DNA from: a virus
Taxonomy: Duplodnaviria > Caudoviricetes
Strand: one strand, 5' to 3'
Virus record (IMG/VR): IMGVR_UViG_3300023218_000040
Span: 64,001-128,000 of that record
Length of the DNA: 64,000 bases
The notes under the pieces: model-generated
What the model was told of the DNA's origin: nothing
Database searches by the model: none
The model's input: only the letters and a program-made list of their open reading frames with translations
Part shown: positions 1 through 64,000 of the stretch, in pieces
Position numbering within the stretch: the stretch's first letter is position 1
How the letters are laid out: every line of letters begins with the position of its first letter
Position numbers and translations under genes: made by a program

Positions 1-47
1 TCGTCAACAGTGTAGCCCTCAAAAATCGAATCTAAAATCTCTGTCAT
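1..47 (-). CDS. Possible 5' end of the next head-module gene (runs off the window)
   Basis: ATG at 47 opens MTEILDSIFEGYTVD with no stop to the window edge; lies downstream of the portal; TTAAATA late-like motif at 118-124 (-). Confidence 0.3.
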   Translation of the reverse strand, partial: MTEILDSIFEGYTVD

Positions 48-179
48 GAGATTCTGATATCTGGACATTTCTCTTACCTCTCGTCAGATTGCCTTGTTTC
101 GGAAAAATCCGTGTAGATATTTAACAAGGAGTGATTCTTTTCTGACCAAAACCCCTCATTATAGATAAATTTCATTGAT

Positions 180-506
180 TTATAGTCCACCACCCAGACC
201 ACCGCCCAATCCTCCAAGACCACCTTCCTCAGATGGAGTCTTATAGACCTTCTGAATCATTTTCATTCTCTTGGAGTTTTCAACTCGTCGGGTCAACTGT
301 GATTTGCGGACCTTTTGAAGTAAGCTCAACGTAATCTTGAAACCACCACCGATTGCATCTGGATGATCTTCAACATCAGCACCTACAGGGAATAAGTTAT
401 CATTAGGAGTCTGTGAATGACCAAGGTCATCCACAGACTGTGGGGCAGGTTTTAGGTCACCAGCCGTAACTGGAGCCTCGGTTAGTGTTCTCTTTCCGAT
501 AATCAT
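180..506 (-). CDS. Possible nested in-frame 108-aa product (prohead core-like) from an internal start in the portal gene
   Basis: GGAG at 515-518 (-), 8-nt spacer, ATG at 506; the segment follows a long Gly-rich linker. Confidence 0.4.
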   Translation of the reverse strand: MIIGKRTLTEAPVTAGDLKPAPQSVDDLGHSQTPNDNLFPVGADVEDHPDAIGGGFKITLSLLQKVRKSQLTRRVENSKRMKMIQKVYKTPSEEGGLGGLGGGLGGGL

Positions 507-2258
507 CTCAGTTTCTCCAAATCCTCCAATACCAGCGCCACCAGGGGCACCACCAGTAGCACCAGTCATAACACCACCCGCCATATCAGCACCAAGGTCT
601 CCAAAGCCATCTGCTCCAACACCACCGCCTAGATCACCTACTCCGGGACCAAGACCCATCTGACCACCACCCAGGCCGCCACCCAGGCCGCCACCGAAGC
701 CACCACCAAATCCTCCACCAGCACCAAGCTCAGCGAAGTCAGTAGCATCCTTCGGATCGAATCGCTCCTCCATTACCATCTTTTCGTTCTCTACAATTTC
801 ATCCTCAGTCCAACCCATGTACTTCTTCAGTCCGAAGCGACGGGAGATGTAAGGCTCATCCTTGATGGACTGCCATACACTAATGTTATCCTGATCACGA
901 GCGTTCTGCTTGAACTCATCGTAGTTGGTTGGCTCGTTGAAATGCATATCGTAGTCAGCAGCATTTACATTAACATCACGAACCTTACAGTACAGTTTGA
1001 ATTCGAAATCGAACGTGTCGTCCATGTTCTTCTGGATACGCTCGCAGAATTTGGAGAACTCAATTTCCTCCTGATACGCCACACCAACACGACCATCGTT
1101 GAATACGGAACCACCCTCTTCTGGTCCTAGCAACCAAGAGTGCGGTACACGCAATGAACGCATCATCTTCTTGGTAAAATACTGAAGGTCTGGTAGCTCA
1201 TTCCATGGCTGCCCCTCAAGAGTCTCTACCTTGGAACCACGTTGATCGAAGGACACCGGAATGTAGATGTCTTCCAACTGAGAAATTGGGTTGTACACAG
1301 AGTCTACGCTTCTCTGGCCATCGCTTAGAATTTGGGGCACACGCTTCTGGTTTAGCTCGTTCTTGAAATTGTTGACGACCCAACTAGCACGGTCAGGACG
1401 CATCTTACCGGTGTCGATGTACCACACGGTACGTGACGGAGCACGCTGTGTGCGATGAATAATTGCAGCGTCCTCAAGAAGTTCACGTTGCTTGAATGTC
1501 TTCGAGGCATTCTCCAAGAAAGACTCCCCAAACGGCCAACGATTATTATAGCGATCTGATGGATCATCATCACCAGAAGCACCAGCAAACTTACCCTCGG
1601 AAACCGTTACCTGCATCATGTGAATTGAGGGTATAACCCTAGTATTACGCATACCAGAAGATAAGCTCAAGCTCTTGATAGAATCACTGAGACCACGGTT
1701 ATCCACGGTTAGTTCGATGTTCTCGATGTTGAACTTGAAGTTTCGAACGATCCAGGCAATTACCTGAGTGCTCTCTCGATCAACCAAGGCACCCAAAACG
1801 AAACGTGGGTGAACAGAGAATAACTCAAATGTATCAGGATTCCTGAAGAAAAACCAATCTCCATATTTGACTACGTTTCGGATGGTTCGCCATAGACGAT
1901 TATCCCACTCGTTAATACGAGTCCACTGTGTCATGTTCTCTATGACCAGACCAGACTCTTCCTCGGTTGGATCAAGAGCCCAATCAAAGTACCAGAAGTG
2001 TCCTTCGTCATTTATGGGAGAGCAATGCTCAGAAATCAAATCAAGGGCTCGGGATACATCAGAATCTTGATCCATCCAGTCATATAATTTATATCGTTCT
2101 AGCCTATCATATCTGCCCCTATATACTTGTTGGAGCATATTGAAATTATCAGAGCTACCACCGGACCACGAGTTGTCGCCTCCATAGGAGTGGAGTGTTA
2201 GTTTACGCTTACGGCGGTTACGACCGAGGTCAGGCTTTGCTATAGTGGTCCAGGCCAT
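180..2258 (-). CDS. gp20: Portal vertex protein (T4 gp20-like) with Gly-rich linker and extra C-terminal domain
   Basis: LEDAAIIHRTQRAPSRTVWYIDTG, QLEDIYIP..RGSKVETLEG and EEIEFSKFCERIQ resemble gp20 motifs; late promoter motif upstream. Confidence 0.9.
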   Translation of the reverse strand: MAWTTIAKPDLGRNRRKRKLTLHSYGGDNSWSGGSSDNFNMLQQVYRGRYDRLERYKLYDWMDQDSDVSRALDLISEHCSPINDEGHFWYFDWALDPTEEESGLVIENMTQWTRINEWDNRLWRTIRNVVKYGDWFFFRNPDTFELFSVHPRFVLGALVDRESTQVIAWIVRNFKFNIENIELTVDNRGLSDSIKSLSLSSGMRNTRVIPSIHMMQVTVSEGKFAGASGDDDPSDRYNNRWPFGESFLENASKTFKQRELLEDAAIIHRTQRAPSRTVWYIDTGKMRPDRASWVVNNFKNELNQKRVPQILSDGQRSVDSVYNPISQLEDIYIPVSFDQRGSKVETLEGQPWNELPDLQYFTKKMMRSLRVPHSWLLGPEEGGSVFNDGRVGVAYQEEIEFSKFCERIQKNMDDTFDFEFKLYCKVRDVNVNAADYDMHFNEPTNYDEFKQNARDQDNISVWQSIKDEPYISRRFGLKKYMGWTEDEIVENEKMVMEERFDPKDATDFAELGAGGGFGGGFGGGLGGGLGGGQMGLGPGVGDLGGGVGADGFGDLGADMAGGVMTGATGGAPGGAGIGGFGETEMIIGKRTLTEAPVTAGDLKPAPQSVDDLGHSQTPNDNLFPVGADVEDHPDAIGGGFKITLSLLQKVRKSQLTRRVENSKRMKMIQKVYKTPSEEGGLGGLGGGLGGGL

Positions 2259-2297
2259 TCTCTTGATATCCGGTGGGAATTAGTGATAACATATGTC

Positions 2298-2304
2298 TAT
2301 TTAC
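2298..2304 (-). promoter_or_regulatory. Late promoter motif GTAAATA for the portal gene
   Basis: Similar to the T4 late -10 TATAAATA; recurs upstream of 8 structural genes. Confidence 0.65.
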
Positions 2305-2324
2305 TTCAAGAAACCATAGGTCTA

Positions 2325-3785
2325 ATGGCTAGAAAATTCACCACGAAAGATTTCATCGAGCAAAGCCGTACGGTTCATGGTGAGGTATTCGATTACAGTA
2401 AGGTGACATACACCACGGCTCGTGATCCCGTGGTCATCATCTGTCCGGTTCATGGCGAGTTTGAGCAAATCGCTCACACGCACATGAGGGGTCGTGGATG
2501 TGCTAAGTGTTCTGCCAAAAAGATGGCTGTCAAAAGAAGCATGAAAATAGCCTCTGAATATATTGACAGGGTTAAGAAAGTTCATGGCGAACTCTACGAT
2601 CTATCTCTAGTTCGATATTCATCGGCAAAAGAACCAGTAGTGGTCATTTGTGGAAGGCATGGTAGATTTGAGATACGAGCGGATGTCTTTGAATCTGGGT
2701 CAATCTGTCCAAAGTGTTCGTATGAAAAGCGTGGACAAGATAAAGCAGATTCTTTTGAGGAATTTGTGGACAAAGGACAGCGATTGCATGCTGATCTATA
2801 TCGATATCCGCATCAAGTTTATAAGAATGCTTTTACTCACGTTGATATTGAATGTCGTACACACGGTGTATTTTCTCAAATTCCAAATAGCCACCTATCT
2901 GGTAATGGTTGTCCAAAATGTGTGCATCATGTATCATCCGGAGAGGAAGAGATAGCCAATTTTGTTAGAAATATGGCTCCAGACTTACAAACTAGCGTTA
3001 GAACAATAGTTCCGCCGAAAGAAATTGACATGTACAGTGAACAACACCAAATAGGAATCGAATATTGCGGATTGTATTGGCACACAGAAAATCGTGGTAA
3101 GAACAAAACATACCATATCGAAAAGCTGGATGGCTGTTTGAAGAAGGGAATAAATCTTATAACTATTTTCGAAGATGAATGGATTCACAACACCGATAAA
3201 GTTCAATCTCGTCTAACTCAATTGTTTGGGGCTACACCACAGCGCATTGCAGCACGAAAATGTGAGATAGAGATCGTATCTTCATCAGAATGTAGTTTAT
3301 TCATGAATGCTAATCATATTCAAGGAGCAGACATTTCTAGTGTTAGATTTGGTCTTAGGTATCATGGTGAATTAGTATCAATCATGACATTCGTTAAACC
3401 TAGATTTTCTAAAACCTACCAATGGGAGATGTCCAGGTTTTGCTCTAAAAACGGTATTTCGATAACAGGAGCAGCAGGAAAACTGTTTTCTAATTTCTTA
3501 CGAGAACATAACCCAAGCAGTGTAGTAACATACGCAGATTTGCGGTATGGGCGGGGGTACTTTTATAAACATCTGGGGTTTAAGCATTCCCATGATTCAA
3601 ATCCAAACTATTGGTATGTTGCCCCAGGCTCTACCATAAGAGAATCCCGTATGAAATACCAAAAGCACAAACTCATCAAGGAAGGATTTGATCCTGGCAA
3701 ATCCGAATGGCAAATCATGCAAGAGCGTGGTTATGACCGCATCTGGGATTGTGGTAATGCTGTTTGGGTATGGAACAAGAATTAA
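2325..3785 (+). CDS. Hef-like homing endonuclease: Zn-ribbon repeats, PD-(D/E)XK/Vsr-like nuclease, C-terminal GNAT/Mom-like domain
   Basis: Three HG..YDYS.V.Y...C..HG.F...C..C repeats; EIDMY...GIEYCGLYWH; C-terminal WEMSRFC...VVTYADLRYG...RIWDCG. ORF track starts at 2283; ATG 2325 preferred. Confidence 0.7.
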   Translation: MARKFTTKDFIEQSRTVHGEVFDYSKVTYTTARDPVVIICPVHGEFEQIAHTHMRGRGCAKCSAKKMAVKRSMKIASEYIDRVKKVHGELYDLSLVRYSSAKEPVVVICGRHGRFEIRADVFESGSICPKCSYEKRGQDKADSFEEFVDKGQRLHADLYRYPHQVYKNAFTHVDIECRTHGVFSQIPNSHLSGNGCPKCVHHVSSGEEEIANFVRNMAPDLQTSVRTIVPPKEIDMYSEQHQIGIEYCGLYWHTENRGKNKTYHIEKLDGCLKKGINLITIFEDEWIHNTDKVQSRLTQLFGATPQRIAARKCEIEIVSSSECSLFMNANHIQGADISSVRFGLRYHGELVSIMTFVKPRFSKTYQWEMSRFCSKNGISITGAAGKLFSNFLREHNPSSVVTYADLRYGRGYFYKHLGFKHSHDSNPNYWYVAPGSTIRESRMKYQKHKLIKEGFDPGKSEWQIMQERGYDRIWDCGNAVWVWNKN

Positions 3786-6193
3786 GGCGAAACGTCCACA
3801 GCGGTCTCAAACGCCTGAACTTCGCTATCGAGAGATGGAACCTTACGTTGGACCGGGGACGGACCAGTGACATCTCCCACACGAGACAGAGCACCAGCCT
3901 GTCCGATGATGTCACGAATCTGCGTGCTGATATCATTAGCGGTCGTTAGAATTGCTTCAATTGCCGTTAGCTTTTCTACTTGGGTACTCAAATGTGCCAT
4001 GGCAGGATCATTTGCTGGTGTCGGAGTTCTCCTAGCGGTAGCATCACCCGCTCGCTTTCTTTCCTCTGCTCGGGCTTTGATTTGGGCTACCTCGGCATCA
4101 ATCCTTCTTTGTGTTTCCGGGTCAGTAGTATCAGCACCAAACAGATTAGCCAATGCAGTTCCGATTGTACCTTCTCCTGGTACTACCATATCATTAATGG
4201 CTTTATCTGCTCCTGTTATTCTTGTCAATTCAAATCCAAGTAGACCAGCACCAGCTACACTACCAGCGGCACCCAGTGCTCCACGTCCAGCGATGCCAGC
4301 GGCTCCACGTGTTGCAGCAGATCCAGAACCACGGAAAATGCTACTCACAGCACCAGTGCCACGCCTAGCCAATCCACTGATACCACTAAGGATTCTAGAA
4401 ATTCCGCCGCCACCAACCAAAGCTATGGTGTTGGCTATGATCGCAGCGGTGTTGGCTGTCAGAGCCCTAACCAACCCAACTTCATCTCCAGGAAAGAACT
4501 GATTGAATAGGTCTTTAGCGGTCTCAAATAATGACTTCGCTGTATCATCATCTGGTGGGGGAGTTGGAGTATCATCTAATCTTGTGATTCTTGACAAACC
4601 CCCGATAAGTCTAGAAACATCGGTTTTGAAAAAATCTCGTATTTTTACAATTGGTCCCAATTCATCCGTTCTCTGTTTTGCAACTTCTTGCATAGTCTGA
4701 GTCAGATTTTCAAATCTACGGTTAAACTCTTGTGGACCAAGTTCGTCACGCTGATTTATTAGATTTGATAGCTCCCGAAGTTGAGGTTGCAAACCTAACT
4801 TTAAGATATCTTCAAATTCATTTGGAAAGTTGATAGCAAATGCACTCATGTCATTGCCAGATTGTGCTAACTGGTTAATCAAAAGCTTTAGCTCTGGGCT
4901 TCCTGCTGCTTCTGCCCTGGTCTGCAAGTTTTCAAATGCTCTTTTTTGTTCATTATTAAGAACGCTTATAGCTTCCAAGTTCGCAAGTTGTTTTCTATCT
5001 TCTTCTGTCATCTTGCGTAACTGTTCTAAAGACAATCCACTGTCTCTGGCAATTTTGGATAAGAACGTGTTCTGATCTATGAATCTCTTAGTAAGCTCTG
5101 ACGTTGAAATCTCCCCTTGAATACCGGCACGCTTCTGGACTTCCAGGAGTTCCAAAATAGCAACGTTGGCTTCTTCGTCGCTCATGAAACGACGGAAGTT
5201 GAACTCCTCATTGATCTGGTTACGTGTGTCACGCAGGAATTTCGCAGCATCTTCGATATTCTTACTACCTTCCAAAAGAAACTGAGTACCACGTCCCTCG
5301 GCAGCCTGACCCACAATGAATTGACCTGTACGTCGGATACTGTCACGTAAGCTTTCCATGTCATCGGTTGCAAACGCACCTACAACACGACCAAGTTGCT
5401 TGAAGGAGTCTATAATGATATCAGAGGTATCGGCAATTCCAGTTTGGGCGATGTCAAATGTGTCAGCCACACTTCTACTGATCCGCCCAAAGTTTCTCAT
5501 GATGTCTCTAACGTCGGTAAGTTCTGCACCGAACGATTGAACAGACAACCACACCGAGTTCATTATCTGTTCTCTTTGTGCGGAAAAACCAGATGAAATT
5601 AATTGTGATGCTTTTTCAAAAGCTGGAATGCTTTCATTATTTATGATACTATTGAAATCCCTCAGATTATCAGTTGTTTCCAATACTTCTGATATACTAC
5701 GTCCTTGGGCATCAATTTGGTTTTCACCTTGTGCTGAGCTAATTCGTTGTTGTTCAGCAGCGACGATCATGGCATCTGTTATTTGTTGCAGACCATTATT
5801 GAAGGTTTCTATTATGCCCTTAAGCTCCTCCTCTACGGTTTTCATTTCCTGGATGACATCATTAGTTCCACTACCACCAGTTCTACCGCCGCTACCAGAT
5901 CCACCGGTGCGCTCTATAGCCTTGGTAATAGCAGCCCTATTTTCTTGAAGAGTCTTCTTGAGAACAGCCTTGCTAGCACGAATTTCATCACGCAGTGTCT
6001 TTGCCATATCACCGGATGATGCCTCAATGCAATCACATATTTCACGTAGGAGGTCGGTTTGGAGTTCTTTAATCTCGCCGGTATTGACATCCATGCGAGT
6101 AACCTTGACGTTCGAGACATTAGCCTCGTCCATGTTTAAGGGGCGACGACTTTGCGTCGTGCCTTCGCTCACTGGTGGATTGTCATCAGCCAT
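3782..6193 (-). CDS. Tape-measure-like protein
   Basis: 803 aa, helical and Ala/Gln/Glu-rich with a Gly/Ala-rich C-terminal part; downstream of the frameshifting chaperone candidate; late promoter upstream. Confidence 0.6.
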   Translation of the reverse strand: MADDNPPVSEGTTQSRRPLNMDEANVSNVKVTRMDVNTGEIKELQTDLLREICDCIEASSGDMAKTLRDEIRASKAVLKKTLQENRAAITKAIERTGGSGSGGRTGGSGTNDVIQEMKTVEEELKGIIETFNNGLQQITDAMIVAAEQQRISSAQGENQIDAQGRSISEVLETTDNLRDFNSIINNESIPAFEKASQLISSGFSAQREQIMNSVWLSVQSFGAELTDVRDIMRNFGRISRSVADTFDIAQTGIADTSDIIIDSFKQLGRVVGAFATDDMESLRDSIRRTGQFIVGQAAEGRGTQFLLEGSKNIEDAAKFLRDTRNQINEEFNFRRFMSDEEANVAILELLEVQKRAGIQGEISTSELTKRFIDQNTFLSKIARDSGLSLEQLRKMTEEDRKQLANLEAISVLNNEQKRAFENLQTRAEAAGSPELKLLINQLAQSGNDMSAFAINFPNEFEDILKLGLQPQLRELSNLINQRDELGPQEFNRRFENLTQTMQEVAKQRTDELGPIVKIRDFFKTDVSRLIGGLSRITRLDDTPTPPPDDDTAKSLFETAKDLFNQFFPGDEVGLVRALTANTAAIIANTIALVGGGGISRILSGISGLARRGTGAVSSIFRGSGSAATRGAAGIAGRGALGAAGSVAGAGLLGFELTRITGADKAINDMVVPGEGTIGTALANLFGADTTDPETQRRIDAEVAQIKARAEERKRAGDATARRTPTPANDPAMAHLSTQVEKLTAIEAILTTANDISTQIRDIIGQAGALSRVGDVTGPSPVQRKVPSLDSEVQAFETAVDVSP

Positions 6194-6218
6194 CTACGAT
6201 ACTCCAAGAGAATTGGAG

Positions 6219-6225
6219 TATTTAC
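6219..6225 (-). promoter_or_regulatory. Late promoter motif GTAAATA for the tape-measure-like gene
   Basis: 25 nt upstream of ATG 6193. Confidence 0.65.
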
Positions 6226-6249
6226 AACTACCAAGTGGCTACATCTGTA

Positions 6250-6639
6250 TTAAAGACGGGGCAAATTGGCTATATCTCGGTCGTGATTTAGGTCCAAAGC
6301 CTCCTTAACAGCGAACCACATGCGATCACACTCGCTATTGGACAACCGTTTTATTGCATTCTCTATATTCATACCATAGTCCGATCTCAGATCATAATGT
6401 CTGCACATGTCAATAAATTTTTGTAGAGCCTCTTGGTCCTTTACCTCTTCTTTTACAAGCTCACAACGCTCGACAAGTTTACGTATAGTTATTCTATTAT
6501 AGACACCATGTATCGTAAACAGAAGATGAGCACGTGAAGATTTGATGCCCAGCATTGGTAACGCAACACCCAATACGATGAGAACCACCGCAACAGCGCC
6601 GGAACCAAAAATCAAATAGATTATAGTTGACTCATTCAT
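6250..6639 (-). CDS. Hypothetical N-terminally membrane-anchored protein (moron)
   Basis: 129 aa with hydrophobic residues ~6-29; own sigma70 promoter. Confidence 0.7.
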   Translation of the reverse strand: MNESTIIYLIFGSGAVAVVLIVLGVALPMLGIKSSRAHLLFTIHGVYNRITIRKLVERCELVKEEVKDQEALQKFIDMCRHYDLRSDYGMNIENAIKRLSNSECDRMWFAVKEALDLNHDRDIANLPRL

Positions 6640-6645
6640 GCTGAT

Positions 6646-6674
6646 ATTTTATCAATAAAAATCGGCATTGTCAA
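6646..6674 (-). promoter_or_regulatory. Sigma70-type promoter TTGACA-N17-TAAAAT, probably leaderless
   Basis: Near-consensus hexamers; ATG begins 7 nt after the -10. Confidence 0.75.
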
Positions 6675-6943
6675 CCCCCAATTAGATCACGCCCCGAGCC
6701 CTTCTTAGCGTCTTTATGGGCTCTCTTTATTGCAGCTTCCTGCTCTTTGTTATACTCCTCCAATGCCTCGTATAACAACTCTACTTCCCTTGGGGATGCT
6801 TGCTTGATGTCGTCATATTGGACCGCTCCTTCATACGCTTTACAGATCTTGGCGAGGTTCTTGATGGTCTTCTCCCGGTTTTCTCTTTCATCTTCGATGT
6901 ATCTGATGAAATCATCTCCGGAGTTGAAGCTTCTGGAGAGTAA
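6671..6943 (-). CDS. -1 frame extension (90 aa) of the gp26-like chaperone; gpT/gp51-like segment
   Basis: Open frame LLSRSFNSGDDFIRYIEDE...SPREVELLYEALEEYNKEQ...LIGG* starts exactly at the T9 run; no ATG/GTG/TTG between the upstream stop and the slippery site. Confidence 0.75.
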   Translation of the reverse strand, partial: LLSRSFNSGDDFIRYIEDERENREKTIKNLAKICKAYEGAVQYDDIKQASPREVELLYEALEEYNKEQEAAIKRAHKDAKKGSGRDLIGG

Positions 6944-7872
6944 AAAAAAATCTTCTGTGGGTCTACCTCGAACGAAGCCGTGTTTTCATGACCGCAATTG
7001 ATACATGTGTACTTGATCTTGGTTAGGTCATTCAGCTTTTCGTTGTATGCCTTGGCTTTCCTCTGCATGTGGTCTACGATAGTGGGTGGTACCATCTCCA
7101 GCCACTCGGCTATGAAGGACTCATCGAATACCTTTTCACCCTTAGCATTGGCAACATAGAAGATACTACCTAGCGTCAGCACGAATCGAGTTTCTGAAGT
7201 GTTCTCGATCATTCGCTCATAGGCATCCATCATGCTCTCATCTTCGATGAGCTTGGTAATGCTTTCTTTCTCGATGCTCTCATATACACGATTCATTGAG
7301 ACCGAGTTCTTGAGTATGGTTAATGCGGACTTGTAGCACAGAGGCTTCATATGAACCTGTTGGCCACGAATTTCCGGAAGGATCAATAACAACGATTCCA
7401 TGTCTTCCAGTGGAGCATAACGCTGGATGTGATGGTTCAAGTCTATATCCAGCTTGTTCTTGTGATTGCATACGGCAACCTTCACCTTCTTCCCGTCATC
7501 ACCATCGACTTCCTCGGTATTTGGGTTCTCACACACGTGAGTCAATTCCATGTGACTACCATAGGATGCAAGACGACAAGCAATCATTATTGCCTGAATA
7601 TCAACTTCACACATCTCTTCGGGTTTGAGAATAGAAGGACAGATATTACGTAGAATCTTGGGCACCCCACGACCAGATGCCAGAACGAATGGATCTTTGG
7701 CAACCAGTTCCGCCATGATACCCAAAGGCTTTACTTCTAGATCGGCAGGATCAGCATCCTCTGCAATGATACCGGAACCCTTGGGATAGAAATACCCCAT
7801 GGTTGGCAATGCGATACTGACCGATGTGATATCACCAGAGTTGAGGTCTTCAAGAAGCGGATTGTTGCTCAT
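6781..7872 (-). CDS. gp26: T4 gp26-like baseplate hub / tail assembly chaperone (0-frame product)
   Basis: SIALPTMGYFYP, CPSI..P.EM.EVDI.AIMIACRLASYG, C-terminal CxxC (CINC) followed by IFF. Confidence 0.75.
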   Translation of the reverse strand: MSNNPLLEDLNSGDITSVSIALPTMGYFYPKGSGIIAEDADPADLEVKPLGIMAELVAKDPFVLASGRGVPKILRNICPSILKPEEMCEVDIQAIMIACRLASYGSHMELTHVCENPNTEEVDGDDGKKVKVAVCNHKNKLDIDLNHHIQRYAPLEDMESLLLILPEIRGQQVHMKPLCYKSALTILKNSVSMNRVYESIEKESITKLIEDESMMDAYERMIENTSETRFVLTLGSIFYVANAKGEKVFDESFIAEWLEMVPPTIVDHMQRKAKAYNEKLNDLTKIKYTCINCGHENTASFEVDPQKIFFYSPEASTPEMISSDTSKMKEKTGRRPSRTSPRSVKRMKERSNMTTSSKHPQGK

Positions 7873-7903
7873 TCCTTATCTCCGTTATTAGTCAAGGTGG
7901 GGA

Positions 7904-7910
7904 TATTTAG
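7904..7910 (-). promoter_or_regulatory. Late promoter motif CTAAATA for the gp26-like gene
   Basis: 31 nt upstream of ATG 7872. Confidence 0.55.
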
Positions 7911-8006
7911 TGCTCCTCGAACCTCGTTTCTCAAGATAAAGCTATGGCTATCCGTTAAGAGTTTCAAGCACGAACATTACGATTTTGTAATTTCTTTGAT
8001 TCACCC

Positions 8007-8035
8007 CTTGACTTTCTATTTCGGAGTACCCATAT
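8007..8035 (+). promoter_or_regulatory. RpoH/alpha-RpoD-type promoter CTTGAC-N16-CCCATAT facing the hairpin cluster
   Basis: Same geometry as the motifs upstream of thyX, dNMP kinase and rpoH. Confidence 0.45.
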
Positions 8036-8079
8036 GTAAAATACTTCTTGCTTATGATCGTACAACTTATATCTATTCA

Positions 8080-8127
8080 CTTCATGTATAACATTCTTCG
8101 CTAACGCTCAGAATGTTATACATGAAG
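8080..8127. repeat. Perfect 18-bp inverted repeat with 12-nt loop
   Basis: CTTCATGTATAACATTCT-tcgctaacgctc-AGAATGTTATACATGAAG. Confidence 0.9.
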
Positions 8128-8156
8128 GGAAAAAGACACAAGGTTATGCGGTAGCA

Positions 8157-8176
8157 CGTTTGTCTGGCGACAAACG
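8157..8176. repeat. 8-bp hairpin
   Basis: CGTTTGTC-tggc-GACAAACG. Confidence 0.8.
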
Positions 8177-8191
8177 GTAGCTCCCGTTATT

Positions 8192-8215
8192 CCGTTTCGG
8201 TCTAGACCGAAACGG
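8192..8215. repeat. Perfect 24-bp palindrome (possible terminator or origin element)
   Basis: CCGTTTCGGTCTAGACCGAAACGG, just past the stop of the 8226-8840 gene; followed by a G run. Confidence 0.85.
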
Positions 8216-8225
8216 GGGGGGAGGT

Positions 8226-8840
8226 TTAGATAGATAGGGGATCAGGGATACGGTATTGGCTTTCAGGGCGAGGCTTGTAATCTGAGACTGCTATGATAGC
8301 TTGCTCACGATCACAACCATATTCAGTCTGCTTGGAATCAACCTCGTCCCAGAATTCATCTTCTAGTTGTTTCTGTTTACCAACGAATTCATCAGTTGGT
8401 TGCTCACCAGGAAATACCTTGAATCGAGTTTTGGATTTAATGTCTGGATGGTTATCCCAGGTTTCTTTCCAAGCATTCTTGATGATCCATTCGATGTACT
8501 CAACCTTCTCTGCTACGCTATACTCAATACCATCGTTGTGAATATTGGGTGCAGTAATGTGTTTACCGTTGTTCTTGAGCTTTGGGAAAGACGGTAGGAT
8601 ATCAGTATAGCGTTCGTTGTAGTCACAGAGCTTCGCTGCTTGTTCTAACGTGAAGTCCTTACCACGGCATTTTCTCCAAAATGTCTGCTCAATGAACTTT
8701 TGAAACTCTTCACGAGTATCCAGCCAAGGCAAACAAAGCACGTCCATGTACCATTTGGCCATGGCATATTCTTCATCGGCTGTAAAGCATACGAACGAGA
8801 GCGTGCTCCCGTTCGATAGCTTCGTCTCCACTAGTTTCAT
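8226..8840 (-). CDS. Hypothetical protein
   Basis: 204-aa ORF translationally coupled (ATGA) to thyX. Confidence 0.75.
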   Translation of the reverse strand: MKLVETKLSNGSTLSFVCFTADEEYAMAKWYMDVLCLPWLDTREEFQKFIEQTFWRKCRGKDFTLEQAAKLCDYNERYTDILPSFPKLKNNGKHITAPNIHNDGIEYSVAEKVEYIEWIIKNAWKETWDNHPDIKSKTRFKVFPGEQPTDEFVGKQKQLEDEFWDEVDSKQTEYGCDREQAIIAVSDYKPRPESQYRIPDPLSI

Positions 8841-11800
8841 AGCATGAACTTATTCAAGAACTCCGTGATCTCTCGCTGTGAGCAACCTTTATCCTTCAGT
8901 TCTTTTGAAATCGGATCCTTATCGAGTCCACGAAGCAAATCACGGACTACCTCATATTCCATTCTACTCAATTGAGATCCCTCAAGCAAGTAGTCACGAA
9001 AAGCTTCTGTTGCCCATGGCACATGGGGCTCGATCAGTTCCAGAATAGCATCAGCAAATACTCGGATTTCGTACTGAGCATGTGGATCGCAGCGTAGCTT
9101 CAGGAAGTGGAACAGGTTATGTAGGTTACCCGACCAATACATTTGGCTGTACGTGGCAACAGGCAGTACCATACGAGCTAGCTCCCTGGCAATACCTGGG
9201 AAGTCACCAGCCAATTCTGACACACCGTTCTGCTCTAGATACGCTGTAATCGCCTCAGAGACGCTTTCCTCGGTGGGATAGGGGTCTACATTGCCAGCGT
9301 CCGCAGCACGCTTCCTGGCCTCCCTGACGGCTACTACGGCTGCTTCCTTGCACCACTCGATACGGCGGCGAACACCATCGGGTGGAGGAGTCAGATCTCC
9401 ATTTTCATTTGGACCTAGAAGATGAAGGTAAGTCTGATAGCTAGTATCGAATACCTCGTCAACAGCCGCCATGACCGCATTATATTCTTGTTCAGTCAGA
9501 ACGTCACCAGAACGACCCTGGCGGTTGCTGGTGCTTTGTGGAGCTAGATGCCCCAAGTCTGGGTGGTACATCTCTCCATCGAGAACTGAGTAACGTGCGC
9601 TGTACTCGTTGATCGAGTTATGAACAATCATTCCGTTTGCTACGAAATTGTGGTTTGGTCCCTCGACGCAGATGTCATACGTATCTTCTATTCCAATCAA
9701 CTCTATTTTGATGATTTTAGATGGTCGGGCTACCATCAAGTTGCCTTTCCCCTTACCTGCTCGATGCAACAACCCATCTCCATGCTCTTGACCGTGAGCC
9801 CTTCGGTGACAGGAGACACACAATGTTACTAGGTTATCGAAATCGTATGCGTGTTCAGGGTAATCAACAACCGGCAATACATGATGCACTTGGAGTTGAT
9901 TCTTGCTTGAACACTCGTTACATCTGTAGTCGAATTTTTCATGCACTTTTGGTGCTTGTGCAGTGGTCCATGCACCTATGAGTTGGCGTTCTGGGGTGAT
10001 CCCTCCTTTCCAGAAATTGCTATTTTCACCAGAGCGAGCACGCTTAATTGCCGATATGTGATCATCAGAATGAACCAAATTTGTACTATACCCATATACA
10101 TCTTTGTTCCATGGTTTATGACCTTTTTTGAAACGATTCTCACCGTTAGAAAACTGTAGACCATGAATACGAAGCCATTTTCTGATTGTATGGTAGCTAC
10201 AGCCAGCGTTTGATGCTATTTCTTGAACTGAATAACCAAGATTTCGTTGGTTATTCATCCAATTGAAATCCTGGTGTGCCGGTATCCCATTACACATAAC
10301 ATAGGCATCTTTGGTTATACACGCACGATTGTTTGTTACTGTTAAACCAACCGCATCTTCCAACCTCTGCCAACCATCAAGCGTATAAATCTGATGGTCC
10401 TTGGAACATTTGAGAGTCTTACCGTTTTCTAATGTTATTTCGAAGACCTGTTTTGGTCCACTGTATATTACATCATTGATTGTACCAGTTGTGAATTGTT
10501 CAGCGGATTCGTCATACACTCGAAGTAACATCGAACGAATTCTAGTTCTATTGAAATCTCTCAAAGATCTTTTCTGCTTGTCCTTTCTCTTTATCGGTGG
10601 ATTTTCATTCCATTTTCTATGAAGATCTGAAAGCTTCATGTATTTTGCTGTACGAACACCGAGCTTAATATGATCTGGCAACTCGAATGTGATAACAGAA
10701 TCGCCAGACAAACAGAACGTACGGTGGCGGTGCCACTGACGAAATACGAAGATCGGAGCCTTGACGTGAAACTTGAAGTTGCACATCTCGAATGGAGTCG
10801 AATTAGATGACACAAAACCATATTTAGTATTTGCTCCACGTACCATTAAAAAACCACTAGACGTAGTGGCACAATATACACTACCGGTATATTGAGATGT
10901 TGAATGGTATTGCTTCCTACTTTCAAGACTGGTACGCCCGTTTGGAAAATATATATTGACGGTGTAACCGCTTTGGCGTTCACGACAATAATGACTATCT
11001 AAACCTAAACGTGGTGAGATAGCAGACACTATGTCTGTGAGATTTTTGGATGTAGAACTAAATGATATTTGATGTCTATCACTTTTGTGATTTCCATCGC
11101 TTTCAACCAAACCAGTTAGTAGTCCTCGTAGTTCTTCTCCAGTTAGATTACGAAGATTTTCTAGTTGGAAATGTTTGTTGTTTGTTTGTGTATCTATTTC
11201 TAAACAAACTCGTAATTCATCTGGAGTAGTAATGTAGAACCTTGTTGTATCTTTACTATCCACCGAACTGGTGTATTCCCAACCCAATCTGTGAAGTAAA
11301 GAGGTTAAAAACGAAATCTTACGTTCCTTTTTGAATCCAAAACTAATCCTATTTGGACTTGCCACGTGACCATCACCAAGGAACATACCGACGAACGTAT
11401 AGAAATCATCAATCACACCGTTATACGGATGGGTTGAGTATCCTAACATGGATTCAAACCACCCCCACTTTGGCATGTCCTTTGCCCGATATACCTTGAA
11501 ATCGTTCTGATACTTTTCCTTAAACAACATTTTGTGTTCGTCGGTTACAGAGTATGACATTCTTTCATTGGAGAATTCATACATGATTCCATCGTAATCA
11601 AAGGATTTAACTTCTAACTCCTCGACTGTGTAAGAACGGGTATCGGGGTTAGGAACAAGAAAAGTTTCGACGGAATTACATTCACACCATTTCTTCCATC
11701 CTTCAATCGTTAAAACTTCCATATCTGGATGATAGCAATGTAGGTGACGCATGAGGTATCGGATCAACCCCTTATCGGAGTTAACCTTCTTTGTACCCTT

Positions 11801-11995
11801 GCCATATGAGACACGGGCTGCGTTCACAATGGACGAGTCATCGCCCATGAAGTCCACCAGACCGACAAAGCCGGTATCTAGAACCTTCCTGTACTGTGGC
11901 TGCCAGACACGAAACGTCTCATCGTGTTCTGCGCTACGAATAACGAATTCATCATCGAAGTCGTCCGGGACTTCTACTTTCACAAATCGAGTCAT
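8837..11995 (-). CDS. thyX: FAD-dependent thymidylate synthase ThyX precursor with two inteins (spliced product about 374 aa)
   Basis: IVNAARVSY, RHLH|STPFEM, RQWHRHRTF|SINEYSARYS (ThyX motif), RELARMVLP, NLHNLFHFLKLR...HAQYEIR. Confidence 0.95.
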   Translation of the reverse strand: MTRFVKVEVPDDFDDEFVIRSAEHDETFRVWQPQYRKVLDTGFVGLVDFMGDDSSIVNAARVSYGKGTKKVNSDKGLIRYLMRHLHCYHPDMEVLTIEGWKKWCECNSVETFLVPNPDTRSYTVEELEVKSFDYDGIMYEFSNERMSYSVTDEHKMLFKEKYQNDFKVYRAKDMPKWGWFESMLGYSTHPYNGVIDDFYTFVGMFLGDGHVASPNRISFGFKKERKISFLTSLLHRLGWEYTSSVDSKDTTRFYITTPDELRVCLEIDTQTNNKHFQLENLRNLTGEELRGLLTGLVESDGNHKSDRHQISFSSTSKNLTDIVSAISPRLGLDSHYCRERQSGYTVNIYFPNGRTSLESRKQYHSTSQYTGSVYCATTSSGFLMVRGANTKYGFVSSNSTPFEMCNFKFHVKAPIFVFRQWHRHRTFCLSGDSVITFELPDHIKLGVRTAKYMKLSDLHRKWNENPPIKRKDKQKRSLRDFNRTRIRSMLLRVYDESAEQFTTGTINDVIYSGPKQVFEITLENGKTLKCSKDHQIYTLDGWQRLEDAVGLTVTNNRACITKDAYVMCNGIPAHQDFNWMNNQRNLGYSVQEIASNAGCSYHTIRKWLRIHGLQFSNGENRFKKGHKPWNKDVYGYSTNLVHSDDHISAIKRARSGENSNFWKGGITPERQLIGAWTTAQAPKVHEKFDYRCNECSSKNQLQVHHVLPVVDYPEHAYDFDNLVTLCVSCHRRAHGQEHGDGLLHRAGKGKGNLMVARPSKIIKIELIGIEDTYDICVEGPNHNFVANGMIVHNSINEYSARYSVLDGEMYHPDLGHLAPQSTSNRQGRSGDVLTEQEYNAVMAAVDEVFDTSYQTYLHLLGPNENGDLTPPPDGVRRRIEWCKEAAVVAVREARKRAADAGNVDPYPTEESVSEAITAYLEQNGVSELAGDFPGIARELARMVLPVATYSQMYWSGNLHNLFHFLKLRCDPHAQYEIRVFADAILELIEPHVPWATEAFRDYLLEGSQLSRMEYEVVRDLLRGLDKDPISKELKDKGCSQREITEFLNKFML
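9617..10714 (-). mobile_element. Intein 2 in thyX (366 aa) with HNH endonuclease
   Basis: Starts CLSGDS, block B CSKDHQI, HNH CNEC...VHH...NLVTLCVSCH, ends IVHN|S. Confidence 0.92.
10802..11737 (-). mobile_element. Intein 1 in thyX (312 aa) with LAGLIDADG endonuclease
   Basis: Starts CYHPDMEVLT, block B VTDEH, FVGMFLGDG and LTGLVESDG, ends VSSN|S. Confidence 0.9.
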
Positions 11996-12027
11996 GGGGT
12001 TTCCTCCAGGATGGAATTACCTCATGA

Positions 12028-12056
12028 ATATAGGTTCAGCTAGGCTTCTTTTCTAG
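12028..12056 (-). promoter_or_regulatory. RpoH-type promoter CTAGAA-N16-CCTATAT upstream of thyX
   Basis: One mismatch to the rhizobial RpoH-type consensus CTTGAA-N16-CCTATAT as I recall it. Confidence 0.6.
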
Positions 12057-12729
12057 ACCTTGAGTACCGCTCATCCAGCCATTGGCCCACGGTTTCTCCG
12101 GTAGTCAACACCGCTTCTCGATCTGGAATAGTGAAATACACAATCGAATACTGAGTACGCCCTTCAGGATCGGCTACCACTTCATGCTCAGTGGCCTGGA
12201 ATTTTGGGTTGACTAGCTCCAGGATTTCTCCGAAGTGGATCTGCTTATTCAGTTTTTGTGCATCCATCAGGGGAATACACTCATCTAAATCATCGTTTTG
12301 AGTGTACCTGAAATTTTCAGGGATATTTCTATAGCACATCAGAGTGAACAGATCGAAGTCCACATGTGGGTGTGCGATGGCACCGGGTGGATACTCCAGG
12401 ATACGCATCGCACTCAGGCTACGAACTGGCCAAAATTCTTTAGGGATACCAAGCTCGATTGCTATATCTACAGCACGGTCGTGTGCTTTGTCCAGATATT
12501 CACTTAAAATAGTGGCTCGAACAAACGTGTCACCTTTCTTTGACGATCCGACGTGGATGCTGTTCTTACGCATTTCATTGAGATATTTGGTTGCCACATG
12601 AGCATATCGTTTCTCTGTGTCCCAATTGCCGTTACCGTTTGGAGATTCAATCATTTCGGGACGATATCCTGGGTAGTCATCCCTAAAGACGAGATCGCTC
12701 AGTACTTTATAATCGTGTACTGTAAACAT
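12040..12729 (-). CDS. 2-oxoglutarate/Fe(II) oxygenase, IPNS/DIOX-like
   Basis: HVDFDLFTL (HxD), IHFGEILE, distal TEHEV, RTQYSIVYF; start 12729 coupled by TAATG to the dNMP kinase stop (ORF track starts 12774). Confidence 0.75.
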   Translation of the reverse strand: MFTVHDYKVLSDLVFRDDYPGYRPEMIESPNGNGNWDTEKRYAHVATKYLNEMRKNSIHVGSSKKGDTFVRATILSEYLDKAHDRAVDIAIELGIPKEFWPVRSLSAMRILEYPPGAIAHPHVDFDLFTLMCYRNIPENFRYTQNDDLDECIPLMDAQKLNKQIHFGEILELVNPKFQATEHEVVADPEGRTQYSIVYFTIPDREAVLTTGETVGQWLDERYSRSRKEA

Positions 12730-13463
12730 TATTGGTGCTCCCATGGAGTCAATTCTATAGTCTCTCCATCCCAATAGGTGTCGCTCATATGCTCATTCCA
12801 TTGTTCTTCGAGCGCAGTCATAATCTGGGGAGTCATCTTTGGTTTATACCCGATTGCCTTCAATAGTCGATAACGGAACTTGCTTAGGTTGTGTTCTTCG
12901 CTGTACTCCTCGTTAATTTCGTTTTCTACGATAGAGTCCCACTCATTCCAGGTTTCCCATTCAGTCTCGGACTTGTGTTCAGTGGAGGCTGTAAGGGTGG
13001 ATCGCTCACCAGTTCGCTGTATCAGGATTAGCTTACCATTCAAATCTTTAACGAACTGGAGTTCGTTAATGAATCGACAATCGGTGAGCAACCCATAGTC
13101 AAATTCGTCATACTCTCCACGCTGAATGGCGAGCTTGAGAGCTATGATCCAGGCTTCCTGATGAAGTCCTTCACGGAAGCATTCGGTTCCAACTTTTTGC
13201 ATCACGACACGACGAGTCATCCCTAGCATCTCACATGCTGGATCAGGACTACCATCATCTAGGGTGTCACCTTCTTTGTAATCATAATCGTTCAAAAGAC
13301 GATCATAGTCCCACCCGAACATGAGAGCACATACAGCCTTTAGGGGATCTGCAAACGACAGTTTGATAACACGGTTGCCATATTCCTCCAGGGCTTCGGT
13401 CACGAGTTTGGCAGCGGTGTCTTTTCCAGATCCGGCTTTGCCGGAGAAACCAATGATTTTCAT
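12729..13463 (-). CDS. Deoxynucleoside monophosphate kinase (T4 gp1-like)
   Basis: GFSGKAGSGKDT, KLSFADPLK, RRVVMQKVGTECFR, TDCRFINE, HKSE. Confidence 0.9.
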   Translation of the reverse strand: MKIIGFSGKAGSGKDTAAKLVTEALEEYGNRVIKLSFADPLKAVCALMFGWDYDRLLNDYDYKEGDTLDDGSPDPACEMLGMTRRVVMQKVGTECFREGLHQEAWIIALKLAIQRGEYDEFDYGLLTDCRFINELQFVKDLNGKLILIQRTGERSTLTASTEHKSETEWETWNEWDSIVENEINEEYSEEHNLSKFRYRLLKAIGYKPKMTPQIMTALEEQWNEHMSDTYWDGETIELTPWEHQ

Positions 13464-13491
13464 ATATCACTCTCGGATGTTCTTTATCCAA

Positions 13492-13520
13492 AGATAGGAA
13501 GACCGAAAATATATATCAAG
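13492..13520 (-). promoter_or_regulatory. RpoH-type promoter CTTGAT-N16-CCTATCT upstream of dNMP kinase
   Basis: Direct motif match; 28 nt upstream of the ATG. Confidence 0.6.
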
Positions 13521-13896
13521 CTGACTCTACGTCGATCTTTACCGGATGGGACACCGAGTATACCTGTTCCGGTGCTTGTTGTTTGGAATATTCCTCAAGT
13601 TCTTCAGGGGTCATATCGATTGCATAGGACTGAAATTCGTCATTACCCATGGTCTTTTTCATGTCCGTTGCAACGTCAATGATCAACTGGTAGTAATCAT
13701 CATGTCGATCAACGATGAATGAGTCACCAAGAACTAGTAACTCCTCGAAGTGTAGTGATCCACGAATACCTTTTTCCTTGAGGTATCCCTTCCAGAGATC
13801 AATCATACGATTGTTCAACTCCGGAGTCATTTTCAGCCAAGATGTGATGAGATCGGCGGTTAGCTCGTATACAGTTTCATCAAGCAGAAGTTTCAT
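13516..13896 (-). CDS. Hypothetical protein
   Basis: Acidic ORF; start MKLLLDE preferred over the track start at 13926. Confidence 0.65.
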   Translation of the reverse strand: MKLLLDETVYELTADLITSWLKMTPELNNRMIDLWKGYLKEKGIRGSLHFEELLVLGDSFIVDRHDDYYQLIIDVATDMKKTMGNDEFQSYAIDMTPEELEEYSKQQAPEQVYSVSHPVKIDVESA

Positions 13897-14380
13897 AGCT
13901 AATAATACTCCAGCCATATTTTGCAATCAATGCCGCTTCTGCTTTGCCCTCATCAGCGGTCTTATATTTGAAGTCCGATGCGTTATTAGGGAAGTTCTGT
14001 TTGGCTAGTTCAACAGAATCAACTTTAGCTGCACCAATGAGACCAACTTGTTTCTTCCAGACTTGTGATCGAACTAGAATATACTCCAGGTCTAGTCCGA
14101 TAAGCAATCCTTGCCATTGACCCAGGTTTTGACCGAATCGAAACATACCAGTGACGCCCTGTCCCGGCATAGCTGATACTTGCTCAAGAAAAATCTGACT
14201 CACGGGATGTCGAAGAAGAATGTCCCGGCACTCGCCAAGATCCATGTCATCTCGGGTGGTCTTCTTACCTCGTTTGACGAATGGAACTTTGACCGTTGGC
14301 GTTCGATACGCCAACAGCTTAGTGGGTGAGTAGAAGGCTATTCCGCCTTTTATTCCTGGGTCGATTCCAACTGTATACAT
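13880..14380 (-). CDS. ruvC: RuvC-like Holliday junction resolvase
   Basis: VGIDPGIKGG, FLEQV...QGVTGMFRFG, WKK, DEGKAEAALIA; RBS GGAGG. Confidence 0.85.
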   Translation of the reverse strand: MYTVGIDPGIKGGIAFYSPTKLLAYRTPTVKVPFVKRGKKTTRDDMDLGECRDILLRHPVSQIFLEQVSAMPGQGVTGMFRFGQNLGQWQGLLIGLDLEYILVRSQVWKKQVGLIGAAKVDSVELAKQNFPNNASDFKYKTADEGKAEAALIAKYGWSIISYETSA

Positions 14381-14414
14381 GTTTTCCTCCGAGTATACTT
14401 ATCCCCGTAGGCAT

Positions 14415-14675
14415 TCATCTCGGTAGGTCTGCCAAATCAGCTATTTTTTGAGGTCGATGAACCTTTACTACCTCGAATGTTGGTCTGTCTCCACCTAACA
14501 TTGGGTTCCAGCCATGATTCATGTAGTGTTCAATCATCCTGATGGCAAGATATCCATTCCATCGAGTGGATGCTTTTTTCTCATCACTGACGAGGCATGG
14601 ATTACCTTCGTCATTCTCCCCGATCCACAGAACGGAACCCACTAGTTTTGCAGCGTACTTGTAGTGGATGTCCAT
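14415..14675 (-). CDS. Hypothetical protein
   Basis: 86-aa ORF in the co-directional gene run. Confidence 0.7.
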   Translation of the reverse strand: MDIHYKYAAKLVGSVLWIGENDEGNPCLVSDEKKASTRWNGYLAIRMIEHYMNHGWNPMLGGDRPTFEVVKVHRPQKIADLADLPR

Positions 14676-14676
14676 G

Positions 14677-15081
14677 TTAATCCTGAGTGCATTTGATTGC
14701 TACCAGCCTCCATCCTCCGCTGGTTTTGCCCAGATTCTCGTTGATGAAGTCTAGGCACATCCCATACGGAATCTGACGAGTGTTATCCTGGTGTTTACCT
14801 CCACGGACCATAGTCATCACCATTGTGCCTATATCGGTGTCATACACGATATTATTTCCCCATTCTCTGGTTTCGATACGGGTATAGTTCTTCACGTCTG
14901 GCTGGAGGGACATTTCTCCACGATTGGCGGATCCACTGTATTCTTGGTAGACTTCTTTTTTTCCCTTATAGGAAGCAGGACGGTCTAGATTTATCGGAGA
15001 CGGTTGAACATTGTTTTTGTTGCATCCAGTCAGAACTACTGCCAGCAAAAGGGTTGCTACTATTTTCATCGTTCTGACCAC
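14677..15081 (-). CDS. Putative lipoprotein
   Basis: Signal-like KIVATLLLAVV followed by lipobox LTGC. Confidence 0.7.
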   Translation of the reverse strand: MVRTMKIVATLLLAVVLTGCNKNNVQPSPINLDRPASYKGKKEVYQEYSGSANRGEMSLQPDVKNYTRIETREWGNNIVYDTDIGTMVMTMVRGGKHQDNTRQIPYGMCLDFINENLGKTSGGWRLVAIKCTQD

Positions 15082-15476
15082 ATGTTTGTAATGACCTCTA
15101 ATTCCTCGATGTACCTTTTGTACACAGGATTGTTATCCTGGAATGTCCACTTGTCCGTGTAAAGCTGAAGGGCAATCTTTACCCAATTTGGATGCTTGTT
15201 ATACAACCACAATGCCCATAGCCCACTTGGATTTGGGTTTTCAATGTTATGTCTCGAACAAGATAAACCAACATCATCCGGAGTTGGAATGTGAATAGTA
15301 GCAACCTTCTTACCATTTACTGTCCAGACGATACGGTCCGTTTTTTGTGCTTCACGCACTGGAAGAGTGAAGTCACCTATCTCCTCGAACCACCAGTTGC
15401 CGGTGGAGACTGCTACATGATCAAGCGAAGTTACGAACGAAGTTACGAATTTAGCGTTCATCTTCCTCTTTTCCAA
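15066..15476 (-). CDS. Hypothetical protein
   Basis: 136-aa ORF tiling the operon. Confidence 0.65.
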   Translation of the reverse strand: MEKRKMNAKFVTSFVTSLDHVAVSTGNWWFEEIGDFTLPVREAQKTDRIVWTVNGKKVATIHIPTPDDVGLSCSRHNIENPNPSGLWALWLYNKHPNWVKIALQLYTDKWTFQDNNPVYKRYIEELEVITNMWSER

Positions 15477-15657
15477 AAAATATCTGGTACAAGAAGATAG
15501 GCCAAATTACCGCCAGGAAGATATGCTGGAAGATGGTCATCTCCTGGTGTGGCAAATCATAGTATTTGGCGTAATACCTGATTGCGAACTCGGCAAATCT
15601 CGCAATCAAAAGACCGGCGAGAGCGTAGTACAGGATGTAATCGTAGATGCCACTCAT
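15451..15657 (-). CDS. Small membrane protein
   Basis: 68 aa with two hydrophobic stretches. Confidence 0.65.
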   Translation of the reverse strand: MSGIYDYILYYALAGLLIARFAEFAIRYYAKYYDLPHQEMTIFQHIFLAVIWPIFLYQIFFGKEEDER

Positions 15658-15691
15658 GGTTATGCCTCGGACGACGGGTTCATCATTGTGT

Positions 15692-16684
15692 TTATGCAGC
15701 CTTTTTCTGTTGCATCAACCACTCGCTGAACTGGATGGGCAACTCGTACTTTATACCATATTCCCGAAGATGTCCAGTTAGGCGATTGAGATCCACTTCT
15801 CCGAAGCGAGTCAACAAGTAGACGTAGATCCCTACGAATTCCTTGCCATGACCAGCGTGGAGCTTGCCATTGTCATCTGTATTGCCCCAACGACGATGCA
15901 AAACGTGAGCCAATTCATGCAACAAGATCAACCGGTTACAATGAACGGGAAGCAGACGAATGTCAGTACCGCCAAAAGAATGGCTACCACTCTTGCGGAA
16001 CTTCAGGGCCGGAACCTTCTCACCGAGGTTGATGCAGATATGCTCCAGCATGTTCCGAAGGAACTGCGGCGTGCATCGCTGATGCAGCTTGTCCCGAGAA
16101 ACGACGGTATTGGGCCACACACCGGCATCGGCATCGATCTTGGGACCGATATCGAAAGCCATCTTGTGCTCCCACTTATAGACCTTGGACTTCTGGGAGT
16201 CACGAGATTTGTTGCTATTTTTACGAGTGTAGTGCTCAGGAACTTCGAACGACTCGGCCCAGAACGGAATGGATGCGATGGCATCCTCCATCGAGGAGTA
16301 GGACTCGACCACCTTTCGTTTGGGGTTCTCGGGGTCGGTAACCGTCATGGCGAAGGTGTGGTAGCTGGCCAGAGCGTTCCTGGACGGACGCCATCCGACC
16401 ACATGCTTACCACTAAAGTAGCGCAGGCTGACCACGAAGAAATTACCCTTACCGTTGGGGTTCTTCTCTTCGTGCTCAATGTAGTAACTATCGAGCCGGT
16501 CCAGATCCCATCCGGTGTCCAGTTCGATATAATCCCGCTCGTGATGACCTCGGTAGCTCATTACTGGCTCCTGGGTTCCTTGACTAGATGAGCTTATTAT
16601 ACCACGGTGGTATTTCTTCGTCAAGAATTTTTTTAGGCGGGATAATAACTCGGATGCCGCAGTCCAGTAAGAAATCGCATCCAT
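15692..16684 (-). CDS. SprT-like zinc metallopeptidase domain protein
   Basis: LILLHELAH (HExxH) plus HAGHGKEF. Confidence 0.65.
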   Translation of the reverse strand: MDAISYWTAASELLSRLKKFLTKKYHRGIISSSSQGTQEPVMSYRGHHERDYIELDTGWDLDRLDSYYIEHEEKNPNGKGNFFVVSLRYFSGKHVVGWRPSRNALASYHTFAMTVTDPENPKRKVVESYSSMEDAIASIPFWAESFEVPEHYTRKNSNKSRDSQKSKVYKWEHKMAFDIGPKIDADAGVWPNTVVSRDKLHQRCTPQFLRNMLEHICINLGEKVPALKFRKSGSHSFGGTDIRLLPVHCNRLILLHELAHVLHRRWGNTDDNGKLHAGHGKEFVGIYVYLLTRFGEVDLNRLTGHLREYGIKYELPIQFSEWLMQQKKAA

Positions 16685-16721
16685 ATTTTACTTCCTCAAA
16701 AATACTCATTTCTATGTAGGA

Positions 16722-16883
16722 TTAGTATTCTGAACGGCTGATTTGTTTTCCCCAAACGTTATTCAGGAGTATGGGAATTTCATTTCTTCTGAATCTGACA
16801 CAGCCCAATTCAGCGAGCTTGTTGTCAGTAGGGCGAAACGCACCCAGGGAAATGTCTTCGTTTCCGATTCGTATCCATACCAT
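16722..16883 (-). CDS. Small unannotated ORF (53 aa)
   Basis: MVWIRIGNEDISLGAFRPTDNKLAELGCVRFRRNEIPILLNNVWGKQISRSEY fills the gap after gp46; below the track length cutoff. Confidence 0.45.
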   Translation of the reverse strand: MVWIRIGNEDISLGAFRPTDNKLAELGCVRFRRNEIPILLNNVWGKQISRSEY

Positions 16884-16895
16884 CAAAATTCTAGT

Positions 16896-19808
16896 TTATG
16901 CTCCATACTCGATTTTGGACATTCTGTTCTCTTTGATGATTTTCATCACATCTTCAACACGAGCGGCAATGTCATCACGGTGAGTAATCAGGAAGGCACG
17001 CTTGCCTTTCTTGGTGCATGTCTCTTTGAGAGCACGTACAGCGTTTTCGGCACCACGAGGACAGATGCCAGAATCGATAAGCTCATCGACCGCCAACAGA
17101 TTGATGCTGTAGTTCATGAACTCGAATACGTCCTGGAATGCGAAGTTCAAAGCGATACGAACCCGGTTACGCTCACCTTTGGAGAGATTACCAAAGTCAA
17201 ACTCTTCGTGATAATCAGTAATGCTCACTGTCAGGTCTGGCTGGAAAGCTACGATGTGTGGTAGCTCCAGGATCTCCAGCCAATACGCAATTCTCTTGTT
17301 CAAGATTGGCATCCATCGGTCGATGATTAGCTTCCTCAAGAACGAATCTTTTTTTGTCAACAAATCTATGAGGTAGTTATAATGTGCGATCAGCAAACGT
17401 AAGTCCTTGATTTCACTCTCATCGACTTTCTTTATTGCTTCTTCACGAAATTTCGTTACACTTTCAACGTGCGGATTTTCGTCTACTTCTACTTTTTCTA
17501 GTTGCTCACGTAGAGCCTTGAGCGTGGCACCGGCACTAGCTGCTTCCTCTACCGATCCGTAAGTGAGGTTTAGGCGGTCGATGTCACGCAGAGCTTCATT
17601 GAGGTTGGAAATCTCTGTCTTGAGTTCGAGTTCTCTTTTCTCCAGGGTTTTCATTTCAGTAGTAACGTGAAGTTCTTTGTCCTTGCTTTCGGCGTACCGC
17701 AAGACAGCTTCTTCTAGACTTTCGGCCAAGGTCTTTTTGTACTCCGGATCAGCTACCCAATGTTGATTGCAGGTAGGACAGGTCTCTTCTTCTAGTTTAG
17801 CTAGTGACGCTTGGGTTTCGGTTACATACTGGTCATCACGTTTCTGTTGACGTTCATGTTCTTTCAATTCGTTCTGGCAGCGACGAACCTCAGATTTGAT
17901 CTCACGCAGGCCCGCTTCCAGTTCTTTCACCTGGGCGTAGGCGTCGGTTGCCAGATTGAGCATTTCGATTTCTTTCTTGACATCAACTGCCTCCAGGGTC
18001 TTGATTGTCTCCTGGAGTTCTGCTATAGTATCAGCTTTTTTCTTTTCCCACGCCTTGGATTTGGCTTCAAGCTCCTTAACCTGGGCTTCGATACGAGAAT
18101 TGGCTTGTTTGGTTGCTTCGATAGAGGATTCTGCGGTCAACAGATCTTTGTTCTTCTCCTTTCGTTCATCCTTGAGAAGCTTTGCCTTTTCGGTCATGAT
18201 GGTGAAACCGAACAGATGCTCGATCACATCACGGCGTTTGTCTTCTGGTAAACGGAAGAACTCCAGGGACTCGGAAGTATTGGCGACAAGATACTCGAAT
18301 AGGGTGATATCGAAACCGAGGATGCCAACGATCTGGTCAGTGGTTTCGTTCTTACCACGAGCTATATCGTGCTTGAGTTTTCGACCATCCTTGGCCTTGA
18401 AGTCAGAGTCATCATCTAGCTTTTTTCGGAACAAGAAGAGCTTGGATGGTCGTTCTGTTCGTTCAACGAGATAGCGGTACTCATCCTTGGTAAATTCGAC
18501 GCTGACTATCATTGAGCCCTTGGGCGATAGTTTATTGATGAGTTTCTGATTTGAGATGCCTCGAACCACCTTGCCAAACAAGGCGTAACATAAGGCGTCG
18601 ATGATTGCGGAATTATGTGTAACGACATAATTATCAGTTACGTATAGATGGTCAGGGTCAGAAACCGTTATACATTGTACCTCTTCCGAACATATTGGTT
18701 TGATGTCAATAATCTCTAAACGTAGAGAATTTTGGTACTGATAAGGTATCGGAAGTTTCTCAATCTTTCGTTGAAGTCGAAATAGGGTTTCTCTCTGAGG
18801 GTGACGTATACCAACACGATATGATGGCTGTCCCTGTCTTTTCTTCCCGTTATGAGTGTATAACTTGTTTAGTTCTGTTATTTTGGCGATGCCACCGATT
18901 TTCCATACCAAGTTTTGAACTTGTGAAGCAAGTACGGGGCTAGTAGTAGTGAATGAAACGGAACCATTAGCATCCACGGTACCATCTGAATCGAGTAGTC
19001 CTTGAAGAAGGTGTTTGGTTTGGGTAATAGACATTTCCATGTATGCATCAGGAATTGTCTTTTCCCAAGCCCGACTATCCCACATGCCCAAGGAACGTAG
19101 ATGAATAGAAACGGGATTGAACCCTTTAGATCCATCAGTAATAGTGTAAGTAAGCTTGTTTGGTCCTCGGACCTCTACCCCATCGGGAAGTATTGAGCGA
19201 ACAGTCTCTACAATTGCCTCATCTTTGGTGGTGAATCGAACACCAGAAGTGAAATTACCGTCACCGATGAGTATACCTAATAGATATGGATCTATTGGTA
19301 CATTTGTATCTGTGCGTTTCATTTCGCCTGGGAATAGGGGGACGTAAGTGCGCCCAGATGCACCTGGGAACTTTTCTCGATGCTTAATTATATCGAACGT
19401 AGATTGAACGGACCATCCCCAATTAGAACCATTCCGATTCCAAATCTTCCACAGATGATCTCCACAGCATTTAACCACCCGTCCGTCTGAAAAGGTAACT
19501 GCAAATACATCTCGAATTCCACGGGGATGCACTCCTGTTACAATTGTAGGTTTTCCGGTCCCAGAGATGATGCAGGAGCCAATTTCCATCTCTCCCATAG
19601 TTGACCAACCATAAGGAGTTAGGATTTTAGAATCTAAAGGTTGAGCTTTTCCACAACCATTTCTGGAATCTTCTCCCCCGGTATCTCGGTTCTCACCCAG
19701 CACAACAGTGATATGATCGCCCCCAAGGGGAACAACCACTTCCTTCGCTCCAAAGGAGAGGAAGTTTCTCAGTCGTAACTCATTAAACTCTAAAGCTTGA
19801 TTCGCCAT
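16896..19808 (-). CDS. gp46: Recombination ATPase gp46/SbcC/Rad50 precursor with an intein in Walker A
   Basis: LRLRNFLSFG, NGCGK|S, Zn-hook CPTC, signature LSKGE, Walker B LLAVDE; start MANQAL (track start 19832). Confidence 0.92.
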   Translation of the reverse strand: MANQALEFNELRLRNFLSFGAKEVVVPLGGDHITVVLGENRDTGGEDSRNGCGKAQPLDSKILTPYGWSTMGEMEIGSCIISGTGKPTIVTGVHPRGIRDVFAVTFSDGRVVKCCGDHLWKIWNRNGSNWGWSVQSTFDIIKHREKFPGASGRTYVPLFPGEMKRTDTNVPIDPYLLGILIGDGNFTSGVRFTTKDEAIVETVRSILPDGVEVRGPNKLTYTITDGSKGFNPVSIHLRSLGMWDSRAWEKTIPDAYMEMSITQTKHLLQGLLDSDGTVDANGSVSFTTTSPVLASQVQNLVWKIGGIAKITELNKLYTHNGKKRQGQPSYRVGIRHPQRETLFRLQRKIEKLPIPYQYQNSLRLEIIDIKPICSEEVQCITVSDPDHLYVTDNYVVTHNSAIIDALCYALFGKVVRGISNQKLINKLSPKGSMIVSVEFTKDEYRYLVERTERPSKLFLFRKKLDDDSDFKAKDGRKLKHDIARGKNETTDQIVGILGFDITLFEYLVANTSESLEFFRLPEDKRRDVIEHLFGFTIMTEKAKLLKDERKEKNKDLLTAESSIEATKQANSRIEAQVKELEAKSKAWEKKKADTIAELQETIKTLEAVDVKKEIEMLNLATDAYAQVKELEAGLREIKSEVRRCQNELKEHERQQKRDDQYVTETQASLAKLEEETCPTCNQHWVADPEYKKTLAESLEEAVLRYAESKDKELHVTTEMKTLEKRELELKTEISNLNEALRDIDRLNLTYGSVEEAASAGATLKALREQLEKVEVDENPHVESVTKFREEAIKKVDESEIKDLRLLIAHYNYLIDLLTKKDSFLRKLIIDRWMPILNKRIAYWLEILELPHIVAFQPDLTVSITDYHEEFDFGNLSKGERNRVRIALNFAFQDVFEFMNYSINLLAVDELIDSGICPRGAENAVRALKETCTKKGKRAFLITHRDDIAARVEDVMKIIKENRMSKIEYGA
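18612..19646 (-). mobile_element. Intein in gp46 (345 aa), Ala-start, class-3 signature, LAGLIDADG endonuclease
   Basis: Starts AQPLDSKILTP; block B GDHLW; block F VQCITV; ends VTHN|S; LLGILIGDG and LLQGLLDSDG. Confidence 0.9.
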
Positions 19809-20034
19809 CGTAATCCTGCTTAGATAACACATCCGGGTGAATGGACCACTTAAAGACTAGCGTTTCGCCGTCTTTTCCGCTTGTCCTAAAAACGATATGG
19901 TTTTTTTCACACTCAGTCAAGAATGCGTAGACTTCGGCTTTGTCTAGATCCATGAATTCACTAATCCCTTGTGATGAAATAGAACCGTTTTCTAGGATGT
20001 ATTCCAAAATCTCATGTTGTAGCTCAGTATTCAT
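19783..20034 (-). CDS. Small winged-helix DNA-binding protein
   Basis: QHEILEYILENGSISSQGISEFMDLDKAEVYAFLTECEKNHIV fits a wHTH pattern. Confidence 0.55.
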   Translation of the reverse strand: MNTELQHEILEYILENGSISSQGISEFMDLDKAEVYAFLTECEKNHIVFRTSGKDGETLVFKWSIHPDVLSKQDYDGESSFRV

Positions 20035-20212
20035 TATATTCCTCGTCGGATTCCTCGTGAGAGTAAATTGCATCTGTAGGTTCTAAGTAATGTTTGTTGG
20101 AACATGAGCACGTCGCCTCAAAGTATAGTTCCTCATCATTCCACGCCCATGCTAGTGGCTCGCCGCAGCACGCAGCAAGCTCTTCCCACGCTTCGTGAAA
20201 TAGGTCATGCAT
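20024..20212 (-). CDS. Small acidic Cys-rich protein
   Basis: CC...CSC in 62 aa; overlaps the next gene. Confidence 0.6.
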   Translation of the reverse strand: MHDLFHEAWEELAACCGEPLAWAWNDEELYFEATCSCSNKHYLEPTDAIYSHEESDEEYNEY

Positions 20213-20286
20213 TGAAGTTTTTCCTGGATGGAAGTTTGAGTTCTTGTGTTATGTTTATAGTTTCTCAAGAAAATCATGCAAAGTTA

Positions 20287-21333
20287 CTAATTTCCTACAC
20301 TCTGATATAGTTGTACCAGTAATTCAGAGTCGTATTTCGATCCCTCGGTGTCGATTTCTCGTAGATGCTGAATCACGAGTTGATCGACACTTAATCCATC
20401 CTCTGGAATGTCTGTTCCCTCATCCACACCCAAAGCGTCTCGCTTTGGTCGAAGCCTGATATCTCTTACGTGCTCGGACAGGATGTTAGAGATTTCGGTT
20501 GCTTCCTCAATTTCGATACCCATGTCGTCCTGGCACTCGACAACACTTCTGTCGTTGTAGGTGTTTTCGTATGCCCCATTCTCGATTTCACCAAGTAACT
20601 TGGAGAGCTTGATACGATGGAAATTGGGTGCTTCCTCCCAATTAACGAACTCTGGGTCTTTACCCCATTCTAGAATCATGCATCCACGTTTGTTGTCACC
20701 AACATCGTTGAAGTCATGAGGAAAGCAGTTACCAATGTACCAGATTGGTACTCCGTTCTCGTTGACCTTCAACTGTCTCTTGTGGAAGTGACCACTGAAC
20801 ACGGCATCGCACTGGTAAAAATGGTCACCGTGCAAACCACCACGGTCGGGCATTTCGACCATTTCATTTAATAGGAACAAAGGTAATTCAAAGTGTCCGA
20901 ATACATACTTTACTTCGTATGAAGGTGGATCGGTGAATTCATTTCCTACCAACCACGGGCAGAACAGAACATCATCGATTTCGGTGATGGAGTTGATGAC
21001 CGTGATACTGTCTTGAGTTAGGTAGGGAAGAGAGTGGACATTCCGGTTGGTTTTGAAAAACAGGTCGTGGTTGCCCATCAGCCAGTAGATTGGAAGTCCA
21101 GTAGCAACCAATCTTTCGATGGCTTGCCAAGAGTAGTTGACGGTATCCACACGCAGACGTGAGCGATTGTCATACCAATCACCCATGAATATGATGGTAT
21201 CGCAATCGTGTTCATTCACCTGACTGATGAACCAATCCACGAAATCCAGGCAGTCTTGATTGTGCTGCTCGGAGTCAGATTTTTTACCGAAATGGATATC
21301 AGTGAATACTGCGGCTTTTTCGAACAGTGTCAT
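20287..21333 (-). CDS. gp47: Recombination nuclease gp47/SbcD/Mre11
   Basis: TDIHFG, FMGDWYD, MGNHD, FGHFE, SGHFH metallophosphoesterase motifs. Confidence 0.92.
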   Translation of the reverse strand: MTLFEKAAVFTDIHFGKKSDSEQHNQDCLDFVDWFISQVNEHDCDTIIFMGDWYDNRSRLRVDTVNYSWQAIERLVATGLPIYWLMGNHDLFFKTNRNVHSLPYLTQDSITVINSITEIDDVLFCPWLVGNEFTDPPSYEVKYVFGHFELPLFLLNEMVEMPDRGGLHGDHFYQCDAVFSGHFHKRQLKVNENGVPIWYIGNCFPHDFNDVGDNKRGCMILEWGKDPEFVNWEEAPNFHRIKLSKLLGEIENGAYENTYNDRSVVECQDDMGIEIEEATEISNILSEHVRDIRLRPKRDALGVDEGTDIPEDGLSVDQLVIQHLREIDTEGSKYDSELLVQLYQSVGN

Positions 21334-21653
21334 TATTGCTTGGGATCGTTGACTTCTAGCTTTCGTAGGTTCTTCAGTTGAACGTATATGTTGTTTTCGC
21401 CATTGGCGGGATATCCCTCAAAGTATCCCTGCTCGTGCCAGAATTCAAGAGTTGCAGCATAGAATCCTGGCTCATTAGGAAAACCATCCATAAAATCCGA
21501 GTTGTCCTCGATGCACAAACCATCCAACCAGTCCTCGGTAATGAGTTGATGCAGATCACGTGGATTTGGTGTACTCACCAAATAGGTAAGAATAGACTCA
21601 CGCAGTCCAATCGCCGCAAAATGGGCATTCTCAATAGCCTTAATCTTCTTCAT
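21333..21653 (-). CDS. Hypothetical protein
   Basis: Start MKKIKAIE preferred (track start 21707 overlaps gp55); TAATG coupling to gp47. Confidence 0.65.
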   Translation of the reverse strand: MKKIKAIENAHFAAIGLRESILTYLVSTPNPRDLHQLITEDWLDGLCIEDNSDFMDGFPNEPGFYAATLEFWHEQGYFEGYPANGENNIYVQLKNLRKLEVNDPKQ

Positions 21654-23124
21654 CTTCTTGAGCCTCGTAGAATTCACGCTCGATACGATCCATCCTAACA
21701 GAGTCATTCTCTAGCTGTCTAGTGTTTGATGGATTGAAACCGTTTTGCTCCAATAAGTCGTCACGAATTTTACGGGCCTTTTTCTCCTTCTCCAAAGTCG
21801 TCAAGAAACTATGATGAACGATCTGGGTGTAGTAGCCGAATGGATTTTGACCTACTTCTGGATCGAACTTTAGTGCTCCGTTCAGTAGAGACACCAGAGC
21901 TTCGCTTCGCATGTCTTCGATGTAGGTATTTCCGGTAAGGAATACAGTACCATTACGACGAGCCATAAAACAGCCGTATTCGGTTTCCGGACACCAAACC
22001 CGTCCCTTGTAATATTCCGTAGGAATGTTTGGATTAAATACTTTGGACTTCCCCGAACGTCCGCTTTTTCCTCCATGGAAGTCGATATTTTCAACCTTGG
22101 AATATTCACCCTTGGCGAATACCCTAACGGTATACGTATCCTTTTTGCCGTGTCCAATAGGAGGTCTGATACGAACTGTTGTTCTTTTACCACTGAGCGT
22201 ACATAACGCCACAAAAAAGTCAATTTGCTCTTCCGATGTTTGTGTGTAATTGGTATACCCATTGGTTTTCCAACCGTCGCCATCAACCATAGTATCAATC
22301 AGTAAACGGCGCTGATTAGTAGATAGGTTCATCAAAAATTTATAGGTTGGAACTTTATTTGGTGCAACCGATTCTATCAACTGGCAGAGTTCTTTGGTCA
22401 AGTAGAATGATACTTGTTCTGGTACATTCTCGCCCACAACACGAGTACGCTTATACTCTGCAATTTGATAACCGAGGTCAGCAACACATGCCCGAATTCT
22501 ATCGGAAAACTCGCCCTCATTCTGATAAATCGTGATGCGGGTGTAGTTGCGGTTTTCGGATAGGTAGTAATTTCCTTCGGTAATAACCCAACCGACCAAT
22601 TCCACGAACGCATCGGAATATACACCACCTGGAGATTCCAAGGCTGTCCCAATCATTACAAGATTGTCCTGTTCACGAAGGTAATCTACTCGGCGCAGTC
22701 CATTTGTTGTCATGAACTTATGTCCTGGAGTAACCAAGGAGTCCATTCCTTGGACAGTCATGCGGAACATATGACCATCATAGTCGTCTTTGAATATGGA
22801 ACGAATTCTTGACCACACAAGTTTACTATCGTCATAAGATAGGATTTGGTCATCGGTAGTTACATCATCGATCCCTAGCCACCCACGTTGTGTCATACAC
22901 TCTGTGTGTTCATCAACGCAATATCCACGCCAGTTGGCTTTCTTGGAGTAGCGGTCCACCAACATCATTAGCATCTTGACTAATTCTTGGGTCATACATT
23001 GGGCGGGGGTCACATCGGGATTTTTCTTTTGCTTCTCAGCTAGCATAGTCTTGGATAGTCGAATTTGCTCCATAAGGCTTGCATTGTTTAGGTAATTGGT
23101 GGTTCTTTTCTTTCTGGTAACCAT
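21640..23124 (-). CDS. gp55: Late-transcription sigma factor gp55 precursor with an intein (spliced product 163 aa)
   Basis: NYLNN, NWRGY|TYIEDMRSEAL, KFDPEVGQNPFGYYTQI..HSFL...EKEKK; upstream of gp47-gp46 as in T4. Confidence 0.88.
   Translation of the reverse strand: MVTRKKRTTNYLNNASLMEQIRLSKTMLAEKQKKNPDVTPAQCMTQELVKMLMMLVDRYSKKANWRGYCVDEHTECMTQRGWLGIDDVTTDDQILSYDDSKLVWSRIRSIFKDDYDGHMFRMTVQGMDSLVTPGHKFMTTNGLRRVDYLREQDNLVMIGTALESPGGVYSDAFVELVGWVITEGNYYLSENRNYTRITIYQNEGEFSDRIRACVADLGYQIAEYKRTRVVGENVPEQVSFYLTKELCQLIESVAPNKVPTYKFLMNLSTNQRRLLIDTMVDGDGWKTNGYTNYTQTSEEQIDFFVALCTLSGKRTTVRIRPPIGHGKKDTYTVRVFAKGEYSKVENIDFHGGKSGRSGKSKVFNPNIPTEYYKGRVWCPETEYGCFMARRNGTVFLTGNTYIEDMRSEALVSLLNGALKFDPEVGQNPFGYYTQIVHHSFLTTLEKEKKARKIRDDLLEQNGFNPSNTRQLENDSVRMDRIEREFYEAQEDEED
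21928..22920 (-). mobile_element. Intein in gp55 (331 aa) with LAGLIDADG endonuclease
   Basis: Starts CVDEHTECMTQRGW; block B VTPGHKF; LVGWVITEG and DTMVDGDG; ends VWCPET..CFMARRNGTVFLTGN|T. Confidence 0.9.
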
Positions 23125-23220
23125 TAAAGCATTCCTCTTTTCCCCTCTTGAGTGTTTCTCAAGAAATTAATATGTTAGGAACATGAACACTTTCCTCATA
23201 AAAGTCAATAGATTTTCCTT

Positions 23221-23227
23221 GTAAATA
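23221..23227 (+). promoter_or_regulatory. Late promoter motif GTAAATA for the baseplate operon
   Basis: 19 nt upstream of ATG 23247. Confidence 0.65.
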
Positions 23228-23246
23228 TCCGAAGAGGAAACTACCT

Positions 23247-24113
23247 ATGGCCCAACTAGATAATCGACCTACTTTCGCCTTTGAACATGTGGCTGCAAAG
23301 CTAGAACCATTTGATCTCATGCGTCTAGCGTTTGTGACTGGTTCTGAAGATACAAGGCAGCAAACAAGCGAGAAGCTTCAGTTGGCTCTTAGCGGACCTC
23401 TCGGCGGTGCTGGCGCTGATGTTGCGGCTGTCCAATCTGTTCGCTCGCAGTTGGATGGAATTCGCACTCCACGAGGACGCTCCAGTGATGAGCATGCCTT
23501 GGCACCAATCTTCGCCACGGGTGGACTAGTCTTTCCTTATAATCCCACTGTGTCAGAAAAGATGTCTGTTAAGTATGATGCTGTTGAATTAACGCACTCA
23601 AACGAGTCGTACCACGTATATCGTTCTACGGATAACGTTCGCATCAGCATTTCAGAAGCAGTATGGACATGCGACACATTTGCAAATGCTGTCTATGCAC
23701 TATCCGTTATTCACTTTTTGAGAACCTATAGTCAGATGGATTTCGGTCGAAATCGAACCGGTCGTCCACCTTCTCCTATGTGGTTTTCTGCTTTTGGAAA
23801 TTACGCATTCCATCGAGTTCCGGTCTTATTGGAGTCGGCTGATTGGAGCTTTCCTAGCGATGTGGACTACGTGGGCATACCAGAGTTTGGAACACCTGAG
23901 CATGCGAGTGGACAGCTACGATTTGAAAGAACTCCTGATGGAAACTACACATGGTTGCCAATGGTGTTCAAGATTCCTTCCATCCAGTTGATTGTTCAAC
24001 ACTCCCCAAGGTACTGGATCAACTATAGCCTGGATGACTTTCGTTCAGGGAAGATGCTACGAGATCGAAAGAGTTTTCACGTTCTCCCAGGCAACACGAA
24101 CAGGAGAAAGTAA
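23247..24113 (+). CDS. Tail tube initiator / baseplate tube-cap-like protein
   Basis: LVFPYNP...THSN..., GRPPSP, VPVLLES..WSFP.DVDY, WLP pattern; first gene of the baseplate operon. Confidence 0.65.
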   Translation: MAQLDNRPTFAFEHVAAKLEPFDLMRLAFVTGSEDTRQQTSEKLQLALSGPLGGAGADVAAVQSVRSQLDGIRTPRGRSSDEHALAPIFATGGLVFPYNPTVSEKMSVKYDAVELTHSNESYHVYRSTDNVRISISEAVWTCDTFANAVYALSVIHFLRTYSQMDFGRNRTGRPPSPMWFSAFGNYAFHRVPVLLESADWSFPSDVDYVGIPEFGTPEHASGQLRFERTPDGNYTWLPMVFKIPSIQLIVQHSPRYWINYSLDDFRSGKMLRDRKSFHVLPGNTNRRK

Positions 24114-24114
24114 G

Positions 24115-24411
24115 ATGCCATTCAGACCAAGGTACACATCGGATTCCCCCTATGGGTTCACACCGATTATTGGACGGTTCATGGTTTACTACGTGCATCG
24201 TGCGGTTCCGGTTCACCAACTTGATCAAACGATCACCCTCGATCATCGATATGAGAATCGTCCAGATTTGCTGGCTAACGATTTGTACGGAGACCCAGAC
24301 ATGTTCTGGATCATTGCAGTCCGCAATGGATTGCAAGACCCTGTGTTTGATTTCAAGGCTGGTGAGAGATACACCATTCCACACCCTTCATTTGCTAGGA
24401 CACTGGTTTAA
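24115..24411 (+). CDS. gp53: gp53-like LysM baseplate wedge protein
   Basis: YENRPDLLANDLYGDPDMFWIIAVRN...G..YTIP; ATG 24115 (track start 23992). Confidence 0.8.
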   Translation: MPFRPRYTSDSPYGFTPIIGRFMVYYVHRAVPVHQLDQTITLDHRYENRPDLLANDLYGDPDMFWIIAVRNGLQDPVFDFKAGERYTIPHPSFARTLV

Positions 24412-27185
24412 TGGTAAACATTCAATTTAAGTTGGAATCTCGACTTAACTCCGTTCAGGATATAGATCGACAGCTTGATACACTTGTAAAGCAAGGATCT
24501 GTAGCCGAAGCCAGAGCGTTGCTAGCTCAACTTGGTCCGGATGTCGTTCGTCAGTTCAACAGCGGAACTCAGGGGGCACTATCGGTACTAAATGGACCGT
24601 TGTCGAATGTGTCCTCGGAGATACGAGGCGTACTAGCTAGGCAAGCAAACACATTGTTGTCTAATACTACTGTATCGGCACTGAATGCCATTCGGCAGAA
24701 GACCAATCTCGGGAATTTTAACCTAGCGTCACCGAACGATCTTGCCACTCGGATTCTGGGTAAGGAAGACAACCGATTGACTACTTCTCAGCCGCAGCGT
24801 GAACAGCAGTCAGGAACTGCCAATCGTTCATCTGCTGACAACATTCCCATTCGGGATAATGCACCATTGGATGTAGAACCTCTTGAGAATACGGGTATTT
24901 CAGAAAACGTATTGAACGACTATATTAATCTTCAGTATCATATCACATTGTCTTTAGTTCCATATGGAAAGCTATCCGGTATCCAAACTGAGATACCTAT
25001 TGCTCCTAGCGAACGAGGACAGCCTGGGGCAGATACTCTTCGTCGTTTGATTGAAAACGATGGATCTGTAGTATTTGCTTCTACTGGTGAAATTAGCCAA
25101 ACTGCTGCGGTCATCCTTACTGCCGAAGAGCAATTCAGTCGTGAGGAATTAGCAGAAATCGAAACATCGTCTTTTGGGGATGAAGAAGAAATCGGGGACC
25201 GTTTGGTTGATACGACCGGTAAGAATTACTACAACATTAAAAGCGTTAAGTTCGACACGGTGATGTCACCAAGCAAAGAGAACCCATACATGAATCAGAT
25301 GTTGGGTATCAAAATGATTTTGATTGAGCCTCATGGCTTTAAGTTGTATGAAGATATTCGTCGTTTGGCTGATGAGCTTGGATATCGTGGAATGACAGCA
25401 GCACGAGTAGTGTGGCGGGTGGACATCGGTTTTTCTGGCTACAACCAAGATACCGGAGAGTGGGTAGAAAGAATTGACCTTGATACTCGTTCACCAAGGC
25501 AAACACAAACGCTAACGTATTACCAGAACATTTCCAAGATGCAAGCTAAGGTTGACCACACTGGGACAACATACGATATTGATATGGTTCCTTCAGGGCA
25601 CATTGCATATCGACCAGAGGAAATGACCCTAAAAGCCAAGTCTATTTTCGCTGGAGCAGAAGGTAGTAATGTCGCCAAGGTTGGAACGTTCGGCGGTTTT
25701 CTAAAGAAGCTTGAGACTGCTATGAAGGAGGCTAAGGATCAAAGAACGCATAAGCAGATCAAACGTGAATACAAGTTTTTCGCTCCTACGGCATTGCTAG
25801 AGGCTAAGTTTTTCGAGGACAACTTCGCTAGTAGGCACGGTTTCATTGGCAACAATCCTGATAAGGGTCAGGTTATTAGCGGTGGTCGTGATATCAACGT
25901 AATCAATTTGGTGGAGACTGCATTGAATGATTTGGAATTGGTGTGGGATAGGTTCTTGGCAGACCAAGATCCATCGTTTGAAAAGCCACGCATTCATTGG
26001 GGCATTCGATTCAACACACGTTATGTGAATAGTGCTAACTCCAGAATTTACGATGTAGACACGATTGTGTTGGAATACATTATCGAGCCATATGCAACAT
26101 ACAAGAAAGCAAGCATAGAAAACATTATCGATGCTCGTGCTCTAGTAGATCCGGCTGCACAGCTACGCAGACTAGAAGAAATGCTACGCTTGGGAATGGT
26201 TAACCGTGTGTATGACTATATTCACACTTCGGAAAATACCGAAGTGATTGATTTTGATGTTACGTTGAAGAACTTCTACTACCATTCGCTATTCACTTAC
26301 CCGGATAACCCGACTCGTGCTGGTAGTCAAACTACTACTGATGCTAGTAGTACAGGTGGTAAAAGAAAGCAAGAGGCTTTCACTGGAGATAGAACAGGTA
26401 TCGAGGACACCATTTCTGTAACTAACCGACGACAGGAAATCAATACCGAGTCTGCGTTACAAAGACTGTTTGGTTCTGGAATTGACAATGCTCCAGCCAG
26501 TTGCTTTATTAATCAGAATTCCAATCCATACGATATTCTAGCGGGTGGTTTTAACGAATTTCCACAGGACGATTACTATGGTGCTATTGCTTCATCTGCC
26601 AATCAGAAGAAGAACAAGTACCATTTGCAATTGAATGATCATCTTAGAAACGACTTGCTTCGAATCGACAATCTACAGGTTCGTGGAGATCCTATCTGGC
26701 TATTGACTCCGTATGGAGTTGAGAGTGGAAACACATTGGCCACACAGAAAGCAGCAAAGGATGGAACGAATCGAATCGGTATTGTCCAGACTCAAGCAAG
26801 CAGGCTGATCTACCTGCGTTTGTTTGCTCCTGATCAAGTGGATTACATGAACCCCGACCGAGAGTTTGCCTCGTCTTCATGTAACGTTATTGGTGGTTTC
26901 TACGAAGTTTTCCGAGTAACTAGTACGTTTGAGGGTGGTAAGTTCACGCAAACGATTACTGGTGCCAAAATCAACCACTTGAACTTTATCGAAAATTTCA
27001 TTTCAGTAGCACGTGATGAGGTTAGAAACGGAAACGGTCGAGTCCCCCCAGTTTCTAACGAAAGGGTAACACAGAATCCTCCTAATGCTCAGCCACCGAA
27101 GCCGGTTGATTTGACTGGAAACGAACTAACTACTAACCAACAAAATACACTTTCAACACAGCAATTCTTTGTTGGCGGGAATTAA
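24411..27185 (+). CDS. Baseplate hub protein (gp27-like) with N-terminal extension
   Basis: Lies between gp53-like and gp5-like genes; C-terminal VRGDP.WL and GFYEVFRVTSTFEGGKFTQTI. Confidence 0.65.
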   Translation: MVNIQFKLESRLNSVQDIDRQLDTLVKQGSVAEARALLAQLGPDVVRQFNSGTQGALSVLNGPLSNVSSEIRGVLARQANTLLSNTTVSALNAIRQKTNLGNFNLASPNDLATRILGKEDNRLTTSQPQREQQSGTANRSSADNIPIRDNAPLDVEPLENTGISENVLNDYINLQYHITLSLVPYGKLSGIQTEIPIAPSERGQPGADTLRRLIENDGSVVFASTGEISQTAAVILTAEEQFSREELAEIETSSFGDEEEIGDRLVDTTGKNYYNIKSVKFDTVMSPSKENPYMNQMLGIKMILIEPHGFKLYEDIRRLADELGYRGMTAARVVWRVDIGFSGYNQDTGEWVERIDLDTRSPRQTQTLTYYQNISKMQAKVDHTGTTYDIDMVPSGHIAYRPEEMTLKAKSIFAGAEGSNVAKVGTFGGFLKKLETAMKEAKDQRTHKQIKREYKFFAPTALLEAKFFEDNFASRHGFIGNNPDKGQVISGGRDINVINLVETALNDLELVWDRFLADQDPSFEKPRIHWGIRFNTRYVNSANSRIYDVDTIVLEYIIEPYATYKKASIENIIDARALVDPAAQLRRLEEMLRLGMVNRVYDYIHTSENTEVIDFDVTLKNFYYHSLFTYPDNPTRAGSQTTTDASSTGGKRKQEAFTGDRTGIEDTISVTNRRQEINTESALQRLFGSGIDNAPASCFINQNSNPYDILAGGFNEFPQDDYYGAIASSANQKKNKYHLQLNDHLRNDLLRIDNLQVRGDPIWLLTPYGVESGNTLATQKAAKDGTNRIGIVQTQASRLIYLRLFAPDQVDYMNPDREFASSSCNVIGGFYEVFRVTSTFEGGKFTQTITGAKINHLNFIENFISVARDEVRNGNGRVPPVSNERVTQNPPNAQPPKPVDLTGNELTTNQQNTLSTQQFFVGGN

Positions 27186-27186
27186 C

Positions 27187-29868
27187 ATGACAGCTAGACC
27201 ATATATTAACGGAATAGTGAATGCGGCTAATGCTGAGCAGGCATCTGGACGGGGCGTACCCAACATCCAGCATCAGCTTGGACTGTTTCATATCGGCCTT
27301 GTAATGGATGATTTTGATGAACAACGATTGGGGCAGGTATGGGTGTATCTCCCTGGTATCTCTGCACGTCGATTCTCCGAGGATGATCGTAGTTTGCCGC
27401 TATACGGTGGAACGGTTCCAGACAGAGACCGGGAAGGTGCTGTTCTTCGGTGGGACCAAAAGCTAAGACTAGGATGGCTTCGATGCGCTCCAATGTTTCC
27501 GTTCTTTGGTGGTGACGATTTTCGTGTCCAGAGAAGTTCAGATGGTGACATTCGAAATGCCACAAAGGGTGACGTGCAAAGCTATGGTTTCTGGGCACAA
27601 CCACGTATCGGAGACTATGTTGGTGTGCTATTTGCCAATGGTGATCCGCAGAGCGGATATTGGATTGGTATGCCACCCAAATACAATCGTAATTTCATGG
27701 TTCCAGGAAATCCGGGAAGGTTACCAGAAGAACTTGATGGCAAGACCGACACCGATGGTGGTGCCGTTCACAAACTTACCCGACAAATCAAGGAAGAAGC
27801 TTTACAAGTAGAGGGAGATGCTTTAGTACCATCTTTGGACAAGGCACGGCGCATCAATGTCAGTGTGCCACGTCCAGCAGGTTCTCCTGTTACTCAGACA
27901 CAGGACGACACTAGAGCGCCACCAGTTGAAGTAGAGCTTACCAATGTTCTTGCATCAACGGAGTTTGCATTTAACACCCAAAGTGCAGGACTTTTGTGTG
28001 ACCCGCTTCGTGGTGCTGGAAACTCCTCCGCTCGCAGAGAAAGCCCGTCATATATTGTGGGCTTCAAATCCCCAGGCTGGAATTTCGATAGCGAGAAGAA
28101 GAACCTCAACACTGGTAATGGATCTACCACTCGATTTCAAGACGAAGCTTCGGTATCTCGGTATCAGGCTGTGGCTACTGCTGGACATCAGTTTGTCATG
28201 GATGATCATCCCGATTTTCAGGGCGTCCGTATGCGTACGTCTAAAGGACATCAGATATATCTGAATGATAGCTGTGATGATCCCTTCATCTACATTTCCA
28301 CATCGCAGGGTAAGGTGTGGATTGAGCTAGGAGACAGTGGCAAGGTCAACATTTTCGCTGAGAACTCGGTGTCTGTTCACTCCCGAAAGGATATCAATCT
28401 GACTGCTGATCGAGATTTGAACATTGACGTTCAGCAAGACTTCAAGCTGATGGTTCGTGGTGACACTGAAATGGCACTGAAGGGCCGTGTTGACATTGAG
28501 ACAGGTCGTAATAACAGAACACAAGATGGATTAAACTTTGAGTCTCGTGGTGACATTGGAACGGGTGCTAGAAAGGATTTGTTCATTCACAACTATGGGA
28601 ATGTGGACTGGACAGTCGATGATCACTTGGATATGACTATTGGTAATGTCGCCGGTTTGACTGGCGGTATGGATGTGTTGGTAAAGAAAGGTGACCTTGA
28701 TGTTCAAGCCGAAACTGATGTGGATGTATTGGCTGGAAACACGATGACGCTGGAAACTACCAGCGGTCGCCTTGATGTGCGATCTGGTAGCACGATGCAC
28801 CACACGTCTGCAAGCCAGATGAATCTTCGTACAGAGGGCGGTAACATTCATCAGACTGCTGCTAGCCAAATTCATCTTAACAGCCCTGGAAATCAAGCAG
28901 TTTCGGCAGACACTGCTACTCCTGCTGATGAAGCGACGAAGCCAACCATTCGCCAGTTGATTCAAGTTCCAATTGCTCCAACCGAAGAAGAGATTAAGTT
29001 TTGTCGTCGAACCAGTGACACTCACAACACATTGGATGAAGCCATTGTTCCTCAGCACCAGCCATGGCCAGAAGCATGTACCACCATACTCGGGTTTAAT
29101 GCCTCTGGCGACGAGGGAGAAGTGGTATCACGTTCCGGTGCCGCAAGACCAGAGGCTAGCCATCCGCTACCAAAGGTGCAGAAGGATGGCGTGTTTAATG
29201 CTCAGCAGTACAACTCCAACAACCAGGAAGAGGCTCCAGTATACGAGAAGATATTCGATCCGGACCCTGGTACATTTAACGTATGTTCGTCGTATACCAC
29301 ATCACAACGAATGATCGACTTCTTGAAGAAGGAAGAGGGTTCAAGGAGCAAGGCATACCGAGATGCTGGTAAGTGGGCTATTGGATTTGGTCATCAGATC
29401 AATGTAGGAGATACAATCTTTGGTGACACTATCAATGGTAGAGTAACACAGGAAGACATCGCTCGATTGAACAGAACCAACGGTTCTTTGACTATTAGTG
29501 AGGAAGAGAAGGAACGACTTCTTAGGGAAGATTTGGCCGAGTTCGAAGAGGCTGTTTGCCGAATCGTTACAACCGAGATTACTCAGTCTCAATTTGATGC
29601 CCTGGTGTCTTTTACTTACAACACAGGACCAGGAAACCTATCCAGGCTTGTCAAAACAAGTAATTTAAACAGTGGTGATTTCACTAATGTTCCACAGGCG
29701 TGGATGAGATATCATCTTTGTACCAGATGCCCACCAAACAGGCGTGCGATTATAGAGGGGGTTCTACGAGGTCGCCGCCAGCGAGAGCTTGAACAGTTCT
29801 TCGCTTACAGCGGCGACCCCGTTGAACCGAGGACTGGACAGAAGTCCATTGTGGATGCACTCGTTTAA
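27187..29868 (+). CDS. gp5: gp5-like central spike: OB-fold, beta-helix repeats, C-terminal phage lysozyme
   Basis: QPRIGDYVGVLFANGDP; GHQFVMDD, RMRTSKGHQIYLND; KEEG...AYRD.G.WAIGFGH, ITQSQFDALVSFTYN. Confidence 0.85.
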   Translation: MTARPYINGIVNAANAEQASGRGVPNIQHQLGLFHIGLVMDDFDEQRLGQVWVYLPGISARRFSEDDRSLPLYGGTVPDRDREGAVLRWDQKLRLGWLRCAPMFPFFGGDDFRVQRSSDGDIRNATKGDVQSYGFWAQPRIGDYVGVLFANGDPQSGYWIGMPPKYNRNFMVPGNPGRLPEELDGKTDTDGGAVHKLTRQIKEEALQVEGDALVPSLDKARRINVSVPRPAGSPVTQTQDDTRAPPVEVELTNVLASTEFAFNTQSAGLLCDPLRGAGNSSARRESPSYIVGFKSPGWNFDSEKKNLNTGNGSTTRFQDEASVSRYQAVATAGHQFVMDDHPDFQGVRMRTSKGHQIYLNDSCDDPFIYISTSQGKVWIELGDSGKVNIFAENSVSVHSRKDINLTADRDLNIDVQQDFKLMVRGDTEMALKGRVDIETGRNNRTQDGLNFESRGDIGTGARKDLFIHNYGNVDWTVDDHLDMTIGNVAGLTGGMDVLVKKGDLDVQAETDVDVLAGNTMTLETTSGRLDVRSGSTMHHTSASQMNLRTEGGNIHQTAASQIHLNSPGNQAVSADTATPADEATKPTIRQLIQVPIAPTEEEIKFCRRTSDTHNTLDEAIVPQHQPWPEACTTILGFNASGDEGEVVSRSGAARPEASHPLPKVQKDGVFNAQQYNSNNQEEAPVYEKIFDPDPGTFNVCSSYTTSQRMIDFLKKEEGSRSKAYRDAGKWAIGFGHQINVGDTIFGDTINGRVTQEDIARLNRTNGSLTISEEEKERLLREDLAEFEEAVCRIVTTEITQSQFDALVSFTYNTGPGNLSRLVKTSNLNSGDFTNVPQAWMRYHLCTRCPPNRRAIIEGVLRGRRQRELEQFFAYSGDPVEPRTGQKSIVDALV

Positions 29869-30770
29869 GAAACGAAGAGATCCGTAGGATCGATACCCAT
29901 TTCATCGGCAATGCGGTGTACCTCTTTGTACACTTTGTCGCTTGCCTTGTTGCGTAGCTGACGAACACGTTCCTTCGAGATCTCCAGTTCATTACCCAGA
30001 GTTTCAAGGGTTTGCTGACCATCTTCTTTCTCGGTTAGAACCTGCGAGATAAAGATACGGCGTTCACGATCTGTGAGCACGTTCTTCATTGCCTCGTTGA
30101 CAATCGTTTTCTGGAACGTTACAACGTCGTCATCGATTACCACTGCCATAGAACCACTATCAGTATTCAACTCAGCGATGGTGTCCTCACGGGTTAAGCT
30201 GTCATCATCAGGGTTTGTGATAGGATCGTTCAGGGACTCGTGGGGACGCTGGAACATATCGTACATTTGCTGTACTTCCGTGATGGACACCTTGTGCTCC
30301 TCAGCGAGTTCCTGAGCTACCTTCGTGGTCAGCTTGAACTGACCAGTACGCATCATCTCGATGGCAATCCTCTTTCGTAATGCGTAGAATAGTCGCTTCT
30401 TGGTGTGGTTGGTACAAACATGCATCAGGAAATAGTTTTTGGTGATGTACCCCTGCATCATACCTTTGACGCACACCTTGGCATAGGTTGCGAAACGAAC
30501 CCCCGCTCCCAGGTCGAACCTTTCAGCGGCCTCAATGAGCGCAACCATACCCTCGGACAGCATTTCATCGGTTGGCATCTGGTAGCCCGAAAGCTCCTTG
30601 ATAGCTCGCCAAATGATTGGCCCGTAGTGGATGACGATTTTCGTCAGGTAAGTTTCGTTGTCTCCGGTCTCTCGCCACTTTTCGAATAGCTCTCGCTCTT
30701 CGTCAGCGGACAAGAGGGTTCGATATTGCTTGACAAAAATCTTTGCATCGTTTGATATTACTTCTTTCAT
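29865..30770 (-). CDS. rpoH: RpoH (sigma32)-like sigma70-family factor
   Basis: LLSADEEREL, EGMVALIEAAERFD....VRFATYA, RpoH-box-like TNHTKKRLFYALRK, region 4 TLETLGNELEISKERVRQL. Confidence 0.88.
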   Translation of the reverse strand: MKEVISNDAKIFVKQYRTLLSADEERELFEKWRETGDNETYLTKIVIHYGPIIWRAIKELSGYQMPTDEMLSEGMVALIEAAERFDLGAGVRFATYAKVCVKGMMQGYITKNYFLMHVCTNHTKKRLFYALRKRIAIEMMRTGQFKLTTKVAQELAEEHKVSITEVQQMYDMFQRPHESLNDPITNPDDDSLTREDTIAELNTDSGSMAVVIDDDVVTFQKTIVNEAMKNVLTDRERRIFISQVLTEKEDGQQTLETLGNELEISKERVRQLRNKASDKVYKEVHRIADEMGIDPTDLFVS

Positions 30771-30813
30771 ACTAACCCCCAGACTCGTTTGTCTTTTGGC
30801 GGATAAATGGATG

Positions 30814-30820
30814 GTAAATA
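30814..30820 (+). promoter_or_regulatory. Late promoter motif GTAAATA for the gp25-gp6 genes
   Basis: 66 nt upstream of ATG 30887. Confidence 0.55.
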
Positions 30821-30848
30821 GTCTCTATGCCGTGAGGGCACAGAGACT
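30820..30848. repeat. Hairpin between the face-to-face promoters
   Basis: AGTCTCT-a-TGCC-gtgag-GGCA-c-AGAGACT. Confidence 0.7.
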
Positions 30849-30857
30849 GGCTGGTAT

Positions 30858-30886
30858 ATATAAGTCCACAGTAACAGGAAATCAAG
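30858..30886 (-). promoter_or_regulatory. RpoH-type promoter CTTGAT-N16-CTTATAT upstream of rpoH
   Basis: Direct motif match; the -35 abuts the gp25 ATG. Confidence 0.6.
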
Positions 30887-31303
30887 ATGGTTCAACCACT
30901 TTATAGAGGATTCTCGACCGTAGCTAATGGCACAGCCGCCCAGTTAATTGATGGAGAATTCACTAGCACGGAAGATGTTATTAACACTCGCCTCTTTGAT
31001 ATAGAACTAGTGAAGCAAGACCTATTGAACCACTTCTCGACCCGCTTGGGAGAAAGAGTGGCTAGGCCCACATTTGGTTCGATTATTCATGACCTCCTTT
31101 TTGATCTCATGGATGAACGTACAGAGGGTCTGGTTATTGCTGACGCAAATCGCATCTTCTCTGAAGATCCACGTGTTGTCCCACTGGATGTTTCAGTTGA
31201 CATTGAACCCGACCAGCACAAAATTACCCTAATGGCTACCTTGAGAGTAATCGAATTCGATATGACCACCAATCTTGAAGCAGTCTTTGAGGCCCGCAAC
31301 TAA
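30887..31303 (+). CDS. gp25: gp25-like baseplate wedge protein
   Basis: DIELVKQDLLNHFSTRLGERVARPTFGS.I.DLLFD...EDPRV. Confidence 0.88.
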   Translation: MVQPLYRGFSTVANGTAAQLIDGEFTSTEDVINTRLFDIELVKQDLLNHFSTRLGERVARPTFGSIIHDLLFDLMDERTEGLVIADANRIFSEDPRVVPLDVSVDIEPDQHKITLMATLRVIEFDMTTNLEAVFEARN

Positions 31304-34300
31304 TGGCAAATCTACAACGACAAAATACACTATTCGTCTCTGAAGACTGGATCCGTATCTACGAGGCTATTCAAAACGTAGAATTCCGAGCCTACGATTT
31401 CGATAACCTCACTGATGCTATTCTCAACCATCTTCGGGATGTTTTTCCTGAAGAATTCAACGACTGGATTGCGTCCTCAGAATTCATTATGAAAGTTGAG
31501 GTTCTAGCTTGGTTAAGCCAGAACATCAGCTTTAGAATTGACCTTAACACACGTGAGAACTTCTTGGCAACAGCCGAGCGCCGTGATTCTCTTATCCGCC
31601 TAGCCCAGAACGTTTCCTATAAAGTCTCCCGTGTACGTGGGGCCGCAGGACGTGTTCGCCTGGAAAGCGTTCGCACCAACCAGATTTTATTCGACAGTAA
31701 CAACATTGCTCTTCAGGATCGTGAGATAAACTGGAATGACCCTCGAAATGAAGATTGGTTTGAGCAGTTTATTACAGTGATGAATGCAGCTTTCTCGACC
31801 AGGACTCAGTTTGGTCGTCCTCTGATCAGGGTTCAGGATGGCAACAGTCGAACCGAGCAGTACGTATTCAACGGACAGGCTCCATCAAGTGGCGTATTTT
31901 CATTCAGCACTGCCGTCAATGGCATTGAGCTTCCGTTTGATATCATCAACTCTCGGGTGAACAAAACCACCGGGGAGTTCGAAGAGCTTAGCCCATCCGC
32001 CGATAATGCATTCAACGTGTTCTATCAGACCGATGGCCGAGGTCTAAGTTCAACAGGAACCGGCTTCTTCTTCCAGTTGAGGGAAGGTTCGCTTCAGTTC
32101 CAGGAAAGAGAGTTTGTAGACTCGGAGGCTGTGCGTATTGTAGATCTTGAGGTTCCTAATACTAACAACGATGATTTCTTTGTCCAAGAGCTTGACGCTC
32201 AGGGCAATATCGAAGATACGTGGCAGAAGGTAGACACTGTGTTCGGTGAGAGCGTGTCATTCCTTCCCACTGACAGAACAGACCTGATTGGTCGAAGCGG
32301 AAACCAGTCTGAAGGTGACGCTAGGAAGGTCTATGAGCTAGACACGCTGGAAAATGACAGAGTGCGTGTGCGATTTGGTGATGGTACATTCGGTGAAATT
32401 CCACTAGGCCGCTTACGCTTCTGGTTCCGTACCTCGAATCCAGAGCCCCAGGTTGTCACTCCAAGTGATGTAGGCCGTCAAAGCTTTACGCTCCCGTATG
32501 TGGTGAATGGAGTGGTCTTCTTCCTGACCATGACAGTTCAGTTGAGGGAAACAATCACAAACGCCGCATCATCCGAAACGAACTTCAGCATTCGAACTCG
32601 TGCTAATCAGGTCTACTTTGCACAAAACCGTATGATCACGGGTAGAGACTACAACGGTTTCTTCCTCCGTGACAACGCTATTCGTAAGGTCAAGACAGTC
32701 AATCGAACATTCTCCGGTCAATCACGATACGCCAAACTACATGATCCGACCGGCCTTTATGAAAACCTGAAGGTGACAGCCGAAGACGGTCGTCTGTACC
32801 AGGAGAGAACTAGGGGAGAACGGTTAGTTTCTGCTGACACGGATATCCTTCGTAACTCTTTGCTCATTCAGAATACACTTCAGCCGATTTTGAATGGTGC
32901 TGACAAAGAGCAATTGTATTTCAACGATTACCCAGAGACCTTCTTCACTCAAAATGTATTCTGGAATGAAACTTCTATTATATTGGAGCAATCCCGTGGT
33001 AACTTGGATGTAGCTAGTATACCGGTGAAGGTAGGCGAAGCTGGAACTGTTCCATTCGATTTTGTTCTTCAGGATTCGGTCTTGAGAATGAACAGCCCTC
33101 GTGGTTCAGTAGTGCGTGTAGAACGAATCATCGATGATGGTGACATCACCGATGGCATAATCCTTGAGAGGGTGATCCCGGATGGTGTCAAGGTAGTATC
33201 GGTATTTCCACCATTCCGAACCAGACTCACGGAAAGCGAAATAGTAGAGATCGAGCAACAGCTTGATCTTAACCTGGACTTCGGTTTGTCCTGGCACCAG
33301 GATACTCAGACCTGGGAAGTCATCACGTTTGACAATCTAGACAAGCAGGAAGACGGGGCGATGTTTTGTCTTGATTTCCAGGGTGACACGAGCGGTACAA
33401 ACAAGGACGCCTCGTGGATGGTACAATTCGAATTCGTTCCTGGTGGGGATGAAGAAGACCAGTGGTTGATTGTGGACCGTGGTTTGGGTCTATTCTTTGA
33501 GTCTGCTCGTGAAAATGATTTCTACTTTGCCAACACTGAGCCTGTTGTTGACCCGGAAACCGGCCGTGTAGAGAACGACCGAATTGTATTGATGGAGTGT
33601 AACGAGTCTCGTGACAGCTTGCGCCGACGTTGTATCTTCAACGTTGATTTATCTCGTCTTTTGGAATGCGATGTGTTCTGTTATGAGTTTGCCGGTGATG
33701 GAACAACAAGAATGTTTACCACTTCTGAGACCCCGCTAAGCCCAAGTTCGATTGTGATCGTGGATGGTGCTCTTCAGATCTTGGGAGCAGACTACATGAT
33801 TTCATTCAAAGTATCTGGTGACTCTATTGTGTTCACTAATCCACCAGCGGATGGAGCCAAAATCTTGGTTTGTATTTCAAGGAATGAAGCTTTGAAGAGC
33901 ACGGCAACGCAAGTCATTCAGTCTAGTACATTGACCGACACATTCGATCTTGGATATGACACGGTTCGTGACAGAAACGTTTTGCTATGGCAGGATGGTG
34001 TCATGCAGCGTTTGGGTTCCGACTATACAGTTGGTCCACATCCGATTACCGGTAACGCCTCTGTAATTCTGAACACTCCATTGGCCGGAAGCACTATCAC
34101 TGCTTATTTCTTGCCTGAAATTGGAAACAACGCATTGGACTCGTTTAATTACCTGGGTGATGGTGTTAGGACTGAGTACAATATCCCGGTTGGAGATCAG
34201 ACAACTGATAGCGTACTGATTAGCATTGACGGTGTAACTCAAGCCCCAAGCACATATTCCTTGAGTCCTCTTGATACTTCTACTACAACGATCACTTTCA

Positions 34301-35841
34301 TTACGCCACCAGCAGCCGACACTTTCATTCATGTTGTTGCCGGTAATCCAGCAGAGTTTGTTAAGACAAACACGTATGACTTTGGTATTATGGATGGCAT
34401 TGTTAGGTCATTTGATTTGTCCAACCAAACTTCTGCACGAGCAGCAGGACTAATCGTATTTCTTGATGGTGTGTGTCAGAGTGGTCCCACCCCGCAGTTC
34501 ACTAGTGGACCAGCAGTATGGAACTTAAGTGGACCAACAACCCTGTCCTTCTCTGTGCCACCACCGGCTGGCACAAACCTAGTGGTGTTCTCTATTCAGG
34601 GTGCAGCAGGCAACGATTCAAACGTATCACAGACATTATCGGGGCTGGGTCTTAACGATGTTCCTGGTGATGCCTGTTTTGATATTGCTAATCCGGATGA
34701 TCCAGGCAATATTGGAAACGTATCGACTAGCTCGATTCTGGTTTCTTACCTGGGTCGTGACATTCCGTTCTTCGTGACGGACACGTTGAAGCATCCTGAT
34801 GGTTACGTTAACCCAAACGGACTGGAGATTCGTCCTGCTGATCAGGATAACTCCGGTTTTGCCGACAATCCGTTCATCTTTAAGGATCTGGTAATTCAGG
34901 ATGGTTTTACAGACTTAGTGTTATGGAGAAAGATCGAACAGTTCGGATTCACCGTTTTCGATCCCATCAATGTTCAGACATCCCCACGTGGAACATATGG
35001 CCGTTCTGATCAGGGTGACGTTAGTGTTGGTACGGTTGCCGACGACAGTGATGCAGCCAAGCCAAAGCGTGCCAAGAATCTTGGACCTGTTTTAGATGGA
35101 GATATCCACTATGATATCGCTACGGACACATGGTTGGTTGCCAATGTCAATACGACCGAAACTTGGGATGCAGCACCAGATCAAACTTTGTTCCGATACG
35201 AGGTAGGACGTGACAATCTAAAGTTCATGTGGTTGCATTTTGCTCCAGATGCTTTCCGTATTGACCCATCGGTATCGAACATCATGGATGCATATTTATT
35301 GACCACTGCGTTTGATGATACGTTCCGAACGGCATTGAATAACAACACTCCAGCAGAAGATCTACCTTTGGCTCCAACTCCAGAAGAACTACGTTTGCAG
35401 TTTGCTGGCTTTGATGACTTTAAGGCCATGTCTGATGCCATTATCTATCATCCATCACGATATAAGGTTTTATTCGGTGAGCAAGCTATCATTGAGTTAC
35501 AGGCGACTTTCAAGGTTGTTCAGGCCGATGGATCTCTACTGAGCGACAACGATTTGCGTCTTCGTATCCTTGAGACTATCAACATTTTCTTCGAGGTAGA
35601 CAATTGGGACTTCGGTGAAACTTTCTACTTGACCGAATTGCTTTCGTTCATTCACCAGGAGTTGGCACCTAACATTCAAACAATCGTGGCTGTACCAAAG
35701 GACTCTACGGAGACCTTTGGTCGATTGTTCCAGATCCGTGCTGAGCCAGATGAGCTATTTATCTCTTCTGCCAGTGCCACGGATATCGAAATCGTGAATT
35801 CTCTAACCGATGAAGAACTGAGAATCGGGGTAGTAGCGTGA
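31303..35841 (+). CDS. gp6: gp6-like baseplate wedge protein with inserted beta-repeat array
   Basis: RENFLATAERRDSLIRLA..VSY, VRFGDGTFG, QNRMITGRDY; C-terminal NWDFGETFY. Confidence 0.85.
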   Translation: MANLQRQNTLFVSEDWIRIYEAIQNVEFRAYDFDNLTDAILNHLRDVFPEEFNDWIASSEFIMKVEVLAWLSQNISFRIDLNTRENFLATAERRDSLIRLAQNVSYKVSRVRGAAGRVRLESVRTNQILFDSNNIALQDREINWNDPRNEDWFEQFITVMNAAFSTRTQFGRPLIRVQDGNSRTEQYVFNGQAPSSGVFSFSTAVNGIELPFDIINSRVNKTTGEFEELSPSADNAFNVFYQTDGRGLSSTGTGFFFQLREGSLQFQEREFVDSEAVRIVDLEVPNTNNDDFFVQELDAQGNIEDTWQKVDTVFGESVSFLPTDRTDLIGRSGNQSEGDARKVYELDTLENDRVRVRFGDGTFGEIPLGRLRFWFRTSNPEPQVVTPSDVGRQSFTLPYVVNGVVFFLTMTVQLRETITNAASSETNFSIRTRANQVYFAQNRMITGRDYNGFFLRDNAIRKVKTVNRTFSGQSRYAKLHDPTGLYENLKVTAEDGRLYQERTRGERLVSADTDILRNSLLIQNTLQPILNGADKEQLYFNDYPETFFTQNVFWNETSIILEQSRGNLDVASIPVKVGEAGTVPFDFVLQDSVLRMNSPRGSVVRVERIIDDGDITDGIILERVIPDGVKVVSVFPPFRTRLTESEIVEIEQQLDLNLDFGLSWHQDTQTWEVITFDNLDKQEDGAMFCLDFQGDTSGTNKDASWMVQFEFVPGGDEEDQWLIVDRGLGLFFESARENDFYFANTEPVVDPETGRVENDRIVLMECNESRDSLRRRCIFNVDLSRLLECDVFCYEFAGDGTTRMFTTSETPLSPSSIVIVDGALQILGADYMISFKVSGDSIVFTNPPADGAKILVCISRNEALKSTATQVIQSSTLTDTFDLGYDTVRDRNVLLWQDGVMQRLGSDYTVGPHPITGNASVILNTPLAGSTITAYFLPEIGNNALDSFNYLGDGVRTEYNIPVGDQTTDSVLISIDGVTQAPSTYSLSPLDTSTTTITFITPPAADTFIHVVAGNPAEFVKTNTYDFGIMDGIVRSFDLSNQTSARAAGLIVFLDGVCQSGPTPQFTSGPAVWNLSGPTTLSFSVPPPAGTNLVVFSIQGAAGNDSNVSQTLSGLGLNDVPGDACFDIANPDDPGNIGNVSTSSILVSYLGRDIPFFVTDTLKHPDGYVNPNGLEIRPADQDNSGFADNPFIFKDLVIQDGFTDLVLWRKIEQFGFTVFDPINVQTSPRGTYGRSDQGDVSVGTVADDSDAAKPKRAKNLGPVLDGDIHYDIATDTWLVANVNTTETWDAAPDQTLFRYEVGRDNLKFMWLHFAPDAFRIDPSVSNIMDAYLLTTAFDDTFRTALNNNTPAEDLPLAPTPEELRLQFAGFDDFKAMSDAIIYHPSRYKVLFGEQAIIELQATFKVVQADGSLLSDNDLRLRILETINIFFEVDNWDFGETFYLTELLSFIHQELAPNIQTIVAVPKDSTETFGRLFQIRAEPDELFISSASATDIEIVNSLTDEELRIGVVA

Positions 35842-36050
35842 TAGAATCTCCTTGTATTCGGGTGTGTCAAATACACCCGGAGCGTAAGCAATGCATGGGC
35901 TGTTATCGAACTCTAGAAGAAATCGCAGAGTGGGAAACCTTAACTGAAGAACAGCAGTCCAAGATCATCGAGGCTACGGAAGAGCGTCGGGTGGCTAGGA
36001 AGAAAGAGCTTCATCAGTTTGTGAAGGCCAGGAGGAACCGAAAGTCTTGA
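35838..36050 (+). CDS. DUF1289-family small Cys-rich protein
   Basis: SPCIRVCQI....QCMGCYRTLEEIAEW. Confidence 0.8.
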   Translation: MIESPCIRVCQIHPERKQCMGCYRTLEEIAEWETLTEEQQSKIIEATEERRVARKKELHQFVKARRNRKS

Positions 36051-36075
36051 CTTATGTTAACAATTGTGGTATCAT
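36047..36075 (+). promoter_or_regulatory. Sigma70-type promoter TTGACT-N17-TATCAT, probably leaderless
   Basis: ATG 36082 begins 7 nt after the -10. Confidence 0.7.
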
Positions 36076-36081
36076 CTTCGG

Positions 36082-36882
36082 ATGACTATTACTCCTAAAA
36101 TTGGATTTGAGGCCGAATATATTCATGTCGGTCTCAACACGGATGACTTAACAGCACCGCAAACCTTGCTTGAGTGTTCTATCCCCAATTGCTGGGTTGA
36201 ATCCTTAACGATGTTCGACCATCCGGACTTCGAGAAAGACGCATGGTATCTATGCCATGACTCCAGTATCAACGAGGAGTTCGGTGCAGGAGTTGAAATT
36301 GTATCGCCGCCCATGCACCCAGACGAGTTGAGGCTTCGAATTCCTCAAATCTGTAAACACATACGAGACTATGGCATTACCGATGAATCCTGTGGTTTCC
36401 ATTTCACTGTATCGTGCTTGGGTCTTGATAAGATTGATCCTTTGAAGCTCTTGTTCCTGATGGATGAAGAGGCTCTGGTGGATGTGTGGGGTCGTGGCAA
36501 TAATTCTTATGCTGTGCCTCATCTTGAGGTACTGGAGTCGGTTCTTCGGACCAATCTGTTGTACACGGACTTCAATCGTTTTCTGGAGCACGGTGAGAAG
36601 GAACTAATCTTTAACAAGCGCTCCACGGTGAACCTGGAGAAGTGGATAAAAAAGGGTTTGCTTGAGTTTCGGGTTGCTGGTGGTCCGCATTACGAACATC
36701 GTGAACTTGAGCTTATGAAGACGGTGTACGTGTGCCTGGATTCCATCCGCATGTGCATCGATGGGGCAGGCGAAGAATTGTTTCTTGAGCGTGTCAGAGC
36801 CTTTTACGATAAACATACAGCAGTAAGGCATCCAGCGGCACGCTTTCGTGAACCACGCAATCATACGTCGAAACAGCGATAA
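36082..36882 (+). CDS. Putative amidoligase (COOH-NH2 ligase type 2)
   Basis: IGFEAEY, WYLCHDSSI, GVEIVSPP, TDESCGFHFTV, GLLEFR; ATG 36082 (track start 36064). Confidence 0.8.
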   Translation: MTITPKIGFEAEYIHVGLNTDDLTAPQTLLECSIPNCWVESLTMFDHPDFEKDAWYLCHDSSINEEFGAGVEIVSPPMHPDELRLRIPQICKHIRDYGITDESCGFHFTVSCLGLDKIDPLKLLFLMDEEALVDVWGRGNNSYAVPHLEVLESVLRTNLLYTDFNRFLEHGEKELIFNKRSTVNLEKWIKKGLLEFRVAGGPHYEHRELELMKTVYVCLDSIRMCIDGAGEELFLERVRAFYDKHTAVRHPAARFREPRNHTSKQR

Positions 36883-37135
36883 CCACACAATCGCCCTAGT
36901 TCGTTTGCACAAGCCTCTCATCGGCAAGTTCGGTGTTGGTTTCTCTATGCGTGGTCAATTCGTACTCCTGGGGATTATTCACAATCGCCCTAGAATAGCA
37001 ACCATCCCCAAACCGTTCTTCCGTAGATTGTTCGGTCATATTCCTGATGCTTCTGGGTATCACATCGAGACCATAGAGGAGATGGAATTCGATATGTCTC
37101 AGGCAATGTTGGGTCTGCCTATCATTCGCATGTAA
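36848..37135 (+). CDS. Hypothetical protein
   Basis: Fills the gap before the giant gene; start uncertain. Confidence 0.45.
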   Translation: MNHAIIRRNSDNHTIALVRLHKPLIGKFGVGFSMRGQFVLLGIIHNRPRIATIPKPFFRRLFGHIPDASGYHIETIEEMEFDMSQAMLGLPIIRM

Positions 37136-37197
37136 GCGTGGATTTTTTCCTGGTGAAGACCTACATTGCTCTTGTCGTTTTGTTAGCTCTCGTAAGG

Positions 37198-37204
37198 GTA
37201 AATA
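37198..37204 (+). promoter_or_regulatory. Late promoter motif GTAAATA for the giant baseplate gene
   Basis: 27 nt upstream of ATG 37232. Confidence 0.65.
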
Positions 37205-37231
37205 ACACGACGCATCGGGGTCCGGACATAT

Positions 37232-40200
37232 ATGGCCAAACAACGCAGAGTTTTTAACAATTATCCAGAAAGCCTTCGCACTAGGCAGAACAATCGTGAG
37301 ACGTTCATTGCGGACGATCCCCTGTTCGAGCCAGAGCAAGCTAATTTCCTGAATGGATTTATCGGTGATGTCAGCGTCCTGACGGACGAGGATTTGGCAC
37401 GCAAGCCCGTTGTTCTAGAAATGACTCCCGAGCGTCAGAAGTATCAGCTTTCTGTGGGCGCTAACTTCATCGATCCTGATAGTCAAGAGCGAGTCTCTGC
37501 GGCTTTCTACACGGACATGATAAACCAAATTGAGGCCAATGGTGGATTCGTTGATGATCCGAATCGAGTTTTTGCCACCAATTTTTATGCTTGGACCCCA
37601 CCGATTGACTACGACAAGCATATTAATTTCAGTCGATATCGTTGGGTTGGTGTTGGTTCCGCAGATGTGCAAGGTGAGTTCATAACCATTGAACCGTCTC
37701 ATTCGAAGACAGTTATCTACGAATGGGATGGCTCCAATATGCAGCAGAGGAACGTTAGCATTGTTAACGGACTTCCACCAATTGAACCCGACGGAACATT
37801 CGTTGAAGATGCTAGCGTGGCTGAGAGGTTTATCTATCGTTCTAACGGCGTTATTTGGGTTCTATTGAATCTGGACATGGTACCCGTTATTCCGACTCAG
37901 ACTGCAACACTAGATATCCCCTCATACTTCTATGTGACTCGAACTGGTCCTGAATTTAACCGACCATTGGTATGGAAGTACAGCGGTGATGCCGGTCGTT
38001 GGATTCCGCAGCCAGTCATTGTTTCTAGTGAAGAACCAGAAACCATTCGTGATGGTATGGTTTGGGAAGATGTTCGAGTAGGATCTGAGAGAGTTCTGAA
38101 GGTTGCGGCTAATGGAGCATTCTCCGATTTGATATACACGGCTTCTGATGGCCCCCCAGGAGCCCCTGGTACAGATGGTGAGTACATTTATGACACCCGA
38201 AATTTCTCCGATCTAGACCCAAACAGTTGGGAAGCAAACAACTGGTGGAGGCACCACGAGGACTTGTCTCCAGAAGATGCCGCACGAGCAGGAGAAGATC
38301 AAGCCACACGACCAATCATCGAGTTCTGGAACGGACTAGAACAGGTTGTTGGTGATGTTCGTGATGGGAGGAATGACTCTCCTGTTTTCAAGAAGTTCGC
38401 TTATGATGTGGGAATCGATACTATCATTGATACTGGAGAGGGGACAACCATCTTCGAGTACCAACGTGGTTCTGGACGAGATGATTTCGTTCTTGGTTTT
38501 CCGTTGGTGTTCAATGACACCGGAGAGTTCATATTCGAGCTTACTCTGGAAACCGATACGTCTTCATTTATTGGATACAAGTATTTCTTGGATACCAATA
38601 CCAATGTAACACACGGCATTTGGTTCAAGTCGGATGTGTTGACCAACCAAGAACAGGATGTCAATGGCATCTACGAAATACCTGTTGGTATTTCATCGAA
38701 TCCAGATCATGACATTTTGACTGCTCCATCGAGAAGCAGAATGCTTGGTCACATGACCAGCATTATGAAGGCTCAGTCAACTTTCAGTGGAAGCGAGTTC
38801 GGACTGAATTCATATCGTTGGACCAATAGAAATCCTACGATTGGTTCTACTATCATTGATGCTGAGCAGACTCACTTGAGAACTCTTGCTACTCTCCAGC
38901 GAACTTCTCTGGATGTCCCCAATTCCATTCGAACTATGGCAAAGGAATACAACAAGGTTCTGTTTCGCTTCACTAATCGACTGAATCAGTATTGGAATGA
39001 ACTGCGTTTTAACACAGGTTCCGGAACACTAACAGTTACTGCCGCAGAAGCAGTTGACGGGATTCTTACATCCATGTTCATTGGTAGAAACGAGGACTTC
39101 CCATTCTATCTGTCTGATATGGGAACATACCTGGAGACAACGATTGAGGCTGGTGTTCCTACTGTTATCAACCCAGACCCAAGACCAATCTTCATCGCAC
39201 CGTCTGCGGCACGTGTAGGAGCATCCCCGTGTTTCGTACCAGATACCTTCGAGGATCGAGATGGCGTAACCAGACTTCGTGGTCACGAGGGAATGATTGT
39301 TCCATCATTTGGCGACGAAAGAGATTTGGTATGGCTGGAGCTACAAAATCGATTCTTTGCTTCTGTTCCTACCCGGAAGTGTTCCGAGACTAGTTCTTTC
39401 TCTTCTAGGTTCTCACGATCCAACTTCTTCCTACAGGACTTCTATGGAAACTTTGTTCCAAACACTAGTACCGATCCGGTTGATGACGTAGTGACTGATT
39501 ACAATGCTATTGTGGGACCGGCTGATGGTCTACGAGTATTCTCAGCCATTCAGGCTGTGATCGCAGTATTCAGCGGTGGTCAGTGGCTTCTCAGAGAGGC
39601 ACTGACAGATGAAGTGTTTCTTAATCTGAATGATAACGAATACTACATCTTCAACGGTCAAAGTGTCAATTTGATTGACCGTTGGAATAATCCGTTTGAT
39701 TTTGACTACACAACGAACGAGTTCAGAGAGATCGTTCGACGGGACTTCGAACGATTCATTCTATTCCGTGAGCAAGATTTCTCTGAGAACATTACATTTG
39801 ACGAGCCAGATCGATTCACATGGAACTATCGTTCGGCTGGAGTAGAAGGTCACTATCTCGGCATTTATCGACGCATCTACAATACGGTGCGTCCACACTC
39901 GCACCCATGGGAGGTCATGGGATACTTCATCGAGCCAGATTGGTGGAGGACACAGTATGTACCAGACTCGACGGCGGCTGATGGAACTCCTCGGTACGGT
40001 AGTGCTCATTCTATGTGGGCAGATTTTGCTGCTGGTGTGGTCGATCATCCAAGTGGTCCTATTCAGCGTGATAAGTTTGTTATTACTGCTCCTGTACCCG
40101 TGGATGCAAGTGGCAATCTTCTTGATCCTATAGCTGCTGGCGTAGTAGATGAGTCCAAGGTAGACAAAGAACGCATTGATGATATCTGGGTGTATGGTGA

Positions 40201-43200
40201 TGGTGCTCCAGAAGAACAGAAGTTTTTAGATTCTCCATTTAACTCATTTTCAGTGTCGCTAGCTGGATACCTGATGAAGAACGGTATTTGGATGGATACG
40301 CTTTGGTCCGAAATCTACATTGGTATAGGAGAAGGACAGGTGTTTCGTGCTCCACATGTTATCAACCAAACAACGCTTACCAGACCAGCCATTTCTATCC
40401 TTCCGGTCCACTTGGAGACAGACAGTGATGGAAATCGAGTTCAGAGCATTGGTGTGAATGCCTGGATTTCAGAATTTGTGAACATCAACGGTGGAAGTCC
40501 TAACACTGACTTCAGTAGGGTGGTTCGTAATACTTCCCCGGCATTGAGTTGGAAGACCTCTGGTTTCATCAATAAAAATCGAACTGTGATCTCTACTCTT
40601 TCACGTAACGAGATCCCATTCACTGACGTGCATGTATTGCTTCACAAGTCACAACCAATCAAGAGTACATTCTGTTCTGGTGTGCTGATTACCAGGGAAT
40701 CACCAAACGGATTCCGTGTGTTTGGATTTGATCAGTTCGATCCATTCTTCACGGTAGAAAGACCAGCGGTACCCATTGTGGGTGGGCAGGTAATTCTGAC
40801 CGAGGAATTCACAGTAGACTTCATCGATAACAGTGACCCAACAATTACTGGAGGATCTGTATACCCTAATCAGACTCTTCAGAGAACTTTTGAAGTTACG
40901 GAATTCAGTCTTCCAAGAAGTGGCACCGCATTAGATACCGCTCGACTATCGGTGATCATAAACGGACTGCGCATCAAGCCTCAGTTCCTTGAAGTAGATC
41001 CGGATGCGAACACGGTTACTGTTGATGAGATAATAGAATTGCAAGAAGGCGATGAAGTATCCGTGCAGGTAGTCACTACGCAGTCTAATCCAAGCACACA
41101 AACCCGTCAATTCATCGTGAATGACGTTGCTTTTCCATACTTTGTTACCGGAACTGGAGAGTTTGAGCGTATTGAATATGGACGTTTCTTCGAGACGGCA
41201 ACCGAAGTCATTAACTTCATGATTGGATATGGCCGTTTCTTAGTGAGCGAGGGGTGGGTATTTGACGACATCTCAGAAGCGGGTTCCACTCGTGACTGGC
41301 TGTTGGGCGCACAGCGATTTGCTCGTTGGGTACTAGAAGTACAGACTCCGTGGAATCCGAACCCACAGCTTGATGTGCTTGACGAAGATCTTTTCTTCTA
41401 CAGCCCAATTCAGAACAACGCCAAGTTCGTTTCCGAGTTTGGACAAGGGCAAAACATTGAAAGCATAATGAACGGAGCGTTTGGTATCGTTAACAGACGT
41501 TCGGAGCCAATTGAGACCGATCAGACCTTCGTATCCAGAATTGATGATGAAGTCACCGTAGCCCGAGTGGACACATCGAATACCGATTCAGAAATTTATG
41601 GACTGCGTGTCAACTTGAACGAGGTTGAGCATGTCGTGCTATTTTCCAACATCACCCGTTTCAACGATATAGTTTATGATCCAGTGAGTGGGCTTGCACA
41701 GAGTACATTGATTGTTGATAGCTATCGCACGTTGAATTGGGAAGGTCGTGCCGAGGCTAATGGTTACATCATTGATGGTGGTACTTTGTTGCCTAATTTC
41801 GAGAAGCAAGCATTTGATATCACTCGTCTGTATGATCGATTCAGAACGGTTGATAATGTGACGAAGAGAGAGCAAGCTAGAAACTTGTATGGTTTCGTTC
41901 CGGCTAATCAGTCCCGTTTCAACGATCCAACTAAAAGCTTGAGAGAACGTGTAACTTCTGATAGTTCACAGTATATGATTCCTATTGGTGCTGCTGATCG
42001 ATCTCGTTTCGATTTCTCTCGTGGTATGATTCAGGCTAATGGCACAGTTCGTCCTATCTTTGCGTTCGCACGTGGGTCCACTATTGGTCGTGACAACTTT
42101 TTCATCTCAGAGGATTGGGCATGGAAGCTACAGGAGTACGGTGACACCAGACGACAGACAGTTCAAATTAAGGTAGACAAGTCCGACTTCCGTGACGAAG
42201 TGCAAACCATTCAGTTTGGTGGACCTGTGGTTGTGACAAACAACACAATCGAGGTTCCCGACTTCAATCGTAATGATTTGGAAGCTGATGGTGACCGTTG
42301 GATTCTACCACCAGAAGCGTGTGAATTTGGAAGCCCTTGTAATCTAAAGTTCCCAATAGACAGAAATACAGGTTTAATTGATGTTAATCACTATGCGTAC
42401 TACGCAACGCTGTATGATACGGAAAGTGACATCTCCATCATTGACCACTTCCATTATGATCCTGAGATTGATCGATTTGAACCTTCGGCACGCTCGTTGA
42501 TTGATTACGAGACGCCTCTTGATCCAGCACGATACAATACCATCCCTGCTCGTCCAGAGACTACGTTTATTGACATGACAATGGTCAATGGCTCTACACT
42601 AACTATCAACCAGGATGGTGATTACTTCGATATTAGTTCCACAACTGCGAGATATCGATTCTGGTTCAGTGTGTCAAACGTAGAAACCACAAATGTGATC
42701 ACCCCGGCTGGTTCTACGTTTGCCGTTGATACTACTCCTGGTGGTGGAACGGTTGCTGGACAGGTATGGACACTGAATGAAGCACCAACCGATGATCCAC
42801 ACCATGTGTGGTACAGTGTCGAAGATAGCGAAGTATCATCTGTTACTTTCACGGGCGTGAGCGGTAGTGACTTCACAGTACCTCATTTGATCGAGACCCA
42901 GACTGAAGCTGACTACAATGGCGTGGGTCAGAATGGAATATTCGAAGGCGGAAGCGGATACGCAGTAGCAGACACCATCACTCTATCCGATGGTTCTGTT
43001 TTAACTGTGGACTCCGAGACTGCTGGTGTGATTGATGGGTTCACTGTAACCACCACTGGAAGCATTTCTATTCCATTGTCTGGTTCTCAGTTGACTCAGA
43101 CTTCTACCTCCGGTTCAGGCACAGGATTCACTCTTACGCCACGTGGAAACAACATCCTAATCGTTGGTGATTTCTTCACAGTGGGCGTACCTGGTGGTTT

Positions 43201-46200
43201 CTACCACGTATGGTTCGACATCTTGGATTCAAACATCGATCCGCTTCCTTCGGGCTCGCTTGCGAGCGCACGTGTGGCTCTGAATGGGAGTGAAGACGAT
43301 CTTGAGATTGCTACGATTGTGGCGGATGTCATTAATAACTTCCAGGATGGAAATGTGTTTTCAACAAACATACCACAGCCTGGATTTGAAGTAGTAGAGA
43401 TTACTAACTTGGAGGTTGGAGCATCTAGTGACATTGCTACTGATGTGGCAGCAACTACACCAGCGGGTGTAACGTTTGCCACGATCACGCAAGGAAACGG
43501 ACCTAACGCTGATCCGGCCACTACTGCCAATGGTCACAAGGTGGCTATTAATGCTACTGACAGCGGGATCGATATTGCTACCAAGACGGCTGCGGTGCTA
43601 GCGGCTGTTGATGCATTTGCTGAAACCCTTTCGGTTAACTCAACAGTTACAGTAGTGAACTCCGAGTCTGGAAACGTAACTGATGCTGTAGACATTGATG
43701 CTGGTGTTATGATCAGTATTACTCAAAATGGTTCTGGTTCCCTAAACACAGCACCACCATCGGGTGGAAACACTCTGGTAGAAGTAGCTGTGATTTCGTC
43801 GGATACCAATGTTAATGTTGCAACCAAGTTGGTTACAGCACTCCAGAGTGCAGACACGGACTTTGCTGACTCGTCGAACACCGAGGGAGTGTCTCCGATT
43901 GTTCGTGTGACGTTGGTAACTGCCGGTAGAGTCATGAATGCGAACGTTGGATTGTTCCTTACGCCTCCGATCATCACAGTACGATCTGGGAATGATGCCA
44001 CCCCAAGCGCTAATCCTTGGGGAGCGGAACAGATCGGATGTTTGTGGTGGAGACCAGCGAGGAAGTTGTTCATCGATTATCGGAGGATTTCTCCAGACTA
44101 TGAAAGCATGTCTGCTGTATGGGGTAAGCCACTGTTCTACAAGTCTACCATTACTAGGACCAATGATGTTGCAGAAGTTGAGCTATTCCAGTTTGATGAC
44201 CATGATAGAAACGGAATACCAGCAGATTTGAATGCAGAGCTTGGGCTTAAAGATGGTGATGAATTCGTGATTAGTATTCGTGGTGCAGATCAGCCCGAAT
44301 ACAACCTAACGAACGTTACTGCCACAGTGGCCAGCGCTACAACAGGTCTATTACAGTTTGAAATCGCAACTAATCCAGTCAGTCCTGGTACTGGAGACAT
44401 TGAAGTTGTGTTTGGACACATGGACATTTACGAGTGGGTGGAGTCCATGGTTCCTCCACAAGAGTGGGTTGATTTTGTTAGCGATTTGGATGATCCCACG
44501 CACCCTAATGGTACACCATTGAATGTAGATGAACCATCGTTCGTGGAGATCGAAGAAGAACTGGCTGATGGTCGAACCAGGAATTTGTATTACTTTTGGG
44601 TGCTGAATAGCACTGGTGATAACACCAAAAATGCACTACCAGTAGAAGGTGATCCTGGTAAGGAGTTCACATCGTTTGAGATTTCTCAGCGCTTAACTAA
44701 CCCAACGGCTCGTGGTCTTGCATGGTTCGCTCCAATTAATGAAAGTCACATGTACATTCATACCGATGGAGAAAAGGTGTTGGATGACTATGGTATTCAG
44801 ATTAACATTGACTCTCGTTGCATGCAGACTCACCATGAATTTGTTTTAGTATCGGAAAACAACCAGTTCTTCCCAATTCCAGAACAGATCGTAGAGAAGA
44901 TGATTGATTCTTTGAGTGGGCAGGATGCCAAAGGTAATACTGTGCCTTCCCCGTTGCTCGAAGTTACCGAGCGCTTTGGTTCCTGCTTCTTCCCTATACA
45001 AACGGTTTTCCCGGGCAGGGAAGCCGCTGTGGATGTGTATGTTACTGCCATCAACCGAATTCTGAGCAGGAGAGATTTGACTGGAACAGATGGATTGCTG
45101 AGTATCTTCCAATTGGATGAAGAATACGATGAGACTACCAACCCAACAGGTTTCTGGCAACGTGCTCCGTTTGAAGATCCATCAATTGATGATTTGACAC
45201 CGCTTGAAACGGTAGCGACGATTGCTGAGCGTGATCGTAGGCTGAGTTTTGGGTTCTACGTAGAGGGTGATTTGGTGCGAGTTGTGGACTCTGGATTTAT
45301 TGATGCCTGGGATGGCTCCAGCGTGGCTGCTACTTTCCAGCTTCGTGATACTGAATTCTTCCAGGTCTCCATCGATAACAAGACTGCCGCATTGAATGAC
45401 AACGTGGACAACAACGTTACTCGCTTCCGTAGTCTGTTTGGTCAGATCTATGATTTGTTGCTGGAGCGCATAGAGCAAAACGAGTTGATCTTCTCACTAT
45501 TGAATGAGATGCTTATTCAGAACCCAGATCCAACATGCGATTGGTTCTTCAAGACTTCGTATGTGACGACTCAAACCTTCACATCGATTGACACATCACC
45601 ATTCGTCCGACCAGATGAAGTGGCGGCTATTCGTGATGCGCTACTGTCTACTAAGCCATTCCGAACTAAGATACGTGGTGATATCAACACCATTGGTGGA
45701 ATCAACGACGACACTCCGGTTGAAATCCTGGAGTTCCCAGACCAGAAGATTACGTTGGTCGCTGACCGCTTGTCCTGCAATCTGCTGGACGACTGTGGAT
45801 GGGATACATTTGCCTGGGATACCAGAGACCTGCCTTGCGACCGTTGGGATCTTGCTACCTGGGACTTGCAGAACCTTGGTCGAGAAGAGTTCTACTTGGT
45901 CGAGCAAATCGTTGGTAGTAATGTTCAGACCGTATTCGAAATTGATGCTCTGTTTGATCCTACATTGTACGAGGTCAAGGTTGAGGTACGACAAAATGGT
46001 GTTTTGCAGCCAAATCTGGCGAACCAAATTACTATAGACAAAAGGCACGATAAGATCATCATCGACACGCAGTTTGCGTTGGGTCCAACCTTTACTGTGG
46101 ACGTACTACAGGCTCAGGGCTTCTACGGGGACAACGATCCAACCTTCATTGGCACGACCATAGAGGATACCCTGTTTCAGCCCGCTCCAAGCGATTACAA

Positions 46201-47512
46201 GCACGCTGTGGCCCGTAGCCTGCGTACTCTAAACAGCCCCGGCGGTCCATTCGACCCACGCTCTCAGATGATTGGGTGCACAGACCCGAATGACCCACTA
46301 GGAGGTCGCCCGGAGGAGCGTATCGTCACCGATGTGTGTGACAGTGTAAACATTTGCGTCATCAATGATCCATCTGATGCTTTGGCTGGATGGGATGCTA
46401 CTCCATGGGATGTTATTCCATGGGATATCGCTCCTGGTGACGTTGGTAGAAGGGTGTTTATTGTCAGTGTTGGTAAGCAGATTGAAGTTCCTGCTGGTAC
46501 TGAGATGTTCGCAACCAGCGAAGACATCACGGTAGTCGATCCGTTCGCTATCATTGGAACTGAACCTCAGTCCTTTAATCTCGCTCAGGTCGAACAGCAG
46601 AAGGGTGGCATAGGACCATTTAATGTTCTTACCGAGGGAGTCGAGTACGAGTCTTTGGGTATCTTCATGAATGGTATCCGAACTAAGATTCCATCAGATC
46701 AAGAATTCGTAACCGATGGTGCAACGCAGCAGTTCCAGACTACAATGGACACTGAAATTGCCGCCGTGTACCTGGATGGTTTCTTACAGGTGGAAGGCGT
46801 AGATTATACCCTTGATGTGCAACGAATGGAGATTACATTCACCGTTGTACCAACGCCAAATCGTTTGGTTAAGGCTGCATTCCTACCGTACATCGAGGCA
46901 GGAGACGTAATCAGATATCGATTCAATGGTTGGCCACTTGGTCCAGAAGGACGATTCACTGTTGGAACGTTGGTTGGTGGATTGACCGGTTTGCCGTACG
47001 ACATATTTCGTGGACAATTCACGTTCGATTCTCTACCACCGGCAAACGAGTTCTTTACCATTCAGTTTACCGAACCTAGATTGAATGGTCTACCGGAGTC
47101 TATTTTGGTCCGTATGCCAGAGATCGTTGCCGATATTTTGGATAACCATGAATCGTATGATGAACCGAATGGGTTCAATCAGTTCCGTCCAGTCGGAACC
47201 CGTATCATCAACAGTACAACGAATGAGATTTACATATGGAATGGCACCATGTGGAACCTGGATGCTGCATTGGCAATTGGTACACAAGTTTTCGTGACGA
47301 GAACTCAAGAGATTTGGCAGTTCAATGGTGTTGCCTTCTTTAAGGTGTTTGATGTTGGTGACACCTTCACCAAACCACCGGTTCTAGATTATCCACTATT
47401 TGGCCGTGGAATCACCTTCGGAACCTATGCTTTTGGTCAATCTGTTAATGCAAATGTGGAATATCCGGATGCTTACCAAGTCATTCAGCATTCTGGGGAT
47501 TGCCCACCGTAA
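37232..47512 (+). CDS. Giant virion baseplate protein (3426 aa; gp7-like position)
   Basis: Follows the gp6-like gene under a late promoter; YAWTPPIDYDK.INFSRYRW, HPWE..GY..EP.WW, W..W...L.Y and TKPFRTKIR motifs; beta-rich inserts. Confidence 0.75.
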   Translation: MAKQRRVFNNYPESLRTRQNNRETFIADDPLFEPEQANFLNGFIGDVSVLTDEDLARKPVVLEMTPERQKYQLSVGANFIDPDSQERVSAAFYTDMINQIEANGGFVDDPNRVFATNFYAWTPPIDYDKHINFSRYRWVGVGSADVQGEFITIEPSHSKTVIYEWDGSNMQQRNVSIVNGLPPIEPDGTFVEDASVAERFIYRSNGVIWVLLNLDMVPVIPTQTATLDIPSYFYVTRTGPEFNRPLVWKYSGDAGRWIPQPVIVSSEEPETIRDGMVWEDVRVGSERVLKVAANGAFSDLIYTASDGPPGAPGTDGEYIYDTRNFSDLDPNSWEANNWWRHHEDLSPEDAARAGEDQATRPIIEFWNGLEQVVGDVRDGRNDSPVFKKFAYDVGIDTIIDTGEGTTIFEYQRGSGRDDFVLGFPLVFNDTGEFIFELTLETDTSSFIGYKYFLDTNTNVTHGIWFKSDVLTNQEQDVNGIYEIPVGISSNPDHDILTAPSRSRMLGHMTSIMKAQSTFSGSEFGLNSYRWTNRNPTIGSTIIDAEQTHLRTLATLQRTSLDVPNSIRTMAKEYNKVLFRFTNRLNQYWNELRFNTGSGTLTVTAAEAVDGILTSMFIGRNEDFPFYLSDMGTYLETTIEAGVPTVINPDPRPIFIAPSAARVGASPCFVPDTFEDRDGVTRLRGHEGMIVPSFGDERDLVWLELQNRFFASVPTRKCSETSSFSSRFSRSNFFLQDFYGNFVPNTSTDPVDDVVTDYNAIVGPADGLRVFSAIQAVIAVFSGGQWLLREALTDEVFLNLNDNEYYIFNGQSVNLIDRWNNPFDFDYTTNEFREIVRRDFERFILFREQDFSENITFDEPDRFTWNYRSAGVEGHYLGIYRRIYNTVRPHSHPWEVMGYFIEPDWWRTQYVPDSTAADGTPRYGSAHSMWADFAAGVVDHPSGPIQRDKFVITAPVPVDASGNLLDPIAAGVVDESKVDKERIDDIWVYGDGAPEEQKFLDSPFNSFSVSLAGYLMKNGIWMDTLWSEIYIGIGEGQVFRAPHVINQTTLTRPAISILPVHLETDSDGNRVQSIGVNAWISEFVNINGGSPNTDFSRVVRNTSPALSWKTSGFINKNRTVISTLSRNEIPFTDVHVLLHKSQPIKSTFCSGVLITRESPNGFRVFGFDQFDPFFTVERPAVPIVGGQVILTEEFTVDFIDNSDPTITGGSVYPNQTLQRTFEVTEFSLPRSGTALDTARLSVIINGLRIKPQFLEVDPDANTVTVDEIIELQEGDEVSVQVVTTQSNPSTQTRQFIVNDVAFPYFVTGTGEFERIEYGRFFETATEVINFMIGYGRFLVSEGWVFDDISEAGSTRDWLLGAQRFARWVLEVQTPWNPNPQLDVLDEDLFFYSPIQNNAKFVSEFGQGQNIESIMNGAFGIVNRRSEPIETDQTFVSRIDDEVTVARVDTSNTDSEIYGLRVNLNEVEHVVLFSNITRFNDIVYDPVSGLAQSTLIVDSYRTLNWEGRAEANGYIIDGGTLLPNFEKQAFDITRLYDRFRTVDNVTKREQARNLYGFVPANQSRFNDPTKSLRERVTSDSSQYMIPIGAADRSRFDFSRGMIQANGTVRPIFAFARGSTIGRDNFFISEDWAWKLQEYGDTRRQTVQIKVDKSDFRDEVQTIQFGGPVVVTNNTIEVPDFNRNDLEADGDRWILPPEACEFGSPCNLKFPIDRNTGLIDVNHYAYYATLYDTESDISIIDHFHYDPEIDRFEPSARSLIDYETPLDPARYNTIPARPETTFIDMTMVNGSTLTINQDGDYFDISSTTARYRFWFSVSNVETTNVITPAGSTFAVDTTPGGGTVAGQVWTLNEAPTDDPHHVWYSVEDSEVSSVTFTGVSGSDFTVPHLIETQTEADYNGVGQNGIFEGGSGYAVADTITLSDGSVLTVDSETAGVIDGFTVTTTGSISIPLSGSQLTQTSTSGSGTGFTLTPRGNNILIVGDFFTVGVPGGFYHVWFDILDSNIDPLPSGSLASARVALNGSEDDLEIATIVADVINNFQDGNVFSTNIPQPGFEVVEITNLEVGASSDIATDVAATTPAGVTFATITQGNGPNADPATTANGHKVAINATDSGIDIATKTAAVLAAVDAFAETLSVNSTVTVVNSESGNVTDAVDIDAGVMISITQNGSGSLNTAPPSGGNTLVEVAVISSDTNVNVATKLVTALQSADTDFADSSNTEGVSPIVRVTLVTAGRVMNANVGLFLTPPIITVRSGNDATPSANPWGAEQIGCLWWRPARKLFIDYRRISPDYESMSAVWGKPLFYKSTITRTNDVAEVELFQFDDHDRNGIPADLNAELGLKDGDEFVISIRGADQPEYNLTNVTATVASATTGLLQFEIATNPVSPGTGDIEVVFGHMDIYEWVESMVPPQEWVDFVSDLDDPTHPNGTPLNVDEPSFVEIEEELADGRTRNLYYFWVLNSTGDNTKNALPVEGDPGKEFTSFEISQRLTNPTARGLAWFAPINESHMYIHTDGEKVLDDYGIQINIDSRCMQTHHEFVLVSENNQFFPIPEQIVEKMIDSLSGQDAKGNTVPSPLLEVTERFGSCFFPIQTVFPGREAAVDVYVTAINRILSRRDLTGTDGLLSIFQLDEEYDETTNPTGFWQRAPFEDPSIDDLTPLETVATIAERDRRLSFGFYVEGDLVRVVDSGFIDAWDGSSVAATFQLRDTEFFQVSIDNKTAALNDNVDNNVTRFRSLFGQIYDLLLERIEQNELIFSLLNEMLIQNPDPTCDWFFKTSYVTTQTFTSIDTSPFVRPDEVAAIRDALLSTKPFRTKIRGDINTIGGINDDTPVEILEFPDQKITLVADRLSCNLLDDCGWDTFAWDTRDLPCDRWDLATWDLQNLGREEFYLVEQIVGSNVQTVFEIDALFDPTLYEVKVEVRQNGVLQPNLANQITIDKRHDKIIIDTQFALGPTFTVDVLQAQGFYGDNDPTFIGTTIEDTLFQPAPSDYKHAVARSLRTLNSPGGPFDPRSQMIGCTDPNDPLGGRPEERIVTDVCDSVNICVINDPSDALAGWDATPWDVIPWDIAPGDVGRRVFIVSVGKQIEVPAGTEMFATSEDITVVDPFAIIGTEPQSFNLAQVEQQKGGIGPFNVLTEGVEYESLGIFMNGIRTKIPSDQEFVTDGATQQFQTTMDTEIAAVYLDGFLQVEGVDYTLDVQRMEITFTVVPTPNRLVKAAFLPYIEAGDVIRYRFNGWPLGPEGRFTVGTLVGGLTGLPYDIFRGQFTFDSLPPANEFFTIQFTEPRLNGLPESILVRMPEIVADILDNHESYDEPNGFNQFRPVGTRIINSTTNEIYIWNGTMWNLDAALAIGTQVFVTRTQEIWQFNGVAFFKVFDVGDTFTKPPVLDYPLFGRGITFGTYAFGQSVNANVEYPDAYQVIQHSGDCPP

Positions 47513-47515
47513 ATA
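47509..47515 (+). promoter_or_regulatory. Late promoter motif GTAAATA
   Basis: Overlaps the stop of the giant gene; 21 nt upstream of ATG 47537. Confidence 0.6.
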
Positions 47516-47536
47516 TGAGTAACTTGGGGATTGAAT

Positions 47537-48145
47537 ATGGCTAAGCTGTCAGAAGAAATCAAAATCCGAATCGAAGGTCACGTCAAGATCGTGGAGTATT
47601 TGTCACGAGACGACATCGGTGCTGAGGATAAGGGAAAGGTACTGCTGAACAAGCGCAACGCTATCCACAATGAAAATGCATCGATTGTCATTGCTCGTGG
47701 TCTTGCAAACCGTGAAAACGGCTCGGTGTACACCATGCACTTTGGAACTGGCGGTGCAACCATCGATCCCCTTGGAAATATCAGCTTTGCAACTCCGAAT
47801 ACTGTTGGTGCGGCTGACCTGAATGTACCAGTGTACTTCGAAGTAGTAGACGACACTCTGGATGCCCCCGATGGTAATCAGATGGCTGTCAGGCACATCA
47901 ATGGCACACTATTCTCTGATGTAGAGATTCGCTGTGTTATTGACAAGGATGAGCCATTTGGACAACAGGCATTCGATAATGTGGGATTCAACATTAATGA
48001 TGACTCACAATTCGTGTTTGACGAGATTGGACTGAAGAGTGAGGACGGATTACTGATTACACACATTACGTTTTCACCAATTCAGAAGTCAGCAAATCGC
48101 ATAATCGAAGTAGTTTATTCCTTACGTGTGAGAATTTGTGAATAA
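47537..48145 (+). CDS. Virion structural / baseplate protein
   Basis: IEGHVKI..NKRNAIH.EN, FVFDEIGL...LITHITFSPIQKSANR.IEVVY.LRV. Confidence 0.7.
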   Translation: MAKLSEEIKIRIEGHVKIVEYLSRDDIGAEDKGKVLLNKRNAIHNENASIVIARGLANRENGSVYTMHFGTGGATIDPLGNISFATPNTVGAADLNVPVYFEVVDDTLDAPDGNQMAVRHINGTLFSDVEIRCVIDKDEPFGQQAFDNVGFNINDDSQFVFDEIGLKSEDGLLITHITFSPIQKSANRIIEVVYSLRVRICE

Positions 48146-49633
48146 GTGTTGGCTGAAAGGTTCGGAATACCTGTGGGTAATATGAAGAAAGGAACATTAC
48201 AACGCAAGGAATGGGAATTCATTACACGGTCTACTGATGTTCACGGCGGTAAGTACGATTATTCTCTCGTTCGGTATGTCGATAATAAGACACCAGTGAC
48301 GATCATTTGTTCGCAGCATGGTCCTTTTGAGCAAACGCCACAAAAGCACAAAATAGGACAGGGATGTGTTCAATGCAGTAAAGGGAAACTTGACACTGCG
48401 TCATTTATTGAGAGGTCTATGGAGGTTCACGGTAAACGATATGATTATAGCAACGTAGTATATCGAAACAGCAAAACAAAAGTTAGAATTGGATGTCCTA
48501 AACATGGTGAATTCGAACAACGTGCTAGTTCACATCTGTATGGAAATGGTTGCAATGATTGTGCTAATGAATTGGTATCCAACAAGTTCAAGTTAGGGAA
48601 AGACGAGTTCATTCGTCGTAGTCGGAGTATTCATGGTGATCGTTATTATTATGATGATGTTGAATATACGGGAATTTTTGACAACGTAGCGATCTTATGT
48701 TCGGAACATGGAGTCTTTTATCAGACGCCAGATTGTCACTTGAAGGGGTACAATTGCCCTAAATGTTCAGGTCGAATATCTCAGCATGAAACTAAAATCG
48801 GGAATTTTATAGAAGATTTAGGCTTTGATGTGGTCCGTAATTCTCGTTCATTGATTCCTCCGTATGAGATAGACATTTATATTCCTGAGAGAGATCTAGG
48901 GATAGAGTTTTGCGGACTGCACTGGCACCGTGAGGATGCAAAAGGAAAAACATACCATTCTGACAAGAAAAGAATATTCGATGGTAGATTAATAACCATA
49001 TTTGAAGATGAGTGGCTTACGAAACGTGATGCGGTGGAATCTATTATAAGAAATGCTCTTGGTGTATCCAGACGTGGAGTGCCCGGGCGGAAAACAATAG
49101 TAGAAGAAGTATCGTATTCAGATGTATCTTGGTTTTTTGATCGTTATCATATTCAAGGTGCATCTAGAGGTTCTGTTCATCTTGCAGCGGTTGATGGAAG
49201 TGGTGGAATGGTTGCTGCTATGACATTCTCTAAACCACAACGACAATCTAGATATCAATGGGAACTTAGTCGATACGTGACTGACGGTGATATTCATGCG
49301 GGGTTGGCCACGAAGATGTTTTCTCAATTTCAAAAACTATATGCCCCGGTATCCGTAGTCACTTTTGCTGACCGACGATGGTTCGATGGTGGAGTTTATG
49401 AACGAATGGGGTTCGTTCTGGATGGATTAGTACCTGTGGATTATCACTATGTCAAGCATGACAGACGTTACCACAAATCGGCATTCAGAAAGGCAAACAT
49501 AGCCAAAAAGTTTGGTATTCCTATTGATGGTTTTACAGAAAAGGAGTTAATGGAATCCCAGGGATACAGCAGGATTTGGGATTGCGGAAAAGTTAGATAT
49601 GTGTTCACTACAAGAAACCTATTATCCGAGTAA
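48146..49633 (+). CDS. Second Hef-like homing endonuclease / Mom-like GNAT fusion
   Basis: Same architecture as 2325-3785 (HG..YDYS repeats, EIDIY...GIEFCGLHWH, WELSRY...VVTFADRRW...RIWDCG); start uncertain (GTG 48146 or ATG 48182). Confidence 0.7.
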   Translation: MLAERFGIPVGNMKKGTLQRKEWEFITRSTDVHGGKYDYSLVRYVDNKTPVTIICSQHGPFEQTPQKHKIGQGCVQCSKGKLDTASFIERSMEVHGKRYDYSNVVYRNSKTKVRIGCPKHGEFEQRASSHLYGNGCNDCANELVSNKFKLGKDEFIRRSRSIHGDRYYYDDVEYTGIFDNVAILCSEHGVFYQTPDCHLKGYNCPKCSGRISQHETKIGNFIEDLGFDVVRNSRSLIPPYEIDIYIPERDLGIEFCGLHWHREDAKGKTYHSDKKRIFDGRLITIFEDEWLTKRDAVESIIRNALGVSRRGVPGRKTIVEEVSYSDVSWFFDRYHIQGASRGSVHLAAVDGSGGMVAAMTFSKPQRQSRYQWELSRYVTDGDIHAGLATKMFSQFQKLYAPVSVVTFADRRWFDGGVYERMGFVLDGLVPVDYHYVKHDRRYHKSAFRKANIAKKFGIPIDGFTEKELMESQGYSRIWDCGKVRYVFTTRNLLSE

Positions 49634-49636
49634 ATA
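49630..49636 (+). promoter_or_regulatory. Late promoter motif GTAAATA for the tail fibre genes
   Basis: 24 nt upstream of ATG 49661. Confidence 0.65.
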
Positions 49637-49660
49637 TGAATAACAGAGGTCGAAAACAAT

Positions 49661-50323
49661 ATGCCAGCCATTAACATCACGAATAGCCGAGGAGTAGTTG
49701 TAGCAACCATCAACGTGGGTACCACGTCTGGTACTGCTTTCCCTGTAGAGATTCAAGGGCAAGGAATTAGCCCGTACGGACCCATCTACGGCGATACGAT
49801 CTACCATCTACTGGAGAACTTCGCACGGGATACTGAGCCAACTAACCCGGTCGAAGGTATGGATTGGTATAAGGAAGACATTCAGATTCCACATTTCTAT
49901 AATGGAACCAAGTTCGTCCCGTACATCACAGGAGCGACAGGAGCTACTGGTCTATTCAATATGCTTCCTACTGCTGAAAATGTAGATTTCACCACCACCG
50001 GGCTAACAGATATCTTCACTGCGCCATCAGATGGAACCACGTGGCATCCAACGATGGTCATTCTGTATCCACGTGCGGTAGTTGATGTCACCGATCCAGC
50101 GCAATTCAACCTACGAATTGCTTCGGACGAGGATGTCATGGAAAATGCAATCGTTAACAACCCCACGACTGAAACTCACTTTTCATATCAGATTATGGGT
50201 AGAACTCGCTTTGTAAGCGATGCAGAAACAATCCAGCTTAATGTTCAACAAGCCGCAATGGGTGGCGGATCTCTTGATTTGAGATTCGATGTATTTCTAT
50301 TCGGTTGGAACAAGCAGGTGTAA
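49661..50323 (+). CDS. Tail/baseplate fibre-associated structural protein
   Basis: IYHLLENFA...P.NPVEG.DWY motif followed by a beta-rich C-terminus. Confidence 0.65.
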   Translation: MPAINITNSRGVVVATINVGTTSGTAFPVEIQGQGISPYGPIYGDTIYHLLENFARDTEPTNPVEGMDWYKEDIQIPHFYNGTKFVPYITGATGATGLFNMLPTAENVDFTTTGLTDIFTAPSDGTTWHPTMVILYPRAVVDVTDPAQFNLRIASDEDVMENAIVNNPTTETHFSYQIMGRTRFVSDAETIQLNVQQAAMGGGSLDLRFDVFLFGWNKQV

Positions 50324-50335
50324 GGGCAAAGGATA

Positions 50336-51937
50336 ATGGCAATCGTACTCATTCCATATGGACAACTACAAAGTGGTAGACTAGGCATCGCAGTTGATGA
50401 CGTTAGTGGTCAGCCGATTGCCAGTGCTATCGAAGTTCAAGCTACTTTGCCGTTGATCGGTGATGCAGATAACTTTGATGGTCGAATGGTGTTTGCCATT
50501 GATACTCAGATCTTGTATGTATTCAAAGCTGGCGGTCCAGAATGGTTTCCGTTGGAGGGTATTCCAGTTGTGGTTGGTGTGTGTAGTGGTTCCCCTGCAC
50601 CAAATGGCCAGCCTAGACCTCCAGTTACTGGTAGCGAAGTCACCGGTACCATGTTTTATTGCACGGACACCGATGTAACGTTTGTATGGGATGGTGGAGT
50701 TTGGCAGCCAATTGGTGGTCGATTTGCTGGTCGTTGGATTGAGCAAAAGAACATTTCAACTGGTGTTGCTGGACCAAACGGAGACACCTTCGCTCTTGGT
50801 GGAACACCAGTCGCAGGAGAGTTTGTAGAGGTCTTCTTGGATGGTGTACGTCAAGTAAGAAACCCTGGTGGTGACTACAATGTAGTTGGTGCTAATGTTA
50901 TCTTTTCTGCACCAATTCCGGTTGATGTTGAGGTATTCACCCGCACATTCATTTCAACTGTTTTGGAGGGTCCAGCGATTCTTCCTAACACCCAGGTTAC
51001 CAATGTAAAGCACACTGCTGTCGTGGGTCAAACAGATTTTGATATTGGAATTCCGGCGGTAGAACCTAGTGGAGTATTTGTATTCGTTAATGGTCTGGTC
51101 CAGTGCGGTGGTGGAGTTGACTATTTGGTTAGCACTTCTGACACCACGATCACTAGTATTACTCGTTCCGGAACCACTGCTACGGCAACCACGTTGAACC
51201 CTCATGGAGCTAGCATTGGCTCAGATGTAGAAATCTCTGGTGCTACCGAATCCGATTATAATGGTACATTCACGATTACTGCTATTCCGACTGGCTCTAG
51301 TTTCCAGTTCACAATTCCAGTCACTGCCCCACTATCGGCTACCGGAAATCCGGTTATCTTCTACACTCCTCCATTTATCAATGATGAGATCATCTTCACT
51401 TCTCCGCTTTCTGGTGGAGAGCTTGTAGACATCCGGGTGTTCAAAAGCCTTGTGACAGCACCATCAGACGGAGAAGACAACACGGCATCTAATATCGGTA
51501 CTGGTGAAGGTATATTCTCGGCCAAGAGTGGCGTGGATCTGAGGTTCAAAACTCTTGAGGCTGGACCAAACATCAACATCGTTGATCTTGGAAATGAGCT
51601 TCAGATCTCGACTTCTGTTGGTGCGACCTTCGAGGGTCGTAACGGCATCAACACAAACTTGCATTTGCTTGCAGACACAGAGAGCTACATTGGCGTAAGA
51701 AATACGTCTTTTATTGTAACTATTGATGTGTCAACTGTGCCAGCAGGAACTGCTGGTTCTGGTCGTCGTGTAGTGATTACCGATGAATCGGGCGGTGCAG
51801 GAATAAACAACATTCTGATCTCACACGTAGGTGCCACGTTCAGCGGAGGAGCATCGCCGCTTATCATCAACACGAACCATGGTTCCAAGACCATCGTGTT
51901 TGATGGATCGAACTGGCACATCGTGGCAGAGACATAA
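50336..51937 (+). CDS. Tail fibre / baseplate structural protein with beta-sandwich repeats
   Basis: VFLDGVRQ..DY and VFVNGLVQ..DY repeats; ITSITRSGTTATATT..PHG..DYNGTFTIT insert. Confidence 0.7.
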   Translation: MAIVLIPYGQLQSGRLGIAVDDVSGQPIASAIEVQATLPLIGDADNFDGRMVFAIDTQILYVFKAGGPEWFPLEGIPVVVGVCSGSPAPNGQPRPPVTGSEVTGTMFYCTDTDVTFVWDGGVWQPIGGRFAGRWIEQKNISTGVAGPNGDTFALGGTPVAGEFVEVFLDGVRQVRNPGGDYNVVGANVIFSAPIPVDVEVFTRTFISTVLEGPAILPNTQVTNVKHTAVVGQTDFDIGIPAVEPSGVFVFVNGLVQCGGGVDYLVSTSDTTITSITRSGTTATATTLNPHGASIGSDVEISGATESDYNGTFTITAIPTGSSFQFTIPVTAPLSATGNPVIFYTPPFINDEIIFTSPLSGGELVDIRVFKSLVTAPSDGEDNTASNIGTGEGIFSAKSGVDLRFKTLEAGPNINIVDLGNELQISTSVGATFEGRNGINTNLHLLADTESYIGVRNTSFIVTIDVSTVPAGTAGSGRRVVITDESGGAGINNILISHVGATFSGGASPLIINTNHGSKTIVFDGSNWHIVAET

Positions 51938-51952
51938 TTGGAGATATAGAAC

Positions 51953-52585
51953 ATGGTAACCAGGACAACAAGAGATGTCATGGACTTGGGAGGACCGGGT
52001 GGAGTCAACCGTCCTATCACACTTGGTATTGATGTTGACGGAGACTGCGGTGCGAACTTTACCATCGATGGTGTAACCATTGGTGATACGGTCCCGTGTG
52101 ACGGAACATTCGTTAATTTGACTGCTACAAACTTAGTAGTCACTGGCACCATTGACGGGACTGGTGCTACTCTAATTGGTTCATGGCAAGCTACATACTC
52201 TGACATCGCTGAGAGATACCTTGCGGACAAGGAGTACGCTCCTGGAACTGTAGTGAAAATTGGTGGAGAAAAAGAAATCACCGCCACGACCCGTTCGGCA
52301 GATCCGGATGTGTTTGGTGTTATTTCCACTCAACCAGCGTACGTCTTGAATTCTGGCGAAGAGGGGCTATATTTGTCAGTGGTGCTGGTTGGTCGTATTC
52401 CAGTTCGAGTAGTCGGACCAGTAACAAAGGGTTCACGCATGATTGCTTCGAATGTTCCTGGTGTAGCACGGGCAGCCAAGGGTTCAGAGAAGGGATGCAA
52501 CGTACCAATCTTCGGTCGTTCATTGGAAGATGACGACCGTGAAGAAGAGCGTCTGGTAGAAGTAGCATTCGTAACCGTACGATAA
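51953..52585 (+). CDS. Tail fibre protein with peptidase G2/IMC-like autoproteolytic domain
   Basis: DIAERY....YAPGTVV.IGG...FGVIST.PAY.LN...VVLVGRIPVRV.G.V.KG..MI.S..PG.A. Confidence 0.65.
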   Translation: MVTRTTRDVMDLGGPGGVNRPITLGIDVDGDCGANFTIDGVTIGDTVPCDGTFVNLTATNLVVTGTIDGTGATLIGSWQATYSDIAERYLADKEYAPGTVVKIGGEKEITATTRSADPDVFGVISTQPAYVLNSGEEGLYLSVVLVGRIPVRVVGPVTKGSRMIASNVPGVARAAKGSEKGCNVPIFGRSLEDDDREEERLVEVAFVTVR

Positions 52586-52595
52586 GAGGTTCAAG

Positions 52596-53546
52596 ATGGC
52601 GTACGTATTAGACGGTCTCATCGAGGCGATTGACTATAACACATTCAGTGACGATACTGATTTCACCTATGGTGTTGGTAACGGAGATTCTGGTTACGGA
52701 CAGACCGATTTTCCATTAATCAACGTTCCTGTAGGCAAGTTGGTTGAAGCCCAGGAATGGGAAGATTTGGTCAATGCTATCTCTACCTGCGCCGTTCACC
52801 AGGGCACTATCACCACACCCAATCCATTTACTGGTCTACTTCCGGAAGTTGCTGCGGGTGAGGTTGTTGAAGCCCACGAGTCTGATCCTCCAACTAGTGA
52901 CCCTGTTGATTTGGATAGCACAATTGCTCTCATTCAGACCAATCGCTTGAACTTTGATACTGGATCGGTAACGGTATTCACAGATCAACTTGTTAGCATT
53001 CGTGCTGCTGCATGGTCAAGTTCCATTCAACATCGTTTCACTGTCACTTTCGCAAACGCTGATCAAGCCCGTTATTACTTTAATTCTGGTGGTCAGGTTC
53101 GTATTCGTGGTTCTCGTAGCGGTGGTGCAGCCACCCCGCAGAATACAAGTTGGACCACACTGCTATCCAGCATGGGAACAGTCATCATGGGCGTACATGG
53201 TACGACCAGCACCGGTTCCGCAGACTTCATTGCATCCGGTGTCGGATACTTTGAGTTGACGACTGGCTTTCAGACCATCTTCAGTCTTGCCAGCACTGGC
53301 GCATATGCTGCCAACATGGTGACCATCGAGGCTCGCACTATGGACCCAACTCCGGTTGGAGCCAATAATGACAACGGTCGTCGTTTGGAGTTCCGTGTGA
53401 CTTACACTGATGCACATACCAACTCATTCTTTGATAGCGTGTCTGGAACTATTACGTCAAACGTAGACCTACAGCGAGCAACTTTCCCGTTGACAATTGC
53501 TGCTCCATCATTAGCAACTGTTGTTCCTCTGACCTCTGGCGGATAA
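52596..53546 (+). CDS. Virion structural protein
   Basis: GYGQT...VEAQEWEDL, FTVTFANADQARYYFNSGG; Thr/Ser/Gly-rich. Confidence 0.7.
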   Translation: MAYVLDGLIEAIDYNTFSDDTDFTYGVGNGDSGYGQTDFPLINVPVGKLVEAQEWEDLVNAISTCAVHQGTITTPNPFTGLLPEVAAGEVVEAHESDPPTSDPVDLDSTIALIQTNRLNFDTGSVTVFTDQLVSIRAAAWSSSIQHRFTVTFANADQARYYFNSGGQVRIRGSRSGGAATPQNTSWTTLLSSMGTVIMGVHGTTSTGSADFIASGVGYFELTTGFQTIFSLASTGAYAANMVTIEARTMDPTPVGANNDNGRRLEFRVTYTDAHTNSFFDSVSGTITSNVDLQRATFPLTIAAPSLATVVPLTSGG

Positions 53547-53547
53547 G

Positions 53548-53576
53548 GTTGAAACTCCACTAGTTTTGGAATATAT
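53548..53576 (+). promoter_or_regulatory. Possible RpoH-type promoter GTTGAA-N16-AATATAT at the head of the glycan cluster
   Basis: Weaker match; ATG 53582 follows 5 nt later. Confidence 0.35.
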
Positions 53577-53581
53577 TCTGG

Positions 53582-53953
53582 ATGCTTTATACCTCCGGAA
53601 TAGCCATGGACGAACTCAGAGAATTGCTTCGGGCTACTGATAAGCGAATGGCTTATCACAATCAGTTGGAATTTCTCAAGGAAGAATTCCGTCAGCGCTC
53701 TATCTTTAGTTTCAATGGACACCAGTTCGTTGCTGATCTCCCTCTTGTCTGGCTAGCTGAACGTTCGATTGAGTCCGGACAACTCATAGCTCTTGATCAA
53801 AACCAAGACCCCGTGATGATTCTGGACGATGACATTGACAACTTTCTTGACGAAGTTCAAGGCACCTACTATGAGGCCATGAACTCTTACTATGAAAAGT
53901 ATACCAAGCTCAGGAATGCTAAGAGCCTGGAGGAAATAGTAGGTGTGTTTTGA
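53582..53953 (+). CDS. Hypothetical protein
   Basis: 123 aa; first gene of a tightly coupled operon. Confidence 0.75.
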   Translation: MLYTSGIAMDELRELLRATDKRMAYHNQLEFLKEEFRQRSIFSFNGHQFVADLPLVWLAERSIESGQLIALDQNQDPVMILDDDIDNFLDEVQGTYYEAMNSYYEKYTKLRNAKSLEEIVGVF

Positions 53954-54792
53954 TGAACAGGGGAATCCTTCTGTGTGCTCATGATAGCGATGTGTTCTGG
54001 TATGGGCGTATGGCGTATTCCTGTTCGCTCATGATACGAGAGCACATGGGAGATTACAACATCGCTTTGGTTACAGACCCGGAAACCTGGGAACGTCTAC
54101 TCGAAGCGTATCCCCGCTCGAAACAATTGATGCGACCGGTTCTGATCGAACGCCCCAACGATGGTAATCGCAGACCATTCACAATGGCTGGTGTCTATCA
54201 TAACTCTACTCGCTCTGCTTCGTACTCTTTGTCTCCATTCGATGAGACCTTAGTCATTGATGCTGATATGCTGATATTGGATGACAGATTGAACTTGGTT
54301 TGGGGATCTAATAACGATTTCATGATGAACACTCAGATCGGTAGAATGGTTTTTCCGCATTCTACTGAAATGATAGAAAGGCGATTCAAAGAGACTGGAG
54401 TACCTTTGTATTGGGCTACCGTGTTTTACTTTCGAAAGACTCCCGCTGTTCAGGATTTCTTTCAAGTAGTCAACTACGTGAAAATCAATTACAACTACTT
54501 TGGATTGCTCCACGGGTATAATACTGCAATGTATAGAAATGACTATGCCTTCTCAGTGGCAGCGCACTTCATGGGCGGGCGCACGGAGGGAGGATTTGTT
54601 AAGCCCTTACCTATCCCGTATTTGACATTCGCATGGGACAGGGACAAGATGATTCACATCGAGCGTGGTAGGGCCGTGTTTAAGGTGGATGGGTCTACTG
54701 TTCCGGTAACATCTATTGAGAGCAACGTGCACTTCATGAACAAGTACAGCTATGAAGAGTTTGCTGAAAGGATCATCGAAGCGTATGCGTAA
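53950..54792 (+). CDS. GT8-like glycosyltransferase
   Basis: SPFDETLVIDADML (DxD), YWATVFYF, YRNDYAFSVA. Confidence 0.75.
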   Translation: MMNRGILLCAHDSDVFWYGRMAYSCSLMIREHMGDYNIALVTDPETWERLLEAYPRSKQLMRPVLIERPNDGNRRPFTMAGVYHNSTRSASYSLSPFDETLVIDADMLILDDRLNLVWGSNNDFMMNTQIGRMVFPHSTEMIERRFKETGVPLYWATVFYFRKTPAVQDFFQVVNYVKINYNYFGLLHGYNTAMYRNDYAFSVAAHFMGGRTEGGFVKPLPIPYLTFAWDRDKMIHIERGRAVFKVDGSTVPVTSIESNVHFMNKYSYEEFAERIIEAYA

Positions 54793-55708
54793 ATTCAAGA
54801 GACAGCGTGGATACATCACTATCGTTCAACAAAGTGAAGGCATCGACTATCTCAGGATGGCTTATGCCTTGGCTCTTAGTTTGCGTGCCACACAATCTTC
54901 GGTGTCTCACCTTGCCGTGGCGGTACTGCCCGGAACAAAGGTACCAAAGAAGTACGCAAATGTATTCGATGAGGTTGTAGAGATTCCCTGGGGAGATGAT
55001 GCCGCTCGTGAGAAGTGGAAGATACAAAACAAGTGGAAAGTCTATCACATCACTCCATATGAAGAGACTGTCTTGTTAGATTGCGACATGTTGTTTCCTA
55101 TGGATGTGAGTCACTGGTGGAACGTGATGGCGCATAGAAAGATGTGGACTACTACAACCCCAAGAGATTTCCGTGGTAACCCGATCTTGAACTCCAAGTA
55201 TCGGGCGGTGTTTGAGAAGAATCAACTACCAAACGTGTATTCTGCATTCATGTACTTTAAGCAAGATGAGGAAGTTCACGAGGTATTCGATTACGCAAGG
55301 CGTCAGGTATACTTTTGGTCAGAGATGAGGGATTACTATCAGTATAGGCAGCTATCGGATGAAGACATTATTGCCTATTCTAAAAACCCTCGGTTTCGAT
55401 ATCATTGGAATCATCACTACAAGACTATTCCCCATAAGGTCAGTGGTGATCTCATGTTTGCGTATGCAATGAAAGCATTGGGAAGAGAAGAATGGGCACC
55501 ATCGGTTAGTCTGCCTACCTTCACACATATGAAGGCTGGGGACCAAAAGGTCAACTCTGACGACGATTGGAAGGCTGTTTTGTCATTGACAATGAAGAGG
55601 GATTTGACTCTTGTGATAGACAATTACGTACAGCGGTATCCGGTTCATTACCACTTGAAGGATTTCTTGAATGACGGAATCATTATCCGAAAGCTCGAAG
55701 AAGCTTGA
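54785..55708 (+). CDS. GT8-like glycosyltransferase (paralog)
   Basis: NKWKVYHITPYEETVLLDCDML, PNVYSAFMYF, TFTHMK; ATG 54785. Confidence 0.75.
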   Translation: MRKFKRQRGYITIVQQSEGIDYLRMAYALALSLRATQSSVSHLAVAVLPGTKVPKKYANVFDEVVEIPWGDDAAREKWKIQNKWKVYHITPYEETVLLDCDMLFPMDVSHWWNVMAHRKMWTTTTPRDFRGNPILNSKYRAVFEKNQLPNVYSAFMYFKQDEEVHEVFDYARRQVYFWSEMRDYYQYRQLSDEDIIAYSKNPRFRYHWNHHYKTIPHKVSGDLMFAYAMKALGREEWAPSVSLPTFTHMKAGDQKVNSDDDWKAVLSLTMKRDLTLVIDNYVQRYPVHYHLKDFLNDGIIIRKLEEA

Positions 55709-56234
55709 GGACTACTACCTCTACTACGAGGTACCAGAGAATTCTCGCACTGGAGCAATCAGGGCTATCAGTCCGCATAAGCTAAATGATTGGGAGAATA
55801 TGTCGTTTTTGAAAATCCCCGCCACGTTGGGTGCAAACCTCGTGAGTGGCAAGGAATCACTATTCAATTGGTCGGTAGTTTTCAATGAGCGAACACTGAA
55901 GATGGTGCTGGTGGAAACCAAACAGGCTCTTCCAAAAGCATGTCCGGTAAACAGCATACCACAAGATCAGGAAGATGCGGAAATCATTGTAAGCTGGGAT
56001 GGGACAAACTTCAAGGTGACTGCTCCCAAAGTTGAGTATGCTCTTGACGGTGTGAATCTAGACTTTTTTGTCACCGATGAAGATGAGCCTTATATTCTAC
56101 ATCAGCACTTTGGATGTCAGTTGATAGATGCGATAGATGGAAATGTGACAGTAGCGGGCATTAATGTTCCAGATGAATTCAGCGTATACACACGATGGTT
56201 GTACGAACGATATCAGTTGGTGATTGAAAGATGA
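55671..56234 (+). CDS. Hypothetical protein
   Basis: 187-aa ORF in the operon. Confidence 0.7.
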   Translation: MTESLSESSKKLEDYYLYYEVPENSRTGAIRAISPHKLNDWENMSFLKIPATLGANLVSGKESLFNWSVVFNERTLKMVLVETKQALPKACPVNSIPQDQEDAEIIVSWDGTNFKVTAPKVEYALDGVNLDFFVTDEDEPYILHQHFGCQLIDAIDGNVTVAGINVPDEFSVYTRWLYERYQLVIER

Positions 56235-57118
56235 AGATTAAGATTGAAGACACCGATGTAGTGTTCTTGTCCTACGACGAGCCGAAAGCAGATGAGTTCT
56301 TTGCTGATTTGAGAAGAAAGTGCCCATGGGCCAAGCGTGTTCACGGAGTCAAAGGATTCGACAAGGCGCACAAGGAATGCGCTCTGGCATCTGAGACAGA
56401 CCGGTTCATCACCGTAGATGGAGACAACATTGTGAATGAGGACTTCTTTTCCAAGGAGTTCGAGGTTCCGGACTCCCAGCAAGATTGTGTGTTTTCCTGG
56501 GCTGGCTTGAACATGATCAACGGGTTGATGTATGGAAACGGCGGTCTGAAATGTTGGCCCACAGCATTCGTCAAGAATATGAGAAGCCATGAGAATGCTG
56601 ACGATGGCGAGGGTTCGGTTGACTTTTGCTGGGATGAGCGGTACGTTCAGATGGAAGAGTCGTATTCTCAGACCTATCCGAATGGTAGTCCATTCCAGGC
56701 GTTTCGTGCTGGGTTCAGGGAAGGCGTCAAGATGACTTTGGACCGTGGAAGCCGAGTGAACCTGGATGAGATAGAGCTAGGCAGGCTTTGGCATGGTAAT
56801 ATCAAGAGGCTGGAAATCTGGTGCTCGGTTGGAGCCGATGTTGAGAATGGATTGTGGAGCATCTATGGAACCAGGGCTGGAGTATACTGGACCAATTTAC
56901 GTGATTGGGACCATAATCTGATTGCAGACTACGATTGGTTTCAGATGTTCTGGGAAATAGAGATTGAACCAAAGGGCGAAAGCCTCCAGGAAGAAACAAA
57001 GAAACTTGGTGATCGCCTTCGAGTTACTATGGGTTTGCAGATAGCCGAACTGGATGCCGACGCATCCCGGTTCTTCAAACACGTATACGTAGCACCAAGT
57101 AGAACAGGATATTCTTAA
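56231..57118 (+). CDS. GT-A fold glycosyltransferase-like protein
   Basis: VVFLSYDEP, RVHGVKGFDKAH, FITVDGDN, YGNGGLK. Confidence 0.65.
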   Translation: MKIKIEDTDVVFLSYDEPKADEFFADLRRKCPWAKRVHGVKGFDKAHKECALASETDRFITVDGDNIVNEDFFSKEFEVPDSQQDCVFSWAGLNMINGLMYGNGGLKCWPTAFVKNMRSHENADDGEGSVDFCWDERYVQMEESYSQTYPNGSPFQAFRAGFREGVKMTLDRGSRVNLDEIELGRLWHGNIKRLEIWCSVGADVENGLWSIYGTRAGVYWTNLRDWDHNLIADYDWFQMFWEIEIEPKGESLQEETKKLGDRLRVTMGLQIAELDADASRFFKHVYVAPSRTGYS

Positions 57119-58488
57119 TGCCGAGGAAACGTGGAGAAAAGCCGGAACAATACAAGGAGAGGATGATTGATCCAATCTCCTCGTCGTTCTGTGCGGCCAA
57201 ATGGCTGATGGCCACGATCAACCTGGGAGCAGGAAAGAGCCGTTCCTGTCATCACCCATCCGAGCATTCTATCCCCGTTGAAGAGGTTCAGCTCTCTCCA
57301 TCCGCTATTCATAACACGGAATTTAAGAAGCGTCAGCGAAGGCTAATGCTACAAGGTGAACGACCGATTGAGTGCAGTTATTGCTGGCGTATCGAGGATA
57401 TGGAGGAAAAGGGAACTGTAGCTGATAGAGTATTCTACACCTGTTCGTTCCAAGACCGTGATGTGATGAAAGCGACACGTATGTCCTGGAATGAAAACGT
57501 CATACCTAAAAACCTGGAAATCTCATTCGACCGCATTTGCAACTTCGCTTGTTCGTACTGTAGTTCGAACTACTCTACAACCTGGGCAAAGGATATCAAG
57601 ACGGCAGGTCCGTATCGAATTCATCCGGACAATCCAGCATCGAACTACTTCTCTAGAGATGGTTCGGATCATGAACCATACGGAAAGTACAATGATGGCA
57701 ATCCGTTTGTGCAAGCGTTTTGGGATTGGTGGCCAGAGCTTCGTGAGCATCTTGAGATCCTTCGGGTAACCGGTGGAGAGCCATTGATGAGCCCGCATTT
57801 CTGGAAGCTGACAGACCTGATCGAAAGGGAGGGTGTTAATCCGAACATGCAATTTGCTGTGAATTCAAACTTTGGTGGTAAGTTTGATCTCATTCAGCGG
57901 ATCACCGAGTTCAGCACCAAGATTCCCAAGTTCTCGTTGTACACATCGTGCGAAGCACACGGTAAGCAAGCCGAATATCTACGTGATGGACTGGACTATA
58001 ACTATTGGAAGGACAACGTTTGGTACTTTATCCGAAACGGTAAGTCCGAGTTCGTCACGTTGATGATGACGGTGAATGCCCTCTGCTTATGGTCAATCAC
58101 CGACCTGTATGACGATTTGCTTGAGATGAAAGCAGAGTATGACAACAATCATCCGCTGATTTCTTCCAACATGCTGCGATATCCTACGTTCATGTCTCCG
58201 CTGGTGCTTCCTGCTTACCTGAGAGAAGAGCGGGCTGATCACATCGAGTCTTGGTTGGACAGGAATGAGCGTGCTTCTGGAGTAACCGACTTCGACCGAT
58301 ACGGCATTCGTAAGCTGATTGCATATTTGAGAAAGGGGCAAGCCGAAAGCCAAAACCAGGAGTCAGATGAGTATTCTTTCTATCACTTTTATAAACAGTA
58401 TGATCAACGACGAGGCAAGAGCTTTCGTGACACTTTCCCAGATCCATTGATTGCTTGGTATGATGAGCTAGGGGAGAAGTATGAATGA
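57118..58488 (+). CDS. Radical SAM protein with N-terminal Cys-rich (twitch/SPASM-like) region
   Basis: CNFACSYC (CxxxCxxC), VTGGEPL; N-terminal C...CHH...CSYC. Confidence 0.88.
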   Translation: MPRKRGEKPEQYKERMIDPISSSFCAAKWLMATINLGAGKSRSCHHPSEHSIPVEEVQLSPSAIHNTEFKKRQRRLMLQGERPIECSYCWRIEDMEEKGTVADRVFYTCSFQDRDVMKATRMSWNENVIPKNLEISFDRICNFACSYCSSNYSTTWAKDIKTAGPYRIHPDNPASNYFSRDGSDHEPYGKYNDGNPFVQAFWDWWPELREHLEILRVTGGEPLMSPHFWKLTDLIEREGVNPNMQFAVNSNFGGKFDLIQRITEFSTKIPKFSLYTSCEAHGKQAEYLRDGLDYNYWKDNVWYFIRNGKSEFVTLMMTVNALCLWSITDLYDDLLEMKAEYDNNHPLISSNMLRYPTFMSPLVLPAYLREERADHIESWLDRNERASGVTDFDRYGIRKLIAYLRKGQAESQNQESDEYSFYHFYKQYDQRRGKSFRDTFPDPLIAWYDELGEKYE

Positions 58489-59282
58489 AGCACCTGTATG
58501 CTAATGGAGACTCAAGCACACACGGTGATGAGCTAGGAGTCATTGATGAAAATGGCACATACGACAAAGAATACCGTAACACGCACTGCTATGTTGGTCA
58601 GCTAGCAAAGTTGTACAATCTGGATGAATACTTCAACGATAGTGTGGGTGGTGGATCGAACGACCGCATCTACCGACGTACTTTGAAGTTTGTATCCGAA
58701 TGGATTGCTAGTGGGAGAAGCCCAGAAGATTTGTTTGTTGTCATTGGTTGGTCCAACGCCAGTAGAACCGAGTTCTACTATGAACCTCGGCTTGAAGAAG
58801 GTGACGAGTTCAACAAGACTGAAATGAGCAAGTATCCAGAAGAGGAGAGAAGGTACTATCCTATCTATGTTGGTATTCACAAGAGCAAGCTGTGGAACTT
58901 ACACGAAGATGATGTCTTGAAGGACTTTGCTGTCGCTTATAATCGTTGGTTTTCTTCCTTGCCAGCATCAATGACCAGAACCCTCAGCCACATCGTCGGT
59001 CTACAGGGAATATTGAAGTCATTTAGAATACCGTACGTGTTTACTAACGCTGGATGGATTCTGGAGATAGAGAAAACACAGAGCCAAGCATTGGCGTCCA
59101 TGGTAGACGAGAAGCGGTTCATTGGTATGTATGACCGTATGGAGACCTTCAGCGGATGGACATGGAAGAGCGGATTTCAAGGAAGGATGCCGATGGGGCA
59201 TCCCGATGAGAAAGCTCATGCAGCTTGGGCGAGGCGTTTGAAGTCTTACATAGAAGAACACAATCTAAGAGAAGCACCATGA
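58485..59282 (+). CDS. SGNH/GDSL-fold protein 1
   Basis: NGDSSTHG, GGSNDRI, IGWS, GHPDEKAH. Confidence 0.75.
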   Translation: MKHLYANGDSSTHGDELGVIDENGTYDKEYRNTHCYVGQLAKLYNLDEYFNDSVGGGSNDRIYRRTLKFVSEWIASGRSPEDLFVVIGWSNASRTEFYYEPRLEEGDEFNKTEMSKYPEEERRYYPIYVGIHKSKLWNLHEDDVLKDFAVAYNRWFSSLPASMTRTLSHIVGLQGILKSFRIPYVFTNAGWILEIEKTQSQALASMVDEKRFIGMYDRMETFSGWTWKSGFQGRMPMGHPDEKAHAAWARRLKSYIEEHNLREAP

Positions 59283-59386
59283 AGAAGTTTTTCAAGAAGC
59301 TATTCCGACCCATCACACATTGGTGGAAAATGCGTAAGATGAGGAAAGCCATAGAGCGGGGTGAAGACCCATTCATTTATGACTGA
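59279..59386 (+). CDS. Unannotated 35-aa basic amphipathic peptide ending DPFIYD
   Basis: MKKFFKKLFRPITHWWKMRKMRKAIERGEDPFIYD; ATGA overlap with the SGNH1 stop and 8-nt overlap with the SGNH2 start. Confidence 0.75.
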   Translation: MKKFFKKLFRPITHWWKMRKMRKAIERGEDPFIYD

Positions 59387-60080
59387 TATCATCTACACCA
59401 ACGGCGACTCCTTCACGCATGGCGTCGGCCTTAAGGACCACTCACGTTCGTACACACAACTCATGGCGACGGAACGTAATTGTGCTCTTTTCAACGATGC
59501 TTATCCCGGATCATCACACGACCGTATCCTAAGAACGACGATGAAGTTCGTAGGCAATACTCTCAATCGTAATATTTTTGTAATCATCGGTTGGGGATTT
59601 GCTCGACGTATGGAATTCTATTATGACCCGAATGTGGATGCAGAGGAAGATGAACTAAAGTACATCCGGTATTCTTCTGATCCGATAGATGAGCGAACAA
59701 AACACCGTTACCCTGATGAAACTTGCAGGGATTTTATCCTCCAGTATCATGAAGGTTTCACCAATCGGAATGCGGCTGGTACCAGGGCACTGACACGCAT
59801 CATCGCTCTACAGTCGTTTCTTGAAACGATGGAGATCCCATACCTATTCTTCAATTCTGCATGGATCATCCCTGGTGCTGATAGTGCATTAACTAATATG
59901 GTTAACATCAGGCGTTATTATGGTTTCCAGAATCCGGAACAGACGTTTCATAAGTGGACCTGGAATGCTGGGGCCAAGGACAGAACGGAGTTAGGGCATC
60001 CGGACGAGCAGGCGCACCAGATTTGGTTTAAGAATTTGAAGCACTACATTACACAGAAAGATCTGTGGGAAATGCACTGA
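59379..60080 (+). CDS. SGNH/GDSL-fold protein 2
   Basis: NGDSFTHG, GSSHDRI, IGWG, GHPDEQAH; ATG 59379. Confidence 0.75.
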   Translation: MTDIIYTNGDSFTHGVGLKDHSRSYTQLMATERNCALFNDAYPGSSHDRILRTTMKFVGNTLNRNIFVIIGWGFARRMEFYYDPNVDAEEDELKYIRYSSDPIDERTKHRYPDETCRDFILQYHEGFTNRNAAGTRALTRIIALQSFLETMEIPYLFFNSAWIIPGADSALTNMVNIRRYYGFQNPEQTFHKWTWNAGAKDRTELGHPDEQAHQIWFKNLKHYITQKDLWEMH

Positions 60081-61531
60081 TGGCAATCTTCGGTGTTAGC
60101 TGTGGCTTTCATGATGCTGCTGTTTCGGTAGTAAGTGGCAAGAAGATTTTGTTTGCTGGGCATTCAGAGAGATACAGCAAAAACAAGAACGACAAACATT
60201 TATGCGATGGTTTGATTCGTGAAGCACTAGAATGGGGCGATGTCGATACTTTAGTGTACTACGAGAAGCCATTCTGGAAGAAATTAAGAAAATGGTACGC
60301 TGGCCAGAAAAACGACTTCGATTACAAGTCGCATTTGAGACAATTCTTCGGAAATGTCCCAATTGAGACAGTTAGCCATCATGAGTCGCATGCTGCTGCT
60401 GGGTTCTATACCAGCGGGTTTAACGAGGCAGCCATCATCGTGGCTGACGCAATTGGTGAATGGGATACCCTGAGCGTCTGGGTTGGCTCAGGAGCGTCCC
60501 TGGAAAAGATATGGTCCACCCGCTACCCTGACAGTCTCGGACTGCTTTACAGCGCTTTCACGCAGCGCTGTGGATTCAAACCAAATGAGGAGGAGTACAT
60601 CCTTATGGGTGCCTCGGCGTTTGGCAGGCCGAGCTTAACTGAAGAGATACGTGATGAATTCATAGAGATCGGGGATGCTCATGAATTTTTGCTAAAGAAA
60701 AATGTCCACATGGGAATCGACGATTGGATGCCTAGAGCTTCAATCGAAGATCTAGCAGCAAGTATACAGAGAGTTCTTGAGGAATATTTGGTTGATTTGT
60801 TCGAATGGGTTGCAAGAGAGACTGGAAAAAGATATATTGTGTTCATGGGTGGAGTAGCCCTTAACTGTGTAGCCAATGCCAAACTTGCCGCAAGACGCAT
60901 TTTCGAAGATATCTGGATCATGCCCAATCCGGGTGATGCGGGTTCTGCCTTGGGTGCAGCACTCGCTTATAAGCGGGAACAAGTCCAGTGGACTGGTCCG
61001 TATTTGGGAACAGACATCGAGCGGGAAGTGGATATTGACGAAGCGATTCGTTCTCTCGAACGAGAGTATGTCATCGCCGTGGCTAATGGGCGTGCTGAGT
61101 ACGGGCCTCGTGCTCTCGGTAACCGTTCCATTCTCGCAGATCCAAGGTATCGCAACACTAAGAGCCGAGTGAACGATATCAAGAAGAGGCAACAGTTTAG
61201 GCCATTTGCTGCTAGTGTATTGGAGGAGAAGGCTGCTGATCACTTCGTGATGCCTCAGCATGTTGAAAAGTCTCCGTACATGCAATACACTTGGAGAGTG
61301 AAATACCCGAGATATGTACCAGCTATATGTCACGTGAATAGTACATCCAGGATTCAAACAGTCAACAAACAACAGAATTCGGTTTTTTACGCTTTGCTAA
61401 AACGATGGTACGAAAAAACTGAATGCCCGATGCTATTAAACACCAGCCTGAATATCAGAGGAATGCCGCTGGTAAACACTTGGGAAGATGCGAATAATTT
61501 CAGATGGGTTCACGATATTCCCATCTACTAA
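60080..61531 (+). CDS. Carbamoyltransferase (NodU/CmcH/TobZ family)
   Basis: GFHDAA, HHESHAAA, DAIGEW, SLGLLYSAFT, PNEEEYILMG, GGVALNC, PGDAGSALG, EYGPRALGNRSIL, RPFAAS, LLNTSLN. Confidence 0.93.
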   Translation: MAIFGVSCGFHDAAVSVVSGKKILFAGHSERYSKNKNDKHLCDGLIREALEWGDVDTLVYYEKPFWKKLRKWYAGQKNDFDYKSHLRQFFGNVPIETVSHHESHAAAGFYTSGFNEAAIIVADAIGEWDTLSVWVGSGASLEKIWSTRYPDSLGLLYSAFTQRCGFKPNEEEYILMGASAFGRPSLTEEIRDEFIEIGDAHEFLLKKNVHMGIDDWMPRASIEDLAASIQRVLEEYLVDLFEWVARETGKRYIVFMGGVALNCVANAKLAARRIFEDIWIMPNPGDAGSALGAALAYKREQVQWTGPYLGTDIEREVDIDEAIRSLEREYVIAVANGRAEYGPRALGNRSILADPRYRNTKSRVNDIKKRQQFRPFAASVLEEKAADHFVMPQHVEKSPYMQYTWRVKYPRYVPAICHVNSTSRIQTVNKQQNSVFYALLKRWYEKTECPMLLNTSLNIRGMPLVNTWEDANNFRWVHDIPIY

Positions 61532-61543
61532 CAGGAGAGGCAC

Positions 61544-62635
61544 ATGCCACACGGTAGATCATACGCAAGCTCACTTTCTAACGAAGTACGTCCAATAGAT
61601 GATTCGGAGGTAGAGTCTATGACCATAGGTCGTGATGCTCATGATGAGGATACAGTGACCGAGAGTATTCAGAAAGCACAGCGCCACTGGTCTTCTACAC
61701 CAGATGGAGCAGTGTTCTGGGGAACGTCCAACATTGTGGATGATCTTCCTCCTGGCCTTTACAAGTGCGCCCATCGTGATGACATCGGTGCGTGCCTTTC
61801 CAAGCTGATCATCGAGACTGACGATCTCATTGTTCTGCCAGACATGGTGTGCAATGAAGTCATTGACCAAATCAAAACGTTTTGGTCCAAATCCGTCCGG
61901 GATGCCATGGTATTACGTGGATTTCTCCACAAGCGTGGAATTCTGATGTATGGAGAGCCGGGTTCCGGTAAGACGTGCACCATCCAGGTTCTCGTTCAGA
62001 TGCTCATCAAGAACGGAGGCATCGCCATCTACGCAGAAGATCCATCCCTGTTGTCTGCATGCCTTCAGATGATTCGCCGTATCGAACCAAAGCGTCCGAT
62101 GATCGTGGTACTGGAGGACTTCGACACCTTGACCGACCGTGATCGTCGTGAAAACACGTGGCTGTCAGTGCTGGATGGCGAGGCCCAGATCGAGAACGTC
62201 GTATTCTTGGCTACCACTAACTATATCGATCAGCTTGATAAGCGATTCGTTGACCGTCCGTCCCGCTTCGACCTGATTGTTCCGGTGCCAATGCCAACTG
62301 CCAAGGCTCGTGCAGCGTACCTGTACAAGAAGGAGCCAAGCCTGTCCAGGGATGAGTTGTACGAATGGACAATGGCCTCGGAGGGTTTCTCCATCGCTCA
62401 CCTGAAAGAACTTATATTGTCAGTTAAGTGCTACGGCAAGAGCCTGGAGGATACGGTAGATCGCCTTCGCAGCCAGAAGAAGCGTGAATACAGACAAGAT
62501 GATTTGGAACGCCAAGCCAAGGGCTCGAAGGGCATCGGCTTCACTGGAGAAGGAATTGATATCGAGTCGTTCGATAACCGTGAATACTTTGATCAGTTTG
62601 TGACCGACCTGAAGGATCACGTGTGGAATGTATGA
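61544..62635 (+). CDS. AAA+ ATPase
   Basis: GEPGSGKT, VVLEDFD, ATTNY...LDKRF.DRPSRFD. Confidence 0.88.
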   Translation: MPHGRSYASSLSNEVRPIDDSEVESMTIGRDAHDEDTVTESIQKAQRHWSSTPDGAVFWGTSNIVDDLPPGLYKCAHRDDIGACLSKLIIETDDLIVLPDMVCNEVIDQIKTFWSKSVRDAMVLRGFLHKRGILMYGEPGSGKTCTIQVLVQMLIKNGGIAIYAEDPSLLSACLQMIRRIEPKRPMIVVLEDFDTLTDRDRRENTWLSVLDGEAQIENVVFLATTNYIDQLDKRFVDRPSRFDLIVPVPMPTAKARAAYLYKKEPSLSRDELYEWTMASEGFSIAHLKELILSVKCYGKSLEDTVDRLRSQKKREYRQDDLERQAKGSKGIGFTGEGIDIESFDNREYFDQFVTDLKDHVWNV

Positions 62636-63311
62636 CATCATCTTTCTTTCTCATCAGGAGCCATTGGCTGAAAACAACTGGCTGCAATTGAAGAAGAGGT
62701 TCCCAAGAGCAATGCGTGTCGATGGGGTAAGCCCCATAGTCGCTGCTCATAAGGCTGCTGCCCGGAAGTGTCGAACTCGGTATTTCTGGGTGGTTGATGC
62801 TGACAACGAAATTTGCTCTGGTTTCGACTTCAGCTTTCAATGGCCGAAGGATGATAATGTTCGTGATCGAGTGGCTGTCTGGAGAGCATACAATCCCATT
62901 ATTGGTTTGTCGTATGGGTATGGAGGAATAAAGCTTCTTCCCCGACTATCTGTCCTTGCTGTACCGGATAATGTGGTGGATTTCACCACGAGTATCAGTG
63001 AGCATTTCCATGTCATGGAGGAAGTAGCTTCTGTTACAAACATTGATACCTCTCCATTCGATGCCTGGAGGGCTGGCTTTCGAGAAGCAGCCAAACTGGC
63101 ATCACATACGATAGCCCGTGGGAACAATAAGGAGAATGAAGAGCGTTTGTCTGCGTGGTGCGCCGCTAAGCTCGGGAGGTATGGAAACTATTGTGCTCTC
63201 GGGGCTCGCTCTGGACGAAATCATGCATTGGATGGAGAGGATCTATCCAAAATAAACGATTGGAATTGGCTGCGGAGTAGATTTGATGAAGAATCAAAAC
63301 CTTCAATTTGA
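62628..63311 (+). CDS. GT-A fold glycosyltransferase-like protein (paralog of 56231-57118)
   Basis: IIFLSHQEP, RVDGV, FWVVDADN, YGYGGIKL, SPFDAWRAGFREAAKL. Confidence 0.65.
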   Translation: MYDIIFLSHQEPLAENNWLQLKKRFPRAMRVDGVSPIVAAHKAAARKCRTRYFWVVDADNEICSGFDFSFQWPKDDNVRDRVAVWRAYNPIIGLSYGYGGIKLLPRLSVLAVPDNVVDFTTSISEHFHVMEEVASVTNIDTSPFDAWRAGFREAAKLASHTIARGNNKENEERLSAWCAAKLGRYGNYCALGARSGRNHALDGEDLSKINDWNWLRSRFDEESKPSI

Positions 63312-63897
63312 TTCCGAACAGTTACAGACAGCGACACATACTGCCATTCAGATGTTTGGCTGGAGCCATAACAATCAAATCGGTCTTTCCCATCGTCCTG
63401 GTAGCTCCGAAGTCTATTCATCAGAACGAGTACATGGGGAGTGCATTCGAGCCGGTTTCAAAGATGGTAAGAAAGTTTTGGAAGACCGAGAGATTTCCGA
63501 GTTCAATAGTGAGTTCCGCAACACTTACTTTTTTGACGTATGGGAAGGAATGTTTACTTGGAGTCAAATGACCTACGGATACGGTATCTGTAGGATGCGA
63601 TTGATGATGCTTCCTCCAATGTCCACAATCAGCTTTCACCGTGATTTCGAGGACCGCTTCCACGTCGCAATTCTTACCAATCCGTACGCTTTCATCCTGG
63701 AGGGAGGACAGGACTACAATATCGATGACGATGGTCGCCTTGAACCTCAGCTAGAAAGTTACCATATTCCTGATGACGGATATGTATACAAACTTGATGG
63801 GTACAAGAGGCATTGCGCCATGAATGGCCACGGGAATATGGAAAGAATCCACCTTGTGGCGTCCTTGGCTAGACCAGTCGATGAGAGCAGACGTTGA
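63283..63897 (+). CDS. Aspartyl/asparaginyl beta-hydroxylase-like 2OG-Fe(II) oxygenase
   Basis: RMRLMML.P...ISFHRD, RFHVAILTNP, HIPDDG.VY, HCAMNG..RIHLV. Confidence 0.75.
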   Translation: MMKNQNLQFDSEQLQTATHTAIQMFGWSHNNQIGLSHRPGSSEVYSSERVHGECIRAGFKDGKKVLEDREISEFNSEFRNTYFFDVWEGMFTWSQMTYGYGICRMRLMMLPPMSTISFHRDFEDRFHVAILTNPYAFILEGGQDYNIDDDGRLEPQLESYHIPDDGYVYKLDGYKRHCAMNGHGNMERIHLVASLARPVDESRR

Positions 63898-64000
63898 TCT
63901 TACAGCATGGTCCCATGGCCAAATAATGGCCAAGCTTTGGCTCGTCCGAAATCTGGAGCGTCTGTATCAAACTAAAGAACCTCTCAAAATTGCCATCTAC

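What the first reader, a model, noticed from the sequence alone, without database searches (positions are those of the whole stretch)
6671..7872. Probable programmed -1 frameshift in the gp26-like chaperone upstream of the tape-measure gene
Seen on the minus strand: AAG ATT TTT TTT TAC, a run of nine T giving a T TTT TTT slippery heptamer at 6943-6949. The 0 frame continues into a low-complexity 53-aa tail. The -1 frame opens a start-less, protein-like 90-aa ORF (…YDDIKQASPREVELLYEALEEYNKEQ…), giving a 400-aa product. Known: lambda gpG/gpGT tail chaperones use a -1 frameshift upstream of the tape-measure gene. Inference: a G/GT-type recoding event in a T4-type gp26/gp51 module of a jumbo myophage, missed by the ORF track.
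Basis: partly seen in the sequence, partly recalled or inferred. Interest (0 to 1): 0.8.

Follow-up and report, generated by a model that had tools for sequence, protein, structure and literature searches.

The report
Conserved frameshift in baseplate-hub assembly gene
A tail-baseplate assembly gene of this giant phage very probably makes a short and a long protein, because some ribosomes slip back one base on a run of nine U's; 19 of 20 relatives keep an in-phase slippery site, no record I read annotates it, and phage T4 makes the two forms from two genes (26 and 51).

Summary
A minus-strand gene (7872-6781, 363 aa) of Pfam family PF12322 (T4 gp26/gp51 hub assembly proteins) carries a T9 run (6950-6942) that forms the heptamer T_TTT_TTT. 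The -1 frame continues for 90 start-less codons to a TGA at 6673-6671, giving a 400-aa product.

It is not an assembly error:
- A 63%-identical homologue from an unrelated sequencing run has the same T9 and the same -1 ORF.
- 19 of 20 homologous loci keep an in-phase T_TTT_TTN heptamer at the same 'FF' column. These include eight metagenomic loci and cultured jumbo phages such as RaK2, PA5oct, GAP32, XacN1 and CBB.
- All 19 have a conserved 70-93-aa -1 extension and a short, unconserved 0-frame tail.
- Substitutions fall on the third codon position of the -1 frame.
- A profile of the extension found no in-frame fusion among 1.84 billion proteins.

Complete jumbo-phage genomes have one PF12322 gene; T4 has two. 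T4 gp51 carries an in-frame C-terminal tail that weakly resembles the extension.

Best reading: a programmed -1 ribosomal frameshift that works like lambda G/GT but in an unrelated family. Slippage by RNA polymerase on T9 may contribute. I found no published report. This scan has already noted the same frameshift on other genomes. The 'tape measure' label of the 803-aa gene downstream is unproven.

The parts
6781..7872 (-). 0-frame ORF, 363 aa (short form): the PF12322 hub-assembly domain plus a 53-aa unconserved S/T/P/K/R-rich tail
   Evidence: Pfam PF12322 scores E 1.9e-8, 34.7 bits against a cut-off of 24.5, over residues 72-301. PHROG 150 'baseplate hub' scores E 1.3e-8.
6943..7872 (-). 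Shared N-terminal part (310 codons) of both products; four conserved Cys (C114, C135, C290, C293) suggest a zinc ribbon
   Evidence: Homologues from cultured phages align up to residue ~309-321.
6942..6950 (-). T9 run containing the slippery heptamer T_TTT_TTT (6949-6943)
   Evidence: The run is identical in the 63%-identical homologue L004. A contig from another sample reproduces it.
6671..6943 (-). -1-frame extension: 90 codons plus TGA, with no start codon of its own; predicted helical hairpin (H9-36, H43-47, H51-82)
   Evidence: Against L004 it is 74% identical over the 53 codons it shares with the 0-frame tail, which is 50% identical. Substitutions by -1-frame codon position are 24/15/44.
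6781..6942 (-). 0-frame tail after the slip site (53 codons plus TAG); its length is 1-53 aa in relatives and its sequence is not conserved
6250..6639 (-). 129-aa ORF between the hub gene and the 803-aa gene; hydrophobic N-terminus, no family match (context)
   Evidence: A small ORF sits at the same position in L004 and L005.
3782..6193 (-). 803-aa protein, possible tape measure (context; unproven)
   Evidence: No Pfam, PHROG, NCBIfam, PDB or tblastn match. Language-model features are weakly like tape-measure clusters, scores 0.91-0.92. A Gly/Ala-rich hydrophobic segment lies at ~580-660. A syntenic 734-aa homologue in L005 matches at E 2e-14.

Best explanation
The gene at 7872-6781 (minus strand) encodes a baseplate-hub assembly protein of the T4 gp26/gp51 family (PF12322). 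Most ribosomes read straight through the U9 run and stop 53 codons later. That gives a 363-aa short form whose tail is evolutionarily unconstrained.

A fraction of ribosomes, with the two tRNA-Phe on UUU UUU (heptamer U_UUU_UUU, 6949-6943), slip back one base. They then read UUA CUC UCC... in the -1 frame for 90 codons. That gives a 400-aa long form (junction ...KIFF|LLSR...) with a conserved helical-hairpin extension.

Shown here: the site, the frames, their conservation, and purifying selection on the -1 frame.

Inferred:
- The slip is ribosomal.
- It happens at a low, fixed ratio.
- The two forms act together in hub and tail-tube initiation. The short form would correspond to T4 gp26. The long form would correspond to T4 gp51, which carries a similar C-terminal tail in frame.

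The logic is that of lambda G/GT: two products with a shared N-terminus, made at a set ratio from one gene of the tail assembly module.
For: 1. Family. PF12322 scores above its cut-off. T4 gp26 and gp51 both match PF12322 full-length, and gp51 has ~48 extra C-terminal residues (precomputed PF28602).

2. Not an error. L004, from a different SRA run and 63% identical in protein, has the identical T9 and -1 ORF. A 151-nt contig from another sample of the study covers 6903-7053 with no difference.

3. Conservation of the site. 19 of 20 loci have an in-phase T_TTT_TTN heptamer at the same column. They include five more metagenomic loci and Xoo-sp13, XacN1, PA5oct, RaK2, GAP32, Vibrio 2.275.O, RsoM2USA, Serratia BF, Kaldavass, XbC2, CBB and CM1. 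In the 14 loci tabulated, the preceding codon always ends in T across nine different amino acids, against 33.5% T at third positions elsewhere.

4. Coding in the -1 frame. The extensions align, with the motif ..K.LA....G...Y..[IL]...SP.E. WIN against L004 gives substitutions of 24/15/44 by -1-frame codon position. Identity is 74% in the -1 frame and 50% in the 0-frame tail. 0-frame tails vary from 1 to 53 aa.

5. Recoding is obligatory. None of the 14 tabulated loci has a start codon in the -1 frame within 13 codons upstream of the site, and in this window's clade none occurs within the first 39 or more codons after it. A profile of the extension against 1.84 billion proteins hit only 25. Apart from one 804-aa protein that matched in six short stretches, all are 42-120-aa ORF fragments. 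None is an in-frame fusion to a hub domain.

6. Ribosomal rather than transcriptional. Eight of the cultured phages have only T6 (T_TTT_TTC), which is a classical X_XXY_YYZ heptamer. From general knowledge, T6 is too short for efficient polymerase slippage.

7. One gene against two. The complete genomes of RaK2, PA5oct, Xoo-sp13 and GAP32 each have one PF12322 gene. T4 has two. This phage's 204-kb record has one.

8. Link to gp51. hhalign places the extension on the gp51 C-tail, collinearly, at P 9e-4 to 5e-3. AF2 models show the same order in both: long helix, short helix after a Tyr, then a Pro-capped long helix.
Against: - There is no experimental evidence: no RNA run holds the stretch, and there are no peptides.
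- No conserved stimulatory RNA structure lies downstream. Fold z-scores run from -1.2 to +1.0 and the folds differ between homologues. No conserved SD-like element lies upstream. Efficiency may therefore be low, as it is for lambda G/GT.
- T9 is long enough for RNA polymerase slippage, which would give the same protein.
- The phase of the run is partly fixed by the conserved Phe-Phe motif, so phase alone does not discriminate between the two mechanisms.
- One relative (L018, a 770-nt contig) has only T5 (CTT TTT GGC).
- The similarity of the extension to the gp51 tail is weak (24 columns, hhalign probability 7-24%).
- The window's record is only ~55% complete, so a second PF12322 gene elsewhere in the genome is not excluded.
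Confidence: 0.77

Rival explanations
1. Transcriptional slippage. RNA polymerase stutters on the T9 run and adds one U to a share of the transcripts. Ordinary translation of those mRNAs then yields the same 400-aa protein. The ribosome does not slip.
For: The run is 9 T in this window and in L004, L005, L010 and RsoM2USA. From general knowledge, runs of about 9 A or T support productive slippage (Thermus dnaX, IS elements, Shigella mxiE). No stimulatory RNA structure is seen.
Against: Eight cultured relatives keep the same two-frame layout with only T6, and six loci with T7. Those runs are too short for efficient slippage but are canonical heptamers. Deleting one U would give a +1 product that stops after ~11 codons, which would be wasteful.
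Confidence: 0.13
2. The -1 ORF is a separate small gene. It would be translated on its own through a non-canonical start or through re-initiation after the hub gene, and not fused to the hub protein.
For: GenBank records annotate it that way in several phages: Xoosp13_287, XacN1 ORF316, GAP32_242, BF gp247, NVP2275O_435, CBB gp249. In those phages an ATG or other canonical start (ATG/GTG/TTG) lies 4-19 codons into the extension.
Against: In this window the first ATG/GTG/TTG is codon 55 of 90, which is after the conserved core. L004 and PA5oct have none at all. The conserved residues begin right at the slip site: FF[RY]S..., LLIS.PEE. The -1 frame is always open from the heptamer onwards, and the frame relation is always -1.
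Confidence: 0.05
3. Homopolymer sequencing or assembly error, or a decaying pseudogene. The true gene would be a single 400-aa ORF (T10 or T7), or else broken.
For: Homopolymers are error-prone, and the window comes from a metagenome assembly.
Against: The same frame break occurs in 19 of 20 independent, diverged loci, including finished genomes of cultured phages. No in-frame fused version exists among 1.84 billion representative proteins. A contig from another sample has the identical T9. The -1 frame is under purifying selection.
Confidence: 0.02

Closest known systems
Phage T4 gp26 (208 aa) and gp51 (249 aa), baseplate hub assembly proteins (Pfam PF12322 T4_baseplate)
   Same: Same protein family for the N-terminal part. 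There are four conserved Cys, and a Phe/Phe-Phe motif just after the last Cys pair where the slip site sits. gp51 carries an in-frame C-terminal helical tail whose position, motif (P-x-E-R) and predicted helix pattern resemble the -1 extension.
   Different: T4 has two separate paralogous genes and no slippery run; gp26 reads GAG TTC TTT GAG. Here, and in cultured jumbo phages, a single gene appears to give both forms. The N-part here is ~100 aa longer. T4 gene 26 also yields an internal-start product, 26', which is a different way of making two forms. The similarity of the tail to gp51 is only weakly supported.
Lambda gpG/gpGT and the conserved -1 frameshift of tail assembly chaperone genes (Xu, Hendrix & Duda 2004, Mol Cell 16:11; also P2 E/E+E', Mu gp41/42), from my own knowledge
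   Same: A -1 slip at a heptamer near the 3' end of a tail-assembly gene gives a short and a long product with a common N-terminus. No strong RNA stimulator is present. The gene lies in the tail module, near a long protein that may be the tape measure.
   Different: There is no sequence or family relationship: no tail-chaperone Pfam or PHROG hit. The heptamer is U_UUU_UUN rather than G_GGA_AAG. The gene is not directly upstream of the putative tape measure: a 129-aa ORF intervenes here, and in RaK2-like phages the two genes are divergent. Binding to a tape measure or tube protein is untested.
Transcriptional-slippage recoding on A/T runs (Thermus dnaX, IS elements, Shigella mxiE), from my own knowledge
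   Same: A run of nine identical T's in the coding strand. One extra U in the mRNA would give the same fusion.
   Different: Relatives keep the recoding layout with T6-T7, which fits ribosomal slippage better.

Membership tests
PF12322 T4_baseplate (T4 gp26/gp51 hub assembly proteins) | Match to the Pfam model above the gathering score | tested here: met
   34.7 bits against a cut-off of 24.5, E 1.9e-8, residues 72-301 on profile positions 47-211 of 219. A whole-record search gives the same single match.
PF12322 T4_baseplate (T4 gp26/gp51 hub assembly proteins) | Two pairs of conserved cysteines (putative zinc ribbon), the second pair shortly before the C-terminal Phe motif | tested here: met
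   C114, C135, C290 and C293 are conserved in 13-14 of 14 aligned homologues. gp51 homologues have invariant C85, C88, C185 and C186.
PF12322 T4_baseplate (T4 gp26/gp51 hub assembly proteins) | gp51-type C-terminal tail (precomputed Pfam PF28602 on gp51 homologues) | tested here: inconclusive
   PF28602 is not in the local Pfam copy. hhalign of the -1 extensions against the gp51 tail gives P 9e-4 to 5e-3 over 24 collinear columns. The AF2 helix pattern is similar.
PF12322 T4_baseplate (T4 gp26/gp51 hub assembly proteins) | Role in baseplate hub assembly | not testable with these tools
   Inferred from family membership and from the position in a structural module (portal at 180-2258).
Programmed -1 ribosomal frameshift sites | X_XXY_YYZ heptamer in the 0-frame phase that allows both tRNAs to re-pair | tested here: met
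   T_TTT_TTT at 6949-6943. The heptamer is in phase in 19 of 20 homologous loci.
Programmed -1 ribosomal frameshift sites | The -1 ORF is conserved, protein-coding and lacks its own start | tested here: met
Programmed -1 ribosomal frameshift sites | Downstream stimulatory hairpin or pseudoknot, or an upstream SD-like element | tested here: not met
   No fold stands out from shuffles and none is conserved among six homologues. This is not a strict requirement; from my own knowledge, lambda G/GT lacks one.
Programmed -1 ribosomal frameshift sites | A transframe protein is actually made | not testable with these tools
   No RNA or proteome data were available.
Lambda G/GT-type tail assembly chaperones | Homology to a known tail-chaperone family | tested here: not met
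   There is no tail-chaperone Pfam, PHROG or NCBIfam hit for either part, and no PDB relative.
Lambda G/GT-type tail assembly chaperones | Gene lies between the tail tube gene and the tape measure gene, directly upstream of the latter | tested here: inconclusive
   An 803-aa unassigned protein lies 2 genes downstream; its tape-measure identity is unproven. In RaK2-like phages the neighbouring 'tape-measure-like' structural gene is divergent.

The most novel reading that the evidence does not exclude
The gp26/gp51 (PF12322) family would be the T4-superfamily and jumbo-phage counterpart of the G/GT tail assembly chaperone. On this reading, a short and a long form made at a fixed ratio by a -1 frameshift is the ancestral state. 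It is kept in jumbo phages and in this uncultured clade. The T4 lineage later resolved it into two genes (26 and 51) by duplication. This would remove T4-like phages as the long-standing exception to the rule that long-tailed phages use a frameshifted chaperone. It would also assign a concrete role to gp26 and gp51, which are absent from the finished T4 baseplate.
Probability: 0.4. Interest if true: 0.75.

Novelty: new variant of a known kind. Interest (0 to 1): 0.62.

Why it matters
Programmed frameshifts in tail chaperone genes are a textbook feature of lambda-, P2- and Mu-like phages. From my own knowledge, T4-type phages have been treated as lacking one, and the roles of T4 gp26 and gp51 remain vague.

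A conserved, unannotated -1 frameshift in the single gp26/gp51-family gene of jumbo phages has several consequences:
- It corrects the annotation of many genomes, where the extension is either missed or called a separate 'hypothetical protein'.
- It explains why T4 has two paralogues.
- It gives a directly testable model for hub assembly: the ratio of the two forms, and the partner of the 70-93-aa helical extension.

For this window it also shows that the 363-aa gene call is incomplete, and that the real functional product includes a 400-aa form.

Tried and rejected
- DNA-level search of the phage collection with the locus: no match.
- IMG/VR pattern scans with the N-part and with the extension: nothing usable.
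- tblastn of the extension alone against phages: only a chance hit at E 0.6.
- Pfam, PHROG and NCBIfam scans of the extension: only sub-threshold chance hits.
- PDB sequence searches with the hub protein, the extension profile and the 803-aa protein: nothing significant.
- Foldseek of the extension model against BFVD: no match below E 0.39. A helical hairpin is uninformative for this kind of search.
- RNA folding downstream of the slip site in six homologues: no conserved or unusually stable structure.
- Sequencing runs: four DNA holders from one study and no RNA holder listed. Contigs cover only part of the stretch, and one 151-nt contig spans the T9 run. Homopolymer length in raw reads could not be counted, because these runs are kept as contigs.
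- Complex prediction of the 90-aa extension with the 803-aa protein: no verdict, with both chains folded at low confidence. It says nothing either way.
- BLASTP of the 803-aa protein against T4 gp29: not significant.
- Lookup of the exact 363-aa product: not on record in the look-up of encoding contigs.
- Two contigs (P0004, P0022) could not be read because the sample files were too large.
- Literature: nine searches and three papers read. The searches combined gp26, gp51, baseplate hub, jumbo, frameshift, ribosomal slippage and PRFect. None describes this frameshift. Subscription-only papers are not covered.
Full report
**The observation**

On the minus strand the window reads ...CCA CAG AAG ATT TTT TTT TAC TCT CCA..., with nine T at 6950-6942. 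The ORF that starts at the ATG at 7872 is preceded by GGAG/AAGGA. It reads ATT TTT TTT TAC through the run and ends at the TAG at 6783-6781 (363 aa). Its last 53 residues are rich in S, T, P, K and R. The heptamer T_TTT_TTT lies at 6949-6943, in the X_XXY_YYZ phase. From 6943 the -1 frame reads LLSRSFNSGDDFIRYIEDERENREKTIKNLAKICKAYEGAVQYDDIKQASPREVELLYEALEEYNKEQ... for 90 codons, up to the TGA at 6673-6671. The transframe product is therefore 310 + 90 = 400 aa with the junction KIFF|LLSR. The -1 ORF has no ATG, GTG or TTG in the 14 open codons upstream of the site, and none in its first 55 codons.

**What the gene is**

The 363-aa product matches Pfam PF12322 (T4_baseplate) above the curated cut-off: 34.7 against 24.5 bits, residues 72-301. 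It also matches PHROG 150 'baseplate hub'. By tblastn its relatives are the 'baseplate hub subunit' genes of jumbo myophages, at 21-25% identity. These include Xoo-sp13, XacN1, PA5oct, RaK2, GAP32, CBB and Serratia BF. Their alignments end at query residue ~309-321, that is, at the slip site. The window is part of a 204-kb IMG/VR virus record estimated to be 55% complete. The same protein is on record on a 360-kb contig, so this is a jumbo phage. The neighbouring genes are:
- a T4-type portal (180-2258);
- an HNH/DUF723 homing endonuclease (2283-3785, plus strand);
- an unassigned 803-aa protein (3782-6193);
- a 129-aa ORF (6250-6639);
- upstream, a 204-aa ORF and a ThyX gene with two inteins.

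**Not an assembly error**

The closest relative, P0003, is 63% identical and comes from a different SRA run. It is also 363 aa long. Its contig L004 has exactly the same CCACAGAAGATTTTTTTTTACTCTCCAGAAG context, and a 91-codon -1 ORF that is 67% identical to ours.

Between the two, substitutions in the extension fall 24/15/44 on codon positions 1/2/3 of the -1 frame. Over the 53 codons where both frames are open, the -1 frame is 74% identical and the 0-frame tail only 50%. A 151-nt contig from another sample of the source study covers 6903-7053 with no difference and no gap.

**Conservation of the recoding site**

I examined 20 homologous loci at the DNA level:
- the window itself;
- seven metagenomic contigs (L004, L005/L006, L007, L008/L009, L010, L018, L019; protein identity down to ~32%);
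- twelve cultured phages (Xoo-sp13, XacN1, PA5oct, RaK2, GAP32, Vibrio 2.275.O, RsoM2USA, Serratia BF, Kaldavass, XbC2, CBB, Stenotrophomonas CM1).

Nineteen of the 20 have a T run of 6-9 that forms an in-phase heptamer at the same 'FF' column, a few residues after the last Cys pair. The heptamers are T_TTT_TTT, T_TTT_TTA or T_TTT_TTC. Each is followed by a 0-frame tail of only 1-53 unconserved codons and by a -1 ORF of 70-93 codons. The exception, L018 (a 770-nt contig), has T5 (CTT TTT GGC) but the same -1 ORF.

In the 14 loci tabulated, the codon before the slippery Phe codons is ATT, TTT, CTT, GCT, AGT, CGT, AAT, TAT or GTT. That is nine different amino acids, always ending in T. T is at the third position in only 33.5% of codons elsewhere in these genes, and Phe is TTT in 51%. 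The loci are related, so a simple product of these probabilities overstates the significance. Even so, nine distinct codons all ending in T would be unlikely without selection on the nucleotide run itself. T4 gp26 has the homologous Phe-Phe motif (…KEFFELL*) but encodes it as GAG TTC TTT GAG and stops there.

**The extension is a real, obligatorily recoded domain**

The 14 extensions align with a shared pattern (…K.LA…G…Y..[IL]…SP.E…). AlphaFold2 predicts a helical hairpin: H9-36, a short helix at 43-47, then H51-82, with mean pLDDT 78.

A profile of the six extensions of this clade was searched against 1.84 billion representative proteins. It found 25 hits. Apart from one 804-aa protein that matched in six short stretches, all are 42-120-aa ORF fragments called in the -1 frame. 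Several still begin upstream of the FF, for example …PTETFFLRTGRF…. No protein carries the domain fused in frame to a hub domain, so the frame break is the rule in this lineage and not an accident. Several GenBank records annotate the distal part of the extension as a separate 'hypothetical protein': Xoosp13_287, XacN1 ORF316, GAP32_242, BF gp247, NVP2275O_435 and CBB gp249. In every one of these the -1 frame is open from the heptamer into that ORF.

**Mechanism**

A -1 ribosomal slip on U_UUU_UUN is the simplest mechanism shared by all members. Eight cultured phages have only T6 in the T_TTT_TTC phase, and six loci have T7. From general knowledge, T6 is too short for efficient RNA polymerase slippage.

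Some of the evidence does not discriminate between the two mechanisms:
- The phase of the run is partly dictated by the conserved Phe-Phe codons.
- A longer run is favoured under either mechanism.

In this window (T9), polymerase slippage that adds one U would give the same protein, and it may contribute. I found no conserved downstream hairpin or pseudoknot (z-scores -1.2 to +1.0, with different folds in six homologues) and no conserved upstream SD-like element. This is as in lambda G/GT, and it suggests a low constitutive efficiency. That last point is an inference.

**Relation to T4 gp26 and gp51**

Earlier notes of this scan claim that the long form corresponds to T4 gp51, so I tested this.
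- T4 gp26 (208 aa) and gp51 (249 aa) both match PF12322 end to end. gp51 has ~48 further residues, which carry a separate precomputed Pfam family, PF28602, in 91 of 94 homologues.
- hhalign places the extension profile on gp51 residues 224-247, collinearly, with P between 9e-4 and 5e-3. In the same small-alignment setting the N-parts, which are certainly homologous, score no better (E ~1e-3).
- The gp51 model (pLDDT 91.6) ends with H208-221, then a Tyr, H226-230, and a Pro-capped H234-249. This mirrors the H9-36 / Y43-H43-47 / P51-H51-82 order of the extension.
- By eye, gp51's ...FKLLVNPDEIF... resembles the junction FFR.KLLIS.PEE[IV] of RaK2-like phages.
- The complete genomes of RaK2, PA5oct, Xoo-sp13 and GAP32 each contain one PF12322 gene, and T4 contains two. 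The window's record contains one.

Together these results support the idea that one frameshifted gene here does the work of the two T4 genes. The homology of the tails remains moderately, not strongly, supported.

**Comparison with G/GT and the surroundings**

The logic matches the lambda G/GT paradigm: a short and a long form with a shared N-terminus, a -1 slip, and a tail-assembly gene. The protein family does not match, since there is no tail-chaperone family hit.

The 803-aa downstream protein has no detectable family. Several indirect features are compatible with a tape measure:
- its size;
- its helical N-part;
- a Gly/Ala-rich hydrophobic segment (~580-660);
- weak language-model similarity to tape-measure clusters;
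- a syntenic 734-aa homologue in L005.

None of these proves it, and BLASTP against T4 gp29 is not significant. In RaK2-like phages the hub gene sits next to, but divergent from, a 'virion structural protein' that RaK2's record annotates as tape-measure-like.

**Novelty**

None of the GenBank records I read annotates ribosomal slippage here. Nine full-text searches and three papers, including the PRFect frameshift-prediction paper, gave no description of it. Papers in subscription journals are not covered by that library. This scan has already reported the same frameshift on other genomes, so this window is one more member: a diverged, uncultured clade with an unusually long T9 run and a 53-codon 0-frame tail. 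Measured against the published record it is a new variant of a known kind, namely a tail-assembly -1 frameshift in an unrelated gene family.

**Verdict**

I put programmed -1 ribosomal frameshifting as the main mechanism at ~0.77, transcriptional slippage as the main mechanism at ~0.13, a separate small gene at ~0.05, and an error or pseudogene at ~0.02.

Noticed in passing
window 6646-6674 (minus strand): A near-perfect sigma-70-type promoter: TTGACA, a 17-nt spacer, TAAAAT, 11 of 12 matches, with TG before the -10 hexamer. Its -35 hexamer contains the TGA stop of the -1 extension. It lies ~7 nt upstream of the ATG of the 129-aa ORF, so that ORF could have its own, nearly leaderless, transcript.
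   Followed up: partly
window 8837-11995 (minus strand): A 1052-aa ThyX (PF02511) is interrupted by two inteins, one with a LAGLIDADG and one with an HNH endonuclease domain. The homologous ThyX in relative L005 is only 386-410 aa, i.e. intein-free. First readers had already noted this.
   Followed up: no
window 2283-3785 (plus strand): A 500-aa HNH/DUF723 homing-endonuclease-like gene (PHROG 559, E 1e-124) sits on the opposite strand between the portal gene and the 803-aa gene. The same insertion, at the same place, is present in relative L005 (485 aa).
   Followed up: no
L018:150-170 (770-nt ENA contig): This is the only relative without a canonical heptamer. It has CTT TTT GGC (T5), yet the -1 ORF is intact and conserved. 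It could be a weaker single-tRNA slip site, or a read error in a short low-coverage contig.
   Followed up: partly
L017 (T4) 3803-4429, minus strand: T4 gene 26 is annotated with an internal in-frame start product, 26' (95 aa). So T4 also makes two products from this gene family, by a different route.
   Followed up: no
window 180-2258 (minus strand): The portal protein (692 aa) extends ~190 aa beyond the gp20 Pfam match (residues 54-498). An earlier first-reader note describes the extra part as a Gly-rich tether followed by a further domain.
   Followed up: no

What the first reader, a model, noticed from the sequence alone, without database searches (positions are those of the whole stretch)
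8007..53576. Phage RpoH-like sigma with a matching promoter class: a three-tier cascade
Seen: CT(T/A)GA(T/A/C)-N16-C(C/T)(T/C)AT(A/C)T at 12028(-, thyX), 13492(-, dNMP kinase), 30858(-, rpoH itself) and 8007(+), with a weaker copy at 53548(+, glycan cluster). These are distinct from the TTGAC(A/T)-N17-TA(A/T)(A/C)AT sites and the late TAAATA sites. Known, from memory: rhizobial RpoH promoters resemble CTTGAA-N16-CCTATAT, but alphaproteobacterial RpoD promoters (CTTGAC-N17-CTATAT) overlap this geometry. Inference: host sigma70 for early genes, a captured heat-shock sigma for middle genes with positive autoregulation, and intein-gated gp55 for late genes.
Basis: partly seen in the sequence, partly recalled or inferred. 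Interest (0 to 1): 0.75.

Follow-up and report, generated by a model that had tools for sequence, protein, structure and literature searches.

The report
Phage RpoH-like sigma and its promoters
A giant T4-like phage carries its own heat-shock-type sigma factor whose gene sits behind a conserved heat-shock-type promoter, but in this genome only a handful of other promoters resemble it, so a separate 'middle' promoter class is plausible and not shown.

Summary
The five sites exist at the stated coordinates. All are intergenic, and four face a gene. The sigma gene (29865-30770, minus strand) is real. It scores best against sigma-32 models but below their cut-offs. It belongs to a monophyletic phage clade that keeps one position, between gp25 and gp5.

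Comparison with relatives shows conserved promoters before the sigma gene, dNMP kinase, thyX, gp55, gp26 and the glycan-cluster head. The sigma and dNMP-kinase promoters keep a TTGA(A/T) -35 in all 17 copies read. Neighbouring sigma70-type promoters keep TTGAC plus TGn-TAnnAT. A 347-kb relative shows three enriched upstream words: TTGACA, TTGAAA and TAAATA.

The case for a promoter class in this genome is weak:
- TTGAAA, TTGATA and TTGATT are not enriched here.
- A literature-based RpoH consensus gives 3 hits against 0.9 expected.
- The site geometry equals that of sigma70 promoters.
- Site 8007 has a TTGAC -35 and no gene downstream.
- The dUTPase site is not conserved as this type.
- The phage hsp20 gene uses a late promoter.
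- The sigma has lost the tryptophan pair used for -10 melting.

The parts
29865..30770 (-). RpoH-like sigma factor gene (301 aa)
   Evidence: Pfam finds Sigma70 regions 2 and 4. The best NCBIfam match is sigma-32 PRK07500 at 153 bits against a cut-off of 315, while RpoS scores 68. The best solved structure is E. coli RpoH 8hkc at 87 bits, against 45 for SigA. The gene belongs to a monophyletic phage clade with conserved gene order.
30858..30886 (-). Promoter of the sigma gene, CTTGAT-N16-CTTATAT, abutting the gp25 start codon
   Evidence: Relatives keep (C/A)TTGAA-N16-(C/A)C(C/A)ATAT at the same place. The -35 lies between the gp25 Shine-Dalgarno sequence and its ATG on the other strand and is still conserved.
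30809..30823 (+). Late promoter for gp25 (GGATGGTAAATAGTC) inside the leader of the sigma gene
   Evidence: A TATTTACCATC core (11 nt) is the most conserved stretch of the intergenic region; most relatives keep nearly the whole 15-nt word. TAAATA is the enriched late-promoter word.
13492..13520 (-). Promoter of dNMP kinase (gene 12729-13463), CTTGAT-N16-CCTATCT
   Evidence: All five relatives keep CTTGA(A/T) and, 17 nt on, TA(T/C/G)(C/T)TT. It is the top hit in this genome of a matrix built from the TTGAAA promoters of the 347-kb relative, at 17.8 bits.
12028..12056 (-). Promoter of thyX (gene 8837-11995, two inteins), CTAGAA-N16-CCTATAT
   Evidence: The -10 (C)CTATATT is kept in 4 of 4 genomes. 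The -35 is weak and variable: CTAGAA, CTAGAT, TTGCCA, CTACCA. Pfam finds Thy1 plus intein, HNH and LAGLIDADG domains.
8007..8035 (+). Promoter-like site CTTGAC-N16-CCCATAT with no gene downstream
   Evidence: Exact pattern match. Only a 16-codon frame follows. The next 184 nt fold with z = -8.55 and have no Rfam match. Conservation could not be tested.
7939..7970 (-). TTGAAA-N17-TAGCTT site about 70 nt before the gp26-like baseplate gene, upstream of its late promoter
   Evidence: Second-best hit of the G005-derived matrix, at 15.9 bits. G002 has CTTGAC-N16-ACCATCT at the matching place.
53548..53576 (+). Weaker copy at the head of the glycan cluster (gene 53606-53953), GTTGAA-N16-GAATATAT
   Evidence: A promoter is kept before the orthologous gene in G002 (TTGACA-N17-TATCTT) and G001 (TTGACT-N17-TATATT). 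The -10 type is kept but the -35 type is not.
23180..23208 (-). Promoter of gp55, TTGACT-N17-CATGTT
   Evidence: Relatives have cCTTGACTTTC-N-CAT(A/C/G)TT, and the two most distant have TTGAAA or TTGATT. A palindrome ACTTTC-N5-GAAAGT lies in the spacer.
21640..23124 (-). gp55 late sigma factor interrupted by an intein
   Evidence: PHROG late sigma families 12791 and 234 (4e-30, 9e-24) match both ends of the protein. Pfam finds an intein splicing domain between them. Relatives lack the insertion.
16596..16624 (-). Sigma70-type comparison promoter, TTGACG-N14-TGG-TATAAT, before the 289-aa gene
   Evidence: Five genomes keep TTGAC(A/G), TGn and a TA-initial -10 with A fifth (TAnnAT in four, TGTTATAAC in G005).

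Best explanation
The window encodes an old, phage-specific sigma factor descended from the RpoH (sigma-32) branch. It is kept at one place, antisense inside the baseplate gene cluster, throughout a family of T4-like jumbo phages.

The proposed mechanism is as follows. Every step is inferred, and no step is shown:
1. A host holoenzyme first transcribes the sigma gene from its single promoter, CTTGA(A/T)-N16-(C/A)C(C/T/A)ATAT.
2. The protein then joins host core RNA polymerase and reads that promoter (positive feedback) plus a small set of similar phage promoters: dNMP kinase, probably thyX, gp26 and the glycan-cluster head, and possibly gp55.
3. This set forms a middle tier between the TTGACA/TGn-TAnnAT early promoters and the gp55-dependent TAAATA late promoters.
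4. The late promoter for gp25 lies inside the sigma gene's leader and fires the other way. At late times it should compete with the sigma promoter and shut it off.

What is shown: the gene, its family resemblance, the conserved gene order, and the conservation of the promoters.
For: Protein:
- Sigma-32 models beat every other sigma family by a wide margin (153 against 68 bits; 87 against 45 bits).
- An RpoH-box-like segment is present, KKRLFYALRK against QRKLFFNLRK.
- The -35 recognition helix ISKERVRQ is identical to that of alphaproteobacterial RpoH, and E. coli E265, R266 and R268 are kept (PMC10216364).

Conserved promoters:
- The sigma gene keeps a TTGA(A/T) -35 in 12 of 12 relatives, whose proteins are 37-75% identical. 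dNMP kinase keeps it in 5 of 5. The spacers have diverged.
- Sigma70-type promoters in the same loci keep TTGAC (one TAGAC) plus an extended -10.
- The sites match the S. meliloti RpoH1 and RpoH2 consensus, CTTGAA-N15-16-CCTATAT and CTTGCC-N15-16-CCTATCT (PMC4843759).

Relative G005:
- In upstream regions, sense strand, TTGAAA occurs 33 times against 6.5 expected (P 1.7e-13). TTGACA occurs 42 against 6.3 and TAAATA 55 against 4.4. TTGAAT, TTGAAG and TTGAAC are not enriched.
- Its sigma, gp55 and dNMP-kinase promoters belong to this TTGAA(A/G) set.
- A matrix built from that set ranks this genome's dNMP-kinase promoter first.
Against: - In this genome TTGAAA (1.1x), TTGATA (1.3x) and TTGATT (1.1x) are not enriched upstream of genes.
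- The a priori RpoH consensus is not enriched in any of five genomes.
- The matrix built from the sigma promoters finds no second strong site in G001 or G002.
- An unsupervised motif search gave only a weak -10 motif for the TTGAAA set.
- The geometry equals that of sigma70 promoters, and RpoH and RpoD motifs overlap in alphaproteobacteria (PMC3616915).
- The sigma's -10 melting and recognition segment has diverged. The WW or HW pair is VC here and varies across the clade, so an RpoH-type -10 is not predicted.
- The dUTPase site is a sigma70 extended -10 promoter in relatives.
- The glycan-cluster promoter switches between TTGAAA and TTGAC.
- The phage hsp20 gene has a late promoter in three genomes.
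- A host RpoH would have the same -35 preference.
Confidence: 0.45

Rival explanations
1. The sites are ordinary promoters read by host sigma factors (RpoD, or host RpoH for the sigma gene). The phage sigma has other targets. One candidate is the host heat-shock and chaperone regulon, which it would switch on for virion assembly. Another is phage promoters with a -10 not yet recognised.
For: - The geometry is identical to TTGACA-N17-TATAAT, and TATATT and TATCTT are acceptable sigma70 -10 elements.
- This genome shows no enrichment of the RpoH-type -35 or of an a priori consensus.
- RpoH and RpoD motifs overlap in S. meliloti (PMC3616915).
- The sigma's region 4.2 helix equals that of cellular RpoH, so it could read host heat-shock promoters.
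- Other T4 relatives raise sigma-32 activity by another route (PMC3486835).
- The sigma gene needs a host holoenzyme to start in any case.
Against: - The -35 fifth base stays A or T in all 17 sigma and dNMP-kinase promoters, while neighbouring sigma70-type promoters keep C. This is unexpected if one sigma reads both.
- About 20-30 TTGAAA promoters are spread over G005, too many to leave to scarce host RpoH while the phage encodes its own.
- The diverged region 2.3-2.4 argues against faithful reading of host CCCCATNT or CCTATNT -10 elements.
Confidence: 0.3
2. The 'class' is a collection made after the fact from unlike promoters. Only the sigma and dNMP-kinase promoters share a real TTGA(A/T) type. 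Sites 8007, 17608 and 195399 are TTGAC sigma70-type promoters. thyX is a promoter driven by its -10 alone. Site 53548 is of mixed type.
For: - The pattern allows 2-3 bases at six positions and was built from the hits.
- Three of the six genome hits carry TTGAC.
- The thyX -35 is not conserved.
- The dUTPase site changes type in relatives.
- Orthologues of 53548 carry TTGACA or TTGACT.
- The G005 matrix gives 6 hits at 15 bits or more against 2.0 in shuffles.
Against: - All six hits are intergenic, where 11% of the sequence lies.
- Six orthologous promoter positions (sigma, dNMP kinase, thyX, gp55, gp26, glycan head) share a -10 with T as fifth base in most copies (16 of 22 read, most exceptions at gp55), and lack the TGn extension.
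- An independent first-reader note lists the same gene set in a related genome (untested).
Confidence: 0.2

Closest known systems
Cellular RpoH (sigma-32), above all the alphaproteobacterial RpoH1 and RpoH2 of Sinorhizobium meliloti and their promoters (CTTGAA-N15-16-CCTATAT; CTTGCC-N15-16-CCTATCT; PMC4843759)
   Same: It is the best-scoring family. An RpoH-box-like segment is present, and the region 4.2 helix is identical. The sigma, dNMP-kinase and thyX promoters match these consensus sequences in spacing and -10.
   Different: Identity to any cellular RpoH is only 30-36%. Scores lie far below the curated cut-offs. The protein sits on a long separate phage branch and has lost the tryptophan pair of region 2.3. 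It is encoded inside a phage baseplate cluster. No link to heat shock is seen, since the phage hsp20 gene is a late gene.
Bacillus phage SPO1 sigma cascade (host sigma, then gp28 for middle genes, then gp33/34 for late genes); from my own knowledge
   Same: A host sigma would be followed by a phage sigma for middle genes and another phage sigma for late genes.
   Different: Here the late tier is the T4-type gp55. The middle sigma is a full-length RpoH relative rather than a small phage-specific sigma. Dependence of any promoter on it has not been shown.
Phage T4 transcription programme (early sigma70; middle MotA/AsiA sigma appropriation; late gp55/gp33/gp45 at TATAAATA)
   Same: The virion and replication genes are T4-like. 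gp55 and an enriched TAAATA late word are present, as are sigma70-type early promoters.
   Different: No AsiA or MotA match was found, but the controls were silent and the record is about 55% complete. The middle tier would use a separate sigma rather than remodelled sigma70.
Full-length sigma factors of 'group 2' (gp23-type) jumbo phages noted by Iyer et al. 2021 (PMC7824862)
   Same: That survey reports that T4-like jumbo phages encode, beside the minimal gp55-type sigma, a more complete sigma close to cellular ones.
   Different: The paper calls them RpoD-like and assigns no promoters. This clade is RpoH-like and has a conserved position and a conserved promoter of its own.

Membership tests
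RpoH (sigma-32) family | Sigma-70 family regions 2 and 4 | tested here: met
   PF04542 scores 39 bits and PF04545 scores 27 bits, both over their cut-offs.
RpoH (sigma-32) family | Score over the curated cut-off of an RpoH equivalog model | tested here: not met
   NF005693 scores 153 against 315. TIGR02392 scores 143-144 against 323. These are still the best families by more than 75 bits.
RpoH (sigma-32) family | RpoH box, Q(R/K)(K/R)LFFNLR | tested here: inconclusive
   The aligned segment reads KKRLFYALRK here and (K/R)K.LF(F/Y).(L/M)RK across the clade, so it is related but altered.
RpoH (sigma-32) family | Region 4.2 recognition helix and the -35 contact residues (E. coli E265, R266, R268) | tested here: met
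   ISKERVRQ is identical to alphaproteobacterial RpoH. The contact residues are taken from PMC10216364.
RpoH (sigma-32) family | Aromatic wedge pair in region 2.3 (E. coli H107-W108; WW in alphaproteobacteria) | tested here: not met
   It is VC in this phage. Across the clade it reads VC, IC, TW, WW, HW, CY or TY.
RpoH (sigma-32) family | Branches within cellular RpoH in a tree | tested here: inconclusive
   The phage clade is monophyletic (100/100) on a stem of 1.95 changes per site. It joins near the base of RpoH with weak support (86/44), and no gamma- or betaproteobacterial RpoH was in the tree.
RpoH (sigma-32) family | Controls heat-shock genes and is itself controlled by DnaK/J and FtsH | not testable with these tools
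   The only related hint is that the phage hsp20 gene has a TAAATA late promoter in three genomes.
RpoH-dependent promoter class | -35 CTTGAA | tested here: inconclusive
   This is met at the sigma gene in relatives and at dNMP kinase. Here both read CTTGAT. thyX has CTAGAA and 8007 has CTTGAC.
RpoH-dependent promoter class | More copies than chance when scanned with a consensus fixed beforehand | tested here: not met
   Counts are 3 against 0.9 (G000), 3 against 1.35 (G005), and 0 in G001, G002 and G004. TTGAAA is not enriched upstream of genes in G000.
RpoH-dependent promoter class | Kept before orthologous genes in diverged relatives | tested here: met
   This holds for the sigma gene, dNMP kinase and thyX (its -10 only). 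The glycan head and gp26 hold partly. dUTPase does not. Site 8007 could not be tested.
RpoH-dependent promoter class | Transcript starts at the sites and dependence on the sigma | not testable with these tools
   No RNA run holds this DNA.
T4-type late transcription | gp55 and an enriched TAAATA-type late promoter | tested here: met
   PHROG families 234 and 12791 match. TAAATA occurs 44 times on the sense strand against 3.2 expected upstream of genes. gp33 and gp45 were not sought.

The most novel reading that the evidence does not exclude
A whole family of T4-like jumbo phages has replaced the MotA/AsiA middle mode with an RpoH-derived sigma. This sigma has lost the tryptophan wedge, switches itself on from a conserved RpoH-type promoter, and drives nucleotide-metabolism genes and the late sigma gp55. 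It is switched off when the gp25 late promoter embedded in its own leader fires.
Probability: 0.3. Interest if true: 0.7.

Novelty: new variant of a known kind. Interest (0 to 1): 0.5.

Why it matters
T4-like phages outside the enterobacterial group lack MotA and AsiA, and how they time their middle genes is an open question. A conserved RpoH-derived sigma with a self-promoter offers a concrete, testable answer for one large uncultured family. It would also be a natural case of a group-3 sigma working without the conserved tryptophan pair. The comparative data define a short list of promoters that can be tested directly: the sigma gene, dNMP kinase, thyX, gp55, gp26 and the glycan-cluster head. 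If host sigmas read these promoters instead, the finding shrinks to an annotated extra sigma of unknown target.

Tried and rejected
- Megablast of 29000-33000 against phage records found no match.
- Sequencing-run search listed no RNA holder, so no transcript starts can be read.
- Rfam on the whole window found nothing.
- The metagenome scan with the sigma alignment used generic RpoH peptides. It returned 79 cellular rpoH loci and one phage locus.
- The viral scan with dNMP kinase alone found nothing. The scan with its alignment found four useful relatives.
- The hairpin between the sigma -10 and the late promoter has no conserved structure in nine relatives and was dropped.
- Pairing of CCATCC with the Shine-Dalgarno sequence in the sigma leader was inconsistent between relatives and was dropped.
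- An unsupervised motif search on the G005 TTGAAA set gave a weak motif at scattered offsets. The hand-aligned CC-(C/T)A..T -10 is therefore not independently confirmed.
- None of 80 cellular rpoH genes has an RpoH-type promoter in its upstream flank (about 240 nt), so co-capture of gene and promoter has no support.
- AsiA and MotA models found nothing, but the controls were silent and the record is about 55% complete, so this says little.
- PHROG annotation of genes behind G005 TTGAAA promoters gave mostly unknown functions and no functional theme.
- The nearest cellular RpoH hits are alphaproteobacterial, but the peptide used for the scan favours them. The phage tmRNA matches the betaproteobacterial model best, below its threshold. 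The host class is left open.


Full report
**What the window is.** The window is bases 64001-128000 of a 204,014-bp viral record with 46.6% G+C. CheckV rates the record about 55% complete. A 99% identical copy of the sigma protein lies on a 360-kb contig, so the true genome is probably a jumbo phage of about 350 kb. The genes are T4-like:
- gp25, a gp5-lysozyme and gp53;
- a gp26-type baseplate protein;
- gp46 and gp47 nuclease subunits;
- thyX with two inteins, and dNMP kinase;
- gp55 interrupted by an intein.

**The observation.** The weaker copy at 53548(+) is present. The whole record has six exact matches, all intergenic. Three lie 29-88 nt before thyX, dNMP kinase and the sigma gene. Site 8007(+) faces no open reading frame, only 184 nt that fold far better than shuffles (z -8.55) and match no Rfam family.

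The pattern was built from its own hits. A consensus fixed from the literature gives 3 hits against 0.9 expected. Written out, CTTGAH-N16-CYYATMT is TTGAHN-N17-YATMTN, the geometry of an ordinary sigma70 promoter. What sets the sites apart is the fifth -35 base, the bases before the -10, and a T at the fifth -10 base.

**The sigma factor.** The 301-aa protein has sigma-70 regions 2 and 4.
- Sigma-32 models score 144-153 bits and RpoS scores 68, but the curated RpoH cut-offs are 315-323.
- The best solved structure is E. coli RpoH (8hkc, 87 bits), and the next is SigA at 45 bits.
- The RpoH box is recognisable but altered, KKRLFYALRK.
- The region 4.2 helix ISKERVRQ is identical to alphaproteobacterial RpoH, including the residues that PMC10216364 shows to contact the -35 element.
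- The aromatic pair that wedges open the -10 (H107-W108 in E. coli, WW in alphaproteobacteria) is VC here. It varies across the phage clade: VC, IC, TW, WW, HW, CY, TY. The residues after it also differ.

The -35 preference is therefore predicted to be RpoH-like. The -10 preference is not predictable.

**Relatives of the sigma.** Homologues of 37-99% identity occur in metagenomes. Identity then drops to about 33% for cellular RpoH. In a tree the phage proteins form one clade (100/100) on a stem of 1.95 changes per site. The clade joins near the base of RpoH with weak support. Every relative with enough flanking DNA keeps the gene between gp25 (divergent) and gp5 (convergent), apart from one locus where gp5 is missing. 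This is an old phage lineage and not a recent capture.

**Conservation of the promoters.**
- *Sigma gene.* Upstream of the gene, about ten relatives keep (C/A)TTGAA-N16-(C/A)C(C/A)ATAT, placed directly against the gp25 start codon. The -35 lies between the gp25 Shine-Dalgarno sequence and its ATG on the other strand. That stretch is not normally conserved, so the conservation speaks for promoter function.
- *dNMP kinase.* It keeps CTTGA(A/T) and, 17 nt on, TA(T/C/G)(C/T)TT in five genomes.
- *thyX.* It keeps (C)CTATATT in four genomes but has a weak, shifting -35.
- *gp55.* It keeps cCTTGACTTTC-N-CAT(A/C/G)TT in the nearer relatives. The two most distant have TTGAAA or TTGATT.
- *gp26-like gene and the glycan-cluster head.* Both also keep promoters with T as the fifth -10 base (TATATT, TATCTT, TAGCTT, CATCTT), with either -35 type.
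- *Sigma70-type promoters.* The 289-aa gene after gp46 keeps TTGAC(A/G)-N14-TGn plus a TA-initial -10 with A fifth in five genomes. Several other early promoters keep T(T/A)GAC plus an extended -10.
- *dUTPase.* The site in this genome is replaced in nine relatives by TTGACT plus TGGTATCAT, a sigma70 form.

The fifth -35 base is A or T in 17 of 17 sigma and dNMP-kinase promoters, and C in nearly all promoters of the other kind. Two promoter types therefore stay distinct over long divergence.

**Whole-genome view.** I assembled four relatives that carry the sigma: G005 (347 kb), G002, G001 and G004.
- In G005, upstream regions in the sense orientation hold 42 TTGACA (6.3 expected), 33 TTGAAA (6.5 expected, P 1.7e-13) and 55 TAAATA (4.4 expected). 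TTGAAT, TTGAAG and TTGAAC are not enriched.
- Its TTGACA promoters are stereotyped, with a palindromic spacer followed by TGGTAGACT.
- Its TTGAAA promoters lack the TGG. They tend to have CC before a -10 whose fifth base is T. An unsupervised search recovers only a weak -10 motif for them.
- In the window's own genome TTGACA (2.7x), TTGACT (3.4x) and TAAATA (13.9x) are enriched, but TTGAAA, TTGATA and TTGATT are not.
- A matrix built from 18 G005 TTGAAA promoters ranks the dNMP-kinase promoter first in this genome, at 17.8 bits. The gp26 site is second, and thyX and 53548 rank lower. In total there are 6 hits at 15 bits or more against 2.0 in shuffles.
- A matrix built from the sigma promoters finds no second strong site in G001 or G002, but about ten intergenic ones in G005.

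**How it most likely works.** The sigma gene has one promoter, so a host holoenzyme must start it. Because the protein has the RpoH -35 helix and its own promoter has the RpoH -35, positive feedback is the simplest reading. The few promoters with the same -35 would form a small middle set. The late promoter for gp25 (core TATTTACCATC conserved; full word GGATGGTAAATAGTC) lies about 20-30 nt inside the sigma leader on the other strand. Polymerase bound there would overlap the sigma promoter, which gives a plausible late shut-off. All of this is inference.

**Points against.**
- RpoH and RpoD motifs overlap in S. meliloti, to the point that its promoter map expected many false RpoH calls (PMC3616915).
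- Host RpoH would share the -35 preference.
- The sigma's -10 recognition segment has diverged.
- The phage hsp20 gene, a classic RpoH target in cells, has a TAAATA promoter in three genomes.

A serious rival is that the sigma acts on host chaperone genes. Another T4 relative is known to stabilise sigma-32 (PMC3486835).

**What is known already.** Sigma cascades in phages are textbook (SPO1, and T4 gp55). Iyer et al. 2021 noted full-length sigmas in T4-like jumbo phages without assigning promoters (PMC7824862). My literature searches found no paper describing a phage RpoH-like sigma with its promoters. On this genome another note mentioned the hsp20 gene (e1-5362869).

**Verdict.** The sites and the sigma are real. 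The self-promoter and several others are conserved. A second -35 class is evident in a relative. In this window the 'class' is a handful of heterogeneous sites, and which sigma reads them cannot be settled by sequence.

Noticed in passing
window 8042-8225 (+): This 184-nt stretch has no open reading frame and folds into three hairpins, one an 18-bp perfect stem (-77 kcal/mol, z -8.55). It lies just after the 8007(+) promoter-like site and just past the end of the convergent gene 8226-8762. It has no Rfam match. It could be a small RNA or a two-way terminator region.
   Followed up: partly
window 23125-23246; also 20225-20260; L007, L144-L146, G001 and G002 at the matching place: A palindrome of the form ACTTTC-N5-GAAAGT (variants TTTCTTGAGAAAC and TTTCTCAAGAAA) lies in the spacer of the gp55 promoter. 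It recurs about 30 nt downstream and is conserved in relatives. It looks like an operator for an unknown regulator of the late sigma gene.
   Followed up: no
window 30771-30823 (-): Beyond the embedded late promoter, the leader of the sigma gene keeps primary sequence in relatives (CCGTCATGGAAAAACAAAC; CCGCCAAAAGACAAAC here). No consistent structure was found.
   Followed up: partly
window 29865-30770 (-), residues 99-100: The tryptophan pair of sigma region 2.3 is replaced by Val-Cys in this phage and varies within the clade, although the protein is otherwise well conserved.
   Followed up: partly
genome 55111-55611 (-), 8.4-8.9 kb before the window; L344:1924-1988 (-): The phage hsp20 gene has a late-type promoter. 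Its leader is conserved in three genomes (AACCTTGCT...GGAGGA) and resembles the UUGCU/Shine-Dalgarno pairing of ROSE RNA thermometers. Rfam ROSE_3 matches there only weakly (16.7 bits, E 0.49).
   Followed up: partly
window 8837-11995, 16896-19808, 21640-23124: Three genes in 15 kb carry inteins or homing-endonuclease insertions. thyX has two, with LAGLIDADG and HNH domains. The gp46-like SbcC has a LAGLIDADG domain. gp55 has one. Relatives have the uninterrupted genes.
   Followed up: partly
G005 (L310-L327), e.g. 166390, 204828, 225019, 276096: The 347-kb relative has about 25 nearly identical early promoters, cTTGACAaaCCCtgGGGtttcTGGTAGACT, whose spacer is a palindrome. The TTGAAA promoters share part of that spacer.
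   Followed up: partly
genome 149491-149775 (L099:3491-3775): The phage's permuted tmRNA passes the Rfam permuted-tmRNA model at 95 bits. Among the class models it scores best with the betaproteobacterial one (68.7 bits, below threshold), so an alphaproteobacterial host should not be assumed.
   Followed up: partly
genome 201981-202004 (outside the window): There are three tandem copies of TTGACTTC, followed by TCTCAAGAAAAC and a TATCAT -10. This gives overlapping -35 elements before a small early gene.
   Followed up: no

What the first reader, a model, noticed from the sequence alone, without database searches (positions are those of the whole stretch)
12040..12729. IPNS-type 2OG-Fe(II) oxygenase coupled between dNMP kinase and thyX
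Seen: HxD...H facial triad and TAATG coupling to the dNMP kinase gene, directly upstream of thyX. The canonical RxS motif reads RTQYS, so the 2OG-binding Arg is shifted or replaced. Known: fungal thymine-7-hydroxylase belongs to this structural family. Inference: it may hydroxylate a thymine-type base or nucleotide, feeding a modified-DNA or salvage route together with the kinase.
Basis: inference. Interest (0 to 1): 0.65.

Follow-up and report, generated by a model that had tools for sequence, protein, structure and literature searches.

The report
Phage-only oxygenase with relocated cofactor arginine
A giant phage carries, between its nucleotide kinase and thymidylate synthase genes, a compact iron oxygenase from a phage-only, uncharacterised family that appears to have moved its cofactor-binding arginine to a neighbouring strand; its substrate is unknown but probably a DNA building block.

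Summary
Window 12040-12729 (-) encodes a 229-aa protein whose ATG overlaps the dNMP kinase stop (TAATG). It ends 44 nt before an intein-laden thyX.

It is a genuine but divergent IPNS/DOXC-type Fe(II) oxygenase. Pfam scores it below cut-off, but the AF2 model (pLDDT 92.8) matches T7H, GA2ox, H6H, EFE, AdaV and IPNS at Z 12-14.

About 220 homologues exist. All come from metagenomes or viral contigs; none was found in 185,579 prokaryote genomes or in GenBank phages.

The "RxS" arginine is replaced by Gln193 (209/218). The canonical Gln of the beta-III "LLxQD" motif is instead Arg134 (213/218). All 218 members carry exactly one Arg/Lys across these two positions, and the pattern flipped back at least twice. 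I read this as a relocated 2OG-binding arginine, so the enzyme probably still uses 2OG.

In several unrelated phage lineages the gene lies within three genes of ThyX, ThyA, dNMP kinase, dUTPase/dCTP deaminase or a MazZ-like domain. A (deoxy)nucleotide, nucleoside or base substrate is therefore plausible. Thymine-methyl hydroxylation is neither supported specifically nor excluded.

Verdict: new variant of a known kind, moderate interest.

The parts
12040..12729 (-). 229-aa Fe(II)/2OG-type oxygenase (P0001), a phage-only IPNS/DOXC-fold family. Metal triad H122/D124/H182. 2OG-site residues R109, Y113, R134, Q193, S195. C-terminal lid W217, R221, R224-S225-R226.
12729..13463 (-). dNMP kinase (244 aa). 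Its TAA overlaps the oxygenase ATG (TAATG).
   Evidence: PF21448 4.8e-11, phrog_139 4.5e-38; sequence; the pairing is kept in L012, L013, L015, L032
8837..11995 (-). ThyX (flavin-dependent thymidylate synthase), a 1052-aa precursor with a LAGLIDADG intein and an HNH intein. It starts 44 nt downstream of the oxygenase stop.
   Evidence: PF02511 3.1e-41, PF14890, PF14528, PF01844; ThyX at +1/+2 in L012, L013, L016
8226..8840 (-). 204-aa ORF of unknown function, ATGA-overlapped with the thyX stop. It is conserved after thyX in L012 and L013 (cluster c34).
   Evidence: no Pfam or PHROG match
12732..12744 (-). Shine-Dalgarno-like GGGAG, 8 nt before the oxygenase ATG and inside the end of the kinase gene.
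   Evidence: read

Best explanation
The gene encodes an active, stand-alone non-haem Fe(II) oxygenase of the IPNS/DOXC structural class. It lacks the first ~50 residues of the usual N-terminal domain. Iron is held by H122, D124 and H182. 2-Oxoglutarate is most likely still the co-substrate. Its C1 carboxylate would be held by R109 (= T7H R190). Its C5 carboxylate would be held by Y113 and S195 as usual, but the salt bridge would come from R134 on strand beta-III instead of the canonical Arg on beta-VIII, which is Q193 here. This is a reciprocal Gln/Arg swap between neighbouring strands. A conserved C-terminal helix (W217, R221, R224-S-R226) would close the pocket, as in T7H and ACC oxidase. 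The prime substrate is inferred to be a small molecule of deoxynucleotide metabolism (a base, nucleoside or dNMP) that is hydroxylated or oxidatively demethylated. The enzyme is made together with the dNMP kinase and ThyX. Shown here: the gene, its coupling, the fold, the conserved triad, the Q193/R134 covariation, the phage-only distribution and the neighbourhood. Inferred: 2OG use, the role of R134, and the substrate class. The chemistry and the exact substrate are unknown.
For: Fold: AF2 pLDDT 92.8, pTM 0.90. VIA Z is 14.3 (T7H) down to 12.3 for about 18 IPNS-type enzymes, against 7.7 for AlkB. Foldseek gives E 1e-7 to AdaV-like nucleotide halogenases, SO_2589, H6H and T7H. Invariant in 218/218: Y113, H122, D124, G167, H182. 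R109 is in 217/218. Residue mapping uses the profile alignment to T7H and the T7H structure paper PMC4787775: R109=R190 (2OG C1), L111=L192, Y113=Y194, C132=L223, V184=V273, S195=S288, Q193=R286, R134=Q225. Q225 is two residues after the 2OG-contacting L223, so it lies on the same face of that strand. Model strands 128-134 and 193-199 are neighbours in a double-stranded beta-helix. Covariation: (R134, Q193) in 209 members. All 4 members with R193 lack R134 (Q, Q, S, D), and 218/218 have exactly one Arg/Lys at the two sites. The four form two separate sister pairs inside an R/Q-majority clade. In T7H, mutating R286 or S288 only moderately lowers activity. Context: TAATG coupling and no terminator. 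ThyX/dNMPK, ThyA, a MazZ-like domain or dUTPase/DCD lie within 3 genes in five of 21 non-redundant loci, and none of these lies further out in the 16-kb loci (about P 0.002). Other neighbours are DNA pol A, ligase, helicase and nucleases. Members of this fold class with known substrates act on small molecules, including thymine (T7H), pyrimidine nucleosides (PDN2'H) and dAMP (AdaV); all three are in the hit list.
Against: No biochemical data exist for any member. I could not read model coordinates, so the R134-to-2OG geometry rests on alignment and topology, not on measured distances. Structural matches are flat (Z 12.3-14.3), so none points to a substrate. About three quarters of informative loci have no recognisable dNTP-pool gene nearby, only replication or repair genes or unknowns. 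Phage nucleotide and replication genes cluster anyway, so proximity is weak evidence for the substrate. The covariation rests on only two independent events. The Pfam score is below the gathering cut-off.
Confidence: 0.55

Rival explanations
1. This is the first reader's idea: a T7H-like thymine-methyl oxidase. The enzyme hydroxylates the C5-methyl of thymine, thymidine or dTMP (made by the adjacent ThyX) to 5-hydroxymethyl-uracil species. These are then phosphorylated by the coupled kinase for modified DNA, or feed a salvage route.
For: T7H is nominally the top VIA match (Z 14.3) and the second PDB hit by profile (E 0.012). Equivalents of T7H's base-stacking pair exist: F125 = Y217 (F in 187/218) and F199 = F292 (F in 212/218). 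The gene has ThyX at +1 in this lineage and ThyA at -1 in L047/L048.
Against: Z values of a dozen unrelated-function enzymes are within 1-2 units. By my knowledge of the Pfam consensus, the F292 position is aromatic across PF03171. T7H N294 is I/A here, and identity is 16%. The held 204-kb record has no ThyA/hydroxymethylase homologue and no Tet_JBP match, and I saw no iso-orotate decarboxylase or 5hmU-processing gene; it does have dCMP deaminase, dUTPase and ThyX for ordinary dTMP supply. Many family members have no thymidylate synthase nearby. The known phage T-dioxygenases are TET/JBP-type and act on DNA (PMC13229309).
Confidence: 0.13
2. A 2OG-independent oxidase, in the manner of IPNS or ACC oxidase. 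Loss of the RxS arginine would mean 2OG is no longer bound. The enzyme would then oxidise its substrate directly, or use another reductant or oxo-acid.
For: Q193 replaces the canonical Arg in 209/218 members. IPNS and ACC oxidase share this fold and are in the hit list. In ACC oxidase the RxS pocket and C-terminal basic residues bind other anions (PMC6549523).
Against: Both IPNS and ACC oxidase keep RxS. Here every other 2OG contact of T7H is kept (R109, L111, Y113, V184, S195). A basic residue is always present at 134 or 193, never at both or neither, as expected if an anionic carboxylate is still bound.
Confidence: 0.12
3. An enzyme unrelated to nucleotides: a hydroxylase of a host or phage protein, or a metabolic gene acting on another small metabolite or draining 2OG. 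It would sit in the early/replication gene block only because accessory genes accumulate there.
For: The immediate neighbours differ among lineages, and most are unknowns or replication/repair genes. Phage 2OG oxygenases of other subfamilies are common accessory genes (BFVD hits to cyanophage proteins).
Against: The fold class is the small-molecule IPNS/DOXC type. Prolyl hydroxylases score Z 9 or less and cyanophage proteins are distant. In several lineages the gene is directly adjacent to, or coupled with, dNTP-pool enzymes.
Confidence: 0.15
4. A nucleic-acid-level enzyme: oxidative repair (AlkB-like) or post-replicative base oxidation of DNA/RNA.
For: Neighbours often include DNA polymerase, ligase, nucleases, SprT-like proteins, methyltransferases and glycosyltransferases.
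Against: AlkB and ALKBH proteins score only Z 6.8-7.7, against 12-14 for small-molecule enzymes, and no TET/JBP appears in the top 50. There is no Pfam AlkB or Tet_JBP match. The 229-aa protein has no extra nucleic-acid-binding element, and no fused forms were found.
Confidence: 0.05

Closest known systems
Neurospora crassa thymine-7-hydroxylase (T7H, PDB 5C3P-5C3S)
   Same: Same IPNS-type double-stranded beta-helix (Z 14.3, 194 residues aligned, rmsd 3.5). It shares the HxD..H triad, the C1-carboxylate Arg (R190 = R109), Tyr194 = Y113, Ser288 = S195, the aromatic pair Y217/F292 = F125/F199, and a C-terminal lid helix.
   Different: Identity is 16%. About 50 N-terminal residues are missing. 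R286 is Gln and Q225 is Arg (swapped). N294 is not kept. T7H is a fungal salvage enzyme on free thymine and works with iso-orotate decarboxylase, which was not seen here.
SO_2589 of Shewanella oneidensis (PDB 3ON7, 'oxidoreductase, iron/ascorbate family', function unknown)
   Same: It is the best sequence-level relative among solved structures (profile E 1e-5, aligned over residues 14-212, including the N-terminal G-Y/F...E...D-x-K motif). Z is 13.4.
   Different: It keeps the canonical R-x-S and has Ala at the R134 position. It is bacterial and 280 aa long. Its own function is unknown, so it gives no functional transfer.
AdaV / AdaV-like Fe/2OG nucleotide halogenases (PDB 7W5S, 7W5T, 7FH5)
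   Same: Top Foldseek hits (E 9e-8), with Z 12.7. They show that this fold class can act on a deoxynucleotide (2'-dAMP).
   Different: By my knowledge of that family, halogenases have Gly/Ala in place of the Asp of HxD. Here D124 is invariant, so this is a hydroxylase-type site. Identity is 14-18%.
Phage TET/JBP-type 5-methylpyrimidine dioxygenases (5mYOX; PMC13229309)
   Same: They are phage-encoded Fe/2OG oxygenases tied to thymine or 5mC chemistry.
   Different: They belong to a different structural subfamily (TET/JBP), for which no Pfam or fold match was obtained here. They act post-replicatively on DNA, some with a ParB-like activator.
ACC oxidase / IPNS (2OG-independent members of the fold)
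   Same: Same fold (Z 11.2 and 12.5). In ACC oxidase the Gln of 'LLFQD' (Q188) and C-terminal basic residues are needed for activity (PMC6549523). That Q188 is this Gln is from my recollection of the sequence. The pattern parallels R134 and the R221/R224/R226 tail here.
   Different: Both keep RxS. Their substrates (ACC, ACV tripeptide) have no counterpart in phage biology.

Membership tests
Fe(II)/2OG oxygenase superfamily, IPNS/DOXC class (Pfam PF03171) | Double-stranded beta-helix core of the IPNS type | tested here: met
   AF2 pLDDT 92.8; Z 12.3-14.3 to T7H, GA2ox3, H6H, EFE, AdaV, IPNS, DAOCS; Foldseek prob 1.00
Fe(II)/2OG oxygenase superfamily, IPNS/DOXC class (Pfam PF03171) | HxD...H facial triad | tested here: met
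   H122, D124, H182 in 218/218 members; aligned to T7H H214/D216/H271
Fe(II)/2OG oxygenase superfamily, IPNS/DOXC class (Pfam PF03171) | RxS on strand beta-VIII binding the 2OG C5 carboxylate | tested here: not met
   Q193-x-S195; Gln in 209/218 and Arg in 4/218. A basic residue at position 134 is present instead.
Fe(II)/2OG oxygenase superfamily, IPNS/DOXC class (Pfam PF03171) | Pfam gathering score | tested here: not met
   19.9 bits against a cut-off of 23, E 9.7e-4; 21.4 bits in the genome search
Fe(II)/2OG oxygenase superfamily, IPNS/DOXC class (Pfam PF03171) | N-terminal DIOX_N domain (PF14226) | tested here: inconclusive
   No Pfam hit. Structural alignments start at residue ~35-100 of the targets. 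The G-Y...E...D-x-K motif of that region is kept.
Fe(II)/2OG oxygenase superfamily, IPNS/DOXC class (Pfam PF03171) | 2OG decarboxylation coupled to substrate oxidation | not testable with these tools
   Needs an enzyme assay
Thymine-7-hydroxylase (EC 1.14.11.6) | Base-stacking aromatic pair (F292, Y217) | tested here: met
   F199 and F125 by the profile alignment. By my knowledge, the F292 position is aromatic in most PF03171 proteins, so this is weakly diagnostic.
Thymine-7-hydroxylase (EC 1.14.11.6) | Polar uracil contacts N87, E122, N294 | tested here: inconclusive
   N294 aligns with I201 (mostly I/A in the family), so it is not kept. N87 and E122 lie outside the sequence-aligned stretch.
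Thymine-7-hydroxylase (EC 1.14.11.6) | Closer to T7H than to other subfamilies | tested here: not met
   Z 14.3 against 13.7, 13.4, 13.3 for unrelated enzymes; the profile hit to SO_2589 is stronger than to T7H
Thymine-7-hydroxylase (EC 1.14.11.6) | Oxidation of thymine to 5hmU/5fU/5caU | not testable with these tools
   Needs an assay
TET/JBP 5-methylpyrimidine dioxygenases (PF12851) | TET/JBP-type catalytic domain | tested here: inconclusive
   No PF12851 match at E <= 0.1. None was found in the record, but the control genomes did not ring either. None is among the top 50 fold matches.
AdaV-type Fe/2OG halogenases | Asp of the triad replaced by Gly/Ala to open a halide site (feature from my knowledge of the family) | tested here: not met
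   D124 is invariant
AlkB-type nucleic-acid repair dioxygenases | AlkB-type DSBH with nucleotide-recognition lid | tested here: inconclusive
   Z 7.7 (E. coli AlkB), well below the IPNS-type hits; no Pfam match

The most novel reading that the evidence does not exclude
The operon encodes a pre-replicative, oxygen-dependent route to a modified pyrimidine. ThyX makes dTMP. The oxygenase oxidises a dNMP, for example the dTMP methyl group to give 5-hydroxymethyl-dUMP. The translationally coupled dNMP kinase then passes the product on towards DNA. This would be a third route to 5hmU-type DNA, distinct from the ThyA-like dUMP hydroxymethylases and from post-replicative TET/JBP enzymes. It would be carried by a phage-only oxygenase family with a rewired 2OG site.
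Probability: 0.1. Interest if true: 0.85.

Novelty: new variant of a known kind. Interest (0 to 1): 0.5.

Why it matters
About 220 phage proteins form an unstudied branch of one of the best-known enzyme superfamilies. No Pfam or PHROG model recognises them above threshold, and they are absent from cellular genomes. They show a clean natural experiment: the co-substrate arginine has moved from one beta-strand to the next and swapped places with a glutamine. This is directly testable by a two-residue swap. It also bears on how motif-based rules ("RxS") are used to call 2OG dependence. The repeated placement beside thymidylate synthases, dNMP kinase, dUTPase/dCTP deaminase and MazZ-like genes makes the family a concrete candidate for an unknown oxidative step in phage deoxynucleotide metabolism or DNA modification. 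If the substrate turns out to be mundane, the result is still a useful annotation for a recurrent "hypothetical protein".

Tried and rejected
- GenBank phages (INPHARED): megablast of 8 kb around the gene and tblastn of the protein found nothing.
- 185,579 GTDB genomes: no relative by pattern scan plus tblastn.
The long contigs of homologues P0065, P0079 and others could not be read, so neighbourhoods come only from the search for related loci (68 loci).
- PHROGs: only a non-significant hit, phrog_28277 at E 0.0085.
- Fused forms: none above 402 aa. Longer homologues carry only weak zinc-ribbon-like matches, all below the Pfam cut-off, or insertions, not nucleotide-binding domains.
- BFVD viral fold library: the best hit is an unnamed 209-aa protein; cyanophage 2OG oxygenases are distant.
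- Promoter/terminator scan of 7800-15200: fewer promoter-like sites than in shuffles, and no terminator between kinase, oxygenase and thyX, so it gives no operon boundary.
- R191 as a shifted 2OG arginine: rejected, because it is not conserved (P/S/W/N in other clades).
- Halogenase reading from the AdaV hits: rejected, because D124 is invariant.
- PHROG/Pfam annotation of recurrent unknown neighbours (clusters c2, c7, c108, c52, c53, c119 and the 204-aa ORF after thyX): no matches.

Full report
**1. What is there**

On the minus strand, an ORF at 12040-12729 encodes 229 aa (P0001). Its ATG shares one base with the TAA of the preceding 244-aa ORF (12729-13463), reading ...CAC CAA TAATG TTT..., and GGGAG lies 8 nt upstream. 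The preceding ORF is a dNMP kinase (PF21448 4.8e-11; phrog_139 4.5e-38).

The oxygenase stops at 12042-12040. Forty-four nucleotides later, after a GGAGG, a 1052-aa ThyX precursor starts at 11995. It has PF02511 at 3e-41 and carries a LAGLIDADG intein and an HNH intein. The ThyX stop overlaps (ATGA) the start of a 204-aa ORF with no family match. No terminator-like site separates these genes.

The window is part of a T4-like jumbo phage, with a gp20-type portal and a T4 baseplate protein. The held record is an IMG/VR contig of 204 kb, estimated 55% complete. The same protein also occurs on a 360-kb contig.

**2. Is it an oxygenase?**

Sequence evidence alone is marginal: PF03171 gives 19.9 bits, below the cut-off of 23. 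A profile of 26 homologues hits PDB 3ON7 (SO_2589, "iron/ascorbate oxidoreductase family") at 1e-5 and N. crassa T7H at 0.012.

The AlphaFold model built on that alignment is confident (pLDDT 92.8, pTM 0.90). Compared with 48,161 PDB representatives, it gives these Z scores:
- 14.3 for T7H
- 13.7 for GA2ox3
- 13.4 for SO_2589
- 13.3 for H6H
- 13.2 for EFE
- 12.7 for AdaV
- 12.5 for IPNS
- 9.3 or less for prolyl hydroxylases
- 7.7 for AlkB

Foldseek agrees. Its top hits are AdaV-like nucleotide halogenases at 9e-8, with T7H at 5e-7.

The protein therefore belongs to the IPNS/DOXC class. The ranking within that class is flat and says nothing about the substrate. Alignments begin at residue ~35-100 of the targets, so this is a trimmed version lacking the first part of the usual N-terminal domain.

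**3. The family**

About 216 homologues were found among 5.8 billion clusters, corresponding to 160 clusters at 50% identity among 1.84 billion representatives. Most have no annotation, and a few are labelled "isopenicillin N synthase-like dioxygenase" by JGI.

Relatives were found on 11 IMG/VR contigs and 57 metagenome contigs. None was found in 185,579 bacterial and archaeal genomes or in GenBank phages. The nearest ESM-Atlas clusters are 100% viral. No fused form was found.

**4. The active site**

In an alignment of 218 members, Y113, H122, D124, G167 and H182 are invariant, and R109 is present in 217. I used the HMMER alignment to T7H (chain index = paper numbering + 2) and the T7H structure paper (PMC4787775) to map the residues:

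| This protein | T7H | Role in T7H |
|---|---|---|
| R109 | R190 | 2OG C1 carboxylate; essential |
| L111 | L192 | 2OG hydrophobic contact |
| Y113 | Y194 | 2OG C5 carboxylate |
| H122 / D124 / H182 | H214 / D216 / H271 | metal binding |
| F125 | Y217 | substrate stacking |
| C132 | L223 | 2OG hydrophobic contact |
| V184 | V273 | 2OG hydrophobic contact |
| Q193 | R286 | 2OG C5 carboxylate |
| S195 | S288 | 2OG C5 carboxylate |
| F199 | F292 | substrate stacking |

The canonical Arg of RxS is thus Gln, in 209/218 members.

The residue aligned with T7H Q225 (the Gln of the widespread "LLxQD" motif) is R134, present in 213/218 members. It lies two residues after the 2OG-contacting L223 position, so it is on the same face of strand beta-III. 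Model strands 128-134 and 193-199 are neighbours in the major sheet of a double-stranded beta-helix; this is established topology, and the inference is mine.

The two positions covary:
- (R134, Q193) occurs 209 times.
- The four members with R193 have Q, Q, S or D at position 134.
- The one member with neither Arg has K134.
- So 218/218 members carry exactly one basic residue across the two sites.

In a FastTree phylogeny, the four R193 members form two separate sister pairs nested in a 47-leaf clade that is otherwise R/Q. That implies at least two independent flips.

I conclude that the 2OG-anchoring arginine has most likely been relocated rather than lost, and that the family probably still uses 2OG. 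In T7H itself, R286 and S288 mutants lose only part of their activity. The conserved C-terminal W217-x3-R221 and R224-S-R226 resemble the lid helix of T7H (Y324, R328) and the essential C-terminal residues of ACC oxidase (PMC6549523).

**5. Context in relatives**

The closest lineage (54-59% identity: L012, L013, L015, L016, L032) keeps dNMP kinase - oxygenase - ThyX. Other lineages, at 37-50% identity and in phages of other types, show:
- ThyA at -1, preceded by a phosphoribosyltransferase (L047/L048).
- A protein with a dATP/dGTP-diphosphohydrolase N-terminal domain at -1 (L001/L018).
- dUTPase/dCTP deaminase at +2/+3 (L030, L034).

I scanned 134 neighbours within three genes in about 50 non-redundant loci. 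Pfam found Thy1 ×3, ThyA ×1, DHFR ×1, dUTPase/DCD ×2, DNMK ×2 and dGTP_diPhyd_N ×3. It also found DNA pol A, helicase, PD-(D/E)XK, Endo VII, SprT-like, GT2 and MT-A70.

In 21 non-redundant loci longer than 6 kb, all six homologues of ThyX, ThyA, dUTPase, dNMPK or MazZ lie within ±3 genes. That zone holds 30% of the ORFs, which gives a rough P of about 0.002.

The association with deoxynucleotide genes is real but partial: about a quarter of informative loci show it, and no single partner gene is conserved.

The held record also encodes dCMP deaminase and dUTPase. It has no ThyA-like hydroxymethylase, no second PF03171 protein and no Tet_JBP match. The picture is one of ordinary dTMP supply, with no visible hypermodification machinery in the 55% of the genome held.

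**6. Interpretation**

- **Best reading (0.55):** an active Fe(II)/2OG oxygenase with a relocated C5-carboxylate arginine, acting on a small molecule of deoxynucleotide metabolism, with the exact substrate unknown.
- **Thymine/dTMP methyl hydroxylation:** The aromatic pair is kept and thymidylate synthases are neighbours in two lineages. However, it is not singled out by fold ranking, polar contacts or pathway context.
- **Comparison with known phage enzymes:** the known phage thymine dioxygenases are TET/JBP enzymes that act on DNA (PMC13229309). This family is structurally different.
- **Other rivals:** a 2OG-independent oxidase, a function unrelated to nucleotides, and nucleic-acid repair. 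These are set out in the rival explanations.

**7. Verdict**

This is a new variant of a known kind: a phage-restricted IPNS-type subfamily with an Arg/Gln swap. Interest is moderate (0.5). The decisive experiments are simple: a 2OG turnover and substrate screen, and the R134Q/Q193R swap.

An earlier first-stage note of this scan on the same DNA (e1-5362859) had also spotted QYS in place of RxS. I confirmed that point independently.

Noticed in passing
window 8837-11995 (-): The ThyX precursor is 1052 aa. Thy1 matches are split around a LAGLIDADG-type insert (about residues 216-390) and an HTH+HNH intein (about 494-793). dTMP synthesis by this gene needs two splicing events. Other notes of this scan had already flagged this.
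   Followed up: partly
window 8226-8840 (-): A 204-aa ORF is ATGA-overlapped with the thyX stop. It is conserved right after thyX in L012 and L013 (cluster c34) and has no Pfam or PHROG match. It is a possible fourth member of the kinase-oxygenase-ThyX string.
   Followed up: partly
protein P0134 (407 aa, homologue from the representative library): This family member has an in-frame insert of about 200 aa between positions equivalent to residues 137 and 154 (the variable loop). The insert carries an HNH-like motif (…DRIDNDRGYEPGNCRW…), so it is an intein or an inserted homing endonuclease inside the oxygenase.
   Followed up: partly
window 16896-19832 (-): A 978-aa ORF has a weak, below-cut-off SMC_N (Rad50/gp46-like) match split by a LAGLIDADG domain. 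It is probably another intein-bearing replication/recombination gene.
   Followed up: no
window 2283-3785 (+): A 500-aa ORF on the opposite strand sits between the portal gene and the next structural gene. It has a DUF723 match and is possibly a free-standing homing endonuclease.
   Followed up: no
L047:6499-8615 (+) and L048: In a distant phage lineage the gene string is phosphoribosyltransferase (phrog_32468) - ThyA - oxygenase homologue. This is a second, independent pairing of the family with a thymidylate synthase.
   Followed up: partly
L001/L018:7183-7998 (+): A 272-aa protein directly upstream of the oxygenase homologue carries a dATP/dGTP diphosphohydrolase N-terminal domain (PF18909) at its C-terminal end. 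DNA polymerase A lies three genes downstream.
   Followed up: no
homologues P0219, P0220, P0225: Longer relatives (329-369 aa) have an N-terminal or inserted CXXCXGXG zinc-ribbon-like segment. The DnaJ central-domain matches are weak, E 6e-5 to 4e-4 and below the Pfam cut-off.
   Followed up: no
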